From positions 1 through 64,000 of IMG/VR virus record IMGVR_UViG_3300037502_002220: DNA of 64,000 nt; one strand, written 5' to 3'. The stretch's first letter is position 1, and each line of letters starts with the position of its first letter. Below, piece after piece: positions 1-64,000 of the stretch. The notes under the pieces are model-generated. The model saw nothing but the letters and a program-made list of their open reading frames with translations, was not told where the DNA came from and did not search any database. The stretch comes from a virus. The position numbers and the translations under genes are program-made.

Positions 1-822
1 TATGATATTATGGTAGATTCTAATATCATAGAAGCTGACGAAGAGTTTAAACCTACTGTTGAAAACTTTGAAGAACTAGTATCTGTACTACCAGAGCACT
101 TTCTAGCACAAGCTGTGAGTAAGCTACCTGACTTTGTACAAGATATTATTCAACTTGGTTTTGAAAACCCTTCGCTTTCTGTAGATGATATTTCCAAGTT
201 CTTTGAAACCTATCACGTTGCACAGGAAAAGTTAGTAGAACCTACTACTGACGATGAAGCTTATGATTTCCTTAAGCCTGTGCTATTACAAACTAAGTTG
301 TTTCCAACTGAAGCTAAGGCTGAAAAGTATCTAGACGATCTTCTAGATGAAGGTTTGCTTTTAGATAAGGCTAAAGAGGTGTATCAAGAACGTTTAGAAG
401 AACTTGATAAACTTAGGCAAGAAGAACTTAGCCAAGTATCTGCTATGCGTAAAGAAGCAGAGGAACAACAACGTGCGTTTTATGAGACGCTTTTTGATAC
501 TGTAGAAGACCTAGATTGGGAATCTTCACGCAAAAAAATAGTACTTGATAATCTACATCCAGATGAAGTACAGCGTAAGAACCAGTTGATAGCACAGTCT
601 CCTAAAGCACTTGTACAACTTGCTGATATCTATTCGTATTTCAACGAAGATAAAGGTGAGTTTGATTTTAGTGATTTTGGTATACGTAAAGTATCCAAGA
701 AACTTAAAGAAGATAAAGAGAATATTGAAAGAGATAGGGTGTCTTCACATCTATCTAAATTAAAAACAAACCCGAAAGATCCAGGTGGTTCTTTCTGGGC
801 TTCATTTAAACAAACTAATTAA
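1..822 (+). CDS. Acidic helical capsid scaffold-like protein, probably 5'-truncated by the window edge
   Basis: Frame is open from base 1 (TAT GAT ATT ATG). Acidic, coiled-coil protein lying immediately upstream of the MCP, as in crAss-like capsid modules. Confidence 0.6.
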   Translation, partial: YDIMVDSNIIEADEEFKPTVENFEELVSVLPEHFLAQAVSKLPDFVQDIIQLGFENPSLSVDDISKFFETYHVAQEKLVEPTTDDEAYDFLKPVLLQTKLFPTEAKAEKYLDDLLDEGLLLDKAKEVYQERLEELDKLRQEELSQVSAMRKEAEEQQRAFYETLFDTVEDLDWESSRKKIVLDNLHPDEVQRKNQLIAQSPKALVQLADIYSYFNEDKGEFDFSDFGIRKVSKKLKEDKENIERDRVSSHLSKLKTNPKDPGGSFWASFKQTN

Positions 823-833
823 AATTATTAAAC

Positions 834-2432
834 ATGTTAAGACGTAGATCGGCGCTTGAAAAAGTTGTACGTACTGGTTGGGGTGGTTCTTATGCTGACT
901 CCTTTACTCACGCACAACTGTTCCGTAGTTATGGCCCTACGTATTTCGGTATGGTTGACGCACAACTTTTCTCATCTGAGATAGAGTCAAATATCATCAA
1001 CAAACCTTGGGTGTGGATGACGATGGCTCAAGGTAATATGATGACAACCAAACCTGGGCATACGGATTATTGCTGGAGGCTTGCAGAAGACGTACAAACT
1101 GATGCACGTATTACGCGAGTAGATTCTAGCTTACCTACTTACCCTGGTAAAGGAAACACACAGTTCAAGATTTATCTTGATCGTGGTTGGTTCCATGCTC
1201 CAGTGTTGTTGAAAACAGATAGTGCTGATGCACCTCTGTTGCGTATTGTAGGTCAACCAGCACAAATTAGTGCTACTGAATGGGAATATGTAGTTCAGTT
1301 GCAAACTGGTGACCCTAATGTTTACATCCTTCCTAAGTACCTTGAAGTTAACCGTAGGGTTATTGACGGTGGTACTTCTGTTGCAGATGAACTAAACTAC
1401 GAATTTGGTGGTGACTACTTCGGTAGCGTATTTGAACTTCAGTCTCATATTGGATACGTTGCACGTAAAGTAGAAGTTACCGATAAGTTTATTCGTCTTG
1501 AGATGGATGGTAAAAGCGATGGTATGAGCTATGGTATCTCTGGTAACGGTGGTGCTTATAGTGATGGTAAAGCAATTAGTGCTGGTTACCTGTACCAACC
1601 TGGTCTTAGTGATAAGACTACACCTAAAGTTCTTGAGAAAGGTTCTTTCATCTCTATGGCTGAAGCTCGTCTTAGTGAGCGTCTTATGGAAGATAAGAAC
1701 TTTATGATGGAATTTGGTCAGAATGAAGTTACGTATCACCCAGTTACTAAGCGTGTGATGAAAGTAGCTCCAGGTTGGAGGCAAATTCGTAAAGATGGTC
1801 ACTATCACCCACACAACGGTTCGCTTACACTGTACGATATCTATGATCGTATTCAAACTGTGTTTACTACGCGCTATGGCGTTGGTGAGCCTGTAGTAGT
1901 ATTGCGTACTGGTAAAGGTGGTATTGAGTGGTTCTCTAAACTCGTAAAGGATGAAGCTGGTCTTTCTCCATTTACACTGTTGGATAGCTTCTTTGTATCT
2001 CGTACAAACTCTGAGATTACACCTAACGCACTCAAGTTTGGTGCACAGTTCACTGAAATCTTGATGCCTAACGGTATTACGCTTAAAGTAATGTACGATC
2101 CTACTAAGGATAACCCTAGGTACTATCCTGAGAAAGTTCCTGGAACTAACTATTCTTACGAATCTTATACGTTTGATGTTCTTGATCTTGGTAATACGGA
2201 TGCAGCTCCAGCAGGTGCACGTACTAAGTCTAACATCTCTATGATCTATGAAGATGCTTACGAGTCTTATTTCATGGTAAGTAACGTATATGATATTATG
2301 AGCGGTGCTAAAAAGAATGGTGAAACGGTATCTGTGCTTGATAAAGAAGCTGGTATCTACCGTGAATCTTCTTGTGCACTTGCGGTATGGGATACTTCAC
2401 GTATCCTTAGTATGCCTTATTTGGCACTTTAA
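834..2432 (+). CDS. Major capsid protein (crAss-like HK97 fold)
   Basis: 532 aa with strongly biased codons (ggt/cgt/act). Motifs such as 'FKIYLDRGWF', 'WEYVVQLQTGD', 'VLRTGKGG' and 'ALKFGAQFTEI..PNGITL...DP..D' resemble crAss-like MCPs. Position fits. Confidence 0.85.
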   Translation: MLRRRSALEKVVRTGWGGSYADSFTHAQLFRSYGPTYFGMVDAQLFSSEIESNIINKPWVWMTMAQGNMMTTKPGHTDYCWRLAEDVQTDARITRVDSSLPTYPGKGNTQFKIYLDRGWFHAPVLLKTDSADAPLLRIVGQPAQISATEWEYVVQLQTGDPNVYILPKYLEVNRRVIDGGTSVADELNYEFGGDYFGSVFELQSHIGYVARKVEVTDKFIRLEMDGKSDGMSYGISGNGGAYSDGKAISAGYLYQPGLSDKTTPKVLEKGSFISMAEARLSERLMEDKNFMMEFGQNEVTYHPVTKRVMKVAPGWRQIRKDGHYHPHNGSLTLYDIYDRIQTVFTTRYGVGEPVVVLRTGKGGIEWFSKLVKDEAGLSPFTLLDSFFVSRTNSEITPNALKFGAQFTEILMPNGITLKVMYDPTKDNPRYYPEKVPGTNYSYESYTFDVLDLGNTDAAPAGARTKSNISMIYEDAYESYFMVSNVYDIMSGAKKNGETVSVLDKEAGIYRESSCALAVWDTSRILSMPYLAL

Positions 2433-2461
2433 TGTTTAATAACCTATAAATAGAAGCAAGA

Positions 2462-3574
2462 ATGCAAGGTTTAAGACTAATTGTAAAGCCTGTTCCTAGA
2501 GATTCAGTTCAACGCAGGCACCTCACACCAGTTAGGGTGTGGGATCCAGAGAAGAAGACACTTGTTGATACGGGTCAAGTTACAGCACAAACTAAAGCTA
2601 AAGGTGCTGTAGAGATTTTAAGTTTTATACCAAACTTACAAACAGGTAAGTTTGCAACAGGACTTGAAGAAATGGTACCCAATCCGTTTAAAGATATGGA
2701 GATACTTGCCTTAAAAGGTAGGTATCTCCTATCTGATGAGTGGGATCTAGTAGCTCCTCAGATTGTTAAAGCGGATAAAATCATGCGTCAAACCTGGTAT
2801 GAAATCCTTGATAGTGTAGGACCTAATAGTTATACACCGTTAATGCCAAGGAATATTCAAACTATTGGTCCTATGCGCGTAACAAGTGATGAGAAAGTAC
2901 CACGCACATTTATTGAGACGTTTAAAGTAACGCTTGTAGATGGTGCTAATGTATTTCTGTGGGATCATTCTAGATCACGTATGGCTATACAGTTGCTTAA
3001 AAACCATATTGCTGTAGCACCTACGCGTGAAGTAGCTAATCCTACACTTCATAACTGGTACATTGCACTTGAAGATGAAGAAGAACTTAGTCGCATTGAA
3101 ATCGATGATCTTGAAAATGATGCTATTGCAGAACTTGCTATGCTTCAGAAGAATGCTCCTGAAGATCGCATGTACAAACTAGCAGTAGTACTTGATCTTG
3201 CTAGAGGTGAAATGTCACCACTCGTTGTTAAAGATATGCTTAACAGGTATATCAAAAACAAGACTTCAGATAAGAAGTCACGTATTGAAAAGTTCATGGA
3301 CACTGTATCTATCTTGAAAGAACAAGAAGGTAGGTTTAACGTGATGTATGCTGTAACACAAGCTATCAACGTTGGTCTAATGATTTTTGATGCTGGTTTC
3401 TTGTACTGGAGGTCTAAAGCAGATCAAGCACAGATCTATCGTTGGCGCAGTAGGGAAGAATTTATTGCTTTCCTCGAAGGGGAATATGCTAAATACAAAC
3501 CAAAGTCTAAAGATAACGGTGTAAATTATTACGCTGATCTTTTGGCTGAACTAGAAAGTAGAGGTGTAAAATGA
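2462..3574 (+). CDS. Conserved crAss-like head-module protein downstream of MCP, function unknown
   Basis: 370-aa ORF; syntenic position directly after the MCP. Confidence 0.6.
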   Translation: MQGLRLIVKPVPRDSVQRRHLTPVRVWDPEKKTLVDTGQVTAQTKAKGAVEILSFIPNLQTGKFATGLEEMVPNPFKDMEILALKGRYLLSDEWDLVAPQIVKADKIMRQTWYEILDSVGPNSYTPLMPRNIQTIGPMRVTSDEKVPRTFIETFKVTLVDGANVFLWDHSRSRMAIQLLKNHIAVAPTREVANPTLHNWYIALEDEEELSRIEIDDLENDAIAELAMLQKNAPEDRMYKLAVVLDLARGEMSPLVVKDMLNRYIKNKTSDKKSRIEKFMDTVSILKEQEGRFNVMYAVTQAINVGLMIFDAGFLYWRSKADQAQIYRWRSREEFIAFLEGEYAKYKPKSKDNGVNYYADLLAELESRGVK

Positions 3575-4275
3575 TTATAACAAAGATGCACTGGTTGTTT
3601 AAGGAGAGGTACAATAGGTCTTCTTCTAATTATTATCCTGACTACTCACCTGCTCAGATAGATCAACTATTAAACGCAGCAGGTGAAGATATGCTACATC
3701 AATTTGCAGCTAGGGAGGATAAACAGATGTTCTTTGATATGATGTCACCTCTGTTGACTACTGGTATACTAGAACCTGTATCTAACGATGGTTCTGTATA
3801 TAAGTTTGACTTATCACAATTAGAAAAACCTTACTTCTACAATAAACGTATTGTAGCTAAGACTGATTGTGGTAACGTAAAAGTTAATATTATCGGTCAC
3901 GGTACATTAAATGATGTTCTAGCAGATGCGTTGCAAAAACCATCTAAAACATGGAACAGGATATACGGTGTATTTCAAGAAGGTGGTATTACACTCTACA
4001 CAGATCATATTGTAGATAATATCAAGATTGAATACTATCGTGTACCTAAGCCTGTGTTCTTTGGTGGTTATGATACTTTTGAATATCTAAACTGTTTGCA
4101 GTCAAGCACAAACTGCACAGAATTTTATTCTAAAGTTAGTCAACCTCATGACTGTGAATTTGATGCAAATTATCATACGCGAATCGTAGATTTTGCAGTA
4201 AGAGAAGCACAGCGAACACTAGGACAACAGGAGATAGCTTTGACTGTTAATAAGGTGGATACATTATTGAACTAA
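3571..4275 (+). CDS. Tail ring / head-tail connector protein
   Basis: N-terminal 'MHWLFKERYNR..S...PDYSPAQIDQLLNAA' and C-terminal 'IEYYRVPKPV...CEFD...HTRIVDFAV' pattern of crAss-like ring proteins. ATGA overlap with the upstream gene. Confidence 0.7.
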   Translation: MIITKMHWLFKERYNRSSSNYYPDYSPAQIDQLLNAAGEDMLHQFAAREDKQMFFDMMSPLLTTGILEPVSNDGSVYKFDLSQLEKPYFYNKRIVAKTDCGNVKVNIIGHGTLNDVLADALQKPSKTWNRIYGVFQEGGITLYTDHIVDNIKIEYYRVPKPVFFGGYDTFEYLNCLQSSTNCTEFYSKVSQPHDCEFDANYHTRIVDFAVREAQRTLGQQEIALTVNKVDTLLN

Positions 4276-4291
4276 AAAACTTTAATTAGAT

Positions 4292-5689
4292 ATGAAACGA
4301 ACAAATCGTTCTCAAGCACCTATGGAGACTTTTCTCGTAGGTAAATCTAACCAAGCGCTTGTAGTTAGCGGTGACTTGGTTACTGCTGGTACCTCTCTTA
4401 ATATTGCTGATGGACAACTTGGTGTACTTTCTGCAGACCCTAATGGTACTGTAAAACCTGGTAAGTTTATCCCTGCTGCTACTACTGCAGCTAACGTAAA
4501 AGCTATTGAGATTATCCAAGGTACGCCTAACTCTTCTCAGACTACTGAAGTAAATGCGTTTGGCATTGGTCATAAAGCATATGTACGCTCTGGTGTTATC
4601 GCTAAAGATAAGATCCGTTCTGTATCTACGCTTGTATACCAGCACCCTAGGTATTCTATCTGGTATCTGAGTGGAGTATCTGCACTTGCAGCTAATACGA
4701 GCTACTACGCTACGATTACGCTTGAAGGTGAGCGTATTGATACTACGCATGGTATGAACCGTGAAGTAATCCGTCAGAGTGTTAAAACTCCAGCTACACT
4801 TCCTACTGATGCAGCAGACTTTGTACTTCAGAACCTTGCACTTAAGATTAACCAATCTAGCAAGTTTGTAAACCCAAATACAAACTATGCTGGTAACAAG
4901 CCTATTGTTGCGTTTGGTGTTAAGTCTTCTGGTGGTTCTGGAACTACGATTGGTACGCTTACTAAGAACACTGCAGCGTTTAACTTTGCTAAGTACACTG
5001 TAGGTGGTAGTGCAATTCAATCTACGTTTAAAACTGATCTTGATCTTATCAACTCACTAAAAACTGCGATTGGTTCTGTATCTGGTCTTTCTACAGCTAC
5101 GATTGAAAACCTTGGTAACGTAGCTCCTGGTTCTGCGTCTACTGTTGATGGTCTTTTGATTATCGCATTCCGTGAGAAAGAGATCGCTGCATTTGACGAT
5201 GTTAAAGAACTCTCTATCCGTGCTGATGTTAACTTTGGTGCTGAGTTGGGTGTAGCACAACCTACGTATACGTTGAGCCACGTATGTACGCCTTCTGAAG
5301 GTGTAAACACTGGTCGTCAAGTATACCTGCGTTATGCTGATCGTGCAGAGCAACAGATCTTCACATTGCAGAATTGGCCTATCAACGGTAAACCATATCC
5401 TGTACCTGAGAATTATCTGAGCAAAACTGGAAAGTACACCGTTACGATTATCGAATACTACGATAATGATAACGTAATTTCTGGTGAGCATGAGTTTGTT
5501 AAAACTGCTGTTATTTGTTTGCCAGCAGCAATCTCTGATGAAACTGTAAGTGCTTCTACTGGTCTTACGATTGCTACCAGTGACACAGCTACGGTAACAG
5601 CATTGAACAACACACTTTCTGCTTGGATTGCAGGTTCTGCAAATGTTCAGTATCTTGGTAGTGCAGTGTCTGGAACCATCTTCGTATAA
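4292..5689 (+). CDS. Auxiliary capsid (decoration) protein
   Basis: 465 aa, Ala/Thr/Gly-rich, with MCP-like highly expressed codon bias. Position after the ring gene matches the crAss-like auxiliary capsid protein. Confidence 0.65.
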   Translation: MKRTNRSQAPMETFLVGKSNQALVVSGDLVTAGTSLNIADGQLGVLSADPNGTVKPGKFIPAATTAANVKAIEIIQGTPNSSQTTEVNAFGIGHKAYVRSGVIAKDKIRSVSTLVYQHPRYSIWYLSGVSALAANTSYYATITLEGERIDTTHGMNREVIRQSVKTPATLPTDAADFVLQNLALKINQSSKFVNPNTNYAGNKPIVAFGVKSSGGSGTTIGTLTKNTAAFNFAKYTVGGSAIQSTFKTDLDLINSLKTAIGSVSGLSTATIENLGNVAPGSASTVDGLLIIAFREKEIAAFDDVKELSIRADVNFGAELGVAQPTYTLSHVCTPSEGVNTGRQVYLRYADRAEQQIFTLQNWPINGKPYPVPENYLSKTGKYTVTIIEYYDNDNVISGEHEFVKTAVICLPAAISDETVSASTGLTIATSDTATVTALNNTLSAWIAGSANVQYLGSAVSGTIFV

Positions 5690-6027
5690 TGGAAAAGTTT
5701 ATAGATACTTTTATTAATCAGTTAGCGAAAGCGAATCCCGCAACGGAAACCGTCTACTCATTGATCTTGTTGATCTTGGTAGCGGTTTCCGTTACTTTCT
5801 ACCAACTCTATAAGACTGAACGTAAAGAGAATACTGAATGGGCTGAGAAGAGTATGAAAGTAGCTGAGCTTATGTCTACTATTCATTTGCGTTTAGAAGA
5901 TCAACGTAAAGATAAAGGTAAGATTGATGAGTTTAATTACAAGATAGATACCTTAATTAGAAACGTTGAAGAGTTACGAGAGCTTCGAGATTTACTTATT
6001 GCTATAAGGGAATCTGTGAACAAATGA
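5689..6027 (+). CDS. Single-TM membrane protein with coiled coil (holin-like)
   Basis: Hydrophobic segment 'VYSLILLILVAVSVTFY' followed by a charged coiled coil. Confidence 0.5.
   Translation: MEKFIDTFINQLAKANPATETVYSLILLILVAVSVTFYQLYKTERKENTEWAEKSMKVAELMSTIHLRLEDQRKDKGKIDEFNYKIDTLIRNVEELRELRDLLIAIRESVNK
5742..5800 (+). terminator. Intragenic stem-loop, putative attenuator/terminator after the capsid genes
   Basis: AACGGAAACCG (5742-5752) pairs perfectly with CGGTTTCCGTT (5783-5793). Inner CTAC/GTAG pairs; followed by ACTTTCT. Confidence 0.5.
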
Positions 6028-6398
6028 AACGTTACTTTAAAACCGAAAACAGGGCGTTAAAAGCGTTCTCAGCTAAAATCTGTGAGCTAGAGAACTTTGT
6101 TAACGAGCACGTAACTGATAATGTGCAATACCCTGACACTTACACTAGTGTAAAAGAGGATATTAAAGTAAGGAGTATTAAGAGCATAGAAGACCTTGCT
6201 GATCCTGAAGAGAAAGAACACCGTGATGTATTTAGCGCATGTGATTTTGTAAACAATCTTGTACTTGCGTTAAAGTACGAATCAAAAGATAATGTTAACT
6301 GCGTACAAGAAGTTATACGTTATTTAAAAGCTAAGCATGAAATACATTCGTATACACCTGTAAAGAAAGGGTTTATTATCGTTCAACTTAAAAAATAA
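6024..6398 (+). CDS. Hypothetical protein
   Basis: 124-aa ORF with ATGA overlap and backbone codon usage. Confidence 0.65.
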   Translation: MKRYFKTENRALKAFSAKICELENFVNEHVTDNVQYPDTYTSVKEDIKVRSIKSIEDLADPEEKEHRDVFSACDFVNNLVLALKYESKDNVNCVQEVIRYLKAKHEIHSYTPVKKGFIIVQLKK

Positions 6399-6404
6399 AT
6401 AATC

Positions 6405-6980
6405 ATGGGAAAAGACAAACCTGTTAATGATGTAATGCGTGCAATTATGATCGCTAGTCTTAAGTTCTTTAGGACACAAGTACTTAAGCGTGTTGATGAT
6501 CAAAACGAACACTTGGAAAAAGGTGTAGAGATTAGCTTTATGCCTGTTGAAGAAATTATACTTGCACTTAATGACGATAATCCTGATAACAAGGAGCAGG
6601 TTACTGCAATCATCCTTGAGTGGATTAATGGTCCTGTAGCTGATCTTGTAGAAGATATCTTCACAGATCTTATTGAAAAGAACGATGATGAAAACCTCAA
6701 AGCTGTCTTTTCTCAAGTACTAATGCTTGGTATTCAAGTACTAAAAGTATACACAGATAACGATGAAAAGAACAAAGAACAACTTAAAGTAATCTTTGAT
6801 AAGTTTATCGAATCTCCTAAAACACAAGTATTGCTTACAGATAACATTCTTAAGCCAGTACTTGTGAAGATCATTAAAGATGAAAAGTGGGCTGAGTACA
6901 TTGTAAACTTGGTAAAGAACTCTTTAGCAAGCTTGCAGCGTACTAAAGATTCTAATAACAACAGTATTAAATTAATCTAA
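6405..6980 (+). CDS. Hypothetical helical protein with internal repeat (DDNPDNKEQV / DNDEKNKEQL)
   Basis: 191-aa ORF in operon with an A-rich leader. Confidence 0.65.
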   Translation: MGKDKPVNDVMRAIMIASLKFFRTQVLKRVDDQNEHLEKGVEISFMPVEEIILALNDDNPDNKEQVTAIILEWINGPVADLVEDIFTDLIEKNDDENLKAVFSQVLMLGIQVLKVYTDNDEKNKEQLKVIFDKFIESPKTQVLLTDNILKPVLVKIIKDEKWAEYIVNLVKNSLASLQRTKDSNNNSIKLI

Positions 6981-6982
6981 TA

Positions 6983-7483
6983 ATGGTACTTACACAGACT
7001 TATAGTCTTATTACAATTACTAGTAGTCCAGCTATTACTGCTTTTGTTGCTGATAACACAAAACCACTTAAGCTAGATGTATGGCATAACTGTAACAAGT
7101 TTGAAACAATTACAGTATTAGCTAACCAGATTGTTAACGGTTCGTTAGTAATTACCCCAGCTATGCTTGGTATGACTAATGAATTTCAAAATGGTGTATA
7201 TCGCATACGTCTTAAGTATTTAGCAACAACTGTAGTTGAAGATAATGGACTTGTGTACATGGATAAGAATATAAACTGTGATCTTATAGATTTATTTAGT
7301 AAGCATATTGAATGTCTTGAAGGTAAATCTTGTGATGAGAATTATGCTTTCTGGGCTTTTGCTTTTCACAAGATCCTTCAAGATATTATTTGGTGTGACG
7401 ATAGCGTGTATGAAAATGCATGTGTAGTATATGATAAATTACAATCAATTTTAAACGAAGAAGTAGACTGTGGATGTAAGTAA
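6983..7483 (+). CDS. Cys-rich tail hub / fibre-attachment protein (putative)
   Basis: Beta-rich N-half ('FQNGVYRIRL') and helical C-half ending 'DCGCK', as in crAss-like tail hub proteins. Confidence 0.55.
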   Translation: MVLTQTYSLITITSSPAITAFVADNTKPLKLDVWHNCNKFETITVLANQIVNGSLVITPAMLGMTNEFQNGVYRIRLKYLATTVVEDNGLVYMDKNINCDLIDLFSKHIECLEGKSCDENYAFWAFAFHKILQDIIWCDDSVYENACVVYDKLQSILNEEVDCGCK

Positions 7484-7772
7484 TCAACTGTTATGCAAGC
7501 TTCTTAAAGATGCTGCTAAAGTAGCTAAGAACTACGATTATATGATCGCTTGTAATCCTGTAGAGTTCTGCAGTGATGCAAGTGATTATTTTGCATATAC
7601 GTTAGCACCTGCTTGTAACGAAGATGTTCAACGATACATTGAACGTAAGTATAAAAAATTACCAGGTGTTACTACAACAACATCTACAACACAAACTAAC
7701 TGTGATATCGACGTACAAGATATCACACCTACTGTAACCTGTTCTACAATAACAATACAAGTACTACAATGA
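7470..7772 (+). CDS. Small Cys-rich structural protein (second hub-like subunit)
   Basis: GTG start, overlaps both neighbours, 6 Cys. Confidence 0.5.
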   Translation: MDVSNQLLCKLLKDAAKVAKNYDYMIACNPVEFCSDASDYFAYTLAPACNEDVQRYIERKYKKLPGVTTTTSTTQTNCDIDVQDITPTVTCSTITIQVLQ

Positions 7773-9211
7773 TAAAAGTTGTCAAGCGTATAAAGATTAC
7801 TACTGGTCAAGCACCGTTCACATATCAGTGGACTACGAGTAACAACTGCTTGACATTTTCTCAAGCATCTGGTGTAGTCACTGGTGATGTACTTGAGACT
7901 ACACTTAATTTTGCAAGTGAAACTTGTAATCCTACTATTAATCTTATTATAACATCAGCGTGCGGTAATAGTGAAACATTTCCTATTTCAGTAACATTAC
8001 CGTGTACAAGCTTGGTGTTAAACCCTATTACTGCAAACAGGTATAAGTTTACAGTAACTGCAGCAGCTCCTGGATGTTCTAAGGTAACATTTAAGTGGGA
8101 CTTCGATACTGCAGTGTGGGGATTTAGATCTATTGTAGATTCACCATTTAGTTCTACGTTAGATCTATCTATCAACAAAGACTTTAATTTAACTACGCCT
8201 ATAAAAGTTACAGCTACAGACTGTAACAACTGTGTAAAAGAAGCTACATATACTTTTACACTAGAACTAGATCGTGCACCAGATGAAACTGTAGTACTAT
8301 ATCCTATTAAAGATGGCGTAGGTTATGAATCTGGTGAGATTACATTTAAGTTACTAGATGGTGCTTTTAAAGATACTATAGCACAAACACTACCTGAAGG
8401 TATATCTTTCACTAAAATTGCTGATGGTAAGTTTAAGTATACTTTTAACAAAGCATCTTTTCCTAATAACACGTACGTATCAGAAGGTACATATACGTTT
8501 ATCACTAAAGATGTACTTAGAACACTACCAGGTAAAATTACATTTATACTTAAGCCTGCTGAGCAAGTAGTAGAACCTATTAGCTTTCAACCTAAGACTG
8601 TAAAATTAAATTGTGTATCTACACCTAACTTTGTAACTGTTATAGACATTACTAACGATGTTGTAGTTAAGCAAGGATATACAGTAGACTGGTCTTCATT
8701 TTTACTGTTATCTCCACCAGAACCTAATTCTCCTAGCATCAAGTTGGTGTCTATAGAAGGTAAACAGTGTATTGAATATACGGCACCTAGTCCTTTAGTA
8801 CAAGATGTATTTCAGTTTAGGATTTGTACTAATACACCACAAACTGGTCAACGTGGATGTACTACTGGAGTAGTTACTATTATTCCTTGTATTCAAGAAC
8901 CACAAGCAGTTAACGATACATTTACTATAGCTGCTAATACAACTACAGAGATAGATGTATTACTTAATGATCTAGGCAATGGTTCTCCAGTTAAAGAAGA
9001 TTCTATCGTAGTTTCTGATGTTCAATCTGGAATTACTGTAGCACCTAACCCTAATGGTAAAATAGCAGTTACTGTACAAGCTGGTGTAACAGGTACTAGG
9101 ACATTTAAGTATAAGTTTAAAAACTGGGGTGGCTATGATTCTAACGTAGCTACAGTTACTTTAAACATTGTAAGTGCTGGTGTAAATACTAACGTAATAC
9201 TTTGTGATTAA
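7769..9211 (+). CDS. Ig-like repeat tail/fibre protein
   Basis: 'GQAPFTYQW' SprB/PKD-like repeat and C-terminal Big_9-like domain 'PQAVNDTFTIAANTTTEIDVLLND'. Confidence 0.7.
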   Translation: MIKVVKRIKITTGQAPFTYQWTTSNNCLTFSQASGVVTGDVLETTLNFASETCNPTINLIITSACGNSETFPISVTLPCTSLVLNPITANRYKFTVTAAAPGCSKVTFKWDFDTAVWGFRSIVDSPFSSTLDLSINKDFNLTTPIKVTATDCNNCVKEATYTFTLELDRAPDETVVLYPIKDGVGYESGEITFKLLDGAFKDTIAQTLPEGISFTKIADGKFKYTFNKASFPNNTYVSEGTYTFITKDVLRTLPGKITFILKPAEQVVEPISFQPKTVKLNCVSTPNFVTVIDITNDVVVKQGYTVDWSSFLLLSPPEPNSPSIKLVSIEGKQCIEYTAPSPLVQDVFQFRICTNTPQTGQRGCTTGVVTIIPCIQEPQAVNDTFTIAANTTTEIDVLLNDLGNGSPVKEDSIVVSDVQSGITVAPNPNGKIAVTVQAGVTGTRTFKYKFKNWGGYDSNVATVTLNIVSAGVNTNVILCD

Positions 9212-9915
9212 TGGCTACTACAATAACGTTGTACAATCAGCTTTCTGGAGCAGATACTAATGGTACTTGGAGTTATGTGGGAACAACAATTCCATATCCT
9301 CCAGCACCTAATACCTATAACGGAGTTATAGACTTTGCAGGATATGCTACTGGTCTATACGTATACAGGTATACAAAAACTACGTCTGGTATAACAGCTA
9401 CTGCAGATGTAGCTATAACGTGGCGTGGTAGTTCACCAGCTAGGATTAACGATACGTGTAGTACTGCTTTTGAAATACCTGGTACACTAGTTAAACCATT
9501 TACTATTGTTGTACAAGATGACAATCGTAGTATATGCCCTGATCTAAAAGCACCTAGTATACCTTCACCTACAGATTACCCTACACAGTGGAATCAAGGT
9601 ACTTACTCTGGTGATCTATGGTATAAGTTTGCATTACCAGTACGTAACTATAACTATACTTTAGAAGTATCTGTGAGTTCAGCAGATTACTCAGAAGCTC
9701 TTGCAGCTAAAGGTATTGGACTTCAAGTATATACTAACTCTACATCTACTAACTGTGCTAACGATGTTTCTATAGCTGCAGTAACATCAGCTAAAAATGC
9801 AAACAGTTGTACAATACTTATTCCTATAGCATCTGGTCAATCTCCATTAGTTAGGTTTAGAGTAGCTAGTATAACAACTGGTAATTACAACATTACGATA
9901 AAATCAAACTGCTAA
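9211..9915 (+). CDS. Beta-rich structural/adhesin-like protein
   Basis: 'ADTNGTW...G.YVYRYT' repeat unit and 'NDTCSTA...GDLWYKF' module typical of Bacteroidota surface proteins. Confidence 0.6.
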   Translation: MATTITLYNQLSGADTNGTWSYVGTTIPYPPAPNTYNGVIDFAGYATGLYVYRYTKTTSGITATADVAITWRGSSPARINDTCSTAFEIPGTLVKPFTIVVQDDNRSICPDLKAPSIPSPTDYPTQWNQGTYSGDLWYKFALPVRNYNYTLEVSVSSADYSEALAAKGIGLQVYTNSTSTNCANDVSIAAVTSAKNANSCTILIPIASGQSPLVRFRVASITTGNYNITIKSNC

Positions 9916-9917
9916 CG

Positions 9918-10211
9918 ATGCCTACAGTATTAAGTACAGAATATTTTGAGTGTGGTGTTTTATCTGGTCCTGTTACTAGAAAGATTAAACTTGTATATGA
10001 TGAATCAGGTACAGGTATTCTTGTATGGGATTTAGATAATGGAGATCTACCTGATAATGTTGCAGAATACTTTGAAGTATATGCTAACGGTAAACGTTTA
10101 GATTACCCAGCAGAATTTACTGTTCAGGAGTTTAGTACACCTATAACTTCTACGATAACGATATTGAATCCTATGCCAATGGCTTATTACACTTTAATTA
10201 AATATTCATGA
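9918..10211 (+). CDS. Small beta-rich structural protein
   Basis: 'EVYANGKRL...EFTV' motif common in phage fibre/baseplate repeats. Confidence 0.55.
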   Translation: MPTVLSTEYFECGVLSGPVTRKIKLVYDESGTGILVWDLDNGDLPDNVAEYFEVYANGKRLDYPAEFTVQEFSTPITSTITILNPMPMAYYTLIKYS

Positions 10212-13200
10212 AACGGATAGTACTATTTATACTTTTAGCTTTACCTGTATTTGTATACAGTCAGATTCCTAATATCAACCCTAGAAATATTAGGTTGCTT
10301 TACCAAACAACAGGTGATGGTATTATTTGGCGTGGTAGCGATAGTATTAACTATACACCTACTACTGTTGGTAATGCATGGATGCATTTAGACACAGTTA
10401 ATAACAAACTGTACTCGTATGTACAAGGTCAGTGGCAGCTTATTAAAGCTGGTGGATTAACTGGTGTATATATGAACCAAGACACGTTGTTTTTAACTAC
10501 TGTAGATACTGTATTCTACACGTTAATAACACCAGATAGTATTCAATACAACAGTAGTCTTCAAGTATTATCTATTAAAAAAGGTAATAGTATCACACTA
10601 GCTGTAAATAAAGACAGCACTTTAATAGGTAATAATACACTAGCATCTCCTTTAGGTATAAATAATACTAACGTACCATTGTTTAAAGATACTTTATCTT
10701 CGTTAGCTACTAAAGCTAATGTAGCACTTAAGCTAAATATATCAGATACTAGTGCAATGCTAGCTAACTATGTTAACTTTAGTGATACATTATCTGTTTC
10801 TGATGGTGGTACAGGAAAAACTAAACTAGATATTAATAGAGTTTTATTTGGTAATGACACATTACCTATAGGTACAGATAATAATCTATACTGGAGTAAT
10901 GCAAATAACAGGTTGTTAGTAGGTACTGGTTGGTTAAGAAACCCTCCAGGTAGTCTTGTTACATCTCGTTTAACTTCGTTTGCTGCAGATAGTAGTACTG
11001 TATTCCCTGGTCAAGTTACATATAATCACTTGTTAAACTATTTATCAACATCAGTATATGATAATGCTGCAGCATTGTTTGTATCTGGTACACCTAATAC
11101 ATATAGTTACGTAAGTGTAAATAGTCCTGAGACAGTACTTATCTTAGGTAGAATGGGTTTTGAAGGTCCCGCGTATGGAAATATAGTTAGGTTTGATTTA
11201 TCAAAACACACCCTTTTTGAAAATGAACCTAGAACTAGAATGGATATTCGTTTATCTGCAGTAGACGAAGAAGGTGATAACACACCTATTGTAATGACAC
11301 TGAGATCAGATTATAGAGTAGGTATTAATCAACCTACACCTAGCACTACGTTAGATGTTAACGGTACCGTTAAAGTATCTAATCTTGTTTTATACACACC
11401 TACGAGGTTAGTAGGTGCTGATGCAAACGGTGCACTTGGTGATATCGCACTAGGGGGAGGGTTAACTTTAGTAAATGATACGTTGTACGGTCAAGATACT
11501 ACTTCTCTGTACAACCAGTTAAACTTAAAGTTAAACATCTCTGATACGGCTTCGATGCTTACTAACTACATTAATGTAGTTGATACTGCATCTATGCTAG
11601 CTCCTTATCTTAGGTTAGCTGATACATCTGCAATGCTTACTAACTACGTGAATATTGCAGATACTGCTTCAATGCTAAGTACTTATATGCAGTATGTAGA
11701 TACCGTATCATTATCTAACCGTATTAACACGAAACAAGATCAGCTTAACGGCACTGGGTTTGTAAAAGTAAATGGTACCGTAATTAGTTATGATACATCT
11801 ACATATCTTAAAAATAATGTAGATTCTATTATATTTAATACTACTTACGAAGGTGTAGCTCAACACGGTGAGGTTATTTGGAATAATCAAAATGGTACGT
11901 TAATGCTAGGTATGGCTAATAATGTAGAAATACCATTAGGTCAAGGTGAAGCTCACTTAGTTAAGAATGTAACTGGTAATGTTATACCTAAAGGTAAAGT
12001 AGTTTATATATCCGGTGCTACTGGTCAGAAACCTCAAATAAGTTTAGCTAGTGCATCTAGTGAAAGTACAAGTTCTAAGACATTTGGTATTACAGCAGAA
12101 GATATTGATAATAATGATACTGGATTTGTATTTGTATCTGGTTATGTACACGGTATTAAAACAGATACGTTTACAACAGGTCAAGCATTGTGGTTAAGTT
12201 CAAATGGTAATATAACTAACATACCACCACAGACACCATTACATTCGGTGTTTGTTGGTTATGCAATTAACCAAAAGATTAACGGCACTGTATTTGTTAA
12301 GATTCAAAATGGTTACGAACTTGATGAGCTTCATGATGTTAAGATAACTAGTCCTACTGAACGTGATGTACTTATGTACGATTCTACGTTGAAGTACTGG
12401 GTTAATAAAGCTATCTTACCTAGTGTAAAAGGTACGTATTATACATCTACAGGCGCAGATCTTACATCAACCCAAACTGATTCTATTATTAACATGGCAG
12501 GTTCTCATGCTATATATTTACACTTACAGTCTGGTGCAAGTTCTAATCTTCAGTTGTTGTTAAGCTATCCTGGTGATGACGATTTAGGTAAGATATTAAC
12601 TGTATACGCTCAAGATGACGATAATACATGGGGTGTACAAATAGGATCTGATATCTGGGTAGGTGTTAACTTTATACCTACGTATAATATGTTTAACGGT
12701 CAAACAGTAACATTATCTGCTCAAAAAACGAGTGTAGGTAATAGATGGGTGGTAGTTAACGATCCACAAGATTTATCTTTATCTGGTCAAACGTTAGCAA
12801 TTAGTGGTGGTGGTACAAGTGTAACATTACCTGTAGTTGGTGTTACTGCTGGTACTGGTATTAATACAAGTACTACTAGTGGTAATGTAACTGTTAACTT
12901 AGCTAACTCAGGTGTGAGTGCAGGTACTTATAATAACTCAGCTACATCAGTTACACCTATAACTGTAGATACTACAGGTCGTATAACAGGTACTGGTTCT
13001 CCAGTTACTATAACACCAGCTTGGTCTAGTATTACATCTACACCTACTACAATAAGTGGTTATGGTATTACAGATGCATATACTAAAACTGAAGTAGATA
13101 ACTTCTTACAAGGTTTAGATCCTAAAGCATCCGTAAAAGCTGCTACTGTAGCTAACATTACATTATCTGGTGAACAAACTGTAGATAATATTGCGTTAGT

Positions 13201-16200
13201 TACTGGTGATAGAGTCTTGGTAAAGAATCAAGATTCAGCTCCTGAGAATGGTATTTACATAGTATCTACTAGTACTTGGTCTAGATCATCAGATATGAAC
13301 AGTGCTAATGAATTTGCTGGAGCTTATGTGTTTGTAGAACAAGGTAATGTAAATGCTGATAGAGGTTATGTATGTACCAGTGATGTAGTAAGCGTAGGTG
13401 TAAGTGCTGTGAACTTTGTACAGTTTACAGGTTCTGGTGCATATCAACCTGTTCTTACTGGAACAGGATATGTATATACAAATAATGGAACTGTAACTTA
13501 TGTATCAGGCACCGCATCTGAGTTTGTAAAAGCAAACGGTACGTTAGATAACACTGCGTACTACCCGCTTAGTAACCCTGCTGGATATACTTCAAACGTA
13601 GGTACTATCACTGGAGTAACTGCAGGTACAGGTTTATCTGGTGGTGGTACATCTGGTACTGTAACATTAAATTTAGCTAATACTACAGTAACGCCTAGTA
13701 CATATGGAGACGCAGCTACTGTACCTGTATTTACTGTAGATGCTCAAGGTAGGATAACTAATGCTACTAACACTAACATATCAATACCACTTGCTCGTAT
13801 AACTCAAACGGGAGCTTCAACAGGTCAAGTGATTAAGTGGAGTGGTTCTACTTGGGCACCATCTACTGACTTAACTGTGTATAACTCTGACGGTACTCTG
13901 ACTGCTAACAGAATTTTAGATTTAAGCACATATGACTTTACTTTTAGAAAAAGTGCAAATGAATATGTTAGAATAGGCGATAGGTACATTAAAATTACAG
14001 ATGTTACTGCTGGGTATGAAACAACAGTAGATCGCACTGGTATACAAAATACTACGACTACAGGATCACTTGATTCTAGGATTGATATGATATCTGGTAT
14101 TATACTGCTGCGTGCAGAAAACGCTATTACAGCAGGAGGTAGTACTTCAGATATTAAAATAAATACAGATGGTAAGATTACATTTAGAGTAGATGCTACA
14201 GGACCTATTACTAACATATATGGTAAAAACAGCAGTGGTGAACTAACTAGTACTGCTGCTAGTACAGTAGGTCTCAACTTATTATCTGCTTCAAGTACTG
14301 CTGCTGTAAGAAATGATCTTGATGTAACACCTAAATGTGGAGCTATTATCAACGGAAAGTGGAGAGAGTTTATGTGTTATAATCTTGGGTCAGTAAACAT
14401 GAATGCAGATCCTTTTACACCAAGTTGGGAGATTATAGGTGACTACTGGCAATGGGGTAAAAAAGTACAACAGGCATTTAGTCCAACTGGAAGTGGAGCT
14501 GGAGAAGCTAACGATGGAGTCGTATCTTGGACTACAGTAATATTTGAAGTAAATCAATATAATAATGCTGCAAAAACAGCAAATGATCCATGTCCTGAAG
14601 GTTATAGAGTACCAACAGATGATGAATGGCAGTCGTTAATTACTCAATATAGTGGAGGTACTCCAGTAGGTGATTGGACAAACTCTGCAACAAATTATAC
14701 TTCTGGTAGAAAATTTGGCGATAATCTTTTCTTACCTGCAGCAGGAGCTAGAAATAGTTCAAATGGTTCTTTGTTTAATCGTGGATCTAATGGTTATTAC
14801 TGGACTAGTGCCAGTACTAGTACTTCTAACGCTAAGTATTTACTTTTTAATTCAACTACTGCTAGCGTAAATACATTTAATAAAACTCATGGTGTATCCG
14901 TAAGATGTATTTCAGAGATACCTGCAAATGTAGGAAGTGAAGTAGTTGGTACTGGTTATGCAAATCTTGCTCCTCCTGTAAATGGTATGATTGTAGAAGG
15001 TAATGTAGGGATAGGAAATAATGATCCTACGTCTCGTTTACATGTAAGTGGTAACACTACGCTAGATGGTACAATAGGATTAAGAGCTTCATCTACTACA
15101 TCTGCTGCTACTCAAATACCTGTATTTACACAAGATCCTACATCAATTACTAGGACTCTATCAACTAGAACTCCAGCTCAGTTACTGAGTGACATAGGAG
15201 CTGGTACTGTATCTAGCGTAGGACTTTCTTTACCTACTAATATATTTACAGTATCAAACTCTCCTGTTACTACTTCAGGTACACTTACAGGAGCACTAGC
15301 AAATCAAAATGCAAATCTTGTATTCGCAGGACCTACTAGTGGTTTAGCAGCAGCACCTACTTTTAGAAGCCTAGTGTCTGCAGACATACCTCTTATAGAT
15401 TTAGCTACTAAAGTATCAGGTCAACTACCAGTAGCTAATGGTGGTACTGGACAAGCAACGTTAGCTGCTGCTGGAATTGTAACAGGTACTGCTACTGCTG
15501 GTCAAGTTGCATTCTGGAATGCAGCAAATACGCAAGCTGGTGACGCTAATCTAATTTGGGATAATATCTTAAAAAGATTTAGAATTGGTCCAGTAGCACC
15601 GCTATCAAGTAATTATGCGGGAGTTGGTGATTTTTCTGTTACTAAAAATGGTGTACTGCCTATTAGTTTAACTGCGTATTCAAATGATCCAACTTCTGCT
15701 CCTACAATTTTATATCAAAGAGCTAGAGGAACTGGAGCTGCGCCCGCAACAATAAATGCTGGAGATTATATAGGGTCATTTAGTTTTGAAGGTTATCATA
15801 GAACAACAGGCCAAAGATCAAGTTCTTTTATAGGAGTATTTGCTGAACAGAATTTTACTGAAAATTCTTTTCCCAGTTCAATTTTCTTTAGTACTGGTGG
15901 TACGGCTACTTTATCAGAGCGTCTCCGCATAACTAGTGCGGGCAGTGTCAATATTGGAGGTGATTATGGGCAAACGGCAGATAGATTTAAAGTTACTGGT
16001 ACTGCGGTTTTTACTGATTTGGTTACATCTGGTAGAGGGTTTTTAATCAATAGTGGTCAATACTCATCTATAGCAACAATACCGTATGCTGGAATGTTCC
16101 TATCCGACGCATATTTTAATCCAAATGAAGATGGATTTGGTAGCTTGTTTATAACATCTAGAAGTGATGCTGCTCGACCTATTGTGTTTGGTACATCAAC

Positions 16201-18550
16201 TGGAAGTGTTCTTACAGAAAGAATGCGTATAGCAGGTAACGGTAACGTAGGTATAGGTACGGCAACACCTACGGAAAGATTGACTGTAAATGGAAATATT
16301 TTGGTCTCAGGTACCAATCCTTTATTAACAACTACGTACCCAAACTATCTTTGGGTGACACCTATATTAACTGCGATGGCTGGAGAAAGCTTTAGTGATG
16401 CAGGTATGATAGGAATACTATATGATAGAAATGAGTTAACTAACGCTGGGTATAGGGGAGACATTACAATTTCAGGTAGTGCACTACAAAGTGTTAGCAA
16501 CAATAAGGCTGAGACAAATGTTTTAGTTGACAGTCGTGGAACGTTTAGTGGTAACATGGTTTTAAAAAGTAGTGTTTTGTCTACAGATAATGTAATAATT
16601 AATATTACACTTCCGTCTTTTGTTGGAAACTATTCTAGTGCAAGATGGCAACCTTTTTTACAAATGAGATTAAGTACACTTTCTGGATATTCATACCCAA
16701 GAGCTATAAAAGTTGAAGTGTCTAGTGATAATGTAAATTGGTATACTAATAGCACATGGCAAACAACAAATTTTGTTTCATCTACTGGATTTTGGATAGG
16801 AGAATTTGGTGTTCCTAACACACCATCTCCTGCACTTACAGATTGGAGATACGCGAGATTTATATTAAGCGATTTTAGTATAGGAGTAATTTCCAATTTA
16901 TGGATTAGTGAAATAGGTATAAGGCACCTTTCTGCACCTCCTGCTAGACAATATTTAAACCAAGTAGGTACTAACACTCAATATGGATCTAATTTTATTT
17001 ATGGTTTATCAGAAACTGAAGGTACGCCGTTGTCTATATTTAATTCTAACTTAACTTCGTTATTACATGTTAGTAACATAGGTAGAGTTGGTATAGGAAC
17101 AAATGATCCACAGGCTATGTTAGATATAAGAAGAAGTACCAATGCTAATGAAGGAAGCGCATTTCCTCGAATTAATATACAAAACACATCAACTGTTCAG
17201 GGAACTGGAAGTGGTCCCACACCTAACAACTTTGCTGATATTTCCATAAGTTCAGGAAATACGGCTGTTAATATGTTAATTGGGACTTCTTTTGGTACAG
17301 GTAATTTCTTCCCTCAAGGAAGTATTAATGTGACTACTTCACATCCGCTTCTTTTTAAAACTACTAACACTGAACGTATGCGTATAACTAGTGGCGGTAA
17401 CGTAGGTATAGGTACTACAACTCCTAATACTATATTAGATGTGTATAGCAATGCCGATATATGGCATTTTATGATTGGTGGAGCCACTTCCAAACTTTTA
17501 ATTGCAGGACAAGGAGTACTTGGAACCGTACTTCAAGGCGCTCCGGGTAATCACCCTAATAATACAGTTGTAACAACCCCATACAATATTGTGTTTCAAA
17601 GAGATGGCGGTAACGTAGGTATAGGTAATGTAGCACCACAAAACAGATTACACGTACATACAGCATCTGCTGCAACATCATACGCTCAGTTTACTAATAC
17701 TGTTACAGGGGCATCTACTTCAACAGCAGGTTTACTCGTAGGTGTAAGTTCTAGTGGTAACGGTTTTGTGGGAATTAATTCATCTGATGGTTTTATAAGC
17801 TTTAGTACTGGTACTAGTTCTGTAGAACGTATGCGTTTTACAAGTTCAACAGACATAATTATAGGAAGTGGCGAAGGTACAGGTTTAACAGGTCTTGGTA
17901 AATTGCGAGGGACTAATGGAGCTGGAACTAACGCAGCAGGAGGAGACTTTTACATAGAAGGTGGTAGAAGTACTGGATCTTCATCTGGCGGTAGCATATA
18001 CTTTCAAACTTCTCCTAGTGGATCAGCAGGAACAACACCAAATACAATAACTGAACGTATGGTAATACAGGGCAGTGGTAATATTAAATTAAACAGTGTC
18101 GTGTATGGTAACACAACAAATGCTAACACTAGAACTTTATACATAGGTGATAATTATATAATTGGTGGAGTGTCGTCTATCAGAGCTTCTAAGAAAAACA
18201 TAACGGATATAGATTCTGTAGACTACCTGTATCAATTACAACCAGTAACGTTCAACTATCGTAAAAAAGATAGTAACGGTAATTATACAGAGGAAATTTA
18301 CGAGGAAAGAGTCCATGGTCTTATTGCAGAAGATGTTTCACCAGTAGCAGACTTTTTAGTTAACTACGATGTTAACCAGGATGGTACTAAAAAGATGATA
18401 GGTATTGAATACCCAAGATTAATAGTACCTTTACTTAAAGCTGTGCAAGATCAGAAATCAGAAATTGATGAGCTAAAAACTAAACTACAAGCTCAGAATG
18501 ATGTTATTAATTTATTAATCAAACGTATAGAAGCGTTAGAACAGAAATAA
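10208..18550 (+). CDS. Giant mosaic tail fibre/spike: signal peptide, DT(A/S)xML repeats, Fib_succ_major domain, GNVGIG repeats, C-terminal peptidase S74 chaperone
   Basis: 2780 aa. C-terminal 'SSIRASKKNITDI...LQPVTFNY...GLIAEDV...GIEYPRLIVPLLKAVQD' plus coiled coil is an S74 intramolecular chaperone. Multiple 'ERMRI..GNVGIGT' fibre repeats. Confidence 0.9.
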   Translation: MKRIVLFILLALPVFVYSQIPNINPRNIRLLYQTTGDGIIWRGSDSINYTPTTVGNAWMHLDTVNNKLYSYVQGQWQLIKAGGLTGVYMNQDTLFLTTVDTVFYTLITPDSIQYNSSLQVLSIKKGNSITLAVNKDSTLIGNNTLASPLGINNTNVPLFKDTLSSLATKANVALKLNISDTSAMLANYVNFSDTLSVSDGGTGKTKLDINRVLFGNDTLPIGTDNNLYWSNANNRLLVGTGWLRNPPGSLVTSRLTSFAADSSTVFPGQVTYNHLLNYLSTSVYDNAAALFVSGTPNTYSYVSVNSPETVLILGRMGFEGPAYGNIVRFDLSKHTLFENEPRTRMDIRLSAVDEEGDNTPIVMTLRSDYRVGINQPTPSTTLDVNGTVKVSNLVLYTPTRLVGADANGALGDIALGGGLTLVNDTLYGQDTTSLYNQLNLKLNISDTASMLTNYINVVDTASMLAPYLRLADTSAMLTNYVNIADTASMLSTYMQYVDTVSLSNRINTKQDQLNGTGFVKVNGTVISYDTSTYLKNNVDSIIFNTTYEGVAQHGEVIWNNQNGTLMLGMANNVEIPLGQGEAHLVKNVTGNVIPKGKVVYISGATGQKPQISLASASSESTSSKTFGITAEDIDNNDTGFVFVSGYVHGIKTDTFTTGQALWLSSNGNITNIPPQTPLHSVFVGYAINQKINGTVFVKIQNGYELDELHDVKITSPTERDVLMYDSTLKYWVNKAILPSVKGTYYTSTGADLTSTQTDSIINMAGSHAIYLHLQSGASSNLQLLLSYPGDDDLGKILTVYAQDDDNTWGVQIGSDIWVGVNFIPTYNMFNGQTVTLSAQKTSVGNRWVVVNDPQDLSLSGQTLAISGGGTSVTLPVVGVTAGTGINTSTTSGNVTVNLANSGVSAGTYNNSATSVTPITVDTTGRITGTGSPVTITPAWSSITSTPTTISGYGITDAYTKTEVDNFLQGLDPKASVKAATVANITLSGEQTVDNIALVTGDRVLVKNQDSAPENGIYIVSTSTWSRSSDMNSANEFAGAYVFVEQGNVNADRGYVCTSDVVSVGVSAVNFVQFTGSGAYQPVLTGTGYVYTNNGTVTYVSGTASEFVKANGTLDNTAYYPLSNPAGYTSNVGTITGVTAGTGLSGGGTSGTVTLNLANTTVTPSTYGDAATVPVFTVDAQGRITNATNTNISIPLARITQTGASTGQVIKWSGSTWAPSTDLTVYNSDGTLTANRILDLSTYDFTFRKSANEYVRIGDRYIKITDVTAGYETTVDRTGIQNTTTTGSLDSRIDMISGIILLRAENAITAGGSTSDIKINTDGKITFRVDATGPITNIYGKNSSGELTSTAASTVGLNLLSASSTAAVRNDLDVTPKCGAIINGKWREFMCYNLGSVNMNADPFTPSWEIIGDYWQWGKKVQQAFSPTGSGAGEANDGVVSWTTVIFEVNQYNNAAKTANDPCPEGYRVPTDDEWQSLITQYSGGTPVGDWTNSATNYTSGRKFGDNLFLPAAGARNSSNGSLFNRGSNGYYWTSASTSTSNAKYLLFNSTTASVNTFNKTHGVSVRCISEIPANVGSEVVGTGYANLAPPVNGMIVEGNVGIGNNDPTSRLHVSGNTTLDGTIGLRASSTTSAATQIPVFTQDPTSITRTLSTRTPAQLLSDIGAGTVSSVGLSLPTNIFTVSNSPVTTSGTLTGALANQNANLVFAGPTSGLAAAPTFRSLVSADIPLIDLATKVSGQLPVANGGTGQATLAAAGIVTGTATAGQVAFWNAANTQAGDANLIWDNILKRFRIGPVAPLSSNYAGVGDFSVTKNGVLPISLTAYSNDPTSAPTILYQRARGTGAAPATINAGDYIGSFSFEGYHRTTGQRSSSFIGVFAEQNFTENSFPSSIFFSTGGTATLSERLRITSAGSVNIGGDYGQTADRFKVTGTAVFTDLVTSGRGFLINSGQYSSIATIPYAGMFLSDAYFNPNEDGFGSLFITSRSDAARPIVFGTSTGSVLTERMRIAGNGNVGIGTATPTERLTVNGNILVSGTNPLLTTTYPNYLWVTPILTAMAGESFSDAGMIGILYDRNELTNAGYRGDITISGSALQSVSNNKAETNVLVDSRGTFSGNMVLKSSVLSTDNVIINITLPSFVGNYSSARWQPFLQMRLSTLSGYSYPRAIKVEVSSDNVNWYTNSTWQTTNFVSSTGFWIGEFGVPNTPSPALTDWRYARFILSDFSIGVISNLWISEIGIRHLSAPPARQYLNQVGTNTQYGSNFIYGLSETEGTPLSIFNSNLTSLLHVSNIGRVGIGTNDPQAMLDIRRSTNANEGSAFPRINIQNTSTVQGTGSGPTPNNFADISISSGNTAVNMLIGTSFGTGNFFPQGSINVTTSHPLLFKTTNTERMRITSGGNVGIGTTTPNTILDVYSNADIWHFMIGGATSKLLIAGQGVLGTVLQGAPGNHPNNTVVTTPYNIVFQRDGGNVGIGNVAPQNRLHVHTASAATSYAQFTNTVTGASTSTAGLLVGVSSSGNGFVGINSSDGFISFSTGTSSVERMRFTSSTDIIIGSGEGTGLTGLGKLRGTNGAGTNAAGGDFYIEGGRSTGSSSGGSIYFQTSPSGSAGTTPNTITERMVIQGSGNIKLNSVVYGNTTNANTRTLYIGDNYIIGGVSSIRASKKNITDIDSVDYLYQLQPVTFNYRKKDSNGNYTEEIYEERVHGLIAEDVSPVADFLVNYDVNQDGTKKMIGIEYPRLIVPLLKAVQDQKSEIDELKTKLQAQNDVINLLIKRIEALEQK
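11522..11730 (+). repeat. Five tandem ~13-aa repeats (hhhxDTASMLxxY) in the fibre stalk
   Basis: LNISDTASMLTNY / INVVDTASMLAPY / LRLADTSAMLTNY / VNIADTASMLSTY / MQYVDTVSLSNR; a further copy at about 10733-10790. Confidence 0.85.
16240..17627 (+). repeat. Three identical 20-nt direct repeats CGGTAACGTAGGTATAGGTA (encoding GNVGIG)
   Basis: Copies at 16240-16259, 17395-17414 and 17608-17627. Confidence 0.85.
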
Positions 18551-18584
18551 AATTAAATTATTAATACTTTAAATTGTTATTATT

Positions 18585-19208
18585 ATGAACAGGATTTTTG
18601 TATTTGTTTTCATGTTTCCTTTTTTCTTGAATGCTCAAGAAGTAACTGCAGACAGCTTCAAGATTTTTAAGCAAGACGTACTTATTGATAGTGTAAGTAC
18701 ACAAATTTATGTACGTCAGATGCTTACTAACTTTGACAACTTCTCTGCAAATCTAGATCAAGTACCTATGGGTGACAGTGCTTCTGCTGTAAACAACCTA
18801 GCATCTTGGCAAATTCAAAGAGTACGCGATCATGCTTACATCGTAGGCGTAGCTATGCAAAAGCCAGCTATTTTGCGTCAGTGGAACAAAGTAAGTGCCG
18901 AGATGGTAGCTAATGGATTTCCAGCACTAGCTACTGTAGTTCAGAATTATTTTGAGAATGCGTTTATTGGTGACGTTAAAGTAAAAGTAGGTACTGCTGA
19001 TTTTGTACAAGGTACTGTAACTAAAAATGCTCAGGGTATTCTTAGGTTGAAGTACGGGACTAATGACTACAGGGTTACAATCTTTTGTGATCGTATGATT
19101 AGGATTGTAAACTATCCTACTCAAGGTCAATCTACTGATCTTTATGCAGTAAACAACAACAACTTGTTTGCTGACATGGATCGTGATATTGTAATCAAGT
19201 TTAAGTAA
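18585..19208 (+). CDS. Secreted protein with Sec signal peptide, function unknown (possible fibre partner)
   Basis: MNRIFVFVFMFPFFLNA|QEV: h-region, small residue at -1, Gln at +1. Confidence 0.65.
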   Translation: MNRIFVFVFMFPFFLNAQEVTADSFKIFKQDVLIDSVSTQIYVRQMLTNFDNFSANLDQVPMGDSASAVNNLASWQIQRVRDHAYIVGVAMQKPAILRQWNKVSAEMVANGFPALATVVQNYFENAFIGDVKVKVGTADFVQGTVTKNAQGILRLKYGTNDYRVTIFCDRMIRIVNYPTQGQSTDLYAVNNNNLFADMDRDIVIKFK

Positions 19209-19225
19209 GCTGTTATTTAACACTG

Positions 19226-19256
19226 TTGTACGTTAATATATTATAACGTATTTTTG
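19226..19256 (+). promoter_or_regulatory. Bacteroidota-type sigma70 promoter (-33 TTG, -7 TAnnTTTG) with a palindrome in the spacer
   Basis: TTG at 19226-19228, 20-nt spacer, TATTTTTG at 19249-19256, in an intergenic gap. Inverted repeat TACGTTA/TAACGTA at 19229-19250. Confidence 0.6.
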
Positions 19257-19278
19257 TACAAATTAAAAACTATAAGAC

Positions 19279-19611
19279 ATGAAGAATCCATTTTTAGAAA
19301 AACTTAAAGTTGTGTTCGGTAAAGGAGCTGAGGTACAAACTATTGACGATAGTCTTAGTGATACCATCAAATTACTTAAAGCATCTTTAAATCAGATGCG
19401 TGAACAACGTACTACACTACAAACAGAAATTCAACGTCAAAAAGATCTATCTGTACAAGCTCGTACACGTATTAAAGATCTTCAAAACGAGATTGTAGCA
19501 CACAATATTAGTGCTGAGAATGCAGAAACTAAAGTTAGGCAGATGCACGAACAACTTGTAAAACTTGATGAAGATGTACGTCGTGTTCATGAACATCTAA
19601 AAAAGATTTAA
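19279..19611 (+). CDS. Coiled-coil protein
   Basis: 110 aa with a continuous heptad pattern. Confidence 0.65.
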   Translation: MKNPFLEKLKVVFGKGAEVQTIDDSLSDTIKLLKASLNQMREQRTTLQTEIQRQKDLSVQARTRIKDLQNEIVAHNISAENAETKVRQMHEQLVKLDEDVRRVHEHLKKI

Positions 19612-19612
19612 C

Positions 19613-20053
19613 ATGTCTATGGAACTAATTAAAACTGCACTTAAGTACTACGGTGTTAAAGAATTTCCCGGCACTGATAAAAATAGTCCTACTATTGTAG
19701 GTTGGCTTAGGAGTATGTTACCTTGGGCTAACAACGATGAAATAGCTTGGTGCTCTGCATTTGTGAATGGTATTGCTAAAGAAGCTAAGTTTGAACACTT
19801 TCCTAGTACACACAATAATGCACTAGCTAGAGAGTGGTTAAAGAAAGGTACTGCAGTTACCACACCACAACTAGGTGATGTAGTAGTACTGTGGCGTGGT
19901 TCTAAAGATGCAGTCACTGGTCACGTAGGATTTTATATCCGTGAGAATACAGATAATGTATTCTTGCTAGGTGGTAATCAATCTGATTCTGTAAACATTA
20001 CAGCATTTCCTAAGTCAAGAGTACTTGGTTATAGGAGACTTAAAAAACTTTAA
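19613..20053 (+). CDS. TIGR02594-family NlpC/P60-CHAP-like peptidoglycan hydrolase (putative endolysin)
   Basis: 'YYGVKEFPG', 'DEIAWCSAFVN' (catalytic Cys), 'GDVVVLWR', 'GHVGFY' (His), 'LLGGNQSDSV'. Confidence 0.9.
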   Translation: MSMELIKTALKYYGVKEFPGTDKNSPTIVGWLRSMLPWANNDEIAWCSAFVNGIAKEAKFEHFPSTHNNALAREWLKKGTAVTTPQLGDVVVLWRGSKDAVTGHVGFYIRENTDNVFLLGGNQSDSVNITAFPKSRVLGYRRLKKL

Positions 20054-20055
20054 CT

Positions 20056-21594
20056 ATGTCTGGGTTAGCAGGTTGTACGTATAATATTAGGAAAGATCTA
20101 GCACCTAGCTTTGCTACTGGTGGCACATGGAAGTACATTGGGTTTAGTGCTTCTTCTGGTTCAGGACCTTGGACAAGTACACCTGCTAACCCATTAGTTA
20201 CTTATACACCTAATAGTACCATACCTCTTGGTGATGACTTTGTAATAGAAACTAAAGGTAAAACAGTAGGTTATTATAAGTTTACATACACTGTAGTTGT
20301 TAGTACTGTAGATCTTATTATTAGAATTATTGATGACGTAGTTACTGCTGGTGTATCTAAAACCTTAGATCTTACACCTTCTAGTGGTAGCACTAACCTG
20401 TTAACAGCATTAGGAGCTACTGCAGGTGGTGTGTGGACTGATGTAGATAATGTAGGTGGTGCATTTAACAATGGTATTTTAGATCCTTCTACATTAGTTG
20501 CAGGTGAGTATGAGTTTAAATACGATCTTACTGGTACTTATGTAGATGAAGGTTGTGATTCATGTCCTCCGTTAGTATCTACAATCACTGTAAAAATAGC
20601 ACAATCGTTAAAAGCTATTATCAACGCTACTGATGATACTTGTGTGTTTACAATATCTGGAGAGCATCCTGATACTGCTGTAGCTAACTCTGCTAAAGTA
20701 GAAATAGCTACTGATGCTTATGCACCTACTGTTAAAATTAAAAAAGTAATTACTAATAACTGTCAAAATGCAGCATACAGTGCTACAGAATTAATAACTG
20801 GTTTTGACTTTGTATATGTAGGAGTAAGTAGTACTTCTAATAATACGTTTCAAGCTGGTGCACATCTTGAAACAGTTACGCTAACAGATAGTGTAACCCA
20901 AACTACTACTACAATAGGTGTAGCACCTTCTGGTACCAACGTTGCTACATTCTCTGGTGTAGGTGGGACTACAAACGCAAATAACCTAACATACAACGGT
21001 GTAGATTTTGAATCGTTTATGGGGGCTATTAGAATTGCAATTAAGAATGCATTAGGTGTAGCTGGTTATACAGAAGGTGTACATTACATTCTTAATGTAG
21101 GTGGTACTCCAGTAGGTTTACGTATACAAATGGCAGCAAAACATAGTCCTACTACTAAGTGGTTTGGTGTAACTGGATATACATGTAGATTATTAGCTGG
21201 TGGTCAAGTTGTAACAGTAGCTCAACCTTCTAAGCTCGTTAATTATGTATTAGGTACAATACAGTACTCTACATCTTCATGTCCAAAAGACTTAAGATTG
21301 CGATATGTTATTAACGGTCCTATTCCAGTAGATTTAAACAATACTGCTTACAATAGCATAGCGATAGTAAACCCAGTTGCATTAAGTGTAGCTAGTGTAG
21401 GATCTAAACTTACTGAAACTTGTAATTCTAAGTTATTACAAACTACTGTACAAAACTGTAATGGTACAGTAACTTATAGTTGGTCTTCAGGAGAAACAAC
21501 ACAAAGTATTGAAAAGGTAACTCGTGGTACTTACACTGTGACTGTGACGTGTTCTAACCCTAGTGGTACAACAACGGCACAATATGTATATTAA
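20056..21594 (+). CDS. Beta-rich structural fibre protein, N-terminus paralogous to 9211-9915
   Basis: 'GGTW...GYYKFTYTV' and 'GGVWTD...GEYEFKY' repeats; C-terminal 'TYSWSSGETTQSI...GTYTVTVT' SprB-like repeat. Confidence 0.7.
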   Translation: MSGLAGCTYNIRKDLAPSFATGGTWKYIGFSASSGSGPWTSTPANPLVTYTPNSTIPLGDDFVIETKGKTVGYYKFTYTVVVSTVDLIIRIIDDVVTAGVSKTLDLTPSSGSTNLLTALGATAGGVWTDVDNVGGAFNNGILDPSTLVAGEYEFKYDLTGTYVDEGCDSCPPLVSTITVKIAQSLKAIINATDDTCVFTISGEHPDTAVANSAKVEIATDAYAPTVKIKKVITNNCQNAAYSATELITGFDFVYVGVSSTSNNTFQAGAHLETVTLTDSVTQTTTTIGVAPSGTNVATFSGVGGTTNANNLTYNGVDFESFMGAIRIAIKNALGVAGYTEGVHYILNVGGTPVGLRIQMAAKHSPTTKWFGVTGYTCRLLAGGQVVTVAQPSKLVNYVLGTIQYSTSSCPKDLRLRYVINGPIPVDLNNTAYNSIAIVNPVALSVASVGSKLTETCNSKLLQTTVQNCNGTVTYSWSSGETTQSIEKVTRGTYTVTVTCSNPSGTTTAQYVY

Positions 21595-22294
21595 AGACTT
21601 TAGTTTTATTAAATTTGAAGAAGATAAGCACAGATACTTTAACACAAATACTGGTCAATATGTACCTAGTGTTACTACTGTGTTATCTAAGCTAAGTAAG
21701 TTTGATAAAGAGTATTGGCTTAAAGTAAAAGCTGAACAGAATAATACTACTGTTGAAGAACTAGAAAAACAGTGGGATCACAGCAGAGATACTGCTGCTA
21801 AAAAAGGTAAAGACTTCCATACGCACATGGAAGATTACATCTGCGGTAAAACCAAGAAAGGTATCTATTCTAACGCAGACAAATACTTTGAAGATTATTG
21901 TGATGATGCACACTTAGCTACAGAAGTAGTTATCGGTAATCATTTGGTTGCTGGTACTTTTGATTGCTTAGCAATGCGTAATGGTGATTACATACTTAAA
22001 GATTGGAAAACTAACGAGAAGTTTACAACTTATAGTATGTATAAATTACAACCACCGTTTCAATATTTAGACAACAGTAAATATACGATATACGCATTTC
22101 AACTATCGTTGTACAGGTATTTATTAGATATACCTATATACAAGATGGAAGTAGTGCATTTTGATAACGATTCATACACTGTGCATGAAGTACCTTATCT
22201 TGAAAGAGAAGTACGCATGTTATTAAATAAATTAGAAAATGACAATAGGTCAGCACATAGCAGCATTACGGGGATTGATCCGTCAGTTTTCTGA
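21584..22294 (+). CDS. PD-(D/E)XK (Cas4/RecB-like) nuclease
   Basis: 'F.E..H.Y', 'PSVTTVL', 'GKDFH..ME', 'E......VAGTFDCL', 'DWKT', 'QLSLY'. ATG at 21584 preferred over GTG at 21563. Confidence 0.85.
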   Translation: MYIKDFSFIKFEEDKHRYFNTNTGQYVPSVTTVLSKLSKFDKEYWLKVKAEQNNTTVEELEKQWDHSRDTAAKKGKDFHTHMEDYICGKTKKGIYSNADKYFEDYCDDAHLATEVVIGNHLVAGTFDCLAMRNGDYILKDWKTNEKFTTYSMYKLQPPFQYLDNSKYTIYAFQLSLYRYLLDIPIYKMEVVHFDNDSYTVHEVPYLEREVRMLLNKLENDNRSAHSSITGIDPSVF

Positions 22295-22919
22295 TGGTGA
22301 AACACCATTTACAGATGAGTTCTTATACCATCTGTTTAGGACTTCTGCTAACCTGCTTATGAGCAGGAAGATGGATAAGAACAATAATATGAGTACTTGG
22401 CTAAGTGACTTTTATTGCATGAAGCTAGTACCTGGTAAAGTACACGATTGCGATTGTATTGATGCTGGTTGTGACGTACTTAAAACAGAACATCCAGTAC
22501 CTAAACCTATGCGTGGTAAGTACAGAGATCTTATTAAAGTACTTACTATTAACAACGATCCCATAGGTTATGTGGATGCTTCAACATGGACGAGTATTCA
22601 ATATGATCCTATTAGAAAGAACAAGTTGCATTTTAGTATGGTAAACGGTCATATTATTATCTGGAATGCAGATGTAACTAGGGTTAGACCTAAAGCTATA
22701 TTTGTCACTGGTTATTTTGAAGATCCTGTAGAATGGTCTAAGATATCTGCGTGTGATATTAACGGTGAAGACACTGGTAATTCATGTTTTGATATTTACA
22801 CTTCAGAATATCCTATTGACAGTGACTTAGTAGATGCTGCTTATTCTTTAGTACTAGATAAGTTGCGTTTACCTTTACAAATACCTGAAGATAAAAGAAA
22901 TCAGAGTAGTACATTATGA
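22239..22919 (+). CDS. Tail ring protein
   Basis: 'GYFEDP...CFD...EYPIDSDL' pattern of crAss-like ring proteins. Confidence 0.7.
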   Translation: MTIGQHIAALRGLIRQFSDGETPFTDEFLYHLFRTSANLLMSRKMDKNNNMSTWLSDFYCMKLVPGKVHDCDCIDAGCDVLKTEHPVPKPMRGKYRDLIKVLTINNDPIGYVDASTWTSIQYDPIRKNKLHFSMVNGHIIIWNADVTRVRPKAIFVTGYFEDPVEWSKISACDINGEDTGNSCFDIYTSEYPIDSDLVDAAYSLVLDKLRLPLQIPEDKRNQSSTL

Positions 22920-23452
22920 AGACAATAAAAGAATCTACAGCACATGAAAGTGGTGGGTATATTACAGATAGGTATTTCTATCATGCATACTCTCACCCTA
23001 CGTATAGAACTAGTGAACCACGTATACCTAGATCTATGGCGATTAAGCATCCATACCAGTTAGATTATAACATCTGGAAAAAGATTATTAAACGCTATTT
23101 TGAATTGCTGTTAGAAAAACTATTAGAGGGTGGTAAGATAGAATTACCTTCTGGTCTAGGTAGCATAGAACTAGGTATGGTTAAACGTTTAGGACCATCG
23201 TTCTTAGCATTTAAAGCTGTGCAGAGTAGAGACAATATGAGTTATGTACCAACACTATTTTGGTATAAAAATAAGGGCAAAGACAACTGTACTATAAAAA
23301 ATAAGCGCATATTATCTATGCAGTTTTTTAAACCTACATTTATGAAGATACTACAGATGTCTAGGAAAGATCCTTATATGGCATTTAAGTATCTTAAAGA
23401 TCCTGCTTCTGATAATGTATTTGTCAGTAGCATTAAAAAATTTAGACGATGA
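22916..23452 (+). CDS. HU/IHF-like DNA-binding protein
   Basis: 'KIIKRYFELLLEKLLEGGKIELPSGLGSIEL' HU/IHF-like core; conserved position in crAss-like tail modules. Confidence 0.65.
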   Translation: MKTIKESTAHESGGYITDRYFYHAYSHPTYRTSEPRIPRSMAIKHPYQLDYNIWKKIIKRYFELLLEKLLEGGKIELPSGLGSIELGMVKRLGPSFLAFKAVQSRDNMSYVPTLFWYKNKGKDNCTIKNKRILSMQFFKPTFMKILQMSRKDPYMAFKYLKDPASDNVFVSSIKKFRR

Positions 23453-24192
23453 TTAAGTACGTACCGTTAGAAGCTATATTAAACTACATCCCTGATGCTA
23501 TTCGTGAGCAGGTAGATGCCCAGCAGATAATGTCATGGGCATATCTACTTTATAGGACTATAGAAATGCCTATCTCTGAAGAACTCAAGATCGTAGATGT
23601 TGAAGTTAAAAACCACAGGGTTAAGTTACCTGATGATGTTAAACGCATTATCAACGTAATTCATAATGAACCTGGTGTCGATGTACCTAAAGAGATTGTA
23701 CGTGATTACGGTGATGGTAGGTTAATTATAGCACAAGAGATATTCTTTTCTTCCCAGTATTATCAACAAGCTCGTGGTCTAAAGTACTTAGGTCAGATGA
23801 AGAGTCCTTTAATCGATGAGCAACTGTATTGTAGCAGGTGTGATGTAGGATTTTCTATTGATAAAACATTAAGTTGTTTACACATAGATTATCCTGATGG
23901 TAATGCTACGTTGATATACTACGCTCCTGTAGAAGAGAATGGTAAGAAGATGATACCAGATGATCCAGATCTTATGCTTGCGATATCACACTTTGTACAA
24001 GCTAGATACTGGCAAGAGAAAACCTATTCACACGAATCTAATGCAATAGCTTTATCTAGTGATCACCACATACGCTCACGTGCGCATTTAAGTGCATTTG
24101 AAGGTAGAGCTAAACTTAAAGCTATAAACGTTAATAAGCATAACGTATTTAGGTTGAGACGAAACAAAATGTATAACTGGAATCGTAACTGA
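23449..24192 (+). CDS. Tail tubular/ring protein (P22 gp4-like)
   Basis: 'IVDVEVKNHRVKLPDD' and 'YYAP..ENG..MIPDD' motifs; immediately precedes the muzzle gene. Confidence 0.75.
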   Translation: MIKYVPLEAILNYIPDAIREQVDAQQIMSWAYLLYRTIEMPISEELKIVDVEVKNHRVKLPDDVKRIINVIHNEPGVDVPKEIVRDYGDGRLIIAQEIFFSSQYYQQARGLKYLGQMKSPLIDEQLYCSRCDVGFSIDKTLSCLHIDYPDGNATLIYYAPVEENGKKMIPDDPDLMLAISHFVQARYWQEKTYSHESNAIALSSDHHIRSRAHLSAFEGRAKLKAINVNKHNVFRLRRNKMYNWNRN

Positions 24193-27100
24193 TGTTTAAC
24201 GGAATGTGGAAAGATGGTGAACCTGAAGCACAGCCACAGGGCACCTATAGAATGGCTATCAATGCTGTAAAAGAACCAGGAGAACCTGCACTAGCTACAG
24301 AACCTTCTAACGTAGAAGTATCTGAACTAGAAGGTATTATCTGTGGTGTAGTATCACTAGATGGTGAACATGCTGTTGTGTTTACTAAACCTGGTAATAT
24401 CTATTTATACAACCAGAATAGCAAAAGCTCTACACTACTTGTAGAACTACCTTGTTTAAACTTTAGTGAAAACCATCGTATACAAGGTAAGTATAAGGTA
24501 GTAAATGGTTGTGAGCGTGTAATCTATTGGAATGATGGTTTAAATGAAGATAGATACTACAACTTAGATAAGCCTAGTATATTCCGTGAGTGTGATGACT
24601 TTAGGTTAACATTATCTGCTCCATACCCTAACATAAAAACAGAAGTTATTTCTGGTGGTATACTTAAGAAAGGTAGTTATCAGTTTGTTATTGAACTACT
24701 AGATACTTCTAGGAACGTTACATTAAAAACAATACCTACAGAACCTGTATATGTGTATCAAGAAGGTCAAGGTATTCGTATTAATATCTCTGGTATTGAC
24801 GCTGCTTTTGTTCGTATTAACGCTATCTCGTACACAGCAACTAACGGTATTACATTAGAAGCTTTTGAGTACGAAGATATCATACCTGTAACAGGAACTA
24901 CCTTAGCGTGGAACTATGACGGTAATAACGTAATCGCTAAAGACTTTAGGAGTTTACTTACTGTACCTGTAAACTTTGATACGTCTAGGTACATGGAGAT
25001 TGTTCATGGTAGATTGCTTAGAGGTAATGTAAGTGAAAAGCAACAAGACTATACTGCATTTCAACATGCAGCTTCTAAGATATGTACTAAGTACACTGTA
25101 AAAGAATCTGAAGCTAATATCTTTACCGAGCTTGGTGATGAAGTAAAAGCTTATGGTATTGTATATCTACACAAGAATGGATCACTAAGTCCTGTGTTTC
25201 ATATTCCAGGTAGAAATAAAACTACTAAAGATAGTGAGTTAGTAACTGGTCCTGATATTACAGTAGCTGATGTAGAGAATGTTACATTGTCGTTTAAAGG
25301 TATTATAGTACCTGTAGGTAACTTCTGGATGCTTAGCTTTAACTTATCTGCAGATAAACCTATTTCATCGTCTGAAGTTACTTTTTACAACGAAACAAGT
25401 ACACAATCATCTACTGCTACATCAGCTTCGTTATCTATACCTAAGATAGTTTCTGGCTCTACTGATGATAACCTGCTGTTAGAAAATAACTTTATTAAAG
25501 TAAGTATTGTAGTTGGAGATAAGAAGTTTGATTACATCTTTGAAACTAAGTTTGACATAGATGAAAATGTATTGTTAACTGAAAGTACACCAGTTGATGC
25601 TGTAAATAAGTTTGAACGCTGGGTGTTTAACAATACTGCTGATAAAGCTACTAGCTCTATGGGCTACTACGCTTCTAGTGAATCGTACAACAACCCAGTA
25701 AATTACTGTGGTGAAGATTACTGGGGTGTAGATTGTGATGGTAAACCACTTGTGCGTACTCCAGTTAGATATCATAAAATACCTTCTAGGTTTATAGAAC
25801 CACTAACAGATGGTAGTAAGAAAAGATATATTGGAGTGAAGTTTACGAATGTGACATATCCATCTACAGATATCGTAGGTCATTTCTTTGTAACTAGCTC
25901 TGGTGAAACAATAGCATCTAGTGGTTATGCACTACCGTTTAATGATAAAGGTGATAACACTGGAGATAAAGAAGAAGGTAGGTTTGTACATTACTTACCT
26001 AATAGTTTTGATAACGAAAGGTTTAGTAATAGTTTAAATCAGAATATTATAACACCTACTAGTCTAGTAGATAAGACTAATGTCACGTGTAATTACATTT
26101 ATGTTAACGGTGAGTATGCTGAACAGTATTCTGATAACAGACCTTTTTATAACAAGTTTTTTGTAGATAAAACAGATTTACAGTTATTTGGTAAGCATCA
26201 TCAATATACTAAAGGGTTTACACCTAGAGAAGAATTACTTACTGCTGTATCTTCTGAATATGTATTGTACGCTGCTAAACGTAAAGAATACGTTAACAGG
26301 TCATTAAATCACGGGATGAATATTATTAAAGTTAAGGAGTTTCCTAGCTTTAATAGTAACAGTGCTAACATGCGCTATGTATATCTTAAGCGTGCAATAC
26401 AACCATTTCAAAGTGTATTTGCTATACGGTATAGGTTTATGAATACCACACCATTAACAGGTACTTCCGCAGAACTGTATGCTGGTGAGTATAAAATAAC
26501 AAGTCCTGAGATTATAAATATTAGTGATTTGTTTCCTAAAGGTGGTGTTAAAATTAAATGGTACGAAATTGCAAGTTTAATAGCTGGACCTAAACTTCTT
26601 GGTAGTTTGTTAGAATCAGATCAGATTAACGTAGAATATGAGTGGATATCTAATCTGTATTTTGAATCTCCTTACGATTTTAAAAACATTGAGGATAAAT
26701 ATTACTTTTCTCCAGGTGTAGATGGTAAGGATGCTATAGGTAGTTTTGTACAAACGCTAATCTCAGATGGATATTTTGAAGAAGGTAAAACTAAAAATAC
26801 ACTAAAGGATTCTATAGAGCTTATAAACTATAAAGTAAACAAAGACTATGGTGTAGTAAACAACTTAAGGATAATGTATCCTTTACCTGTATCTTTTGAT
26901 TACTGCTTATCGTGTAGATTTCATTATCCAGCTAGGATTGTATTTAGTGATGTAAACTCTCAAGAGCAACAGTCTGATTCTTGGAGATTATATCCAGCGT
27001 TAAACTATACAGATCTACCTGCGCACAGAGGTAGTCTAACTGCATTTGATTACACAGGTGGTAGTATACTAGCTAGAATGGAACGTGGTCTATTCTTTTT

Positions 27101-28160
27101 ACAACCAGATCCACAGACAATAGAAACAGATACTTCTACGATATACTTAGGTACACCTAGATTTTTATCTATACCACCTCAAGAGATGGCTAAAGATAAT
27201 AACGGTTACGCAGGTCAACAAAGTAGAATGGCTAGTGTAAGTACTCCTGCTGGTTTATTCTGGTACGATGAAGATGCTGGTAAAGTATTTGGTTACGATG
27301 GTAAGATCAATGAGATATCTAGAAAAGGTATGTACACCTTCTTTGATCGTAAATCACAAGCTGGTAAATACTTTAGAGATAATAACTTAACGTGGTATAG
27401 AGATAAAACAAGTATGTCCTATGACCCTAAGTACGAACGCGTAATGCTACACTGCGATGATACGTACAACAACAAAGTATATTCATTTACGGTATCGTAT
27501 ACTATACCAGTACAGAGTTGGACTAGTTTTCATTCGTATCAACCAGATGGTATGTTCTACTTAAATAGAACATTCTATACGTATCTTAATAATAAACTAT
27601 ATTCTCACAACGAAGATGATTATACGTTCTGTAAGTTCTACGGCGTACAACATCCATATCAAGTAGGCTTAGTATACGTAGCTGGTCAAACACAACAATG
27701 GCATAGTGTACATTACTACGCACCTGTGTTTAAGTTTGAGAATGGTATTTGGAAAGATGTACTAAATAAAACATTTAATAAAGCGTTTGCATTTACACGT
27801 AGACAAACTACAGGTATCGTAGATCTTCTTTTAACTAGCGATCCACAAGAGATCATCACGTGGAACGAAAGAACTAAAACTGTAATACAAGCAGATAGGA
27901 ATTATCGTATTGCTAGCCTTAGAGATATATCTGTAGGTGATGGTGTCACTAGTTCTAGGTGGGAAGATGTACAAGAGTTCTATGTTAATGGCCAAGGGTA
28001 TCAAGATATCATACCTGTTAACACAGACTTTGAAAAACCACAGTATGAACAACTTATGTTCAGGGATAAATTTATCCAAGTTCGTTTACTGTTTTATCCT
28101 AATGAACATAAAATGTTGACTTATATCATAGACTTTACTAAATTAGCACAAACACGTTAA
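24192..28160 (+). CDS. Muzzle / tail stabilisation protein (P22 gp10-like)
   Basis: 1322 aa; 'GMWKD....QPQGTYRMAINA', 'IYWNDGLNEDRYYNLD', 'DEVKAYGIV....G..SPVFHIPGR', 'WTSFHSYQPD', 'FRDKFIQVRL'. Confidence 0.85.
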   Translation: MFNGMWKDGEPEAQPQGTYRMAINAVKEPGEPALATEPSNVEVSELEGIICGVVSLDGEHAVVFTKPGNIYLYNQNSKSSTLLVELPCLNFSENHRIQGKYKVVNGCERVIYWNDGLNEDRYYNLDKPSIFRECDDFRLTLSAPYPNIKTEVISGGILKKGSYQFVIELLDTSRNVTLKTIPTEPVYVYQEGQGIRINISGIDAAFVRINAISYTATNGITLEAFEYEDIIPVTGTTLAWNYDGNNVIAKDFRSLLTVPVNFDTSRYMEIVHGRLLRGNVSEKQQDYTAFQHAASKICTKYTVKESEANIFTELGDEVKAYGIVYLHKNGSLSPVFHIPGRNKTTKDSELVTGPDITVADVENVTLSFKGIIVPVGNFWMLSFNLSADKPISSSEVTFYNETSTQSSTATSASLSIPKIVSGSTDDNLLLENNFIKVSIVVGDKKFDYIFETKFDIDENVLLTESTPVDAVNKFERWVFNNTADKATSSMGYYASSESYNNPVNYCGEDYWGVDCDGKPLVRTPVRYHKIPSRFIEPLTDGSKKRYIGVKFTNVTYPSTDIVGHFFVTSSGETIASSGYALPFNDKGDNTGDKEEGRFVHYLPNSFDNERFSNSLNQNIITPTSLVDKTNVTCNYIYVNGEYAEQYSDNRPFYNKFFVDKTDLQLFGKHHQYTKGFTPREELLTAVSSEYVLYAAKRKEYVNRSLNHGMNIIKVKEFPSFNSNSANMRYVYLKRAIQPFQSVFAIRYRFMNTTPLTGTSAELYAGEYKITSPEIINISDLFPKGGVKIKWYEIASLIAGPKLLGSLLESDQINVEYEWISNLYFESPYDFKNIEDKYYFSPGVDGKDAIGSFVQTLISDGYFEEGKTKNTLKDSIELINYKVNKDYGVVNNLRIMYPLPVSFDYCLSCRFHYPARIVFSDVNSQEQQSDSWRLYPALNYTDLPAHRGSLTAFDYTGGSILARMERGLFFLQPDPQTIETDTSTIYLGTPRFLSIPPQEMAKDNNGYAGQQSRMASVSTPAGLFWYDEDAGKVFGYDGKINEISRKGMYTFFDRKSQAGKYFRDNNLTWYRDKTSMSYDPKYERVMLHCDDTYNNKVYSFTVSYTIPVQSWTSFHSYQPDGMFYLNRTFYTYLNNKLYSHNEDDYTFCKFYGVQHPYQVGLVYVAGQTQQWHSVHYYAPVFKFENGIWKDVLNKTFNKAFAFTRRQTTGIVDLLLTSDPQEIITWNERTKTVIQADRNYRIASLRDISVGDGVTSSRWEDVQEFYVNGQGYQDIIPVNTDFEKPQYEQLMFRDKFIQVRLLFYPNEHKMLTYIIDFTKLAQTR

Positions 28161-28184
28161 CAAAACTTATTAACTATAAACAAT

Positions 28185-28370
28185 ATGAAATCTTCATCTA
28201 CAAAGATGTATAAGAAAGGTGGTTGGATTCAAGATGTTACCAAGAGTATTAAACGTAGGGGAACTGAAGGTGTATGCTCTGGTAAGAACTTTGGTGGTCC
28301 AAATTGTAAGCCGGGCTCGCGTAGATATAACCTCGCAAAAACTTTCCGTAAAATGGCTAAAAACCGATAA
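28185..28370 (+). CDS. Small basic protein with MYKKGG motif (putative virion cargo peptide)
   Basis: 61 aa, Lys/Arg-rich, A-rich leader, in operon. Confidence 0.65.
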   Translation: MKSSSTKMYKKGGWIQDVTKSIKRRGTEGVCSGKNFGGPNCKPGSRRYNLAKTFRKMAKNR

Positions 28371-28372
28371 TC

Positions 28373-28690
28373 ATGGCTATTCCAGATAGATATAAAAACA
28401 TGGGTTTTAGTAGAGTAGGTCAAAAAAAGAACTCTAGTAGACCAGGTAAAAAGTGGATGGTACTTGCTAAAAAAGGTGACAAGTATAAAGTAGTTCACGG
28501 TGGCGATAGTAAAATGAAAGACTTTAGTCAACACGGTAGTGAGAAACGTAGAAAGAACTTTTGGAATAGAATGGGTGGTAAAAACTCTAGTAAAGCTAAG
28601 GACCCTTTCTCGCCTTTGCATTGGCATAAGCGTTTAGGTAAATGGGAATACGGTGGTTCTCTACCTTTGTTAAATACTAAAATGTATTAA
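28373..28690 (+). CDS. Small basic protein ('KKWMV..VVH.GD..M.DF..H....RRKNF..R...D..SP..W' family), ending with WEYGG motif
   Basis: 105 aa, highly basic; motif pattern recalls small nucleic-acid-binding proteins of large phages and viruses. Confidence 0.65.
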   Translation: MAIPDRYKNMGFSRVGQKKNSSRPGKKWMVLAKKGDKYKVVHGGDSKMKDFSQHGSEKRRKNFWNRMGGKNSSKAKDPFSPLHWHKRLGKWEYGGSLPLLNTKMY

Positions 28691-28692
28691 TA

Positions 28693-29988
28693 ATGAAATC
28701 AGCATTAAAAATATCTGCTAAGAGACCACTTAAAAAATATGAAAAAGGTGGTAAACTCAAATCACAAGCTCGTAATAAAAAATATCAAAATGGTGGTACA
28801 CTAAATACACTCAGTGGTATTGCTGGTGCAGCAGGTGGTATAGCTAGTGCTATTCCTGGTATTGGTACTATTTTAGGTACTGCACTTAGTTCTGCAGTAG
28901 CACCTGTACTTGGTATGTTAGCTGCTAAGCAACAAAAGCGTGATAGTATAAACCAACTTTATTCTAACATATCTATCATGGAAAAAGGTGGCCCAATAGA
29001 TCCACCTTATGTATATGAATCACCTGCAGCTACTGTAACTGCGTCTAGGTTACCTAAAGGTTATAGTAAGATGTCTAAAGAAGATCAAGCTAGGTACGAT
29101 AGATTTATGAAATCTAAAAGACCTGCTAGCGGTCAACTAAAATCTTTAGAAGGATTTGACGATCCTATTTTTAATTTAATGGGAATGCCTGGAGCAATAA
29201 GAGGAGCTAAAACAGTAGTTAGACGAGTAGTTAAAGATATAAAACAAATAGATCCTTCTAAATTAAATCCTAATAGGTTTAGACCTAATCCAGATATGAT
29301 GTATCGCGGTATAGGTGAAGGAGGATTTAAAGATGCTGTAGAATCTGGTTTATTTAGATCTAAGCAAATAGATTTACCTAAAGGTGAAGGTAGAGTTGTT
29401 CTTCAAAAATCATTTAAAAGCAGTGGTCCTTATTTTACTCCTTATTTTAGAAAGGCAAAAGGTTATGGTGCTAAATATATAGCAGAAGTACCTAAGTCTT
29501 CTGCAAAATGGAGTCAGCGTTATAAAAAATCTGATTGGAGTCAATGGGCAGATAGAAATATACCAGTTAAAGAAGGTAAGATATTAAAAAAAGATTGGTG
29601 GAAAGGATATAAAGAAGTTGAACTTCCTGAAAAAGAAAAAGGTGGTTTAATTAAACGTAAAGATGGTAGTTATTCTAAACGTGGTCTTTGGGATAACTTG
29701 AGAAGTAAAGCTGCTGAAAATAAAAGAACTGGAGCTAAACCTAAAGCACCTACTAAACAAATGCTAGAACAAGAACGCAAGATTAAAGCTAGTAAAGAGT
29801 TTGGTGGTACAATTACTGGTAATAGTGATCTATCTTTTTACAAAGGTAAATCACATCGTGATGGCGGTATTATGGTAAACAGTAAAGGTGTTCCATCTAG
29901 GAACGCATCTGCTGAAGTAGAAGGCGGTGAAACTAGGTTCATGTACAAAGACAAAGCTTACATCTTCAGCGATAAACTTACAATATAA
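28693..29988 (+). CDS. Modular cargo polyprotein: Gly/Ala hydrophobic segment, ART-like domain, basic module, GxSHxxGG...EVEGGE domain
   Basis: Modules separated by YEKGG, YQNGG, MEKGG, KEKGG and KEFGG; no Cys. Confidence 0.7.
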   Translation: MKSALKISAKRPLKKYEKGGKLKSQARNKKYQNGGTLNTLSGIAGAAGGIASAIPGIGTILGTALSSAVAPVLGMLAAKQQKRDSINQLYSNISIMEKGGPIDPPYVYESPAATVTASRLPKGYSKMSKEDQARYDRFMKSKRPASGQLKSLEGFDDPIFNLMGMPGAIRGAKTVVRRVVKDIKQIDPSKLNPNRFRPNPDMMYRGIGEGGFKDAVESGLFRSKQIDLPKGEGRVVLQKSFKSSGPYFTPYFRKAKGYGAKYIAEVPKSSAKWSQRYKKSDWSQWADRNIPVKEGKILKKDWWKGYKEVELPEKEKGGLIKRKDGSYSKRGLWDNLRSKAAENKRTGAKPKAPTKQMLEQERKIKASKEFGGTITGNSDLSFYKGKSHRDGGIMVNSKGVPSRNASAEVEGGETRFMYKDKAYIFSDKLTI

Positions 29989-31208
29989 TGAAAACTAAAA
30001 ACGTAACTGAGCGATATAAAGGTATGACCTTTGCACAGGCTTCTAAGAAAATCTCTGATAAGTACAAAGACAGAGATACAAACCCTATGGCTAAGAGATC
30101 ATTCATGGCTGAGATGGAAGAACTTGTGCGCTATCAAGAAGTAGTACGTGCTAGTGTAGCTGCTGTAGAAACACTACAGGAGAATAGAAAACCACTTAAA
30201 CAGTTTGGTGGTTTTGCTGCAGCTAGTTTACCGTTAATGTCTTATTTAACATCTGCACGTCAAAAACAATTAGAGTCTTCTACAAACACTGTTCTTAGTC
30301 CGTTAGATTCTAAAATACCTACGTTTCAGCAAATAGGTTTAGGTGACGTAAAAAGATCATCGACAATAAATGTAAATAAACCTTTAGCTACGTTACCTAG
30401 TACAATGCCTACAAGCATAACACCTACTACAGCTAAATCTTTTCAAGAACGTACACTACCTGATGTACAAGCATCTCGTATTCCAGTTACTGCACCTACA
30501 ACTGAAGGTGCTAGTATATTATCTCCACTTATGTTAGGTAAAGGTTTAGAGCTAGCTGGTAAAACAGCAATGGCTTTAATGGGTAGAGATAGGATACGTC
30601 CAGAACTTAATCCTTATGAATCTGAAGCACGTCAAGAGTTAAATAATCTACGTACAGACTTTGGTGCACTACGTCAACAGTATATGCAACAAGCTGCTGC
30701 ATCTAGAGGTATGACTAGTAACATAGGTAGTGAAGCTATGCGTCAAGCATTGAATCAGAATACACAATCTAATTTGTTACAAGGTTTAGCTAGTGCAGAA
30801 CTTCAAGGTCAAGGTATGGAGAATCAATATCGTCAAGCACGTGCTTCTGGTTTACAAGCACTTGGTGCTGAAACTGTACGCGCTCGTCAATATGCTGAGC
30901 AATTAGATACTCAAGGTAAAGCTACTTCTCAGCTTGGACTACAGTCTATATTTGAATCTGTAGGTAATGTAGGTCAACGTGTAACAGACTTTAAAGCTGG
31001 TATTGCACAACAAGAGATGTTGGCTAATGTACTTAGAACTAAAAACTTTAAGTTTAACACAAATGCGCTTACAAACGCTTATAAAGAAGGTAAAATTGAT
31101 GATCAAGATTTTATTGCGATAATAACTGAATCTAAAAGTGAAGAAGACTTCGATAAAAATCTTCAAGCTAAGATTGCAGCACGTGATAAAGCTCTTGGTA
31201 AAAAATAA
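29988..31208 (+). CDS. Cargo/ejection protein (helical, Gln/Ala-rich)
   Basis: 'TFAQASKKI..KY' N-terminus, KQFGG motif, no Cys; position after the muzzle. Confidence 0.7.
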   Translation: MKTKNVTERYKGMTFAQASKKISDKYKDRDTNPMAKRSFMAEMEELVRYQEVVRASVAAVETLQENRKPLKQFGGFAAASLPLMSYLTSARQKQLESSTNTVLSPLDSKIPTFQQIGLGDVKRSSTINVNKPLATLPSTMPTSITPTTAKSFQERTLPDVQASRIPVTAPTTEGASILSPLMLGKGLELAGKTAMALMGRDRIRPELNPYESEARQELNNLRTDFGALRQQYMQQAAASRGMTSNIGSEAMRQALNQNTQSNLLQGLASAELQGQGMENQYRQARASGLQALGAETVRARQYAEQLDTQGKATSQLGLQSIFESVGNVGQRVTDFKAGIAQQEMLANVLRTKNFKFNTNALTNAYKEGKIDDQDFIAIITESKSEEDFDKNLQAKIAARDKALGKK

Positions 31209-31215
31209 ATAAAAC

Positions 31216-34002
31216 ATGGGATTAGCACGTGGTGTAGCGATAAGACCAGTAGATTTTCAAATACCTGTACTACAGTTACCTTTTGAACAGATCTATTCTC
31301 AGATGCAGCAAATGCAACAAGAGAAAGATACGTTTGAAGCTATGCAAGGTATGCTACCTCAGTATATCGGTGCAGATAGAGAAAAGGTAATTGCTGGTGC
31401 AGAATTTGTAAAAGATATATCTACTGATGTAGCTAAGAAGTTTGCTGCTGGTAACGTTAAAGAAGCAATGAGTGCTTTACGTGGAGCTAAAGAATCTGTA
31501 GCTAAGATGTGGTCACCTACTGGTGTATTTGGTGCTACACAAGGTTTCTATGACGATTACCAGAAAGCTATTAAAGAAGTAGATGAGTTTACTAAAGGTA
31601 ATACAGATCCTGCGTACAACTACGTTTACAAAAGAATGGTACAGAAAGCTGCTGAACAAGGTTCACAGTTTGATCCTACTACAGGTAAACGTGCTACTGT
31701 ATCTGCTCCAGATATGCTTAAAGAAGTAGATGTACTCAAAGAGTTTATGGAGTTTGGTAAAGGCTGGGGTAGTGAAGCAGATCAAACAGTAGGTATTGAA
31801 AAGTATGGTGATTACTACTACTATATTGGTACTGATAAAAAAGTACCACCTGAAGAAGTTAGAGCAGCTTGGAACTCGTTTATTAGCTCACCTAAGATAC
31901 AAAACCATCTTAGGATACAAGCATCTTATGAAACAGCTATGATGGGTGATAACGCAGAAGATTTTCGTGATCAACTCATAATGGATGCACAGACTACGTA
32001 CAACAATCAAAAGAAACAATTAGATATTGTAGAACAGATGCTTAACTCTAGTAATGTAAATACTAGGAAACAAGCACAACGTGAACTTGGTGTTGCTACT
32101 GATGGTATTGTAGGTGAAGAAACTAAGAAAGCTTTATCTAATCTAAGATCAGAACTTGATGGTCAACTTGAAGAAGCTAAGAGTTTATATGAATCTGCTG
32201 ACATAGAGAACTTAGTTAAGAATCGTCTTGAGCGTACTATGGGTAATGCTGCTGTACAAAGGTTAGCGTTTTCACAAGAAGATGGTAAGCTTATAGGTAG
32301 AGAAGAAATGTTTATGCGAGATAGGTACAGATATCAAAGTAGATTAGATATTGAAAAAGAACAACGTGCAGCTTTAACTGGTCAAGAGAAACAACCTGCA
32401 TACAGTAATGTAGGTGCTGCTGTGTTAAACGTAGTTGATATGGCTACTGCAACACAAGATGCTCAAAAGAATTATACAGATGCTTATAACGCATTGTTTA
32501 CTCGTCAACCAGAATTAGCTATGTATATTAAGTCTATGACTGGTGATCGTAGATATGGTGAAGCTGTACCTAAGATTGCTGAAGCCTTACAAGACGCTAG
32601 AAAAAGTGATGGTACTATAGACGGTAATGTATTTAAACGACGTATGACACAACTTGGATTTACAGATAGAGATGCTAACAAATCTTATAAAGATCAAATT
32701 AAAAGCTGGGACGATCTCGTAACTCAGATTAACGGAAGACAATTAACTGTAGATGATTTTACAAATGCTGCTGATAATCTTGAAGGTTATTACAATTCGT
32801 TCTTAGATAGTAAAGCGGTGTATAGTAAATGGAGCGATAGAGTTTTAAGTAGTGATGAGTTGAAGCTGGATAAAATGGCTGTTAAAAAAGGCGATGAAAT
32901 TATATCTACACCAAGAGGTATAGTCAGGGCTTCTACTTATTATACGTCAGATGAGTTAAAAGAAGGTTTGCGTAAAGGTGATCCTAAGATTGTACAAGGT
33001 GTACAACGATACTTAAAAGAAAATAAACTACAAGGTTATGATCTTATAGTACCTAAAACTGGATTTGTGGGTGGTGCTGTAGAAAAGTACGATGCTTTAA
33101 TATTAAAAACTTTACAAAATGAGCCTGGTGCGTTAGCTGCAAACATTGATCTTAACAAGTTAGTACGTAACAACCCTAACGCAGTAGAAAAATTAGGTAT
33201 TCAAAGACAAGCTGACGGTACTTATGGAATAGACCCTTCGCTTAAAGTAACTACCTTTAGCATTAGTTCTTTTGATGATAACGGTAAAGCTACACATTCA
33301 GTAACCATAGGATATGAGAAAGGTGAAGGTGATAAAAAGATTAAAGGTTCTGTAAACTTAGATGGATATGTGTTGAATACTTCTATGTTAAATGAACGTT
33401 ATGTAGATGCAGCTAGTACTTATATTAATCCAGATGGTACTATATCAAACTTTGAAGCATTTGGCAACGCTGCAGCTAGGAGATTTGATTTAACAAATGG
33501 CTCTAGTCAAGTTACTAATCAAGCTTTGTTAGCTAGAAATATATCTAACAATATACACAACACATATCGTCAAAATGTATACCAACCAGAGTTTCAAAGA
33601 TACATACGTGTTACAGCTAGTACAATGCTTCGTGGTGACGGTAGTGTTGTATATGTGTACGGTGTAGGTAGAGACGCTGCTCTTGCGATAGAGCAAGCTA
33701 ACGGTGACTTTGCAACATACTCAAGGTTAAAAGAAGTTAGCCCTGGTATCGAAGCTAACTTAGACGAAAGAGAAGTAGGTACATTTAAAAGAAATGCTAA
33801 CGGTACCGTAGATCAAAAATCTATTAGAGTAAATGAAGCAGGTTTAGGTAATGCTATCTACAGTTTAAAAGCTGCTTCTTTTATGGATGACACTAGGCAA
33901 GCAGCTATTAGGAATTTAAGGAAGCGTAAAATGACTACTCAAGAACAATACTTGGATAGTGGTTCTTTATTAGATTACGGATTAGAAGACGGTATACAAT
34001 AA
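31216..34002 (+). CDS. Cargo/ejection protein with internal peptidoglycan-binding-like motif
   Basis: 928 aa, no Cys; N-terminal 'VLQLPFEQI....QQ.Q...D'; 'QRELGVATDGIVGEETKKAL'. Confidence 0.7.
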   Translation: MGLARGVAIRPVDFQIPVLQLPFEQIYSQMQQMQQEKDTFEAMQGMLPQYIGADREKVIAGAEFVKDISTDVAKKFAAGNVKEAMSALRGAKESVAKMWSPTGVFGATQGFYDDYQKAIKEVDEFTKGNTDPAYNYVYKRMVQKAAEQGSQFDPTTGKRATVSAPDMLKEVDVLKEFMEFGKGWGSEADQTVGIEKYGDYYYYIGTDKKVPPEEVRAAWNSFISSPKIQNHLRIQASYETAMMGDNAEDFRDQLIMDAQTTYNNQKKQLDIVEQMLNSSNVNTRKQAQRELGVATDGIVGEETKKALSNLRSELDGQLEEAKSLYESADIENLVKNRLERTMGNAAVQRLAFSQEDGKLIGREEMFMRDRYRYQSRLDIEKEQRAALTGQEKQPAYSNVGAAVLNVVDMATATQDAQKNYTDAYNALFTRQPELAMYIKSMTGDRRYGEAVPKIAEALQDARKSDGTIDGNVFKRRMTQLGFTDRDANKSYKDQIKSWDDLVTQINGRQLTVDDFTNAADNLEGYYNSFLDSKAVYSKWSDRVLSSDELKLDKMAVKKGDEIISTPRGIVRASTYYTSDELKEGLRKGDPKIVQGVQRYLKENKLQGYDLIVPKTGFVGGAVEKYDALILKTLQNEPGALAANIDLNKLVRNNPNAVEKLGIQRQADGTYGIDPSLKVTTFSISSFDDNGKATHSVTIGYEKGEGDKKIKGSVNLDGYVLNTSMLNERYVDAASTYINPDGTISNFEAFGNAAARRFDLTNGSSQVTNQALLARNISNNIHNTYRQNVYQPEFQRYIRVTASTMLRGDGSVVYVYGVGRDAALAIEQANGDFATYSRLKEVSPGIEANLDEREVGTFKRNANGTVDQKSIRVNEAGLGNAIYSLKAASFMDDTRQAAIRNLRKRKMTTQEQYLDSGSLLDYGLEDGIQ

Positions 34003-34007
34003 TACTC

Positions 34008-37000
34008 ATGGCTAAGATATTAACTCCTCAAGATCTAAGTACAGTAGATCGTGGTATTCCACAGACATCTATTAGACCATTTAGCTTTCGTGAAGCAGCG
34101 AACTTAGCTACTGGTGGTATAGGTCCACCTTCACCTATGAAGATACGAGATGCTTCTGAATACGAAGGTGTAGATGTTAGCTTTGCTCTTCAAGGTGGTG
34201 AACGTGCATTACAAGAAGGTAGAGCACTACGTCAAACTAATTTAGAATTAGTAGGTAAAGGTCTAGGTAATATTGCTGAGAACGTAATCTTTGAAACACT
34301 TAAGTTTCCTGGTACTATAGCTAGTGGTATAGGTATTGTAACTGGTAACGAGGGTATGGTTAATAATCTATGGTTACAAGGATTTGATGCTTTACAGAAA
34401 CCACTAACAGAACTTACTGAAGTATATGTACCACCTAGTGTTCAAGAAAAAGGTTTATGGGGTCAGTTATCTAGTCCTTATTTCTGGGCGGGTGAAGGTG
34501 CTGATGCAATAGGTACTATGTTGTCTATGATGATACCTGGACGCTGGTTAGCTACATTTGGTTTAGGTGCTAAAGCCGCTAAAGGATTAGCTAAAGTAGG
34601 TAAGCTAGGTGAAATTGCTGTAGATGGTTCTAGAATACTAGAGACTACTGGGGATGCTAACAAGATAGGTAAGTTCTTAGTTAAAACACTGGGGTCTACA
34701 GGTAGAGGTTTAGACTTTGGTAAACTAGCTAGGAACATAGACTCTGGTGTAGCAGTAGCTACTAACACGCTATTAGAATCTTCTGCTGAAGCTTTAGACA
34801 CTTACGAGAGCTTATTAGCTCAAGGTAAAACTCCTGAAGAAGCTGGTGAAGCTGCTACTAAAGTAATGATGTTGAACATGGGTTTACTTACTGTGTCTAA
34901 TACATTACTTGAAAAGTATGTGTTTAATGGATTCAACAGGTTACCGTCTGTAGGTAAACAACTTACTACAGCACTTAAAGGTGGTACTCCAGTATTTAAA
35001 CCTTTTCAACAAGCTGGTATAAAGTTTGCTGCTGGTGTATTAGCAGAAGGCGTTATTGAAGAAGGTCTTCAAACTTCGTTCCAACAAGAAGAAGGTGATC
35101 CTATACGTTCCTTAGAAAGATATTTTGAAAACTTTCAAAGTTTATTTAGCGCAGACCCAGATATAGAATTTGGTAAAGCTGTAATACTAGGTAGTTTACT
35201 GGGTGGTGCTGTGGGTGGTATTAGTGGATTTTCTGATGTCCGAGAACAAAGAGCAACACTAGAAGGTAGACCAGAGCGTGTACTAGCTAAAGGTAGGTTA
35301 GGTACTCTACAAGGTATGCTTGGGTATAAAGCTAAGCAAGCTGAGAAAGGTCTTATTGATATATTTAGACCTAGCTTTGAAAGTCTTAAGACAGGTAAAG
35401 ATATTTTAAAGAACTCTGTAAATGAAAAAGGAGAGTTTAACGTAGAAGCTTTGAAAGATGATTCTATTATGTTTGCATTATCAAACATGGTAGATGATAT
35501 CTTATTGCAGAATAACGGTGATGTACAAGCATCTAAGACACAAGTAGCTGCTAGTCTTAGTGAACTAGGTATGTCAAATGCAGCTATAAAGAGCTTAGTA
35601 AATGGTCTTATACCTAGTGATATAAATAATTTATCTGGTGAGCAAGTACTTAAGCTTATTACACTTAAGAAAGATAACACGTACTTTTCTAGGTTTGCTG
35701 CTAACCCTGCTGGTTTTGAGATGCTAGATGCACATATCGATGATATGGTAGATGCACTTGAAGAAAGATATGAGATGAACACTGGCGCTAAGCTATCTGA
35801 TGAGAAAAAGAAAAGTATTAGTACTGATCTTAAATCTAAAGCTAAGCGATACAAGAATATGTACGAAGCTGCTACTACGTTTAATAATAACGTACGTTAT
35901 GGTATTGAAGTAGCGCAAGAAGATGCAGAAGATTTTAATGAGTTTATACGTATGACACAAGGTCAAACGTTAGGTTCTATGACCTACATAGAAGAACTTC
36001 GTACGATTGCTGACGAGATTGAAAAAGAAACTAACGCTGAACAACAGAAAATTAATACAGCTAAGAGTACGTTAGAGAACGCTAAAAAGGATGGTGACCC
36101 TGATTTAATTAAAAGCAGAGAACAAGATCTAGCTAAAGCAATTAGTGACGCTAATGCTGCAGTACCTAACTTTAACGATAAAAGAAAAGACTTAGCTAGG
36201 ATTCGTGAGAACGTAGCTGCTCGTGAAAAGAATATTATTGAGTTTGGTACTGAGCCTAAAGTTAGAGAAAAGTGGGAAGCATTCTTAGAAGTTAAGCGTG
36301 AAAAGAAAAAAGCTACACAGCAATATTTTGACGGTGTAGAAGTTGATACTAAGATAATGCCTGCTATATACAAGATTATCTACGATCAGCTTGTTAACAA
36401 AGGATACACACCAGAGCTAATAACAGATATACCTTTTGTTAAGATAGCTGTATTCCATGCAACGTATGAAGGTGATCTATATACCTTTACACAGACCAAA
36501 GATGGTTTTAATGTTCGTAATCACAGTGAACAATCTGATGAAACAGTAGCTAACTGGAAAGCATTAATAGAGAAGTTTCCTAAGTTGACTATACTTACCG
36601 TTGATCAATATAACTTAGAGAAGCAACGTATAGATAAAGAGATTGCTGATCGTAAAGCTGAACTAGAACAACAAGCTGCTATTGAAGCACTTACTCAGTT
36701 ATCTATTGAGCTTAGACAAGAGTTCAATAAGATAGAAGCTAGCTTGCAAAGTGATTACAATACGCTGCAAGGTGTTAAAGAAGAATTAGCTAAAGCTAAA
36801 AAAAGACTTAAGAGTGTTCAAGCTAAACTTAGACGAGATAGTAAAAAAGGCATACCTGTAGGAGAACTTCAGGATACTGTAACTGAACTTAAAACGTTAG
36901 TTAAACAACTTGAAGCTCAGCAAGAGAATACAATTAGAACTATCGCTAATTTAGAAAATGTTAGAATTAGGTTACAATCTGAGCTTAATGGTATTGCTAG

Positions 37001-40000
37001 CTTAATTAATAGAATCCAATCTGGACAACCTGTTCAGTTTACTAAAGAAGCTTTACGTCAAGCTGCAACAACAGAAGTTGGTTTAGCTACTGGTGAGTTC
37101 TTAACAGAAACTTTAGATTTTTTAGAAACAAAGAATGCTGAAAAAACTAAATCAGCGTTTTTAGAAAAGTTTGCTGATTATCAAGTTAGGTTAGAGCGAC
37201 AGATGATGAGTGTATCTAACGAACTTACACTAGCTGTACAACTATCAGATGAAGTACGAGATCTTATTAATTTAATTACTGAGTACATATCTGAAGTTGA
37301 AGCAAGTCCTGCCGTAAAGTCTTTATCTGAAATTCCAGACGATGTTAAAGCTGAGTTAGAAAGTAAGTTTCCTGGTGTACTTAACGCTATGGATAAAGCT
37401 TTAAAAAGCAACAATCCAGATGTTGTATTAAGATTCTTAGCTAACTTAGTAAATAAAGTTAAAGATCAGCACAGTGAAACCTATGTAGAGGTACTTAAAG
37501 ATTTTGCTAAGTTGCTACAACCGTATGTAAACTTATCTGCTGAAATAAGCTCTGACGTACTTAGTAACAGAGCGCAAGAGTTAGTAGATATGATAGATAA
37601 AAATGATACGTATGTTAAAGGACTTCAAGCATTACGTAGGTTTTCTGTCTTGATTAAATATCAAAGACAGTTAAGTAAACTTAAAAATCAAATACTTAAA
37701 GGTTACTCACCTAAAGAAGATCCGCAGATAATACCTGATGTTGAAACACAAGATGTTACAGGTGACCCTACTTTATTTAGTAGTGAAGAACAGAATAGAA
37801 AAGTACTTTCGTTATTTAATACTTCTGGGTTAAATATTGAGTACGATAATGACGGTAATGATGTACGTGCAGATATTCTCAACTTAGGTTATACATTACC
37901 TGTACCTTCACAATCTGATATTACAAGAAACTTCTTTCAATGGTTAGATAGTAGTGATACTGGTAACTTTAAGGTGATACCTTACGCACCAGAGTTTAAC
38001 GATACAGACTTTGATGATATTACAGATCCTGAAACAGCTAAGGTACTTAGAGATTATATTGCAGGTACTCCTCCTGATGCTCGTGCAGAAGCATTGTACG
38101 GTGTTGTTATAGAAGAAGTTGATGGTGCACGTATGCTTAAGATGTATAACGGTAAACCTTTGATTAATTCTATGATGCGTCCGCAAACTAAGTTTCCTAG
38201 CAATAGAAACCCTAGAATGGCTAGACGTGCGTACATAGGTTTATTTTTAAAAGATGTATTAGGTTGGACATCTATACCTTCAGATAAAGATTTAGTAAAT
38301 ACTAATAATTATAATTTAATTAAATCTAGTATTGACAAATTAGAAAAATATGGTATTTCTATACCAGATCCTAAATCATTAACATCTCGTAGTTTTTACC
38401 ATATGATAGAATCTTTTGCGTTAGTATATACGCAAATGAAATATCAGCAAGGATTTAATGAGCTGTTGTCTAAGACTAGAGAACTAAAAGGTAGTGATTT
38501 ATCTTCGCGTAAATTATTAGAAACTACTGGTATTAGTAAAGGATTTCAAGTAGTAGCTAAAACTATTAATGGTGAACCTGTACAATTTGATTCTGAGAAC
38601 ATGGAGTTAGAATATACTCCTGCAGGTAACCCTAAGAACTTTGATGTACTTAAAGCTAACTTTGATGGTGTAGCTACATTAAACGGTGTTAAGTATGATG
38701 CTTTACAACCTGGTCGTTTGTACATTAAAAAACATGATAGCAATACGTTGATACCTGTAGAAATGGGCATGTTGTCTAATAACGAAATAGATGCTATCTT
38801 GTACATGCTTAGTATGTACGCAGATAACAAACGTTCATTAAGACAGATGATACCACAATTAGATGGTAGTGTTAGAATTAAAAATACATATATTAAATTA
38901 TCTAATATGTCTATACTACCAGCTACTAAAGACAGAGTTAGTTTAATATCTATGATAATGAACTGGGGCTTTAAAGTTAAAGGAGACCCTTCACCGTTTG
39001 ATATTTATTTAAGTAAAGGTTCAGTGATATTTAACGATTCTTCAATATCATTAAATGCTCTTAAGAAAGCATACTTAGAAAACGATGCAGCTACTTTACA
39101 ACCATTAATAGCTTTTCTAAGAACAAAGCGTGTTAACGCTAATTATAACTTACTTAGTGTAGCTAATAACTTTTTTGAGTTTACGGTAGAGAGAGATAAA
39201 AAAACTAAAAAACCATTTGACATTAAAGCTGTACAAAAACAAGGATCATACGCTAAACACATATTAGATCGTGCTTCGTTTTACGGTGCACCTAAAGATG
39301 TGTTAGATGCAGCAGGATTGCCTAGTTCTGCGCAGAAATATATTATGTTTAAAGACTTTGATACTAAAGTAGATGTAAATGAGTTTAGAGCTAAGGCACC
39401 TAGCCCTAAACCTAAACCAGTATTTACACTTAAACCTAGTGGAGTTAGTCCTGTTATAAATGCTTTAAGAGAAAGTAGCTCTATAACAGATTTTAGAACT
39501 AGAGCAGCTTCTTATCTTACAGATCCTGAAAGTGTAGGATTGTTTAGTAGGATATTAAAAAAGTTAGAAAATGAAAGTGGTCCTTTGTTTGAAGCAGAGA
39601 AGCTTTTAGTACTTAATGATAAAAGTATTGTTAGTAGTAAAACAACTGCAGACGTTACACCTGAAGAAAGTTCTGTTACAGTAAAAGATATCTTAAGTAG
39701 TTTGGAACAAGAAGAAACTCAGCAAGGTGAAGAGGGTGGTACTAACATTACAATGAAAGAAGCTTTAAGTACGCTGTGGGAACAAGTAGGTGGTAAACCT
39801 GAAACTCAAGAACAACCTGAAGCTGGTGTTACTGAGCAAGAATCTCAACCTCCAGTTGAAGAAACTAAACCTGACTTTAAAACTATTGAACCTGATTTCA
39901 GTAAAGTGTCTGTATCACTTGATATAAGTAGTATAGACGACACTGATTTCTTAGCTATATTTAAAGAAATTAATTCAGACGGCTTTGGTAAATTTGCATC

Positions 40001-40568
40001 TCAAAGTGATGAGTGGATGACTAGGTATCAAAAAAATAATGTAAACTCTTTATTTATTACAGCAAACGGCTTTGTAAGTATGGAGAACATTAGTAATGAT
40101 TCTATTGCACCAGGTAAAACATTTAATTTTCAAGGTACTGTAAGTAATACTTTAAACGAACGTCTTAGACGTAAATATCTATCTGTCACAAAAGATCCTA
40201 CATACAAATTAGCTATAGAAGAAGCTCGTAAACAAACTGAAGCTTTAATCAATAAACCTAGTACTGAACCTACACCTACTAATATTGTCGACGTATCTAA
40301 AATAGACATAAGAACTTATAAACCTGTAGTTGGAGATGTAATTGAAATGGAGGGTAAAGATTACACTGTTGTAAGTGTAAGTAAAACCGTATCTTTAAAA
40401 TCTGGTACAGAAACAAAAGTACTTAGAGTTAGTGCATTTAGACCTGGGTTAGATTCAAATACAATGAAGTTAAAAAGTAGGGTGGTTAAATCTGTAGCTG
40501 ATTACAATAAGATATTAAGTGATGCTATACAGCGTGGTATTATTGACGAAATAAACTGTAATAGATAA
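34008..40568 (+). CDS. Giant cargo/ejection protein (membrane-channel-like N-terminus, long coiled coil)
   Basis: 2186 aa; Gly/Ala hydrophobic segments, 'ESSAEA' and 'EGVIEEGLQ' motifs; single Cys at residue 2184. Confidence 0.75.
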   Translation: MAKILTPQDLSTVDRGIPQTSIRPFSFREAANLATGGIGPPSPMKIRDASEYEGVDVSFALQGGERALQEGRALRQTNLELVGKGLGNIAENVIFETLKFPGTIASGIGIVTGNEGMVNNLWLQGFDALQKPLTELTEVYVPPSVQEKGLWGQLSSPYFWAGEGADAIGTMLSMMIPGRWLATFGLGAKAAKGLAKVGKLGEIAVDGSRILETTGDANKIGKFLVKTLGSTGRGLDFGKLARNIDSGVAVATNTLLESSAEALDTYESLLAQGKTPEEAGEAATKVMMLNMGLLTVSNTLLEKYVFNGFNRLPSVGKQLTTALKGGTPVFKPFQQAGIKFAAGVLAEGVIEEGLQTSFQQEEGDPIRSLERYFENFQSLFSADPDIEFGKAVILGSLLGGAVGGISGFSDVREQRATLEGRPERVLAKGRLGTLQGMLGYKAKQAEKGLIDIFRPSFESLKTGKDILKNSVNEKGEFNVEALKDDSIMFALSNMVDDILLQNNGDVQASKTQVAASLSELGMSNAAIKSLVNGLIPSDINNLSGEQVLKLITLKKDNTYFSRFAANPAGFEMLDAHIDDMVDALEERYEMNTGAKLSDEKKKSISTDLKSKAKRYKNMYEAATTFNNNVRYGIEVAQEDAEDFNEFIRMTQGQTLGSMTYIEELRTIADEIEKETNAEQQKINTAKSTLENAKKDGDPDLIKSREQDLAKAISDANAAVPNFNDKRKDLARIRENVAAREKNIIEFGTEPKVREKWEAFLEVKREKKKATQQYFDGVEVDTKIMPAIYKIIYDQLVNKGYTPELITDIPFVKIAVFHATYEGDLYTFTQTKDGFNVRNHSEQSDETVANWKALIEKFPKLTILTVDQYNLEKQRIDKEIADRKAELEQQAAIEALTQLSIELRQEFNKIEASLQSDYNTLQGVKEELAKAKKRLKSVQAKLRRDSKKGIPVGELQDTVTELKTLVKQLEAQQENTIRTIANLENVRIRLQSELNGIASLINRIQSGQPVQFTKEALRQAATTEVGLATGEFLTETLDFLETKNAEKTKSAFLEKFADYQVRLERQMMSVSNELTLAVQLSDEVRDLINLITEYISEVEASPAVKSLSEIPDDVKAELESKFPGVLNAMDKALKSNNPDVVLRFLANLVNKVKDQHSETYVEVLKDFAKLLQPYVNLSAEISSDVLSNRAQELVDMIDKNDTYVKGLQALRRFSVLIKYQRQLSKLKNQILKGYSPKEDPQIIPDVETQDVTGDPTLFSSEEQNRKVLSLFNTSGLNIEYDNDGNDVRADILNLGYTLPVPSQSDITRNFFQWLDSSDTGNFKVIPYAPEFNDTDFDDITDPETAKVLRDYIAGTPPDARAEALYGVVIEEVDGARMLKMYNGKPLINSMMRPQTKFPSNRNPRMARRAYIGLFLKDVLGWTSIPSDKDLVNTNNYNLIKSSIDKLEKYGISIPDPKSLTSRSFYHMIESFALVYTQMKYQQGFNELLSKTRELKGSDLSSRKLLETTGISKGFQVVAKTINGEPVQFDSENMELEYTPAGNPKNFDVLKANFDGVATLNGVKYDALQPGRLYIKKHDSNTLIPVEMGMLSNNEIDAILYMLSMYADNKRSLRQMIPQLDGSVRIKNTYIKLSNMSILPATKDRVSLISMIMNWGFKVKGDPSPFDIYLSKGSVIFNDSSISLNALKKAYLENDAATLQPLIAFLRTKRVNANYNLLSVANNFFEFTVERDKKTKKPFDIKAVQKQGSYAKHILDRASFYGAPKDVLDAAGLPSSAQKYIMFKDFDTKVDVNEFRAKAPSPKPKPVFTLKPSGVSPVINALRESSSITDFRTRAASYLTDPESVGLFSRILKKLENESGPLFEAEKLLVLNDKSIVSSKTTADVTPEESSVTVKDILSSLEQEETQQGEEGGTNITMKEALSTLWEQVGGKPETQEQPEAGVTEQESQPPVEETKPDFKTIEPDFSKVSVSLDISSIDDTDFLAIFKEINSDGFGKFASQSDEWMTRYQKNNVNSLFITANGFVSMENISNDSIAPGKTFNFQGTVSNTLNERLRRKYLSVTKDPTYKLAIEEARKQTEALINKPSTEPTPTNIVDVSKIDIRTYKPVVGDVIEMEGKDYTVVSVSKTVSLKSGTETKVLRVSAFRPGLDSNTMKLKSRVVKSVADYNKILSDAIQRGIIDEINCNR

Positions 40569-43500
40569 TGGCTTGTCAATACGTATTTCAAGGTAAGACG
40601 TATAATAAAAGATCTATCCTTAATGCAATTAAGGATGGTGATGTTGTACTTGGTGATATCCAAACAGCACGTGAGAACATACGTAAGATTCTGAACATGA
40701 ACGATTCTGAAATAGAACTTGTTCGTGGTCTTATTGATAACGATGCTGTTGGTGCATTTACACAAGATGGTAGGATACTATTATCTGATCGCTTTGTACA
40801 AGGTGAAGAATATCACGAAGCATTCCATCGTGTGTTTAGAACTGTATTTAGTGATGCACAGCGTAAAGCATTATTTAAAGAGTATCGTAATCGTGAAGGG
40901 TTCCAAGAATCTTTAGATCAGAAACGTAAACTCTATCCTAATCAAAGTACAGAAGAACTTATCGAAGAAGTACTTGCGGATGAGTTTATGATGTATCAAT
41001 TAGCTAATGGTAACTATGTAGTACCTAAGCCTATACAGAATGCATTTCAGCGTATTCTAAATTTTATTAGAAAGTTACTTGGACTTAAAGATATTGCTGG
41101 TGTATATGAAGCTATACGTGCTGGTAATTACAAAAGCGTAAAGCCTAAGTTTTATAAAAGTACTAGGTTAGCTAAATCTAAAGTAAAAGTTGGTAATCTT
41201 GAGTTAGATGTATTTCAGAAAAATGAAATACTAGATGCAGTTATTGCTAAGTTTAGTACTTCGTTTATAGAAGAAGTTAGCGATAAAGATTCTTTTGAAG
41301 ACGTAGATATTAACAGGCATTTAATCGATGGTATAGAAAATGTAATAGATCTTTTGCGAGAAGATTTTACAGATCCAGATAAAAGAGATTTAGCAACTGC
41401 TATTGAAAATGATGCACTTAACTATAGAATTTTAGAAGATGACTTTACTGTAGAAACAACTATAAATGCTAACTCACCTATTGTAGAAGAACTAACATTA
41501 CGCTTAGATCAACTTAGGATTAAAACTAAAGAAGAAACGCTAGAGCCTGAAGAACTTAATGATGAAGAAGCAGTTACTAATGACCATCCGTTTCTAAAAG
41601 CTAGCTGGGAAACAAATCCAGAAGATAACATTACACTAGCTATGAAGATCTTTGCTACTTCAATAGAGAGTTCACAGCTTAGTGATTACTACGCACTACC
41701 TAAACCAGAGCCTTCTGGTAAAGTAGTTATGACGTTGTTTAAAGTACTTAAGAATGCTACACATAACTGGGATGTAGTAAAGAACTTACTTGAAAATAAC
41801 GTAGATACCAATCCTTGGATACAAACTATTCTAGATCGTCTGCAAAATAACTTGAAGTTACGCACACAGTTTGTGCGATCGTTTGTAAAAGCACACTACG
41901 ATATGTACAGTGGTATCTGGGTTAAAGAAGAACTACAGGTACAACCACTAGAAGATGAAACTAGGTTTATATCTTTAATACGTGAAGTTAAAGATTACAT
42001 TAACATACTTGAAGATAGAGAAGGTATAGTTAGTCCTAGTTTATCAGATCGTAATCTCTCTACTAAAGAGAAGTTTCGTATCCTAACAGGTATAGAACTA
42101 TCTGATGAAATATTAAAAGGTACAATAAATACTAGCAAAGGTCTTACAACAGGTGAAGAGATTGCCGATAATATAATTGCTGTTACTCGTACAAACATAA
42201 ATGAAGGAGTTCAGTACAAGGATCTATTTAATAACAAAGTATATAGACCTACTGATAAATCAGAAAAACCTGAAGATTATTCTGTACTAGGTAACTTACG
42301 TCGTCTTCTTAATGAATACAATAAATATAGACCTAGTGAACAAGGTGTAGTACTTAATCATAATCGTGATAGAGTGTGGCCTTGGACTATGCACACATAT
42401 CAAAAGCAAGTAGAGTCTGCACTTAACCTAGTTGCTAACTTAACACCTAGTGAGCTAGCAACTATTGACTCTGGTATAACTGAAGGTGGATTACTCCCTG
42501 AAGAAGTTAATATGCAAAAGCGTATTGCTAAACTTAGAGAGTTGCTACCTTGGTTTGTAGATTACAAGTTTAACTTTTACGTAGATGAAAATGGATTAAC
42601 TAGAACTAATTCATTAATACTTAAGCGTATACTAGAACAAGGAGATACTTACTCCATATCTATATTTAGTGGTATGCGTTTAGATGATGGTACTGATGCT
42701 AAGGATCTACTTACACCAGATATGATACCTATGTACATTAGGTCTATGAGTGGACTAGAACCTAAGTACATTAGCGTTAAGCATGGTGATCGTGGTGCTA
42801 TATTTGCTGGTGGTTTTGAAAGTAAAGTAAAATATACAGATAATATAACTGCACAAGACTACTTAGCTTCACTGCTACTAGATGAGATTAACTTAATCCG
42901 AGAAAGCAGTAAGTACAGTGTATTTAAAAAGATGGGTGACGGTAACCTTAAGCTATTTGAGTTTTTAAACATTGACGCAAATGAACTACAAAAGTTAGTT
43001 AACGATACTACATTGACTTCAAACAAGTTACACAAGAAGTATAAAGAAAGTTTTGATAAGCATGTAGAAGGGATTGAAGCAGACTTTAAAAACTTATTGA
43101 AAGAAGTCTACGCTAACTTTGACGGTAAAAGGTTTGATGATGTATTTACTAAACCTGGAGAAACAAAAGTACCTTTTTATACTACAGCAGAGGTGTTTAG
43201 TATGTACAATAACGATGAAGAAATTCTTATCAAAGAAGTAGTTAAGAATTATTTGATACACTTCTACGAAGATATGCGTGTATTTGTAGGATACGCAGGT
43301 GAGTATCCTAACATGGTAAACTTGTTTAAGCGTATTCAGAGCTTATCTTCTTCTGGTACTCCACTAGTTAATGACGGTGAACTTAATAGCTACATTGATA
43401 ATAAAAATCAACAGGATGCGTACGCAATTATTACAGGTAATGAAGTTGAAATGCGCACGTATGGTGATCGTAACTTAAAGCAAAAAGGTAAGATTAAAGA

Positions 43501-46500
43501 GAAAGTACTTATCGGACCTAGGGTTAGTTATACAGAAGCTGAAAAAGAAAATCTAGCTGCTATCCATAAAGCTAATTTAATCAAAGAAGGATTTCCAGAA
43601 GATATTGCAGAAAAGCGTGCTGAAGAATGGGTATCTGTATTTGATAAATACGAAGAAGCAGATGGTGTAACATTTACAAATATGTTCTTCTATCGTGAAT
43701 ATAAGATTAGATTAGGTGAGTGGAATCAGAACATGGAAAATGCTTTTCAGATTGAGCTAGCTATCCTTAATCAGAATACATTAAACCCAGAAGTATTTCT
43801 TGCAGAAGGTGATCGTGTATTTGCTAATAGACCTACAGATTTACCAGTAATACGCATTAAAGCATTTGATTTAAGTAATGAAAATGCAGCTAGGGTATTT
43901 AACAAGTTAGAACCTTTTACTATGCTTAAGCCAGTGTACACTGGTCCTGTAGAACATCAAGGTGCTACAGTAAATGGTATACGTAAAACAGCATTTCATG
44001 TTATATTACCTAGTATGGTATTTGGTACTGATAAGATGCAGAGTATACATGATTACATGCTACGTAATAACGTAGATATGATATCGTTAGATAGTGCTAC
44101 TAAGAAAGCAGTACCTAGTAATGTAGAAGATATTAATGTAGAAATATATTCTACTAACGAAGACACGTTTACAATCTTAGATACTATGTATCTTAAAGAA
44201 CAAGTAAAGATGTCTAACGATGAAAAGGGTAGGATTAAAAACGCTACACAGTCTACTACAATAGTATTTACTAATATTTTTGAAGAAGATCCTAGAGGGT
44301 TTTCTAAACCAAAAGATTACACAGGTGAAAGACCTTGGAATGAACTTACTGATGAAGAGAAGTTAGCTCAGAGTAAAGTATTTACTAAACACACAAAGTA
44401 CAAAGAAGCACTTGATGCTGTTGTAACAATGCACATGGATCGTGTTAAAGAAGATCTAGGTGTAGTTGGTGATAACATTACAGACATTGAACTTGTTACA
44501 GAAATACTTAGAACTAACATTAACGTACCTTCAGTTAGAGATGCTTTAAATTATGTAACAGAAGCTAAGAGTTTAGACTTATTACCTAGCTTTAATAGGA
44601 TTGAACCAGCGTTACTTAGTATTGTAAGTAATGAAGCTGTTAGGATTAAACGTCCTGGTGAGATGCTAGCTCAATACTCTGTCTATGGTATGGATGAAGT
44701 TACAATATCTGGTGTTAAATCTAAGCGTCTTCAGAACTATAGAATTGAAGGTAATGTAATTAGACCAGCAGAGATTATTGTACCGCTACCTAAGAGTATG
44801 GCTGCTCAGTTAATGAAGAGGTTTAAAACTAATAACTTAGTAGAAGCTATACAAAGATATAACAGTAGAGATAAAAAAATTATTGTAAAAGGTTTGCGTA
44901 TTCCTAATCAGCAGTTATCGTTTAACGGTATCTACGAAATTAAAGAGTTTGCACTACCTACAATGCAAAACTATATTGTATTACCTAGTGAGATTGTACC
45001 AGTAAGTTCTTCTGACTTTGACATTGATAAGCAACAAGTGTACTGGCCTATACTTGATGATAGAGGTAACATGGTTCAAACAGATGAAGCTGGTGTATAT
45101 AATAGGTTACTTCAAGCTGAAATAGATCTGTTGTTAGATCCATCTAATTTTCACACGTTGATGGCACCAGTAAATGAAGCTTGGTTTAGTAAAGATCTAT
45201 TTAAAGACATATTAATAAAACGCGGTGAGTATACTGCAGAACAATTAAATAGTGACGAGAAGTTAGAAAATGCTGTAATCAAGTTTACGTTTAAGGAAAT
45301 TGGTAACATCGCTAGTCAAATACGTACTGCTATTAACATGACGCAATCTAAGCTTAACGTAGGTCTTATGGCTACTAACGCTAAGATGTATCCTGTAGGT
45401 CAAGCAGATTCTTGGAAAGCTAGTAGCGTAGTAGCTAATGAAGATGATATCCTTATAGCTAACTTGATACCTTTTGAAGGTGATAAGCAACACTTCTTTG
45501 CACTGTATGATTCTGATTACAGACATATTACAGAAATTATTAGTACGTTAATGACATCGCAGTTAGATGGCGTTAAGAACCCATATGCTGTAGCATTAAA
45601 CATTGTTAAGAATAGTATTGGACCAATGATGTTTATGGTTAGACGTGGTATGCCTATTAACTTAATAGCTAGGATTATTGCGTCACCTGTAGTAACGAGG
45701 TATAACACAGTTACTAACTTGTATAAATCTAACTCAGCTAAAGCTAGACGTATATACCCTAAGACTAAGGGGAAGAGTAACGTACTTAATTTTATGTACG
45801 ATTTTAGCGGTAAAAACGCAATAGAAAATTATTTAAACGAGTTTAAAAATAGAGATAGGATAGTAAGCTCTGCTACTGTTCTTAAAGCATTATCAGATAA
45901 AACATTAAAGACTGAAGATAGTCTTCAAGTACTTGCTGGTTATATGTACGTTGAAGAACTAGCTAAAGCTATGTTGGAGATATCTACTGCGATGACACCT
46001 GATACTAAGCCATTAGGTAACATGTCTATGGTAGATGTAATGTCTGAAAAATATAAAGACTTTGACAACAACTTTCGTCGTAGAGCAGCTATGATAGATA
46101 AAGATTTTAAAACTGGATTTTTAAAACCTTTCTACAATGCTCAAAAGTTGTATCAACTGTTTGGTAACTTATACTTTACTAGAAAAGATAAATTAGCTAA
46201 TTACTTAACGGTAGAGTTAGGTACACAAGTTAGTGCTGGTGCTATATCTGTAGATGATAGAGCTAGAGTTAAGAACACGTTTGTTAATGACTTTAAAGCG
46301 TATATGTTCTTTAAAAAACTTAACGAAAGTAAAGAATATAAAGGTAAGTACACATTTGATGCTATCATGACTAATAGTAATCTTGTAGATGAAATTGCAA
46401 GCATACGACAAGATGAAACGCACCCTATGAGTACTAACTACCTAATACAGAATTTAATTCCTATTACAGGTATAGCTACAGATCCAGATGGTACTACACC

Positions 46501-48169
46501 TTTGTATTTACTTAAGCTAAGAAGTAGGGGTGATAACGCGTTACATCTTTACGATCTGTATCAAAACTTTGAAGATCTTGTAGATTCTGTTGTAGGTACA
46601 GAGTATGAAGCAAGTATGCACGAACTTGTACGTAAACTTATTGCATATAACGTATACACTACTGGATTTGGATTCTCACCATTTACATTAGATGATGCAG
46701 TATCACCTAGGTTAGTTAATAAACTTTACAAAGAAATAGATTTCTATAACACTAAAATTACAGAAGAAGATGTTACACAGTTTGCTAACTTGTTTGTAGC
46801 TATGAACCCTAATGTGTTTAGGTTCACGATTAAACCTAAGAAAAATGAAACAAACTTTTTTAGAAATGTGAAGTATAAGTGGGACGGTACTTTTACAGCT
46901 AATGAAACAGACGTAACTATCTTAGGTAACTCGTACGCTAAACGTTATGATAGTAAAGTACCTAAGTACTTAACTATTCCTGTTCCACGTGGAACTCAAG
47001 CTCAAGTACAACCTACGCCTGTAACTGAACAACAGATTCCTGATGAACTTAAATGTTCTACACCTGGGTCAAAAGCAGAAGAAGGTATGTCTTTTGGATT
47101 TACACCAGGTAGTAACTGGGAGATAATCAAAGATTTTAAAGGACCTTCGCATGAATACGGTGGTATAGATATTATGGTTGAAGGTGGTACTATACGTATG
47201 TCTGATAAAGAAGGTGATGTTAAAGCACCAGATGGGGTAGTTATATCTAAAATTATGTCTAAGCTTAATCCTAAAAACTGGGGTGTTACTGATTATACAG
47301 ATAAAGGTAGTTTTGATGACGCATTTTTATCTGCGCGGAATGCTGAAGAAAAAGAATTTATGTATAAAAATAAAAGGTACACTACTGCGCAAAAAGGAGA
47401 AGATAGACCAGAGAGTTCTTTTAACTTAAGTAAGCCGCAAAGAGAAAGAATATACAATTCTGTGAGACCTGTAGGTTATCCTGCTGATGAAATGATACCT
47501 GCTGCTAAAAGATACATAACGGGAAGTAAGTTTTCAGATGCAGAAAGCGCTGAAGTAAGAACGGTTGAAGATGAAGATGCATGGGCATTTTTTATGGGAT
47601 TACCTCAGCAAAAAAATTCAGTAACTGAGTCAAAGTATAGACCTTCTAGCGCTAAAGATAAAAACACAAGATATTACACACTGAGAAATGCGTATCCAAA
47701 TTTTGATGAAACTGTTATTAATAACGCAGAAGCTGCTTTTACAGTTAACAAAAAATTAAACGCGGGTACTGTAAGAGGTGTTGAATCTTCATTTTTACCT
47801 TTAGAAAATGTAACTTTTTCTAAAGGTAAAGATGAGAGAGGAGATTATTATTCTATGTACGATGTGTATGATTTTAGCATTCCTTTTGAAGGAAAAATAG
47901 GAAAACCTTATGAAGTATATGACAGGGTTTATTATAAAGATTACGGAGATGGTGTTCGTAAACCTATGTATTATACCGACAATGAGCTTTTATCTTTAGA
48001 CGTAAATAAAAAGAATTTTGATACACTAGCGTTGCAAAAAGAATTATCTAACAGAGGTGTTACCTTTAAAAAGTCTGTAAAAAAAGATGGTTCTTTTGAT
48101 GGTATATTTGGAGAAGAAACTAAAGCTGCGTTGTTAGATTATCAGAATAAAAACAAACCTAAGAAATGA
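40568..48169 (+). CDS. Virion-packaged single-chain DNA-dependent RNA polymerase with N-terminal zincin and C-terminal extension
   Basis: Catalytic 'SDFDIDK' (45014-45028) preceded by 'GLRIPNQ'; N-terminal HEAFH...EEVLADEF zincin (40814-40828). Confidence 0.9.
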   Translation: MACQYVFQGKTYNKRSILNAIKDGDVVLGDIQTARENIRKILNMNDSEIELVRGLIDNDAVGAFTQDGRILLSDRFVQGEEYHEAFHRVFRTVFSDAQRKALFKEYRNREGFQESLDQKRKLYPNQSTEELIEEVLADEFMMYQLANGNYVVPKPIQNAFQRILNFIRKLLGLKDIAGVYEAIRAGNYKSVKPKFYKSTRLAKSKVKVGNLELDVFQKNEILDAVIAKFSTSFIEEVSDKDSFEDVDINRHLIDGIENVIDLLREDFTDPDKRDLATAIENDALNYRILEDDFTVETTINANSPIVEELTLRLDQLRIKTKEETLEPEELNDEEAVTNDHPFLKASWETNPEDNITLAMKIFATSIESSQLSDYYALPKPEPSGKVVMTLFKVLKNATHNWDVVKNLLENNVDTNPWIQTILDRLQNNLKLRTQFVRSFVKAHYDMYSGIWVKEELQVQPLEDETRFISLIREVKDYINILEDREGIVSPSLSDRNLSTKEKFRILTGIELSDEILKGTINTSKGLTTGEEIADNIIAVTRTNINEGVQYKDLFNNKVYRPTDKSEKPEDYSVLGNLRRLLNEYNKYRPSEQGVVLNHNRDRVWPWTMHTYQKQVESALNLVANLTPSELATIDSGITEGGLLPEEVNMQKRIAKLRELLPWFVDYKFNFYVDENGLTRTNSLILKRILEQGDTYSISIFSGMRLDDGTDAKDLLTPDMIPMYIRSMSGLEPKYISVKHGDRGAIFAGGFESKVKYTDNITAQDYLASLLLDEINLIRESSKYSVFKKMGDGNLKLFEFLNIDANELQKLVNDTTLTSNKLHKKYKESFDKHVEGIEADFKNLLKEVYANFDGKRFDDVFTKPGETKVPFYTTAEVFSMYNNDEEILIKEVVKNYLIHFYEDMRVFVGYAGEYPNMVNLFKRIQSLSSSGTPLVNDGELNSYIDNKNQQDAYAIITGNEVEMRTYGDRNLKQKGKIKEKVLIGPRVSYTEAEKENLAAIHKANLIKEGFPEDIAEKRAEEWVSVFDKYEEADGVTFTNMFFYREYKIRLGEWNQNMENAFQIELAILNQNTLNPEVFLAEGDRVFANRPTDLPVIRIKAFDLSNENAARVFNKLEPFTMLKPVYTGPVEHQGATVNGIRKTAFHVILPSMVFGTDKMQSIHDYMLRNNVDMISLDSATKKAVPSNVEDINVEIYSTNEDTFTILDTMYLKEQVKMSNDEKGRIKNATQSTTIVFTNIFEEDPRGFSKPKDYTGERPWNELTDEEKLAQSKVFTKHTKYKEALDAVVTMHMDRVKEDLGVVGDNITDIELVTEILRTNINVPSVRDALNYVTEAKSLDLLPSFNRIEPALLSIVSNEAVRIKRPGEMLAQYSVYGMDEVTISGVKSKRLQNYRIEGNVIRPAEIIVPLPKSMAAQLMKRFKTNNLVEAIQRYNSRDKKIIVKGLRIPNQQLSFNGIYEIKEFALPTMQNYIVLPSEIVPVSSSDFDIDKQQVYWPILDDRGNMVQTDEAGVYNRLLQAEIDLLLDPSNFHTLMAPVNEAWFSKDLFKDILIKRGEYTAEQLNSDEKLENAVIKFTFKEIGNIASQIRTAINMTQSKLNVGLMATNAKMYPVGQADSWKASSVVANEDDILIANLIPFEGDKQHFFALYDSDYRHITEIISTLMTSQLDGVKNPYAVALNIVKNSIGPMMFMVRRGMPINLIARIIASPVVTRYNTVTNLYKSNSAKARRIYPKTKGKSNVLNFMYDFSGKNAIENYLNEFKNRDRIVSSATVLKALSDKTLKTEDSLQVLAGYMYVEELAKAMLEISTAMTPDTKPLGNMSMVDVMSEKYKDFDNNFRRRAAMIDKDFKTGFLKPFYNAQKLYQLFGNLYFTRKDKLANYLTVELGTQVSAGAISVDDRARVKNTFVNDFKAYMFFKKLNESKEYKGKYTFDAIMTNSNLVDEIASIRQDETHPMSTNYLIQNLIPITGIATDPDGTTPLYLLKLRSRGDNALHLYDLYQNFEDLVDSVVGTEYEASMHELVRKLIAYNVYTTGFGFSPFTLDDAVSPRLVNKLYKEIDFYNTKITEEDVTQFANLFVAMNPNVFRFTIKPKKNETNFFRNVKYKWDGTFTANETDVTILGNSYAKRYDSKVPKYLTIPVPRGTQAQVQPTPVTEQQIPDELKCSTPGSKAEEGMSFGFTPGSNWEIIKDFKGPSHEYGGIDIMVEGGTIRMSDKEGDVKAPDGVVISKIMSKLNPKNWGVTDYTDKGSFDDAFLSARNAEEKEFMYKNKRYTTAQKGEDRPESSFNLSKPQRERIYNSVRPVGYPADEMIPAAKRYITGSKFSDAESAEVRTVEDEDAWAFFMGLPQQKNSVTESKYRPSSAKDKNTRYYTLRNAYPNFDETVINNAEAAFTVNKKLNAGTVRGVESSFLPLENVTFSKGKDERGDYYSMYDVYDFSIPFEGKIGKPYEVYDRVYYKDYGDGVRKPMYYTDNELLSLDVNKKNFDTLALQKELSNRGVTFKKSVKKDGSFDGIFGEETKAALLDYQNKNKPKK

Positions 48170-48351
48170 AACCTAAGCACATTGAAGTAGAAGGTGGTGA
48201 AATAGCTATACGTAATAAGAACGGTGATATAGCTATTATACCTAAGTATAAGAAACGTTGGTTGCAAAGTCAAATGCGAAAAGGGTGCCACTCTTGTATA
48301 GATGAATTTGTAAAAACACTACCTTCGTATAAAGATCTTAAAGATAAATAA
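48166..48351 (+). CDS. Small protein with EVEGGE and CxxC motifs
   Basis: 61 aa, ATGA overlap; 'IEVEGGE' and 'GCHSCID'. Confidence 0.7.
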   Translation: MKPKHIEVEGGEIAIRNKNGDIAIIPKYKKRWLQSQMRKGCHSCIDEFVKTLPSYKDLKDK

Positions 48352-48352
48352 C

Positions 48353-50746
48353 ATGGCTTGTCAAATTAAAAGAAAAGATAACGGTACTATAGATACTGTA
48401 CTAGCACCTAATGGTAAACCTAGTGTGTTATACAACTCACTTGTAAATGCTATTGCTAGCTCAGAAGTAACTAGGAACGTTATACAATCTGATCCTTATG
48501 TAAGTTCTGTAATGGATAGTGTATATGTAATGGATAACACTGCTGAAGAACTTGCACTAGCTGCTTGGAGTAAGGCGTACACTGTAGACTTTATAGATAG
48601 CTTTGGTAACTGGAAAGAAGATAAGCTACCTAATACAGATAGTAACGGTGAGCCTACTATAAACATGTTATTTCCAGAGATTGCAGATACTGGTGTTAAA
48701 CCTGGTGTATCTGAGCTGTTTGAATCTAATCCTGAGTTAGCTAATGTAGGCACACAAGAACAATACTCTGCATACCTAGACCAAGTGTTTCCAGATAGCA
48801 AGGTTAAAGACATCATGTATCATGGTAGTGATAAAACGTTTAATAAATTTTCAAAAGAATTTGCAAGAGCTGATAGACCTTATTTTTATTTTTCATTTGC
48901 TGAAGAAGCTAACATGTATAAAGAAGCAAGAGGAGGTTCTTATATTTACCCTGTTATTTTAAATGTTAAAAATTATGCTACAGGTTATACTCCTGATGAA
49001 TTAGAAATAGATACTGTTAATAATTTAATAAAACAAGGATATGATGCTGTTGCTGGTAGAGGTTGGACAACAAGAGAAGAAGTAGCAGTATTTGAACCAG
49101 AACAAATACACATATTAGGTACCCCACAAGACATAGAAGGGTTTAAAAGATTTGTATCTAAACCTACACAATCTGTTAGACTTTTTTCAAGTGAAGAGTA
49201 TTCTAAAAACACTCGTGCGTATGTAGAAGAAGTTGAAAGAGTTACCCGACTTATTGAAAATAAATTAAAGATTAAAGAAAAATCTTTTGTAGGTAAAACA
49301 ACTGACAAGTTTGTTGAAAAACAAGATTATTTAAACGATGTTTTAAAACAGCTATTAAATAACATAGGTTTACCTAATACTATAACTAGCTTAGAAGAAT
49401 TAAAAGCTGGGTTACAGGATGGTACAATCTTAAAATATATTCAGAAGGAATATGATTTTTACAAGCAAAAAACTATTAAGACAAAAGGAAATCTAAACAC
49501 ATTGAACTCTAACGTCAGAGTATTAAATAGATTTTTAAAATCTTTAGATATAAACGCATATTCTATAGAACAACAAGAGTTAATAAGAAAATCTTTTCCT
49601 GCACTGTTTGAAGATTTAGGTAGGTATAAATCTAAAGCGCAAGCACTGTCTTATTACAAGCAAGTTGTAAATACACCTAAGTTTTTAAATAAAGCTTTAA
49701 ACTTACAGTACGTTAAGACACAGTACTTTACTGCACAATCTAAGCTAAACAAATTTGAAAATTTATTGAACTATAACACATTGTCTCCAGAAGATTTTCA
49801 ATATAGAATATACAAAGTTGTTGAAAATGAGCTGGATAGGAGAAGTGAGTTTTTTGATTCTAATAAAATGCAAGCTGTTGTGTTAGCTGAAAAAGAAAAA
49901 ATAGCTAAGCAGACTTACGAAAAAAGTGTAAAAGGGTTATTAGAAAGATTTAGTAAAAATGAGAACACTGTTTCAGGTAAGATAGCTAAGGTATTTTTAG
50001 AACATCCTAATACATTAAACGCAATTAAAGCAGAAAACATAAACAAAACTATTTTTGGATTTGCAGGAGGAGAGTGGAAAGGAGACGGTACTTTAAATGT
50101 TAACTTTAAAGACGAACAATCTCTAAAGCACATATTGTTACATGAGTTAACACATCATTTTACAGTACCTTATGTTTTTACTTATTTAAAAAATCATTCT
50201 AACATAGATAAGTATGTAGGTTTTTCTGAAAGATTTCCTTCAGAAGAAGACTTAAAAGAAAGTATAGAATATTCTGTAAAAGAATTAACTCGACAGGAAG
50301 TAGATTCTATTTCTAAATTAGAAGATATTTACATTCATGTTTTAAATTTACATAAGCAAGGTAAGATACAATTTACTAACAGAGAGTTTTCTGCAAATCC
50401 TGAATATGGATTAGAAAATCTTTATGAGTTTATATCAGAGGTAATATCTAACCCGTATTTTGCTGCAGAGATAGCTAAGCAGCCTGGTTTGTTTAATAAA
50501 AAATCTAATCTTCTTAAAGATATTATTTATGCTATCTTTAAAATGTTTGGGATAAATAATAACAATTCTTTATTAGAAGATGTATATAACTTGTTTGAAG
50601 ATTCTTTTTTATATAAAGATGAAAAGTATAACTTTAAATCTTTAGTAGAATCGAAGTCAAGTTTTAAGTACAACTTACCTCAAGTTCAACAATCTATAAG
50701 TGATGAGTGGACTAACGTAAAAAATAACTGTCCTAAACTAATTTAA
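48353..50746 (+). CDS. Polyvalent cargo protein: ADP-ribosyltransferase (ART-PolyVal-like) plus zincin metallopeptidase
   Basis: 'MYHGS...F..F', 'YFYFS', 'YPVILNVKN', 'GYDAV', 'EVAVFEPEQI'; HELTH (50141-50155) and 'EFISEVISNP'. Confidence 0.8.
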   Translation: MACQIKRKDNGTIDTVLAPNGKPSVLYNSLVNAIASSEVTRNVIQSDPYVSSVMDSVYVMDNTAEELALAAWSKAYTVDFIDSFGNWKEDKLPNTDSNGEPTINMLFPEIADTGVKPGVSELFESNPELANVGTQEQYSAYLDQVFPDSKVKDIMYHGSDKTFNKFSKEFARADRPYFYFSFAEEANMYKEARGGSYIYPVILNVKNYATGYTPDELEIDTVNNLIKQGYDAVAGRGWTTREEVAVFEPEQIHILGTPQDIEGFKRFVSKPTQSVRLFSSEEYSKNTRAYVEEVERVTRLIENKLKIKEKSFVGKTTDKFVEKQDYLNDVLKQLLNNIGLPNTITSLEELKAGLQDGTILKYIQKEYDFYKQKTIKTKGNLNTLNSNVRVLNRFLKSLDINAYSIEQQELIRKSFPALFEDLGRYKSKAQALSYYKQVVNTPKFLNKALNLQYVKTQYFTAQSKLNKFENLLNYNTLSPEDFQYRIYKVVENELDRRSEFFDSNKMQAVVLAEKEKIAKQTYEKSVKGLLERFSKNENTVSGKIAKVFLEHPNTLNAIKAENINKTIFGFAGGEWKGDGTLNVNFKDEQSLKHILLHELTHHFTVPYVFTYLKNHSNIDKYVGFSERFPSEEDLKESIEYSVKELTRQEVDSISKLEDIYIHVLNLHKQGKIQFTNREFSANPEYGLENLYEFISEVISNPYFAAEIAKQPGLFNKKSNLLKDIIYAIFKMFGINNNNSLLEDVYNLFEDSFLYKDEKYNFKSLVESKSSFKYNLPQVQQSISDEWTNVKNNCPKLI

Positions 50747-50758
50747 AATTATACAACT

Positions 50759-51250
50759 ATGATGTTAGATAAAGAACTATTAGAACTGTTTAACTACAGG
50801 ATCAACCAGGAAGAAGCTAGTGCTAGGTTATATCTTAAAATGTCTATACACTTAAATGACGTAGGATATTTTAACGCCGCTAAGTTGTGGAAGAAGTTCT
50901 CAGAAGAAGAACGTGAGCACGCAGATATCGCACGTAAGTATTTACTTGCACTAGACATTGAACCAGAGACTAGAGATATTATTGTACCTAACAAAGAGTT
51001 TAACGGTCTAGATGGTGTTATTAACGCTACACTAGAACATGAGTATGAAGTTACACAGCAGTGTGAAGACTTAGCTAAAGCTTGTCTTAAACAACTGTGT
51101 TTTAAATCATTCTCTATTGCACAAGAATATATTAAAATACAAATACACGAGCTTGAGGAATACCACGACATGAAGAATAGATTAGATCTATTTGGTACAG
51201 ATCCTATTAGCTTACGTTTGTATGATAACGAACTCAAAGATATGTTATGA
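50759..51250 (+). CDS. Ferritin (non-haem, FtnA-like)
   Basis: 163 aa; 'N.RINQEEAS..LYL.MS', 'SEEEREHA', 'LEHEYEVT' and 'Q..E..E' ferroxidase ligands. Confidence 0.9.
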   Translation: MMLDKELLELFNYRINQEEASARLYLKMSIHLNDVGYFNAAKLWKKFSEEEREHADIARKYLLALDIEPETRDIIVPNKEFNGLDGVINATLEHEYEVTQQCEDLAKACLKQLCFKSFSIAQEYIKIQIHELEEYHDMKNRLDLFGTDPISLRLYDNELKDML

Positions 51251-51642
51251 GCTGCGCACCCTTTAGTGATCCACTGATGAACGCATTATCATATCTATAT
51301 ACAAATAAAGCTATAGATAAGGATATGCGCATCAGAACTAAACGCATAGACTTCTACTTGAACATCCTTGATAAACAAGCTGGTGTCAAGCTATTTGATA
51401 TCATGGAAGATACACTAGTACCTATCCAAGAGAACTTTAATACTATGCGTGGTCTAGAGCAAGCTGATGAAGTAGCACCAATACCGTCTTATACAGATCG
51501 TATTGCAGAAGGTAGATCAGAAGCTAAGGAAGTGTGGAATAACTCTGATAAAAAACTACCTTCTGGTTTTGACGAAGATCAGCGCATGTACTTAGAAGAA
51601 TTATTTAATGAAGGTATATTAGAACTTAACTGTACGTTATGA
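51247..51642 (+). CDS. Small cargo adaptor-like protein (Cys3 and Cys129 only)
   Basis: 131 aa; ATGA overlaps at both ends. Confidence 0.7.
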   Translation: MSCAPFSDPLMNALSYLYTNKAIDKDMRIRTKRIDFYLNILDKQAGVKLFDIMEDTLVPIQENFNTMRGLEQADEVAPIPSYTDRIAEGRSEAKEVWNNSDKKLPSGFDEDQRMYLEELFNEGILELNCTL

Positions 51643-54600
51643 GCTGTAAAACACCAACGTTTGAAGAACTAATGCAAGCTGTTAAGAACAGGATGTTCTT
51701 AAAGATAGCTAAAGAAAAAACTCAAGACGGTATTGTAGAAGCACTTAAGTTTACCAGTGATGTTCTTCAATTACGCCAGCAGAATGTAAATCCTAAGAAC
51801 GTAGGTGATGATACTTCTCGCTATACGTTAATAGATCCTAGTGCTGGAGATACTTCTGTGTTCTTATCTAATCGTGTAACAGATAGAGTAGCTAGGTACT
51901 ATCGTAAGATATTTGAGAAACCTAGTAACCCTAATACTGCACAAATGGAGTACGGTACTGCTGTACATAAAGTTATGCAGAATCTGTTAGAAGGTAACTA
52001 TAACAACACGCTAGATATTAATGCTGTGTATGCAGCTCAGGTAAACACACCGTACAGCTTAACGTTGGAACAAGTTCAACAGTTAAATAGCTATGCTAAA
52101 AAGCTTTTAAAAGATATCGACGCACAACAACAAGCTATTGACCCTAAAGGTACTTTTAGAATAGCTGTTGAAAACGTAGTCGTAGATCCTGTTAAAGATC
52201 TAGCTGGTACAGTAGACTTAGTAGTAGTATTCTCAGATGGTACAGTAGGAGTCTATGACTTTAAAACAATGTCACCAAAGTCTAATGTCATAGAAAGAAA
52301 TATGTTTGGTCAAATTACCAACGTAACTGGTAGAGACTTTGTAGCTGCTACTACTAGAACAGGTTGGAGTATGCAGATGAACTCCTATCGTGATACATTA
52401 CTAGAATACTACGGTGCTAAAGACGTTAGGTTTACTAGGATTATTCCTATGTTTATGAACTATACGTTAGATGATAATAAGCAAATTACTGGTCTTAGAG
52501 AAATTATAACTGAAGCTAACTTTGAACAGCTATCACCTAGATCTGTAGGTGTAGAAAAGTTTACTAACGCAGCTATTAACGAGTTTCTAAAGACTAGGTA
52601 CGAGTATATAGAGCAGTTAAATAAACAAATACAATCTGCTTCTAGATTAGAGCGTCCTAAGTTGTATCAACAGCTAAACCAAGTGTATGACTCTATAGAT
52701 ATGTTTGTTAACAACATGGATATTACCATGCTGATTAACGATGCACTTGCTGTATCTAAAGGTACTTACGAAACACTAGCTGAACTTAAGGAAGCATATA
52801 CATTTGTTAAAGCTATAGTAGATCTACAGCGTAACTTATCTGATACTACAGAAGCATTTGATATTACCTTTGATGCTGACGTAATAGATACACTAGCTAA
52901 GAATGCAGCAGTACTACATGAAAAGTATATCAAGTTGATTCTTGATGGTGTTGAAGGTAGATACGGTAAGCTTAATGTAGAAGGTGGTGAGATACTACTT
53001 AGTGAAGATGATCTACTTACACAGATCTTTAGCACTACCACAGAATCTCAGAACCCTATTGTAAGATATGCACAAGATTTATTTCAAGGTAGTTACAATT
53101 ATCAACGTAGAGAATTTAGAGATTTTGATGAAGCATTAGCTAGTGTAGAGAAACCATTAATAGAATGGGCTAAGTCTAGAGGTGAAACGTTAGCAGATGT
53201 ATATAAGTATTTACTTGATCTTGAAAACGGTAAGTTCTATGGTAGAGTAGATCTAGCATTTATTGAACGTGCTAATCAAGAACGTGATGCTGAGAACGTA
53301 GAGTTCTTTACTAAGAATTACGAGATAAAAGATAAGAATGCTAAAGGGGAAACGTATAAAGAATGGTACAATCGCAACATAAAAGAACTAACGCAAGTAC
53401 TTGAAGCTAGGTTTAAAAACTTAGATGAAAATCAACGTGTAACTGCTGTACAGCGTGCGCTTGATAATTGGCAGAGTAACAACGATTTAAAGATAGAAAA
53501 CGGTATACCTAGATACCCTAAAGCTTGGTTGAATAAACACAACAGTTGGCTTAAGATTAAACCAGGAGTACTTGCTGCTAATCAATCTGAGCAGTATACG
53601 TTCATGAAAGCTAATAAACCACTGCTAGATTATTACGAGTTCTTGCGCGATAGTGTAGCTAAGTGGAGAGGAGAAACTAGCTACAAACTTATAGATAGTT
53701 ATTTGTTCTATCCTATGGTTAGAGCTAGTGCTATTGAAAAACTAGGTAGGACTAATGCTTATGATACATTACTTACAGACATTAAAGAAGTACTAGAGAT
53801 CAAACAAGATGATCAACTCTTTGGTGTATCTGAAATTAATGACGATGGTACTATGGTAGAAGCTAAGCAGATACCGCTGTACTTTACACAACCGTTTAGG
53901 AACGCTGCTGGTGGTATAGATACATCGCAGATGAGTACAGATATCAGTGCTAGCTTTAGGTTAATGGCTAAGTCTGTGTACAATTACAAGTACATGAATC
54001 AGATTGAAGCTGATATACTAGCACTGCAAGATCTTCTTAAGATGGTCAACTACGAAGAAGGTGGTTGGGGTAAGAAGGTAGTTGACTTTATGAACAGTGT
54101 AGCTAAGAAAGATAAAACAGAATCTGGTTCTATGACCGATACTGTATTTAAAGCACTTAGAGACTATCACCTATATGGTATTAGATTACAGCCAGGGTTT
54201 AATCCTAAGTTTGTAAAAGCTGTAGATAGTGCGATGCAGTGGTTTACACTTAGGTCATTAGGTCTAGGTATCATACCAGCTACTACTTCTTATGTTGCTG
54301 GTCAAGTAAGTGCTAGGTTAGAAGCTGTTAAAGGTCAAATATGGGATACTGAAAAGTGGAACTTAGCTACCAAGCTAATGGCTAAAGAATCTAAGAAGTA
54401 TCACGGTATAGGTTTTTTCTTTGGTGTACACAACGAAGATATGCTACAAGATATCTTACGCCAACGTGTAGGTGGTGTATCTTCAGTACTAGGTAATACG
54501 CTGTACAATAACAATCTTAATAAGTACGTAGATCAGCGTTTGTTAATGGCACCGTGGTCTTATGGTCAAGAACGTTTAGATAATCACATTGCTGTAGCAA

Positions 54601-55637
54601 TGGCACACAGCTATGGTTTTGATAGCAACGGTAATGTAAGATTATTGACTAATCTACCACAAGAGAATCAAAAGAGTGTATACGAACGCATGATCTTTGA
54701 TGAAGCTAAAGGTAGCTTTACTATCGAAGGTCTTAATGAAGAACAAACTTCTAGGGCTATTATACAGTTTCAACAAGCTGTTAGAGCTGGTCAAAAGCGT
54801 GTTACTGGTACACTATCACAAGAAGATATCGCATACTGGCAAACTACGTTAACAGGTAAATTAGTAATGATGTTTAAATCTTGGATGCCTTCTATCCTTA
54901 AAGAAAGATTTGGTGCTACTAGGTTTAATGACGTACTAGATGTAGTAGAGCAAGGTAGATATCGTGCTGTATGGGAGAATAACGAAATAGAAGATAACAC
55001 AAACACACTGGTATATTTCTTACATACTACTAAGAATACAGCAGCGTTTGTAGTTAAGAATCTATTAATGACAAATAGTATTGCACGTAGGTTTGGTGCT
55101 AAGGTTAAGCTAGATGATACTAAACTTAGAAAACAGTACGCTGCATTTCTAAAGAAGTATGAGAAGTACCCTGGTATGCTAGAGAAGGTACCTACGTTTG
55201 AATCTTTTGTGCAAATGAAAGAAGGTCAAATACGTGCTGCTATTGGAGAGTTAGAAGTTTTAATACTACTTTCAGCAGCTATATTCTTGTTAGGTTCTGA
55301 TTTTGATGATGACGGTGAACCACTGTGGTCTGAAACTTGGGTAGCACACCAGATCTTTAAAGTACTTAACCGTACTAAAACAGAACTTAGCTTTACATAT
55401 AATGCAACAGAATACGCTAAGCTAGTAGCTAATCCTATACCTCTTACTGGGTTATTGACACATGTAATTAAGCTACTTGGAAACACAATAGATGAGACTG
55501 GTGATACATTACTTGGTGAAAATAATCAACGAGACAAAGCAGAAAAGTTACATTATACTACAGGACTTATTCAAGGTATGTATCAGCTTAGGAAATTTTT
55601 TGATGTCCTTAGCGTTGATGAAGCAGCTACTCGTTAA
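51639..55637 (+). CDS. Large cargo protein with N-terminal PD-(D/E)XK nuclease domain
   Basis: 'YGTAVH', 'E.....LAGTVDL......VGVYDFKT', 'QMNSY'; C-terminal 'GKLVMMFKSWMP...ERFG' typical of terminal crAss-like cargo proteins. Confidence 0.8.
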   Translation: MSCKTPTFEELMQAVKNRMFLKIAKEKTQDGIVEALKFTSDVLQLRQQNVNPKNVGDDTSRYTLIDPSAGDTSVFLSNRVTDRVARYYRKIFEKPSNPNTAQMEYGTAVHKVMQNLLEGNYNNTLDINAVYAAQVNTPYSLTLEQVQQLNSYAKKLLKDIDAQQQAIDPKGTFRIAVENVVVDPVKDLAGTVDLVVVFSDGTVGVYDFKTMSPKSNVIERNMFGQITNVTGRDFVAATTRTGWSMQMNSYRDTLLEYYGAKDVRFTRIIPMFMNYTLDDNKQITGLREIITEANFEQLSPRSVGVEKFTNAAINEFLKTRYEYIEQLNKQIQSASRLERPKLYQQLNQVYDSIDMFVNNMDITMLINDALAVSKGTYETLAELKEAYTFVKAIVDLQRNLSDTTEAFDITFDADVIDTLAKNAAVLHEKYIKLILDGVEGRYGKLNVEGGEILLSEDDLLTQIFSTTTESQNPIVRYAQDLFQGSYNYQRREFRDFDEALASVEKPLIEWAKSRGETLADVYKYLLDLENGKFYGRVDLAFIERANQERDAENVEFFTKNYEIKDKNAKGETYKEWYNRNIKELTQVLEARFKNLDENQRVTAVQRALDNWQSNNDLKIENGIPRYPKAWLNKHNSWLKIKPGVLAANQSEQYTFMKANKPLLDYYEFLRDSVAKWRGETSYKLIDSYLFYPMVRASAIEKLGRTNAYDTLLTDIKEVLEIKQDDQLFGVSEINDDGTMVEAKQIPLYFTQPFRNAAGGIDTSQMSTDISASFRLMAKSVYNYKYMNQIEADILALQDLLKMVNYEEGGWGKKVVDFMNSVAKKDKTESGSMTDTVFKALRDYHLYGIRLQPGFNPKFVKAVDSAMQWFTLRSLGLGIIPATTSYVAGQVSARLEAVKGQIWDTEKWNLATKLMAKESKKYHGIGFFFGVHNEDMLQDILRQRVGGVSSVLGNTLYNNNLNKYVDQRLLMAPWSYGQERLDNHIAVAMAHSYGFDSNGNVRLLTNLPQENQKSVYERMIFDEAKGSFTIEGLNEEQTSRAIIQFQQAVRAGQKRVTGTLSQEDIAYWQTTLTGKLVMMFKSWMPSILKERFGATRFNDVLDVVEQGRYRAVWENNEIEDNTNTLVYFLHTTKNTAAFVVKNLLMTNSIARRFGAKVKLDDTKLRKQYAAFLKKYEKYPGMLEKVPTFESFVQMKEGQIRAAIGELEVLILLSAAIFLLGSDFDDDGEPLWSETWVAHQIFKVLNRTKTELSFTYNATEYAKLVANPIPLTGLLTHVIKLLGNTIDETGDTLLGENNQRDKAEKLHYTTGLIQGMYQLRKFFDVLSVDEAATR

Positions 55638-55656
55638 AGTACGTGAGCGGTGCGGT

Positions 55657-55690
55657 AAAAAAAAGGACTACACCGCATTTGGTGTAGCCC
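55657..55690 (-). terminator. Rho-independent terminator at the convergence of the two gene blocks
   Basis: Minus strand reads GGGCTACACC-AAATGC-GGTGTAGTCC-T8 (10-bp stem with one G:U pair). Confidence 0.85.
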
Positions 55691-55712
55691 CTAAAATTAC
55701 CCTATGAAAGCA

Positions 55713-55985
55713 TTACAAATTTACACAATAAACTGGATCTTTTACAATAATCCTCCTGTTAGTTTTTTCAACATCAACAGGAATAGCTTTGTTACCGTAG
55801 ACTACAACAACAGGTTCTATGATATGTTTACTGAGTTCTATAGTCTTAGCTACAATAGCTTTATTAAGACTTTCTAATTCTGCTTTATAAGCCTCGAATC
55901 TATTCTGTAGCGTAACTACATCATTAACCATTGCTGCAATCTGCTCTTCAGAAAGATTACTTTCTGGGTGAAATACTTCTTTCAT
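55713..55985 (-). CDS. Hypothetical protein
   Basis: 90-aa ORF, tightly packed operon. Confidence 0.65.
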   Translation of the reverse strand: MKEVFHPESNLSEEQIAAMVNDVVTLQNRFEAYKAELESLNKAIVAKTIELSKHIIEPVVVVYGNKAIPVDVEKTNRRIIVKDPVYCVNL

Positions 55986-55987
55986 GT

Positions 55988-56347
55988 TTAAAGTTCTGTG
56001 TGATCTAATAATACATTTAACTTCGCGTAAAATTCACTGTGCGTAATAATCTGATAGTCTCTGTATAGATCTTTAATGATACTAGGTACCTTACAATCCA
56101 TAGTCTCTACGATAACCCTAGCTAATGTTAAAGCATCTCTACCGTCTATGTATAGTTCTGGTAGTGCTTCCATGCGTACAATCTCACTATTAAACTCGCG
56201 TTCAGACATATGATGCGCACGCATGTACACTCTCTTAGCATCGACACCGACATTAACTAACATATACTGTGGATGTGGATCCTCATGTCTGTAAAATATG
56301 TAGCGTACTTTCCATATTAAACTAGCGTGTAATGGACTATCCTCCAT
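55988..56347 (-). CDS. Hypothetical protein
   Basis: 119-aa ORF overlapping the upstream stop. Confidence 0.65.
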   Translation of the reverse strand: MEDSPLHASLIWKVRYIFYRHEDPHPQYMLVNVGVDAKRVYMRAHHMSEREFNSEIVRMEALPELYIDGRDALTLARVIVETMDCKVPSIIKDLYRDYQIITHSEFYAKLNVLLDHTEL

Positions 56348-56669
56348 AGCTTTCGTAGTTATTCTCGATTAGATACTCAAGGTGTTCTTGCATAGACCTT
56401 TCATCAGATTCTTTAAGCCTACGCATATCATCAGATGCAGCTTCATTAGCTTCATCTCTAGCACGTAAACATACTTCAACAGCTTTAGCTAACACTCTTT
56501 TACGTTTATCATTTGCAGATAACCATTCGTTGATCTTAATTAAACGTTCTGTCTTACTAAGTGCTGGAAATAAATGTTTATTACAGTAGTTTATGGTATC
56601 TTGAAAATCAGGTATACGTGGTATTATTTCGTCGTCTTCTATCTCCCCGATGGAAAGAGTTTCTTCCAA
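56337..56669 (-). CDS. Hypothetical protein
   Basis: 110-aa ORF in operon. Confidence 0.6.
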   Translation of the reverse strand: MEETLSIGEIEDDEIIPRIPDFQDTINYCNKHLFPALSKTERLIKINEWLSANDKRKRVLAKAVEVCLRARDEANEAASDDMRRLKESDERSMQEHLEYLIENNYESYGG

Positions 56670-57388
56670 CGGGGGTTCTTCTTTTTTTTATCATCTTCCT
56701 CCTCAAGATCATCGTCATTTACGTTAGCAGGCTTAGGCTCTGGTTTAGGTTCTGGCTTAGGTTTATTCTCTACTCTAGGTGCAGGTCTATCTAATACGTT
56801 AGATACACCATCATTGACCTGAGCAAATAATCCTAGATAGAACGGTAAGCTAACGTGCGCTATGAGAATAAATATAGACATAAACGTAGTACCATCTTGA
56901 ATAGTAAGCAACGCTTTACCTATACTACCTGAAAAGAGAAAGTTCAAAAACGTGTAAGCTTCTACTTGAGTACCTCTACCTAGTACAATAAACCAAGTGT
57001 TAGCAAATGCTGGTAACACCGTCCATAAACCAGACATGAGTACATCAAGTAATTCTTTACCAACAACCCAAACATTTTGCTTTAACTTAATAGAAGCATA
57101 TAACTCTTGGAATTGTCTATACAGTGTACTACCAAAGACTACTGATATTGCAGCAATAGCCATATGTGACGCTAACCTTACCCAATAGTTCATATTGTGT
57201 AAGAACGCTACGTCAGCAGCTATGAGACCTTCGAGTACAGCTAAGAATACCAAGAGTGCTTCTTGCAATACTACTTTACGATCACGTATAGCATCGATAA
57301 TATCAGTACCTTTAGACTTAGATTTAAAGATTGCGTACAACATTGCTACACCAAGTGCAGCTACAATCATAGGTACATACTGTGTCAT
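56639..57388 (-). CDS. Multi-pass membrane protein with KPEP-repeat tail
   Basis: About 5 hydrophobic segments; C-terminal 'KPKPEPKPEPKP', then acidic and basic patches. Confidence 0.75.
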   Translation of the reverse strand: MTQYVPMIVAALGVAMLYAIFKSKSKGTDIIDAIRDRKVVLQEALLVFLAVLEGLIAADVAFLHNMNYWVRLASHMAIAAISVVFGSTLYRQFQELYASIKLKQNVWVVGKELLDVLMSGLWTVLPAFANTWFIVLGRGTQVEAYTFLNFLFSGSIGKALLTIQDGTTFMSIFILIAHVSLPFYLGLFAQVNDGVSNVLDRPAPRVENKPKPEPKPEPKPANVNDDDLEEEDDKKKKNPRWKKLFPSGR

Positions 57389-57468
57389 TTCTTAGGAAAC
57401 ATTTTTAAATACAATTTGTAAATGAATACTAACCAGATAAGCCAAGCTATTACGTGTATGATCATCAT
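57385..57468 (-). CDS. 27-aa membrane peptide (absent from the ORF track)
   Basis: MMIIHVIAWLIWLVFIYKLYLKMFPKK; ATGA overlaps with both neighbours. Confidence 0.65.
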   Translation of the reverse strand: MMIIHVIAWLIWLVFIYKLYLKMFPKK

Positions 57469-57833
57469 ATTCCGTACATTAACTTGCGAATAAAAAGATT
57501 CATGTTTGAACTTGCTGAACGAAGATCTAGTATCTTATTCTGTACTAAGCTATCTAGTTCTTGTTCTTTTCTATCCATGATCATATTAACTTCTTTTTCA
57601 ACAGCTTTACGTACGAAATCTTCACGTGTACATAGCGTATCTACAATGTGCATACGTTCGTTCTTTAGTACTTTAAAAGTACCTGCGTAAACTTCAGTAG
57701 TATCTACAGTACTAATTGAATCTACCGTAGTAGTTTCTTCCCTAGAACATGCGTACTTGTTAAACATCACTATTACAGCGATCATTACAATACCTTGTAC
57801 GATGTTACTTATCCAACTTGATTTTTGCGACAT
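57465..57833 (-). CDS. Membrane-anchored or lipoprotein-like exported protein
   Basis: Hydrophobic N-terminus then 'YAC' and a Thr-rich linker. Confidence 0.6.
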   Translation of the reverse strand: MSQKSSWISNIVQGIVMIAVIVMFNKYACSREETTTVDSISTVDTTEVYAGTFKVLKNERMHIVDTLCTREDFVRKAVEKEVNMIMDRKEQELDSLVQNKILDLRSASSNMNLFIRKLMYGI

Positions 57834-58230
57834 GATAATTAGGTCCTTTTTGAATCTTTCCAGATCGGTTTAACAATAAAAATAAATCATCCACTTGCTG
57901 TACTGTGTAACCTTCAAGCATATTATCTTCAATATACTTTTCTACTTGCTCTTTAGATGCAGAAGCCTTGCTCATGTTACTGTTATATACAGCAGTCATT
58001 GCTTTTCTTACATCATCATAACTGTAACCTAACGCTAATATCTTAGCCATGGTAACCCACAGTAAGTCTATAGCTTCTTTGAGTTCAGCTTCAGATCTAC
58101 CGTGTTTAAACTCAGCTTCAAGCTCTTTGAGTTCTTCTTGTATCAGCTTAGAGTAAAGGCTACAGGTTTTACGATCTCTGTGCATAGGTACTCCAAACTT
58201 AGACATCCAAATTTCAACTAGTGTAAACAT
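57805..58230 (-). CDS. MazG/PRA-PH-like nucleoside triphosphate pyrophosphohydrolase
   Basis: 'LIQEELKEL', 'KEAIDLLWV', 'VYNSNMSK', 'GKIQKGPNY'. Confidence 0.85.
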   Translation of the reverse strand: MFTLVEIWMSKFGVPMHRDRKTCSLYSKLIQEELKELEAEFKHGRSEAELKEAIDLLWVTMAKILALGYSYDDVRKAMTAVYNSNMSKASASKEQVEKYIEDNMLEGYTVQQVDDLFLLLNRSGKIQKGPNYHVAKIKLDK

Positions 58231-59095
58231 GTAAAAGGTTTTTATATTGTTTAATAGACTCGTGAATTAAATCCTCATCTTTGACTGCAGCGTTAACAGG
58301 TATTTTCATATCTACAGGATAGCGTATGATGTTTTTACCATGCCACCAACTAGCTGTAGTTACTAACTGGGCACCACAAAGAGCTGCTTCATGATACGCA
58401 CTCATAGACTTACACCTATTTACTTGCGTATCCATGATAGGGTGAAATATAAAATGTGGGCTTATATCACAAAGCTTCATAAAGTAAGCCATAGGTTCTG
58501 TCCATGTGATTACATCTTGAAACTGTGAATTAAATCCTGTTGGTGTAATACCCATGAAGTACCACTTAGGTTGCAAGCGATCATCGATTTCTATAAAAAC
58601 ATCTTTGTAGTGTTCGTAATCTTCAAACCTAGCAATAGAACCACGTACTACAATAGTAGGTCTTACTTTCTTAGGTTTATAGCTTAGGTTTAAGTTCAAG
58701 AAGTTTTTAATAGTAACGATATGATGATCTTTACCTAGCTTTTCTTTCCAATATTTTGTAAGTTCGTCTGTAGCACAGATTATAGTATCTGCTAACTCTA
58801 AACAATCTTGATGATCTCGGTAATGATCTGGGTACTGATCATAGATCATAAGATCATCAACATCACATATCACAGGTATACCCATACACTTAGCTACCAT
58901 AATAGCAAAAAGATGGTCTCTGGTATGTGGCATACTCATAAAGAGTATAGAAGCACCAGATAATATCCTAGCATGGTTCTCAGCAGGAATGTACATATCT
59001 TTAACTGTAAAGTTCCTAGCTGCATGGTGAAGCATGTTATCGATCCTGTAATAGTTAGTACCTCTACTTGCTGAACGTACTGTTACAATGGTCAT
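58214..59095 (-). CDS. Glycosyltransferase (GT-B/GT4-like)
   Basis: 'GTNYYRI', 'PVICDVDDL', 'ADTIICATDEL', 'P..D...NRCKS....EAA..G'. Confidence 0.8.
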   Translation of the reverse strand: MTIVTVRSASRGTNYYRIDNMLHHAARNFTVKDMYIPAENHARILSGASILFMSMPHTRDHLFAIMVAKCMGIPVICDVDDLMIYDQYPDHYRDHQDCLELADTIICATDELTKYWKEKLGKDHHIVTIKNFLNLNLSYKPKKVRPTIVVRGSIARFEDYEHYKDVFIEIDDRLQPKWYFMGITPTGFNSQFQDVITWTEPMAYFMKLCDISPHFIFHPIMDTQVNRCKSMSAYHEAALCGAQLVTTASWWHGKNIIRYPVDMKIPVNAAVKDEDLIHESIKQYKNLLHVYTS

Positions 59096-59101
59096 AGTTG
59101 T

Positions 59102-59136
59102 AAAATTAAAAGATGTGGGATGTTACTCCCACATCT
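59102..59136 (-). terminator. Intrinsic terminator-like hairpin
   Basis: Perfect 10-bp stem AGATGTGGGA/TCCCACATCT (59111-59136) followed on the minus strand by TTTAATTTT. Confidence 0.7.
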
Positions 59137-59140
59137 AAAG

Positions 59141-59335
59141 TTATTTTCTTTTTCTTTCGTTATCCTCTATGATAGCAGAATCTATTTCAAGTGATAAACT
59201 AGTAGTCTTACCGTAAACAGTAATATCCATACTTTCAAGTTCATCACGTAACTTCTCGTATATACCTTCTGTGTGTGCATGGTCACCATTAAGTACTACA
59301 TCTAGTGTAACAATTAGTTTCTTTCTAAGATTCAT
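59141..59335 (-). CDS. Hypothetical protein
   Basis: 64-aa ORF in operon. Confidence 0.6.
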   Translation of the reverse strand: MNLRKKLIVTLDVVLNGDHAHTEGIYEKLRDELESMDITVYGKTTSLSLEIDSAIIEDNERKRK

Positions 59336-59341
59336 GGTACA

Positions 59342-59629
59342 CTAGTTTAAATGTACTTTATCAGATTCTATCTTAGTAGCTAACTTCTGTTCAGCTAACT
59401 TTTCAAGAAATGCTACAGGTACTGCAATACAATCATCAATCCTGTTTACACACTTACAGAAAGCATCAAGTTCTGGTGTAACATCATGCTTAGTACACAG
59501 CGTTAAAAAAGCACTGAGCATAGGTTCAAGTTGGCTTTCATCTTTCATACAAGTAGCTATCTTCCACTCGTAGGTAGTATCTTGATACTCGAAAGAAATA
59601 GTACTAGAATTAAAACATATCGTTTGCAT
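59342..59629 (-). CDS. Hypothetical protein
   Basis: Start re-called at ATG 59629 (MQTICF), which has an AT-rich leader and avoids overlap with the upstream gene. Confidence 0.55.
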   Translation of the reverse strand: MQTICFNSSTISFEYQDTTYEWKIATCMKDESQLEPMLSAFLTLCTKHDVTPELDAFCKCVNRIDDCIAVPVAFLEKLAEQKLATKIESDKVHLN

Positions 59630-59648
59630 AGGAATAAATTTAAAATGG

Positions 59649-60284
59649 CTAAGCGCCACCTGTATAATCAGGTGGCAACTTAGGACCATGGTGATCAACA
59701 TTAAAAGCTTCGTATGTTGGCGGTACGTAAAATGAATCTAACTCAGAACCTTCTAGTTCTTCTTCAGATACATTGACTTCGTAATGCTCTTGCAACTTAC
59801 TTTTAAAGATAGTAACAAACTGTTGCTTTTTAGTAAGTACTGCATACAATGGATTAACGACTTTGTTTTCATATTCTGTAATACCCATTTTCTTGAGCTG
59901 ATCTACTGTGAACATTTCAGAAAACTTACCTTCGATAAAGCTATTGTAGCTACGATGTAATTCTTTAGGTATTCTAAATACAATAAACACGTGTGCGTTA
60001 TCTTTTAGTTTCATTGGATAATCATCCTCATAAAACTCATGTGTGCGCAAGTACGTTAACGCTTGTCGTTGTAACTTAGTCTTGTTTTCTACAAGTGCAA
60101 ATAAGCGATACCCTACTTGACCATAGTTCTTAGCTTGAAGATATCTCAGATCATAAGTACCCCACATAATAGGTCTCGTCATCTGTAATTTACTAAGGCT
60201 TTCTTTATCAAAGTAAGATAGCATTGCACGAGCTAGGTAAATCCTAGTGCGGTTTACATAAATCTTATTTAACTGTATCTTCAT
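59649..60284 (-). CDS. Conserved hypothetical protein
   Basis: 'FYEDDYP.......FIVFRIP....Y..F.EGKFSEM' pattern recurrent in crAss-like replication blocks. Confidence 0.65.
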   Translation of the reverse strand: MKIQLNKIYVNRTRIYLARAMLSYFDKESLSKLQMTRPIMWGTYDLRYLQAKNYGQVGYRLFALVENKTKLQRQALTYLRTHEFYEDDYPMKLKDNAHVFIVFRIPKELHRSYNSFIEGKFSEMFTVDQLKKMGITEYENKVVNPLYAVLTKKQQFVTIFKSKLQEHYEVNVSEEELEGSELDSFYVPPTYEAFNVDHHGPKLPPDYTGGA

Positions 60285-61090
60285 ACAGTAAAGAATTTGT
60301 ACGCATCAAGTACTTTATCTGGTCTAGCAATAGACACTTCACGATCTTTACCTATCGTATAGGTCATTGCTTGATACAGATCATACCTGGTGTATACACC
60401 ATCTGGCTTGTGATACTTACCGTTAGGCTTAAATGATAAATCCATCATCTGTGAGAAGTGTGTCTTCATCGCAATAGCTTTGTGAGCTTTGAGTGCCACC
60501 TGGCCAATAACGCGTTCAAGTTGTTCACCTTGTAATTGCTCACCAGTAAGTAATGCGTGCGCTTGTACGAGTTCTTCTCTACGTGTTTCAATACGTTGCA
60601 GATAGTTATCGATTACATCATAGATAGCACCGAAGTCTGTAGATGCAAAGTCACGTTGTACAATGTCTACAGCATTGAACACAGATAGGTTCAAACACGC
60701 TTGGTTTTCAAATCCTAAGTACACCTTCATGATAGGTTTGCTTACGTCATGCGCATACAGAAAACCAATAACTGTTTTGTACCTATCGCTACCAAAGACT
60801 TGATCTTCAGTGTTGAGTACAGCTTCTACAAGCACGCGATCTGCGAACATGTACTTCTCAGCAATTTCACCGCTATCAGTAGTATCTACTGCTTTACGGT
60901 TAGGCTCTTGTACGTAGCAGTTGTAACTACTAACGTGTGACGATAGCTTTGTAAATGCAGGTGTAAGTACTGCTTCCGGTGAAGGTAGTGTTAGAAACTG
61001 ATTACCTTCTTGTTGTGACGCTTTGTAGCGCAACAAGTTACTTAATTCAACTTGCTTCATGGTAAAGTATTTATTGATTATTAATTCCAA
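60281..61090 (-). CDS. DUF932-like protein
   Basis: 'KPIMKVYLG..NQACLNLSVFN' and 'RYDLYQAMT'. Confidence 0.6.
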   Translation of the reverse strand: MELIINKYFTMKQVELSNLLRYKASQQEGNQFLTLPSPEAVLTPAFTKLSSHVSSYNCYVQEPNRKAVDTTDSGEIAEKYMFADRVLVEAVLNTEDQVFGSDRYKTVIGFLYAHDVSKPIMKVYLGFENQACLNLSVFNAVDIVQRDFASTDFGAIYDVIDNYLQRIETRREELVQAHALLTGEQLQGEQLERVIGQVALKAHKAIAMKTHFSQMMDLSFKPNGKYHKPDGVYTRYDLYQAMTYTIGKDREVSIARPDKVLDAYKFFTV

Positions 61091-62025
61091 ATAGATGGGA
61101 TATCTAAACTATCTTGCTCTCTAGGACTAAAGTATTCACTCCAACCTTTGATACGCATACGATGCTTTATGATATTGTTATTGATATAAATATCTCCAAG
61201 ATCTTTAATAGCACCGTGCTTAGCAATCTCTAAATCTAAGTCAGAGATATTTATAGTAGCACAGGTGTTATCTGGCTTAGAGTACACAGCAATGTGACAC
61301 GTTACTGGTTTATCGTAGATAAGCTGTAGTGCTTCACGATAAAAAGAAAGTTGTATATCTGTTCTACGTCTACGTATTTCATTGTTGTAGTCTTCAATAG
61401 GTAACTCAGTATACTTGATGTCGTAGAGTTCAATACTATCTTCGTTAAATACAACTAGATCTATAAGACCTTTACATTCTTTACCATCGTACTTAAAGTA
61501 CACAGGCTTCTGAGCCTCATGTTCAGATCCTAGTTGATCTTTAAGATGGTACCTAAGTAGTTCACTAGGTGCATATAGGTTAATACGTAAATCAGCAGGT
61601 ACTAACTTTCTATCACCTTGCATGTGTAGATGTTCTAGATACTTCTGACCATTCTTAGTTACAACTACTGTGTTAATTCTAGTAGGTGTTTTATAACGCA
61701 TGTTGTACTCTAGCTCATCCATAATTTGAACTAGACCTTCTGTGTTACGATGTAATTCTTTTTCTTCAGGAAATCTTTTGTAATAGGTATCTACAATCTG
61801 TTTTACTTTACCTGTAGGCATCGCTGAAGATTGAGTCCATTCACAAAATAACTTTGTGTACAGCGATGGTGTAAGCACTAAGCAGTCAAAGATAGAACCT
61901 TTGAGTAGTGCTGGATTATCATCATTCTTTTCTCTTCTTGCTATTCCCAGCTCTACTTTTATTTGACTTTGGCTTATCGCTGGGTGATTGTAATACTCCT
62001 TGATTTGTTGCACCTTCGTATCCAT
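61081..62025 (-). CDS. PD-(D/E)XK exonuclease (RecE/ExoVIII-like)
   Basis: 'YYNHPAISQS', 'GSIFDCLV', 'CKGLIDLV......YDIK', 'QLSFY'. Confidence 0.8.
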   Translation of the reverse strand: MDTKVQQIKEYYNHPAISQSQIKVELGIARREKNDDNPALLKGSIFDCLVLTPSLYTKLFCEWTQSSAMPTGKVKQIVDTYYKRFPEEKELHRNTEGLVQIMDELEYNMRYKTPTRINTVVVTKNGQKYLEHLHMQGDRKLVPADLRINLYAPSELLRYHLKDQLGSEHEAQKPVYFKYDGKECKGLIDLVVFNEDSIELYDIKYTELPIEDYNNEIRRRRTDIQLSFYREALQLIYDKPVTCHIAVYSKPDNTCATINISDLDLEIAKHGAIKDLGDIYINNNIIKHRMRIKGWSEYFSPREQDSLDIPSIWN

Positions 62026-62368
62026 GTTCTTTAAGGTATGAAGTTATTAATTTGATGAATGTTTCTTCAGTCATCGTTACATAAGTACCGTGTCTTGGTT
62101 TTCTATGAAACAAAACATTAAGTAAGTTCTTAGGCATATTACCTAATACTTCTATGTAGTTAGGTCTATTGATATAGTATTTACACTGCACACCAAAGTC
62201 ACCAGTATTTACCAGATCAATACCTTTATCATCTGCGTGCTTAGACATTAAACGAGAAGTAGCTACATTATCAAACCCTAATAGTTTAAATAGTGCAGCT
62301 ACTTTACGTTCGTACGCATGACCACTAGTTCTGTTTCTTTTACCAATACTAGCTTTATCTTTTTTCAT
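61922..62368 (-). CDS. Hjc-like Holliday junction resolvase
   Basis: 'RNRTSGHAYER', 'TSR..SK.ADDKGIDL', 'VQCK'. Confidence 0.75.
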   Translation of the reverse strand: MKKDKASIGKRNRTSGHAYERKVAALFKLLGFDNVATSRLMSKHADDKGIDLVNTGDFGVQCKYYINRPNYIEVLGNMPKNLLNVLFHRKPRHGTYVTMTEETFIKLITSYLKEHGYEGATNQGVLQSPSDKPKSNKSRAGNSKKRKE

Positions 62369-62370
62369 AA

Positions 62371-63057
62371 TTAAAACGGTAGCGTAAACTCAAAATCTTT
62401 TTTGTATATGGCTTTGTACAAGCTAGCAAACTGTTCAAACTTATCTCTGAAGTCTCTATCTTCGTACGCAGCTCTAGCTGGATGTTCAGAAGCTATCACA
62501 TAATTGCGTAGTGGAAATACTAATGCCGATAGTTTAACAGCTTCTTGGCCCATAAAGTAAAAGATAATGTCTTGCTTGTTATCATTAAGCCATCCAATAA
62601 GTACTTTATTAAATGCACCCCATAGTTCTAAATGTGCAGTAGGATTGCTCGTAGTTGCTGTTAACGCAGTGTTCAATAATAGCACACCTTGTTGTCTCCA
62701 AAGACTAAGGTCTGATTGTAGATACTCACTAATAGGATCTTGCTTTGTAATCCTTTTAATAGAGTCTGCAATCTTTTGTAAACTCTTAGGCCACTCATGA
62801 TAACTACGACCTGTTTCTTCAACAGCAAACGCATATCCACATGCGTGATCTGTACCATCCATAAACGTACCTGGATATGGACTCAAGCCTACGATAACAG
62901 CTTTAACATCATCTACAGGCATTTCAAAGGCTCTAAATATATTAGGCCCTGGTTGTGGTTTATATGCTCCTGGTGTGAGCTGTGCCATAATATTAGGCAC
63001 AAGCTCAAACGCAGGACACTTTACCCAACTTTCATGTGCTAACTTCGGTTTTGTCAC
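62371..63057 (-). CDS. ung: Uracil-DNA glycosylase family 1-like protein with variant catalytic motif
   Basis: 'NIFRAF', 'VKAVIVGLSPY', 'ACGYAF', 'W.QQGVLLLNTALT', 'SEHPA'. Confidence 0.8.
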   Translation of the reverse strand: MTKPKLAHESWVKCPAFELVPNIMAQLTPGAYKPQPGPNIFRAFEMPVDDVKAVIVGLSPYPGTFMDGTDHACGYAFAVEETGRSYHEWPKSLQKIADSIKRITKQDPISEYLQSDLSLWRQQGVLLLNTALTATTSNPTAHLELWGAFNKVLIGWLNDNKQDIIFYFMGQEAVKLSALVFPLRNYVIASEHPARAAYEDRDFRDKFEQFASLYKAIYKKDFEFTLPF

Positions 63058-63290
63058 AGTCTTGGTTGTTTTAGATACTGAAGCTTAACACGTTTAGGAT
63101 CTGCTACTCTAGATATGGTATCACCAAAGTGTTTAGCTTCTTCAAAATTATCAAACTCAAATTGCATTTCGTACATTGTGTTCAGCGTTAAAAAATCTTT
63201 TAAGCTCTCAGATTCTAATATAGTTTGTTTAAACTTAACTAAATCTTGTGAGCTTTTAAATTTCATGAACACAGGGTAGCTAAACTTCAT
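63054..63290 (-). CDS. Hypothetical protein
   Basis: 78-aa ORF overlapping both neighbours. Confidence 0.6.
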   Translation of the reverse strand: MKFSYPVFMKFKSSQDLVKFKQTILESESLKDFLTLNTMYEMQFEFDNFEEAKHFGDTISRVADPKRVKLQYLKQPRL

Positions 63291-63547
63291 GGTTTAGGCA
63301 TTAGTGTAGTGTACAAAGCTTTTTCTACGTCACTAGGAATATACACAGGTTCACCGTTATTCAACTTGATTGTAGTTACGTCAGATAACTGTGCACCAAA
63401 ATCACTAGCATCTACTTCTGGAAACTTATCTAGAAGCATTCTAATTTCGTGAGGTGTATATCCTTCTTTGTTAGCTCTGTAAAATTTAGAAGTCTCTGAT
63501 TCTACTTTTTCAATTACTTCAAATACTTTTTCTTTTAATGAATCCAT
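63287..63547 (-). CDS. Hypothetical protein
   Basis: 86-aa ORF in operon. Confidence 0.6.
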   Translation of the reverse strand: MDSLKEKVFEVIEKVESETSKFYRANKEGYTPHEIRMLLDKFPEVDASDFGAQLSDVTTIKLNNGEPVYIPSDVEKALYTTLMPKP

Positions 63548-63648
63548 AGTTCAATGATTGTAGTTATTAAAATACCTATACTAATTGCCATCAGTATAGT
63601 GATAATAGCTATAATAATTAGCAGTAAATACAGTCAGCGTTTATTCAT
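63535..63648 (-). pseudogene. Small membrane-peptide gene interrupted by an in-frame TGA at codon 5
   Basis: MNKR*LYLLLIIIAIITILMAISIGILITTIIELWIH; overlaps the ThyX stop and the next start. Confidence 0.55.
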
Positions 63649-64000
63649 AGCCCATTGCTTCCGATACTACAGGGAATCTTTTTTTAAATAGTTCACGAAT
63701 TTCATTAGCTACTTGACGATGTTCTAACTGTGTATGTGGATCCATGCGTACAGGAAGATAGTGCATCCAAGAACGCACAGAACCTTTCATATACATTGTA
63801 GTACTGGTAGCTAACGGTAATATACTTCTTGCAGTTTCTCTAGATACACCAGCGTCTAACAACGCTTCATACACATCAAAAGTAAGATCTGTAACCATAG
63901 CTACAAGTTCATCAGCTTCGTACTGTTGATCGTGTAATGTTACAATAGGATTAAATTCTTCTTCAGAAGATTGTCTATTGTTCTTAGCTTGCCTGCGTAT
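63641..64000 (-). CDS. thyX: Flavin-dependent thymidylate synthase, 5'-truncated by the window edge
   Basis: Frame open to 64000: 'RRQAKNNRQSS', 'GVSRETARSILP', 'GSVRSWMHY..VR....TQLEHR'. Confidence 0.9.
   Translation of the reverse strand: MRRQAKNNRQSSEEEFNPIVTLHDQQYEADELVAMVTDLTFDVYEALLDAGVSRETARSILPLATSTTMYMKGSVRSWMHYLPVRMDPHTQLEHRQVANEIRELFKKRFPVVSEAMGYE

What the first reader, a model, noticed from the sequence alone, without database searches (positions are those of the whole stretch)
10208..13240. Tail fibre with Sec signal peptide and a dense array of Bacteroidota O-glycosylation sequons
SEEN: the fibre starts MKRIVLFILLALPVFVYS|Q, a signal peptide with Gln at +1. By hand count there are 16 strict D-(S/T)-(A/I/L/V/M/T) motifs in the first ~540 aa and 20 in the first ~1010 aa, but only 1 in the remaining ~1770 aa. 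The 13-aa stalk repeats each carry a DTA, DTS or DTV. KNOWN: D(S/T)(A/I/L/V/M/T) is the sequon of the general Bacteroidota O-glycosylation system, which acts on exported proteins. Gln at +1 (pyroglutamate 'Q-rule') is typical of Bacteroidota SPI substrates. Phage fibres normally fold in the cytoplasm and lack signal peptides. INFERENCE: the phage exports this fibre to the periplasm to be glycosylated by the host. It either joins virions at lysis as a host-glycan-coated stalk, or is displayed on the infected cell.
Basis: partly seen in the sequence, partly recalled or inferred. Interest (0 to 1): 0.88.

Follow-up and report, generated by a model that had tools for sequence, protein, structure and literature searches.

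The report
Exported, sequon-rich crAss-like phage tail fibre
A crAss-like phage of Bacteroidota gives its giant tail fibre, and the small gene after it, the host's own secretion signal and packs the fibre's base with the host's sugar-attachment motif, so this host-recognition part probably matures outside the cytoplasm, a route I found described in no paper for tailed phages.

Summary
Observation confirmed. ORF 10208-18550 (2780 aa) starts with MKRIVLFILLALPVFVYS|Q. It has 16 strict D-(S/T)-(A/I/L/V/M/T) motifs in aa 1-540 (about 3 expected), 20 in aa 1-1010 and 1 in the rest.

The leader is real and conserved. In 102 distinct homologous N-terminal modules, -1 is always A/G/S, -3 is A/L/V/I/G, +1 is always Q, and the apolar run is 14-16 aa. 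The hydrophobic core drifts (37% identity) while the mature start is 87% identical.

The module sits in the fibre slot of three unrelated phage types and is rare in cellular genomes. In the closest relative the fibre is split into three ORFs, each with its own leader. The next gene (18585-19208) is a conserved, leader-bearing partner (hhalign 98%).

Glycosylation is plausible but unproven. Sequons outside the 13-aa repeat are also enriched and keep their class among homologues. The repeat itself has T 96% versus S 1%, which points to a structural role for its D-T too. The distal D-S/T depletion is not specific.

Virion proteomics of cultured Cellulophaga phage phi18:3 lists three leader-bearing proteins, so such proteins can reach virions.

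The scan has noted this on other DNA (at least 51 genomes). I found no paper describing it.

The parts
10208..18550 (+). Tail fibre preprotein, 2780 aa, mosaic
   Evidence: Only long ORF. It has Pfam Peptidase_S74 and Fib_succ_major and PHROG tail-fibre hits. tblastn matches annotated tail fibres and virion proteins of cultured phages. It lies between the Crass_capsid gene (834-2432) and the crAss_MUZ muzzle gene (24192-28160).
10208..10261 (+). Sec/SPI-type signal peptide, aa 1-18, predicted cleavage VYS|Q
   Evidence: Sequence read. In 102 homologous modules -1 is A87/G11/S4, -3 is A/L/V/I/G, +1 is Q in all, and the apolar run is 14-16 aa in 95%.
10262..10462 (+). Conserved N-terminal module (Q-I/Y/F-P...N-K-x-R-L-G-x-Q-T-T-G-D-G-x-x-W-R-G...L-D-T-V-N), with one invariant D-T site and one frequent one
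   Evidence: Alignments A1, A4 and A5. At least 86 IMG/VR contigs carry it, against 5 contigs among 185,579 species genomes.
10262..10897 (+). Proximal sequon-rich region, aa 19-230: 9 strict sequons vs 1.2 expected
   Evidence: 23 of 29 aligned tripeptides in homologues remain sequons, with S/T and I/L/V/T swaps.
11525..11722 (+). Five 13-aa stalk repeats (N-I-x-D-T-A/S-x-M-L-x-x-Y-x), aa 440-505
   Evidence: D-T spacing of 13. TRF 78-nt unit at 11541-11686. A logo from 1248 units gives D 93%, T 96%, M 93%, L 100%, Y 95%.
11825..12457 (+). Fibre domain (aa about 540-750) shared with leaderless tail fibres of cultured phages and with 64 of the related loci
   Evidence: tblastn hits to the tail fibre of Pseudomonas phage Rollin and the tail protein of Nitrincola phage. 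Local tblastn against the loci.
14336..14911 (+). Lectin-like Fib_succ_major domain holding 4 of the protein's 5 cysteines
   Evidence: Pfam PF09603, E 3.3e-12, aa 1451-1568. Cysteines at 1377, 1390, 1462 and 1567.
15689..15904 (+). Stalk segment homologous to the Bdellovibrio MAT fibre Bd2439
   Evidence: phmmer against PDB finds 8OL4, E 8.3e-10, aa 1828-1899. 8OL4 is Bd2439 in PMC10769870.
18188..18349 (+). C-terminal S74 intramolecular chaperone domain, followed by a coiled coil
   Evidence: Pfam PF13884, 23.5 bits against a cut-off of 22. PDB 6F45 (T4 long tail fibre tip), E 0.0011.
18585..19208 (+). Leader-bearing partner protein, 207 aa (MNRIFVFVFMFPFFLNA|Q), conserved directly after the fibre in unrelated phages
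   Evidence: hhalign against alignment A3 gives 98.1%, E 1.3e-13, 193 columns. Synteny is seen in L004, L083, L042, L054, L063, L036 and L017. AF2 pLDDT is 80-93 for aa 63-207, with no significant fold match.
9918..10211 (+). Upstream 97-aa ORF, translationally coupled to the fibre (ATGA). Conserved only in the closest relative.
   Evidence: 60% identity in L002.

Best explanation
The 2780-aa tail fibre is made as a Sec/signal-peptidase-I preprotein.

Proposed sequence of events:
1. The 18-aa leader takes the unfolded chain across the inner membrane of a Bacteroidota host.
2. Cleavage after VYS exposes Gln19. This fits the Bacteroidota Q-rule, in which the exposed Gln is probably cyclised to pyroglutamate.
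3. The host's general O-glycosylation system then meets about 16 D-(S/T)-hydrophobic sites in the proximal 540 aa. These lie in the conserved N-module, its following beta-rich region and the 13-aa stalk repeats.
4. The chain trimerises with the help of its ATP-independent C-terminal S74 chaperone.
5. A co-exported 207-aa partner, encoded directly downstream, acts with it as an assembly helper or adaptor.
6. The finished fibre meets the cytoplasm-built crAss-like particle only when the envelope is breached at lysis.

Shown here: the leader, its conservation and cleavage-site pattern, the two-gene cassette, the sequon excess, the phage origin and the fibre identity.

Inferred: translocation, cleavage, glycosylation, the partner's role, and docking at lysis.
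For: - Leader anatomy and conservation. 102 of 102 modules have a small -1 residue and Q at +1, and the apolar run is 14-16 aa in 95% of them, too short for a stable membrane anchor. The h-region is 37% identical against 87% for the mature start.
- All 85 fetched homologous loci have the hydrophobic segment plus A/G/S-Q.
- In the closest relative, L002, the fibre is three ORFs, each with its own leader and Q.
- The partner is conserved with its leader.
- The module is phage-borne. At least 86 viral contigs carry it, against 5 MAG contigs. It sits in the fibre slot of a siphovirus-like locus and a third virion type.
- Fibre domains are homologous to leaderless fibres of Pseudomonas and Nitrincola phages. 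PhicrAss001 gp22-26 have no leader and sequons at chance.
- Sequon excess: 16 vs about 3, while the rest of the proteome has a ratio of 1.04.
- The excess holds outside the repeat, at 8 vs 1.2. Sequon class is conserved among homologues.
- Over 87 loci, observed/expected is 1.24 for leaderless ORFs, 2.24 for N-module fibres with repeats masked, and 3.13 for other leader proteins.
- 110 of 114 repeat-bearing homologues with a readable N-terminus have a leader.
- Feasibility: Bdellovibrio MAT fibres combine a signal peptide, a conserved N-domain, a mosaic trimer and S74, and they function outside the cytoplasm (PMC10769870). Our fibre shares a stalk segment with one of them.
- Leader-bearing proteins gp085-087 of Cellulophaga phage phi18:3 are annotated as virion proteins from MS/MS.
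- The review PMC12871550 says sequons in noncytoplasmic Bacteroidota proteins are generally almost fully occupied.
- Host signals: no Shine-Dalgarno use, relatives in Saprospiraceae and Sediminibacterium MAGs, and the Q-rule (PMC5837995).
Against: - There are no experimental data for this phage. No SignalP run was possible, and the host is unknown.
- The repeat fixes T over S (96% vs 1%) together with M, L and Y. The review reports a slight preference for S at glycosylated sites. The repeat's D-T may therefore be structural.
- The phi18:3 leader-bearing virion proteins are not sequon-rich (1 vs about 3 each), so export does not require sequons.
- The distal D-S/T depletion also occurs in leaderless giant fibres. 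It is not general among other leader-bearing fibres (232 vs 170).
- One N-module shared by three virion types is odd for a virion-docking domain.
- No route by which a periplasmic fibre joins a cytoplasmic particle has been described.
- Most siphovirus-type relatives carry a 45-aa extension in front of the hydrophobic segment, which could make it a signal anchor there.
Confidence: 0.6

Rival explanations
1. The fibre is exported, but the D-T motifs are structural parts of the stalk repeat and N-module (for example helix caps or turns of a trimeric fibre). Any glycosylation is incidental or absent.
For: - The 13-mer logo has T 96% vs S 1% and invariant M-L..Y with a strict period of 13.
- The D-T of the N-module (L-D-T-V-N) is invariant, like a fold residue.
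- phi18:3 leader proteins have no sequon excess.
Against: - Eight non-repeat sequons vs 1.2 expected in aa 19-230.
- S/T and I/L/V/T swaps stay inside the sequon class in homologues.
- The non-homologous partner family keeps a D-(S/T)-A site.
- Other leader proteins of these phages are also sequon-rich.
- According to the review, accessible sequons in exported Bacteroidota proteins are usually occupied (PMC12871550).
Confidence: 0.2
2. The protein is exported but is not a virion part. The fibre and partner act in the envelope of the infected cell or on debris. They could, for instance, mask receptors so that progeny are not lost, exclude superinfection, or act as a free adhesin.
For: - No known path joins a periplasmic fibre to a cytoplasmic particle.
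- The same N-module occurs in three virion types, which fits a host-envelope ligand better than a phage-specific socket.
- P. gingivalis phages encode Q-rule proteins of unknown function that were proposed to alter the host surface (PMC10367356).
Against: - The gene lies inside the virion module between the capsid and muzzle genes.
- In L016 it is the only fibre-like gene between the tape measure/distal tail genes and the holin.
- Its domains are virion fibres in cultured phages.
- Leader-bearing proteins are found in phi18:3 virions.
Confidence: 0.13
3. The hydrophobic N-terminus is not cleaved. It tethers the fibre to the inner membrane as a signal anchor, or is a buried helix in the tail, and no soluble periplasmic fibre exists.
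For: Siphovirus-type relatives carry a conserved 45-aa basic amphipathic extension before the hydrophobic segment, which resembles a type II anchor with a cytoplasmic domain.
Against: - The apolar run is 14-16 aa in 95% of modules, short for a membrane span.
- -1 is small in 102 of 102 modules, -3 is A/L/V/I/G, and Q follows in every case.
- The core sequence is free to vary.
- This phage has only MKR before the segment.
- Each split piece in L002 has its own leader.
Confidence: 0.07

Closest known systems
Bdellovibrio bacteriovorus mosaic adhesive trimer (MAT) fibres (Caulton et al. 2024, PMC10769870)
   Same: The architecture matches: signal peptide, a conserved beta-rich domain right after it, a mosaic trimeric phage-like stalk, swappable tips, and a C-terminal S74 chaperone in many members. 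The fibres function outside the cytoplasm. aa 1828-1899 of this fibre match Bd2439 (PDB 8OL4, E 8.3e-10).
   Different: MAT fibres are cellular genes of a predator and sit on its surface. This one is encoded in the virion module of a crAss-like phage. Homology of the two N-domains was not tested. MAT fibres carry no Bacteroidota sequon array.
Leader-bearing virion proteins gp085, gp086 and gp087 of Cellulophaga phage phi18:3 (Pachyviridae, NC_021794)
   Same: They are three consecutive proteins of a cultured Bacteroidota phage with canonical leaders ending S/A|Q. They are annotated as structural from MS/MS of virions.
   Different: There is no sequence homology to this fibre or its partner. 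They show no sequon excess (1 vs about 3 each). The phage belongs to a different family. I found no paper that discusses the leaders.
Tail fibres of the cultured crassvirus PhicrAss001 (gp22-gp26, MH675552)
   Same: Both are large fibre or tailspike genes of a crAss-like phage of Bacteroidota.
   Different: gp22-26 have hydrophilic N-termini without a leader, and their sequons are at chance. BLASTP finds no match at E <= 0.01.
Substrates of the general O-glycosylation system of Bacteroidota and the Q-rule (PMC12871550, PMC5837995, PMC10653852)
   Same: SPI leader, Gln at +1, and D-(S/T)-(A/I/L/V/M/T) sites in a noncytoplasmic protein.
   Different: Known substrates are cellular. The review does not mention phage proteins ('phage' occurs 0 times). 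The density here (about 30 per 1000 aa in the first 540 aa) is far above what composition predicts (about 3 sites in 540 aa).

Membership tests
Sec/SPI signal peptide, Bacteroidota Q-rule type | Positively charged n-region, apolar h-region of about 7-15 residues, no charge up to the cleavage site | tested here: met
   The sequence is MKR followed by 15 uncharged residues. Homologues have runs of 14-16 aa in 95% of cases and a mean net n-region charge of +6.
Sec/SPI signal peptide, Bacteroidota Q-rule type | Small residues at -1 and -3, Gln at +1 | tested here: met
   V-Y-S|Q here. In 102 modules -1 is A87/G11/S4, -3 is A60/L33/V7/I1/G1, and +1 is Q in all.
Sec/SPI signal peptide, Bacteroidota Q-rule type | Actual translocation and cleavage; score from a trained predictor | not testable with these tools
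   No SignalP was available and there are no experiments.
Substrate of the Bacteroidota general O-glycosylation system | D-(S/T)-(A/I/L/V/M/T) motif present in a soluble region | tested here: met
   There are 21 sites, 16 of them in aa 1-540, against about 3 expected.
Substrate of the Bacteroidota general O-glycosylation system | Protein is noncytoplasmic in a host that has the system | tested here: inconclusive
   Export is inferred from the leader. A Bacteroidota host is inferred from the crAss-like genome, absence of Shine-Dalgarno use, the Q-rule, and relatives in Saprospiraceae and Sediminibacterium MAGs. The host itself is unknown.
Substrate of the Bacteroidota general O-glycosylation system | Glycan detected on the sites | not testable with these tools
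   This needs glycoproteomics.
Phage tail fibre with C-terminal S74 intramolecular chaperone | Peptidase_S74 domain at the C-terminus | tested here: met
   PF13884 scores 23.5 bits against a cut-off of 22, at aa 2661-2714. PDB 6F45 matches at E 0.0011. Candidate catalytic Ser and Lys lie in SSIRASK but were not verified.
Phage tail fibre with C-terminal S74 intramolecular chaperone | Encoded among virion genes and homologous to known fibres | tested here: met
   The gene lies between Crass_capsid and crAss_MUZ. tblastn hits annotated tail fibres and virion proteins.
Phage tail fibre with C-terminal S74 intramolecular chaperone | Present in the virion | not testable with these tools
   The phage is uncultured.
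Bdellovibrio-type MAT fibres | Signal peptide, conserved N-domain, mosaic trimeric stalk, S74 or another tip | tested here: met
   The architecture is the same, and a stalk segment is homologous to Bd2439.
Bdellovibrio-type MAT fibres | Cellular gene whose product is displayed on the producer's surface | tested here: not met
   This gene is phage-encoded. The N-module is in at least 86 viral contigs but only 5 MAG contigs. The repeat is in 2 of 301 Bacteroidota genomes.

The most novel reading that the evidence does not exclude
Many environmental Bacteroidota phages, of at least three virion types, finish their particles outside the cytoplasm. A mobile two-gene cassette (leader-bearing fibre plus leader-bearing partner) is exported by Sec and coated with the host's own O-glycan on its stalk. 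It docks onto the cytoplasm-built particle only at lysis. This would be an extracytoplasmic step in the morphogenesis of tailed phages, and it would mean virions wear host glycan.
Probability: 0.4. Interest if true: 0.9.

Novelty: new variant of a known kind. Interest (0 to 1): 0.76.

Why it matters
Tailed phages are thought to build all virion parts in the cytoplasm. A receptor-binding fibre that goes through Sec would add a new compartment to phage assembly. It would expose fibres to disulfide formation, pyroglutamate capping and host glycosylation, and could put host-type glycans on virions, with possible effects on stability, host range and recognition.

It also has practical consequences. 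Gene callers and annotators may clip or ignore such leaders. Recombinant expression of these fibres in the cytoplasm of E. coli may give the wrong product.

The cassette is common in metagenomes: 1211 representatives at 50% identity match the first 560 aa. The question can be tested in cultured Bacteroidota phages such as phi18:3.

Tried and rejected
Contexts of the metagenomic representatives, including the four leaderless repeat proteins P0105, P0110, P0113 and P0142, could not be read.
- blastn of the region and tblastn of the N-module against the cultured phage collection found nothing.
- The listing of cluster members gave no names.
- AF2 of aa 19-231 with 18 sequences was unusable (pLDDT 50.8), so no fold search was made on it.
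- The partner model is good for aa 63-207. Foldseek against PDB gave nothing at E <= 0.001, only weak lipocalin/LolA-like rows. BFVD gave one unnamed viral protein. The ESM Atlas gave nothing usable.
- Rejected as evidence: the distal D-S/T depletion (4 of 74 D, P 6e-5). The same bias occurs in leaderless giant fibres P0025, P0047 and P0124, and it is absent in other leader-bearing fibres.
- Rejected: a downstream start. It would remove the conserved mature N-terminus.
- Rejected: a T9SS route. The C-terminus is S74 plus a coiled coil, and Pfam called no other domain there. There is also no lipobox.
- Pfam on 54 related fibres gave almost no domains.
- Literature searches for exported or glycosylated tail fibres found no description.

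Full report
**What is there.** The window is the first 64 kb of a 105-kb IMG/VR virus record, 95% complete by CheckV and 35% G+C. It is a crAss-like phage:
- Crass_capsid at 834-2432
- crAss_MUZ muzzle at 24192-28160
- a CARG1 cargo domain
- giant 2186-aa and 2533-aa proteins downstream

ORF 10208-18550 encodes 2780 aa. Its ATG overlaps the stop of the preceding 97-aa ORF. It is a mosaic fibre with these matches:
- PHROG tail-fibre and decoration-like hits
- Pfam Fib_succ_major at aa 1451-1568
- Peptidase_S74 at aa 2661-2714
- PDB sequence matches to a Bdellovibrio MAT fibre (8OL4), a capsid decoration protein and the T4 long-fibre tip
- tblastn matches to annotated tail fibres or virion proteins of Pseudomonas, Nitrincola, Roseobacter, cyanobacterial, Achromobacter and Ralstonia phages

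Composition predicts about 3.1 in the first 540 aa. None of 5000 shuffles reached the observed number. aa 19-230 has 9 vs 1.2 and aa 401-540 has 6 vs 1.2. All other proteins of the phage together are at chance (78 vs 75.3). The five 13-aa repeats carry D-T at 446, 459, 472, 485 and 498.

**Is the leader real?** A phmmer search of aa 1-560 against 1.8 billion representatives gave 1211 hits. A scan of IMG/VR with an alignment of the N-terminus gave at least 86 viral contigs.

All 85 fetched loci have a hydrophobic segment ending A/G/S followed by Q-(Y/F/I)-P and the conserved start of the mature protein.

Over 102 distinct modules, with no constraint put on the -1 position:
- -1 is A (87), G (11) or S (4).
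- -3 is A, L, V, I or G.
- +1 is always Q.
- The uncharged run is 14-16 residues in 95%.

The hydrophobic core is only 37% identical between pairs, while the first 25 mature residues are 87% identical. This is the signature of a cleaved SPI signal peptide. It is not the signature of a structural helix or a membrane span. A start codon further downstream would remove conserved mature sequence.

**Independent support.**
1. In the closest relative (L002) the three upstream genes are 38-60% identical. There the fibre is split into a 215-aa protein with the N-module, a 67-aa protein and a protein of more than 1065 aa with the repeats. Each has its own leader ending in A/G|Q.
2. The next gene in the window, 18585-19208, begins MNRIFVFVFMFPFFLNA|Q. 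It is homologous to leader-bearing proteins of 200-235 aa that follow the fibre in unrelated loci (hhalign 98.1%, E 1.3e-13). Fibre plus partner therefore form a conserved exported cassette.
3. The cassette sits in the fibre slot of a siphovirus-like locus (tape measure, distal tail genes, fibre, holin, endolysin). It also sits in the fibre slot of a third virion type (protease, portal, fibre).
4. The N-module is nearly absent from 185,579 species genomes. Five MAG contigs carry it: three Saprospiraceae, one Sediminibacterium, and one labelled Pseudomonadota. The repeat was found in 2 of 301 sampled Bacteroidota genomes.
5. Homologues of the fibre's aa 538-752 domain in phages of Proteobacteria start without any leader. 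So do the fibres gp22-26 of the cultured crassvirus PhicrAss001.

**Is it glycosylated?** This is inference.

In favour:
- The excess is not confined to the repeat (8 non-repeat sites vs 1.2 in aa 19-230).
- In homologues 23 of 29 aligned tripeptides stay sequons, while S/T and I/L/V/T interchange.
- The unrelated partner family keeps a D-(S/T)-A site.
- Over 87 loci, leader-bearing proteins are sequon-rich even with the repeat masked (2.24 and 3.13, against 1.24 for the rest).
- The membrane-anchored lysis protein gp27 of PhicrAss001 has 4 sites vs 0.3 expected.
- The review of the system states that sequons in noncytoplasmic proteins are generally almost fully occupied (PMC12871550).

Against:
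- A logo of 1248 repeat units gives D 93%, T 96%, S 1%, M 93%, L 100% and Y 95% at a strict period of 13. A pure glycosylation signal should tolerate S, so the repeat's D-T is at least partly structural.
- The leader-bearing virion proteins of phi18:3 have no sequon excess.
- The striking distal depletion (1 vs 6.8 sequons; D followed by S/T in 4 of 74 cases) is also seen in leaderless giant fibres and is not general in other leader-bearing fibres. I do not count it.

**Does it reach the virion?** This is not known.

The gene position and the homology to virion fibres argue yes. In Cellulophaga phage phi18:3, gp085-087 are annotated as structural from MS/MS. I confirmed that all three begin with canonical leaders ending S/A|Q. 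They are analogues, not homologues.

The Bdellovibrio MAT fibres show that phage-like, S74-terminated trimers can fold after Sec export (PMC10769870).

One point argues the other way. The same 65-aa N-module serving three virion types is unexpected for a docking domain. It keeps open the rival reading that the fibre acts in the envelope and not on the particle.

**Host.** The host is unknown. These signs point to Bacteroidota:
- crAss-like gene content
- no Shine-Dalgarno use (4% of genes vs 9% background) with A-rich leaders
- the Q-rule
- the Fib_succ_major domain
- relatives in Saprospiraceae and Chitinophagaceae MAGs

**Prior knowledge.** Q-rule proteins of unknown function have been noted in P. 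gingivalis phages (PMC10367356). I found no paper describing exported or host-glycosylated tail fibres of tailed phages.

This scan has flagged the same phenomenon on other DNA (64 notes in at least 51 genomes). I took three leads from those notes (phi18:3, MAT fibres, PhicrAss001) and checked each myself.

**Verdict.** Export is very likely (about 0.8). Glycosylation of at least some sites is likely if the protein is exported. Virion incorporation is open. This is a new variant of the tail fibre with an extracytoplasmic maturation route. It is of high interest but rests entirely on sequence comparison.

Noticed in passing
L016:9854-12049 and most of L003-L081 (for example L021, L049): Most siphovirus-type relatives carry a conserved basic amphipathic extension of about 45 aa (MEEIKAPKKERKFLK... 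/ MIEKPKKERRFLK...) in front of the same hydrophobic segment and A-x-A|Q-Y-P site. It could be a very long n-region, a cytoplasmic domain of a signal anchor, or a peptide left in the membrane after cleavage. These fibre genes lie next to the holin.
   Followed up: partly
L002:10001-14017: In the closest relative the fibre is three ORFs, each with its own leader and Q. One is a 67-aa mini-protein (MRYIIMLSLLLFTSSIQA|Q...) lying between the N-module protein and the repeat-bearing protein.
   Followed up: partly
L100:11476-17947 (Sediminibacterium MAG, G002:C7): A cellular cousin: a leader (…ACAYS|Q) followed at once by DTxxML repeats in a giant ORF. Its neighbours are chromosomal (ammonium transporter, porin, LuxR-type regulator), not phage genes. 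The assembly has masked N runs inside the gene.
   Followed up: partly
window 19279-20053: Directly after the cassette lie a 110-aa coiled-coil protein and a 146-aa CHAP-domain protein (PF05257, E 6.5e-6), a likely cell-wall hydrolase. The exported fibre cassette therefore abuts lysis-type genes, as it does in the siphovirus-like relatives.
   Followed up: no
window 14336-14911 (fibre aa 1377-1567): Only 5 cysteines occur in 2780 aa, and 4 of them lie in the lectin-like Fib_succ_major domain. This would fit two disulfides formed in the periplasm.
   Followed up: no
L101 (PhicrAss001 MH675552) gp27, record 25093-25695: The membrane-anchored 'lysis regulatory protein' of the cultured crassvirus has 4 sequons against 0.3 expected, while its leaderless fibres are at chance. 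This hints that periplasm-facing phage proteins of Bacteroides phages collect sequons.
   Followed up: no
L090 (same genome, 94915-97759, outside the window): A small cluster on the minus strand holds a methyltransferase (PF13489), a HAD-like protein and a weak, below-threshold GT4 glycosyltransferase match. L016 also has a PHROG glycosyltransferase among its virion genes. A link to glycan modification is possible but was not examined.
   Followed up: no
window 18585-19208: The ESM Atlas holds this protein only from Met10, so a gene call there clipped half of the leader. Automatic annotation may therefore hide such leaders.
   Followed up: no
window 13238-18550 (fibre aa 1011-2780): D is followed by S or T in only 4 of 74 cases (about 17 expected). 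Leaderless giant fibres P0025, P0047 and P0124 show the same bias. It looks like a property of this fibre type and remains unexplained.
   Followed up: partly

Follow-up and report, generated by a model that had tools for sequence, protein, structure and literature searches.

Facing terminal cysteines suggest head-to-tail linkage of putatively injected cargo proteins in a crassvirus virion RNA polymerase module

The cargo proteins encoded in the DNA analysed here (the window: 64,000 nucleotides of the IMG/VR virus record IMGVR_UViG_3300037502_002220) are probably assembled head to tail, with neighbours most likely locked by disulfides inside the particle (probability about 0.7); a bond of this kind has been physically seen in phage A4, and the case for crassviruses is drawn from sequence.

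The cargo module

The block comprises the following features, all on the plus strand.

28373..34002 (+), four upstream virion cargo ORFs of 105, 431, 406 and 928 aa, Cys-free and outside the putative Cys chain
34008..40568 (+), putative first chain member, 2186 aa; sole Cys C2184 (codon 40557-40559), 3 residues before the end
40568-48169 (+), virion RNA polymerase (RNAP) ORF, 2533 aa; Cys at C3 and C2163 only
40568..47056 (+), body of the RNAP; one Cys at each end, C3 (40574-40576) and C2163 (47054-47056)
47057..48169 (+), 370-aa appendage, an in-frame fusion after C2163
48353..50746 (+), putative middle link, 797 aa, polyvalent effector; C3 (48359-48361) and C793 (50729-50731)
50759..51250 (+), ferritin-like gene, 163 aa (PF00210, E=1.5e-19), between the 797-aa and 131-aa genes; three internal Cys
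51247..51642 (+), putative middle link, 131 aa, no known family; C3 (51253-51255) and C129 (51631-51633)
51639..55637 (+), putative last chain member, 1332 aa; sole Cys C3 (51645-51647)

This is a Crassvirales virion RNAP cargo module, with a giant DxDxD protein, flanking orthologues of gp67/gp47 and gp65/gp49, and crAss_CARG1 upstream. Domain search matched the upstream ORF at 29988-31208 to crassvirus cargo protein 1 (crAss_CARG1, PF25725, E=9e-7) and the ORF at 28373-28690 to DUF5754. The first chain member is an orthologue of phi14:2 gp67 (BLASTP, E=8e-31), with L284 and the C-terminal Cys unchanged in all 10 relatives compared. In the homologue alignment of the RNAP, H83, E84 and H87 of an N-terminal zincin-like HExxH domain and D1483, D1485 and D1487 of the catalytic DxDxD motif (pattern [GS][SG]D[FM]D[IV]DK) are invariant, and C3 is nearly so. 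The 797-aa protein carries an ART-PolyVal domain (PF18760, E=1.7e-7), and one of its regions resembles phi14:2 gp65 in a BLASTP comparison; the last member, orthologous to crAss001 gp49 (BLASTP, E=4e-11), has a PD-(D/E)XK nuclease-like domain. Relatives of the 131-aa protein, which may be a short connector, were detected in L001/L003 and L004 alone; it could not be shown to represent a detached C-terminal module of the RNAP. Searched as DNA against the phage collection, 48353-55637 returned no match; protein searches of the collection returned distant crassviruses only. All five proteins are most likely packed in the virion and injected, judging from orthology to phi14:2 gp67 and gp66 and crAss001 gp49 and gp50, since proteins of both RNAP modules have been found in virions (crAss001, PMC10172136; phi14:2, sequence records).

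Cysteine content and placement

Across the 6,979 aa of the five proteins there are 8 Cys, where about 100 would be expected from the Cys content of control genes in related loci (1.45%). Seven of the 8 are no more than 5 residues from an end, and by our own arithmetic the odds of seven out of eight Cys placed at random landing in the approximately 100 terminal positions are about 1e-12; apart from these 8, hereafter N-tags and C-tags, the proteins contain no Cys at all. Recomputing the ORFs and Cys positions thus confirmed the count given in the first-pass annotation, and the upstream cargo is Cys-free as it had stated, with zero Cys in the four ORFs. Its further statement that all 8 Cys are terminal holds for seven, but not for C2163, which lies 370 residues before the end of the RNAP in the window. 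The ferritin-like gene inside the block had also been overlooked. The ferritin-like protein has no end tags and is therefore not a chain member; its gene occupies the identical location in L003 and L004. It shows no similarity to the DUF5856 genes that occupy similarly interleaved places, and no evidence was found that either is a thiol oxidase.

Both facing tags are strictly terminal at 3 of the 4 junctions in the window, the Cys at the RNAP junction being terminal only in L003. The RNAP of that locus, 95% identical to that of the window, stops one residue past the equivalent of C2163 and lacks the appendage, whereas the RNAP of L004 likewise continues in a long extension beyond the tag Cys, and in L017 a module homologous to the 370-aa appendage comes after the tag Cys. 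The end of the appendage resembles a peptidoglycan-binding domain, although the match to PG_binding_1 (E=1e-4) falls slightly short of the cut-off; compared with the 431-aa upstream cargo protein, the appendage gave no significant match (best E=0.13). Unless the appendage is cleaved off, the RNAP link in the window is a branch rather than an end, and we count this against the chain reading.

A common arrangement across Crassvirales

Some 80 related loci share a single grammar with phi14:2, crAss001 and three gut Suoliviridae: a Cys occurs at the C-end only in the first protein, at both ends in each of 0 to 3 middle proteins and at the N-end only in the last protein. The caps without an N-tag (first) and without a C-tag (last), read by the first-pass annotation from the window, are therefore borne out by the comparison of loci. 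We found 27 RNAP homologues, with identity down to about 21%, and most of those of 2,000-4,300 aa have exactly two Cys, one at residues 3-6 and one in the last 10 or so residues. Among proteins of at least 1,000 aa in 80 IMG/VR loci, internal Cys make up 0.0145% of residues, compared to 1.45% in control genes (an approximately 100-fold depletion), whereas N-tags are present in 108 of 172 proteins (9.5% in controls) and C-tags in 101 of 172 (15.5% in controls); a few relatives retain 1-6 internal Cys.

The proposed co-occurrence of N-terminal and C-terminal Cys in adjacent genes was evident at junctions: upstream C-tag and downstream N-tag were both present at 117, both absent at 104 and discordant at 23 (Fisher p = 2e-42; the loci are mutually related, so that p-values overstate independence, and ORF calling was crude, taking the first ATG under table 11). 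In several of the discordant cases the Cys lies 18-30 residues from the end, or the genes are Cys-rich and outside the chain. Parsed automatically, 77 loci yielded 52 closed chains of 2-5 members, 17 chains consistent up to the end of the locus and 8 failures, which by eye are mostly artefacts of the rules. The phi14:2 proteins follow the same grammar (the sole Cys of gp67 is its last residue, gp66 has C3 and C2179, and gp65 has C3 only), as do those of crAss001 (gp47, Cys2339 at -3; gp50, C5 and Cys2404 at -9; gp49, C5), even though the crAss001 partner genes are on opposite strands. Additions of Cys-tagged middle proteins recur across loci, three of them ART effectors, in line with the earlier suggestion that new effectors are gained as tagged proteins. 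The putative four-link chain of the window is the longest seen.

The overlaps of 1-10 bases at 38 of 119 junctions might suggest that the Cys arise incidentally from a signal in the DNA or in translation, or else are a processing or packaging mark unrelated to linkage. We regard this as extremely improbable: the tags survive an intervening gene and partners on opposite strands, are missing from the junctions among the upstream Cys-free cargo genes, and vary in position (2 to 7 at the N-end, -1 to -30 at the C-end). A DNA-level signal was rejected given that both Cys codons are in use and that 10 junctions contain an intervening gene.

Fused and split forms

In fusions of the first protein with the RNAP, which are polypeptides of 3,500-5,000 aa, there are zero Cys at the junction, which carries instead a Cys-free stretch that is often acidic or polar; the predicted disappearance of the tags on fusion is thus observed. 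The tags track the gene break rather than the domain: the zincin domain lies at the N-end of the RNAP in the window and at the C-end of crAss001 gp47. Because lineages with the two neighbours as one polypeptide have no junction Cys, the Cys pair can be viewed as a stand-in for the peptide bond that it would replace.

Joint loss of the pair on fusion is not predicted by models in which the terminal Cys link two copies of one protein (C-end to C-end, N-end to N-end) or circularise single proteins, and neither is the balance of N-tag and C-tag numbers found in nearly every locus. Double tagging of the RNAP, 797-aa and 131-aa proteins would be compatible with such models, but the first and last proteins, with one Cys each, cannot form rings. 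We consider homotypic or ring disulfides very improbable, and rejected them on the tag balance.

A proposed disulfide-linked chain

In the reading that we prefer, that of a head-to-tail chain, the C-tag of each cargo protein would face the N-tag of its downstream neighbour and be locked to it by a disulfide within the particle, giving a quasi-linear thread of approximately 7,000 residues that runs from the first protein through the RNAP, the ART effector and the 131-aa connector to the nuclease-like protein. Near-total removal of other Cys would avert wrong cross-links in proteins that cross the tail partly unfolded, and placement of the tags at the extreme ends would keep the junctions thin. 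If true, such a covalent chain would account for equal copy numbers of the RNAP-associated proteins and for their ordered exit via a narrow tail, and would explain how split and fused versions of the genes can replace one another and how three crassvirus proteins match the job of the single 3,500-aa N4 polymerase. It also suggests a natural route for loading foreign proteins into phage particles, and is directly testable on two cultured phages.

Complex prediction, a check proposed with the first-pass annotation for cognate terminal pairs against controls, lends weak support to docking of the C-end of the first protein on the N-end of the RNAP. The last 80 aa of the former modelled with the first 200 aa of the latter gave ipSAE values of 0.54, 0.55 and 0.08 (median 0.54), compared to 0.00 for the best control, with at least 52% of contacts shared by runs, partner pLDDT of at least 42 and alignments of our own making. 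Of 80 solved complexes, 58 attained the pass mark, as did 2 of 110 mismatched pairs, but passes at ipSAE of 0.60 or below comprise just 7 of the 80 solved complexes together with both of the mismatched pairs that passed.

Cargo is assembled in the reducing cytoplasm and gut crassviruses live under anoxia, both of which count against a disulfide. A junction Cys pair that binds a metal ion, or merely steadies a non-covalent dock, would suit the reducing site of cargo synthesis and the presence of a ferritin-like gene within the block, but the tags have no adjoining conserved His, Asp or second Cys, and a disulfide occupies the equivalent site in A4 (PMC12002296), so that we consider this reading quite improbable. 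In the cyanopodophage A4 (Anabaena phage A-4L; PNAS 2025), the cryo-EM map contains a disulfide between gp27 Cys1715 and gp26 Cys5 inside the capsid, with the C-terminal helix of gp27 docked in gp26 (PMC12002296); our check of the sequences located the sole Cys of gp27 at -3 and that of gp26 at +5. Like the predicted cargo of the window, these are consecutive ejection proteins with facing terminal Cys that are otherwise Cys-free, whereas A4 has one link and no RNAP or effector, compared to four links in the window. A4 belongs to a different family, Saffermanviridae, and no general rule is described in the A4 paper (PMC12002296). The window cargo has no BLASTP similarity to A4 gp26 or gp27 at E<=0.01, and the resemblance lies in mechanism rather than ancestry. 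The A4 map makes a dock followed by a disulfide lock, as first proposed, the most likely chemistry. In crassviruses a like bond would form, the chain would leave in a set order, possibly pulled by a channel protein as first suggested, and its parts would be freed by reduction in the cytoplasm.

The data do not impose a sequence on the middle links, since the three middle proteins could be arranged in any way without breaking the grammar. The flanks of the tags are highly variable, but C-tags of different junctions, including those that precede the RNAP and the last protein, share the short motif G-x-[IL]-x3-C; since C-tags are alike between junctions, nothing observed enforces gene order. Joining could thus proceed from N to C without a fixed order, any C-tag reacting with any N-tag to produce either mixed chains, with the first and last proteins as caps, or rings made up of middle proteins, given that the grammar restricts the two caps only. 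Several observations make this alternative unlikely: the first protein and the RNAP are invariably fused in one order, loci conserve the succession of protein families, N-end modules such as C-P-N-x-N-x-P-E-W recur on the protein next after the RNAP, whichever it is, and the A4 tail docks in a specific cleft (PMC12002296).

Extending the head-to-tail reading, it is conceivable, if somewhat doubtful, that crassviruses possess a general redox-released 'protein train', in which any doubly tagged protein would be coupled, packed at fixed stoichiometry, threaded through the tail behind the first protein and freed by host reduction. Effectors such as ARTs would join by gaining two tags, and the lineage of the window would be the most elaborate example yet seen.

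Comparison with cultured crassviruses and Schitoviridae

We found no description of the terminal Cys pattern in the crassvirus literature; the claim that the system is undescribed accordingly stands for crassviruses, but has a precedent in the gp27-gp26 pair of A4 (PMC12002296). Neither the phi14:2 preprint nor the crAss001 account (PMC10172136) mentions terminal Cys, and the word 'cysteine' is absent from both; other inter-protein disulfides are present in crAss001 virions, for which the existing MS data cover a non-reduced sample as well (PMC10172136). The phi14:2 gp67-gp66-gp65 and crAss001 gp47-gp50-gp49 modules are orthologous to the window proteins and have the identical Cys grammar, but consist of three members, whereas the window has five, adding the ART effector, the 131-aa connector and, after one tag, the 370-aa appendage.

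The ejection proteins of Schitoviridae (N4 gp50 vRNAP, DEV gp71-73) are Cys-free (PMC11445570). Complete absence of this type was not found in the window, the proteins of which retain terminal Cys. Both systems have giant proteins, including a virion RNAP, that are injected, or most likely so in the window, and strong suppression of Cys; however, the Schitoviridae proteins have lost Cys entirely, with the RNAP as a single polypeptide, whereas the cargo of the window is split, with one Cys retained at each break.

Cysteine distribution in the cargo block

By ORF translation, the five putative chain proteins together contain 8 Cys in 6,979 residues, as counted in the first-pass annotation:

34008-40568: first chain protein, 2186 aa; a single Cys, at 2184
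40568-48169: RNAP, 2533 aa; C3 and C2163
48353-50746: ART-PolyVal protein, 797 aa; C3 and C793
51247-51642: 131-aa protein; C3 and C129
51639-55637: last chain protein, 1332 aa; C3 and no other Cys

The same translation yields zero Cys in the 4 ORFs spanning 28373-34002, and 12 Cys are present in the 1322-aa protein immediately upstream of the cargo ORFs (24192-28160). Two details of the first-pass annotation required correction: C2163 is not the end of the RNAP in the window, where 370 residues still follow it, and the five-gene block was incomplete, a genuine ferritin-like gene between the 797-aa and 131-aa genes having been omitted (50759-51250; PF00210, E = 1.5 × 10−19; Cys 102, 109 and 114).

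The gene preceding the block encodes a crassvirus cargo protein 1 domain. The 2186-aa protein is similar to gp67 of the cultured crassvirus phi14:2 (E = 8 × 10−31), and the 2533-aa protein to the polymerases gp66 of phi14:2 and gp50 of crAss001, with the invariant D1483, D1485 and D1487 retained and an HExxH motif at the N-terminus. The 1332-aa protein, which contains a PD-(D/E)XK domain, resembles crAss001 gp49; the 797-aa protein combines an ART-PolyVal domain with a stretch resembling phi14:2 gp65; and no known family was matched by the 131-aa protein. Both gp67, gp66 and gp65 of phi14:2 (database records) and gp47, gp50 and gp49 of crAss001 (PMC10172136) have been found in virions.

Conservation of terminal cysteines among relatives

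The closest relative (loci L001/L003; RNAP 95% identical) has a five-member pattern identical to that of the window, and the L003 RNAP stops one residue past the Cys equivalent to C2163. Among 27 RNAP homologues, down to ~21% identity, most of the 2,000-4,300 aa proteins have a Cys at residue 3-6, a second within the last ~10 residues and no others. A profile search retrieved 80 IMG/VR loci, in which ORFs were called simply, from the first ATG under table 11; their 188 proteins of at least 1,000 aa (455,424 residues) contain 66 internal Cys (0.0145%), 100-fold less than control genes of related loci (1.45%). Tags in these loci lie at positions 3-7 (N-tags) and −1 to −9 (C-tags), and their placement follows gene order, whereby a first protein with Cys at the C-end only is followed by 0-3 proteins with Cys at both ends and by a last protein with Cys at the N-end only. 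Both tags are present at 117 junctions and neither at 104, with 23 discordant (Fisher p = 2 × 10−42, a value inflated because the loci share kinship); several discordant cases involve Cys at −18 to −30 or Cys-rich genes past the chain end.

Automatic parsing of 77 loci yielded 52 closed chains (26 two-, 21 three-, 4 four- and 1 five-member) and 17 further loci that agree with this grammar up to the locus end; by eye, the 8 failures were mostly artefacts of the parser rules. The non-terminal position of C2163 made the parser close the window's own chain at two members; the longest form seen has five, in L003 and, if C2163 is taken as a tag, in the window. Three gut Suoliviridae obey the rule at their single junction. 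The terminal-Cys pattern is genuine and conserved across Crassvirales. The pairing in gene order proposed in the first-pass annotation agrees with the capped first and last proteins, but the grammar does not dictate the order of the window's three middle links.

In L007 (4862-13292), the RNAP is spread over three ORFs of 1272, 954 and 437 aa, and neither internal break carries a Cys; recoded stop codons, sequencing errors or genuine tagless splits may account for this. Under table 11, the annotated cargo CDSs of the gut crassviruses L087 (cr56_1) and L088 (cr4_1) contain 7-38 in-frame stops, as would be expected if stop codons are reassigned in their late genes. A lone internal Cys ~840-1,250 residues before the RNAP C-end is kept in one sub-lineage (crAss001 gp50, C1334; L009, L012, L015, L040, L041, L054, L058, L061, L064 and L065) and may be a residue conserved for structure or catalysis.

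Disulfide linkage in a known pre-ejectosome

In the packed pre-ejectosome of cyanopodophage A4 (Anabaena phage A-4L), cryo-EM revealed a disulfide between gp27 Cys1715 and gp26 Cys5, with the C-terminal helix of gp27 docked in a cleft of gp26 (PMC12002296). In the A-4L genome, the sole Cys of gp27 (1717 aa) is at −3 and that of gp26 (1114 aa) at +5, the same grammar as in crassvirus cargo, here with one physically validated link. Further inter-protein disulfides are present in crAss001 particles (PMC10172136). Schitoviridae ejection proteins are entirely devoid of Cys. We consider it probable (roughly 0.7) that the five proteins form a cargo chain joined head to tail, with disulfides the most likely links. 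Such a chain, carrying RNAP and effectors, would be a multi-link variant of the linkage observed once, in A4. Our literature search found no paper describing terminal-Cys linkage for crassviruses.

Gene fusions and shifted break points

Proteins of 3,500-5,000 aa span the first protein and RNAP in one polypeptide, and at the fusion junction, which is frequently acidic or polar, neither Cys nor a recognisable tag motif was found, in line with the loss of the Cys pair on fusion that the first-pass annotation had set as a check. The zincin domain is N-terminal in the window RNAP and C-terminal in crAss001 gp47; the gene break has therefore shifted with respect to the domains, and with it the Cys pair. 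Across 18 homologues, H83, E84 and H87 are invariant in the zincin-like domain that opens the window RNAP (40568-41200). The crAss001 genes still obey the grammar, although gp47 is encoded on the strand opposite gp50 and gp49. A DNA-level origin of the tags is unlikely because ten junctions carry an intervening gene and both Cys codons are used.

Predicted docking of the first protein on RNAP

A single complex prediction, with author-built alignments A2 and A3, paired the C-terminal 80 aa of the first protein with the N-terminal 200 aa of RNAP. For this C-end and N-end, ipSAE was 0.54, 0.55 and 0.08 (median 0.54; best control, 0.00), with contact agreement between runs of at least 52% and partner pLDDT of at least 42. 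Of 80 solved complexes, 58 cleared the pass mark, as did 2 of 110 mismatched pairs; passes at or below 0.60 comprised just 7 of the 80 solved complexes and both of these mismatched pairs. Docking of adjacent termini, as put forward in the first-pass annotation, is thus weakly supported at the one junction run. A conserved module ending G-E-I-x3-C-K makes up the C-terminal ~35 residues of the first protein, and RNAP opens with C-x-[YF]-x-[YF]-K-G-K-x-Y.

On whichever protein comes after RNAP, an N-end module, M-x-x-C-P-N-x-N-x-P-E-W-K-x-L, is recurrent, which hints at junction-specific docking modules. Carriers of this module include L021, L029 (on a 328-aa ART protein), L048, L072, L075, L081 and L086, among others.

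Middle links and interleaved genes

The middle links differ widely in size (92-909 aa) and in family. ART-PolyVal occurs in three separate contexts (window/L003, L002 and L029), which fits, but stops short of proving, the proposal of the first-pass annotation that acquisition of two tags lets an effector enter the chain.

The 370-aa appendage after C2163 (47057-48169) ends in a peptidoglycan-binding-like motif. A long extension likewise follows the matching RNAP Cys in L004, and in L017 this Cys is followed by a module homologous to the appendage (BLASTP E = 2 × 10−30). In all three loci, a K-A-x-x-G motif that could be a cleavage site lies at most 12 residues past the tag Cys. In the gap behind RNAP (48170-48352), a 61-aa ORF that overlaps the RNAP stop and contains E-V-E-G-G-E and C-H-S-C motifs may be a leftover of the inserted cassette.

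The ferritin-like gene, with a rubrerythrin-like second Pfam match, also lies inside the cargo block at L003:18429-18920 and L004:8532-9023, with internal Cys. A DUF5856 gene, which shares no similarity with the ferritin-like gene, occupies a similar interleaved place in L009, L011 and L012, and the interleaved genes of L002 and L013 encode GIY-YIG homing endonucleases.
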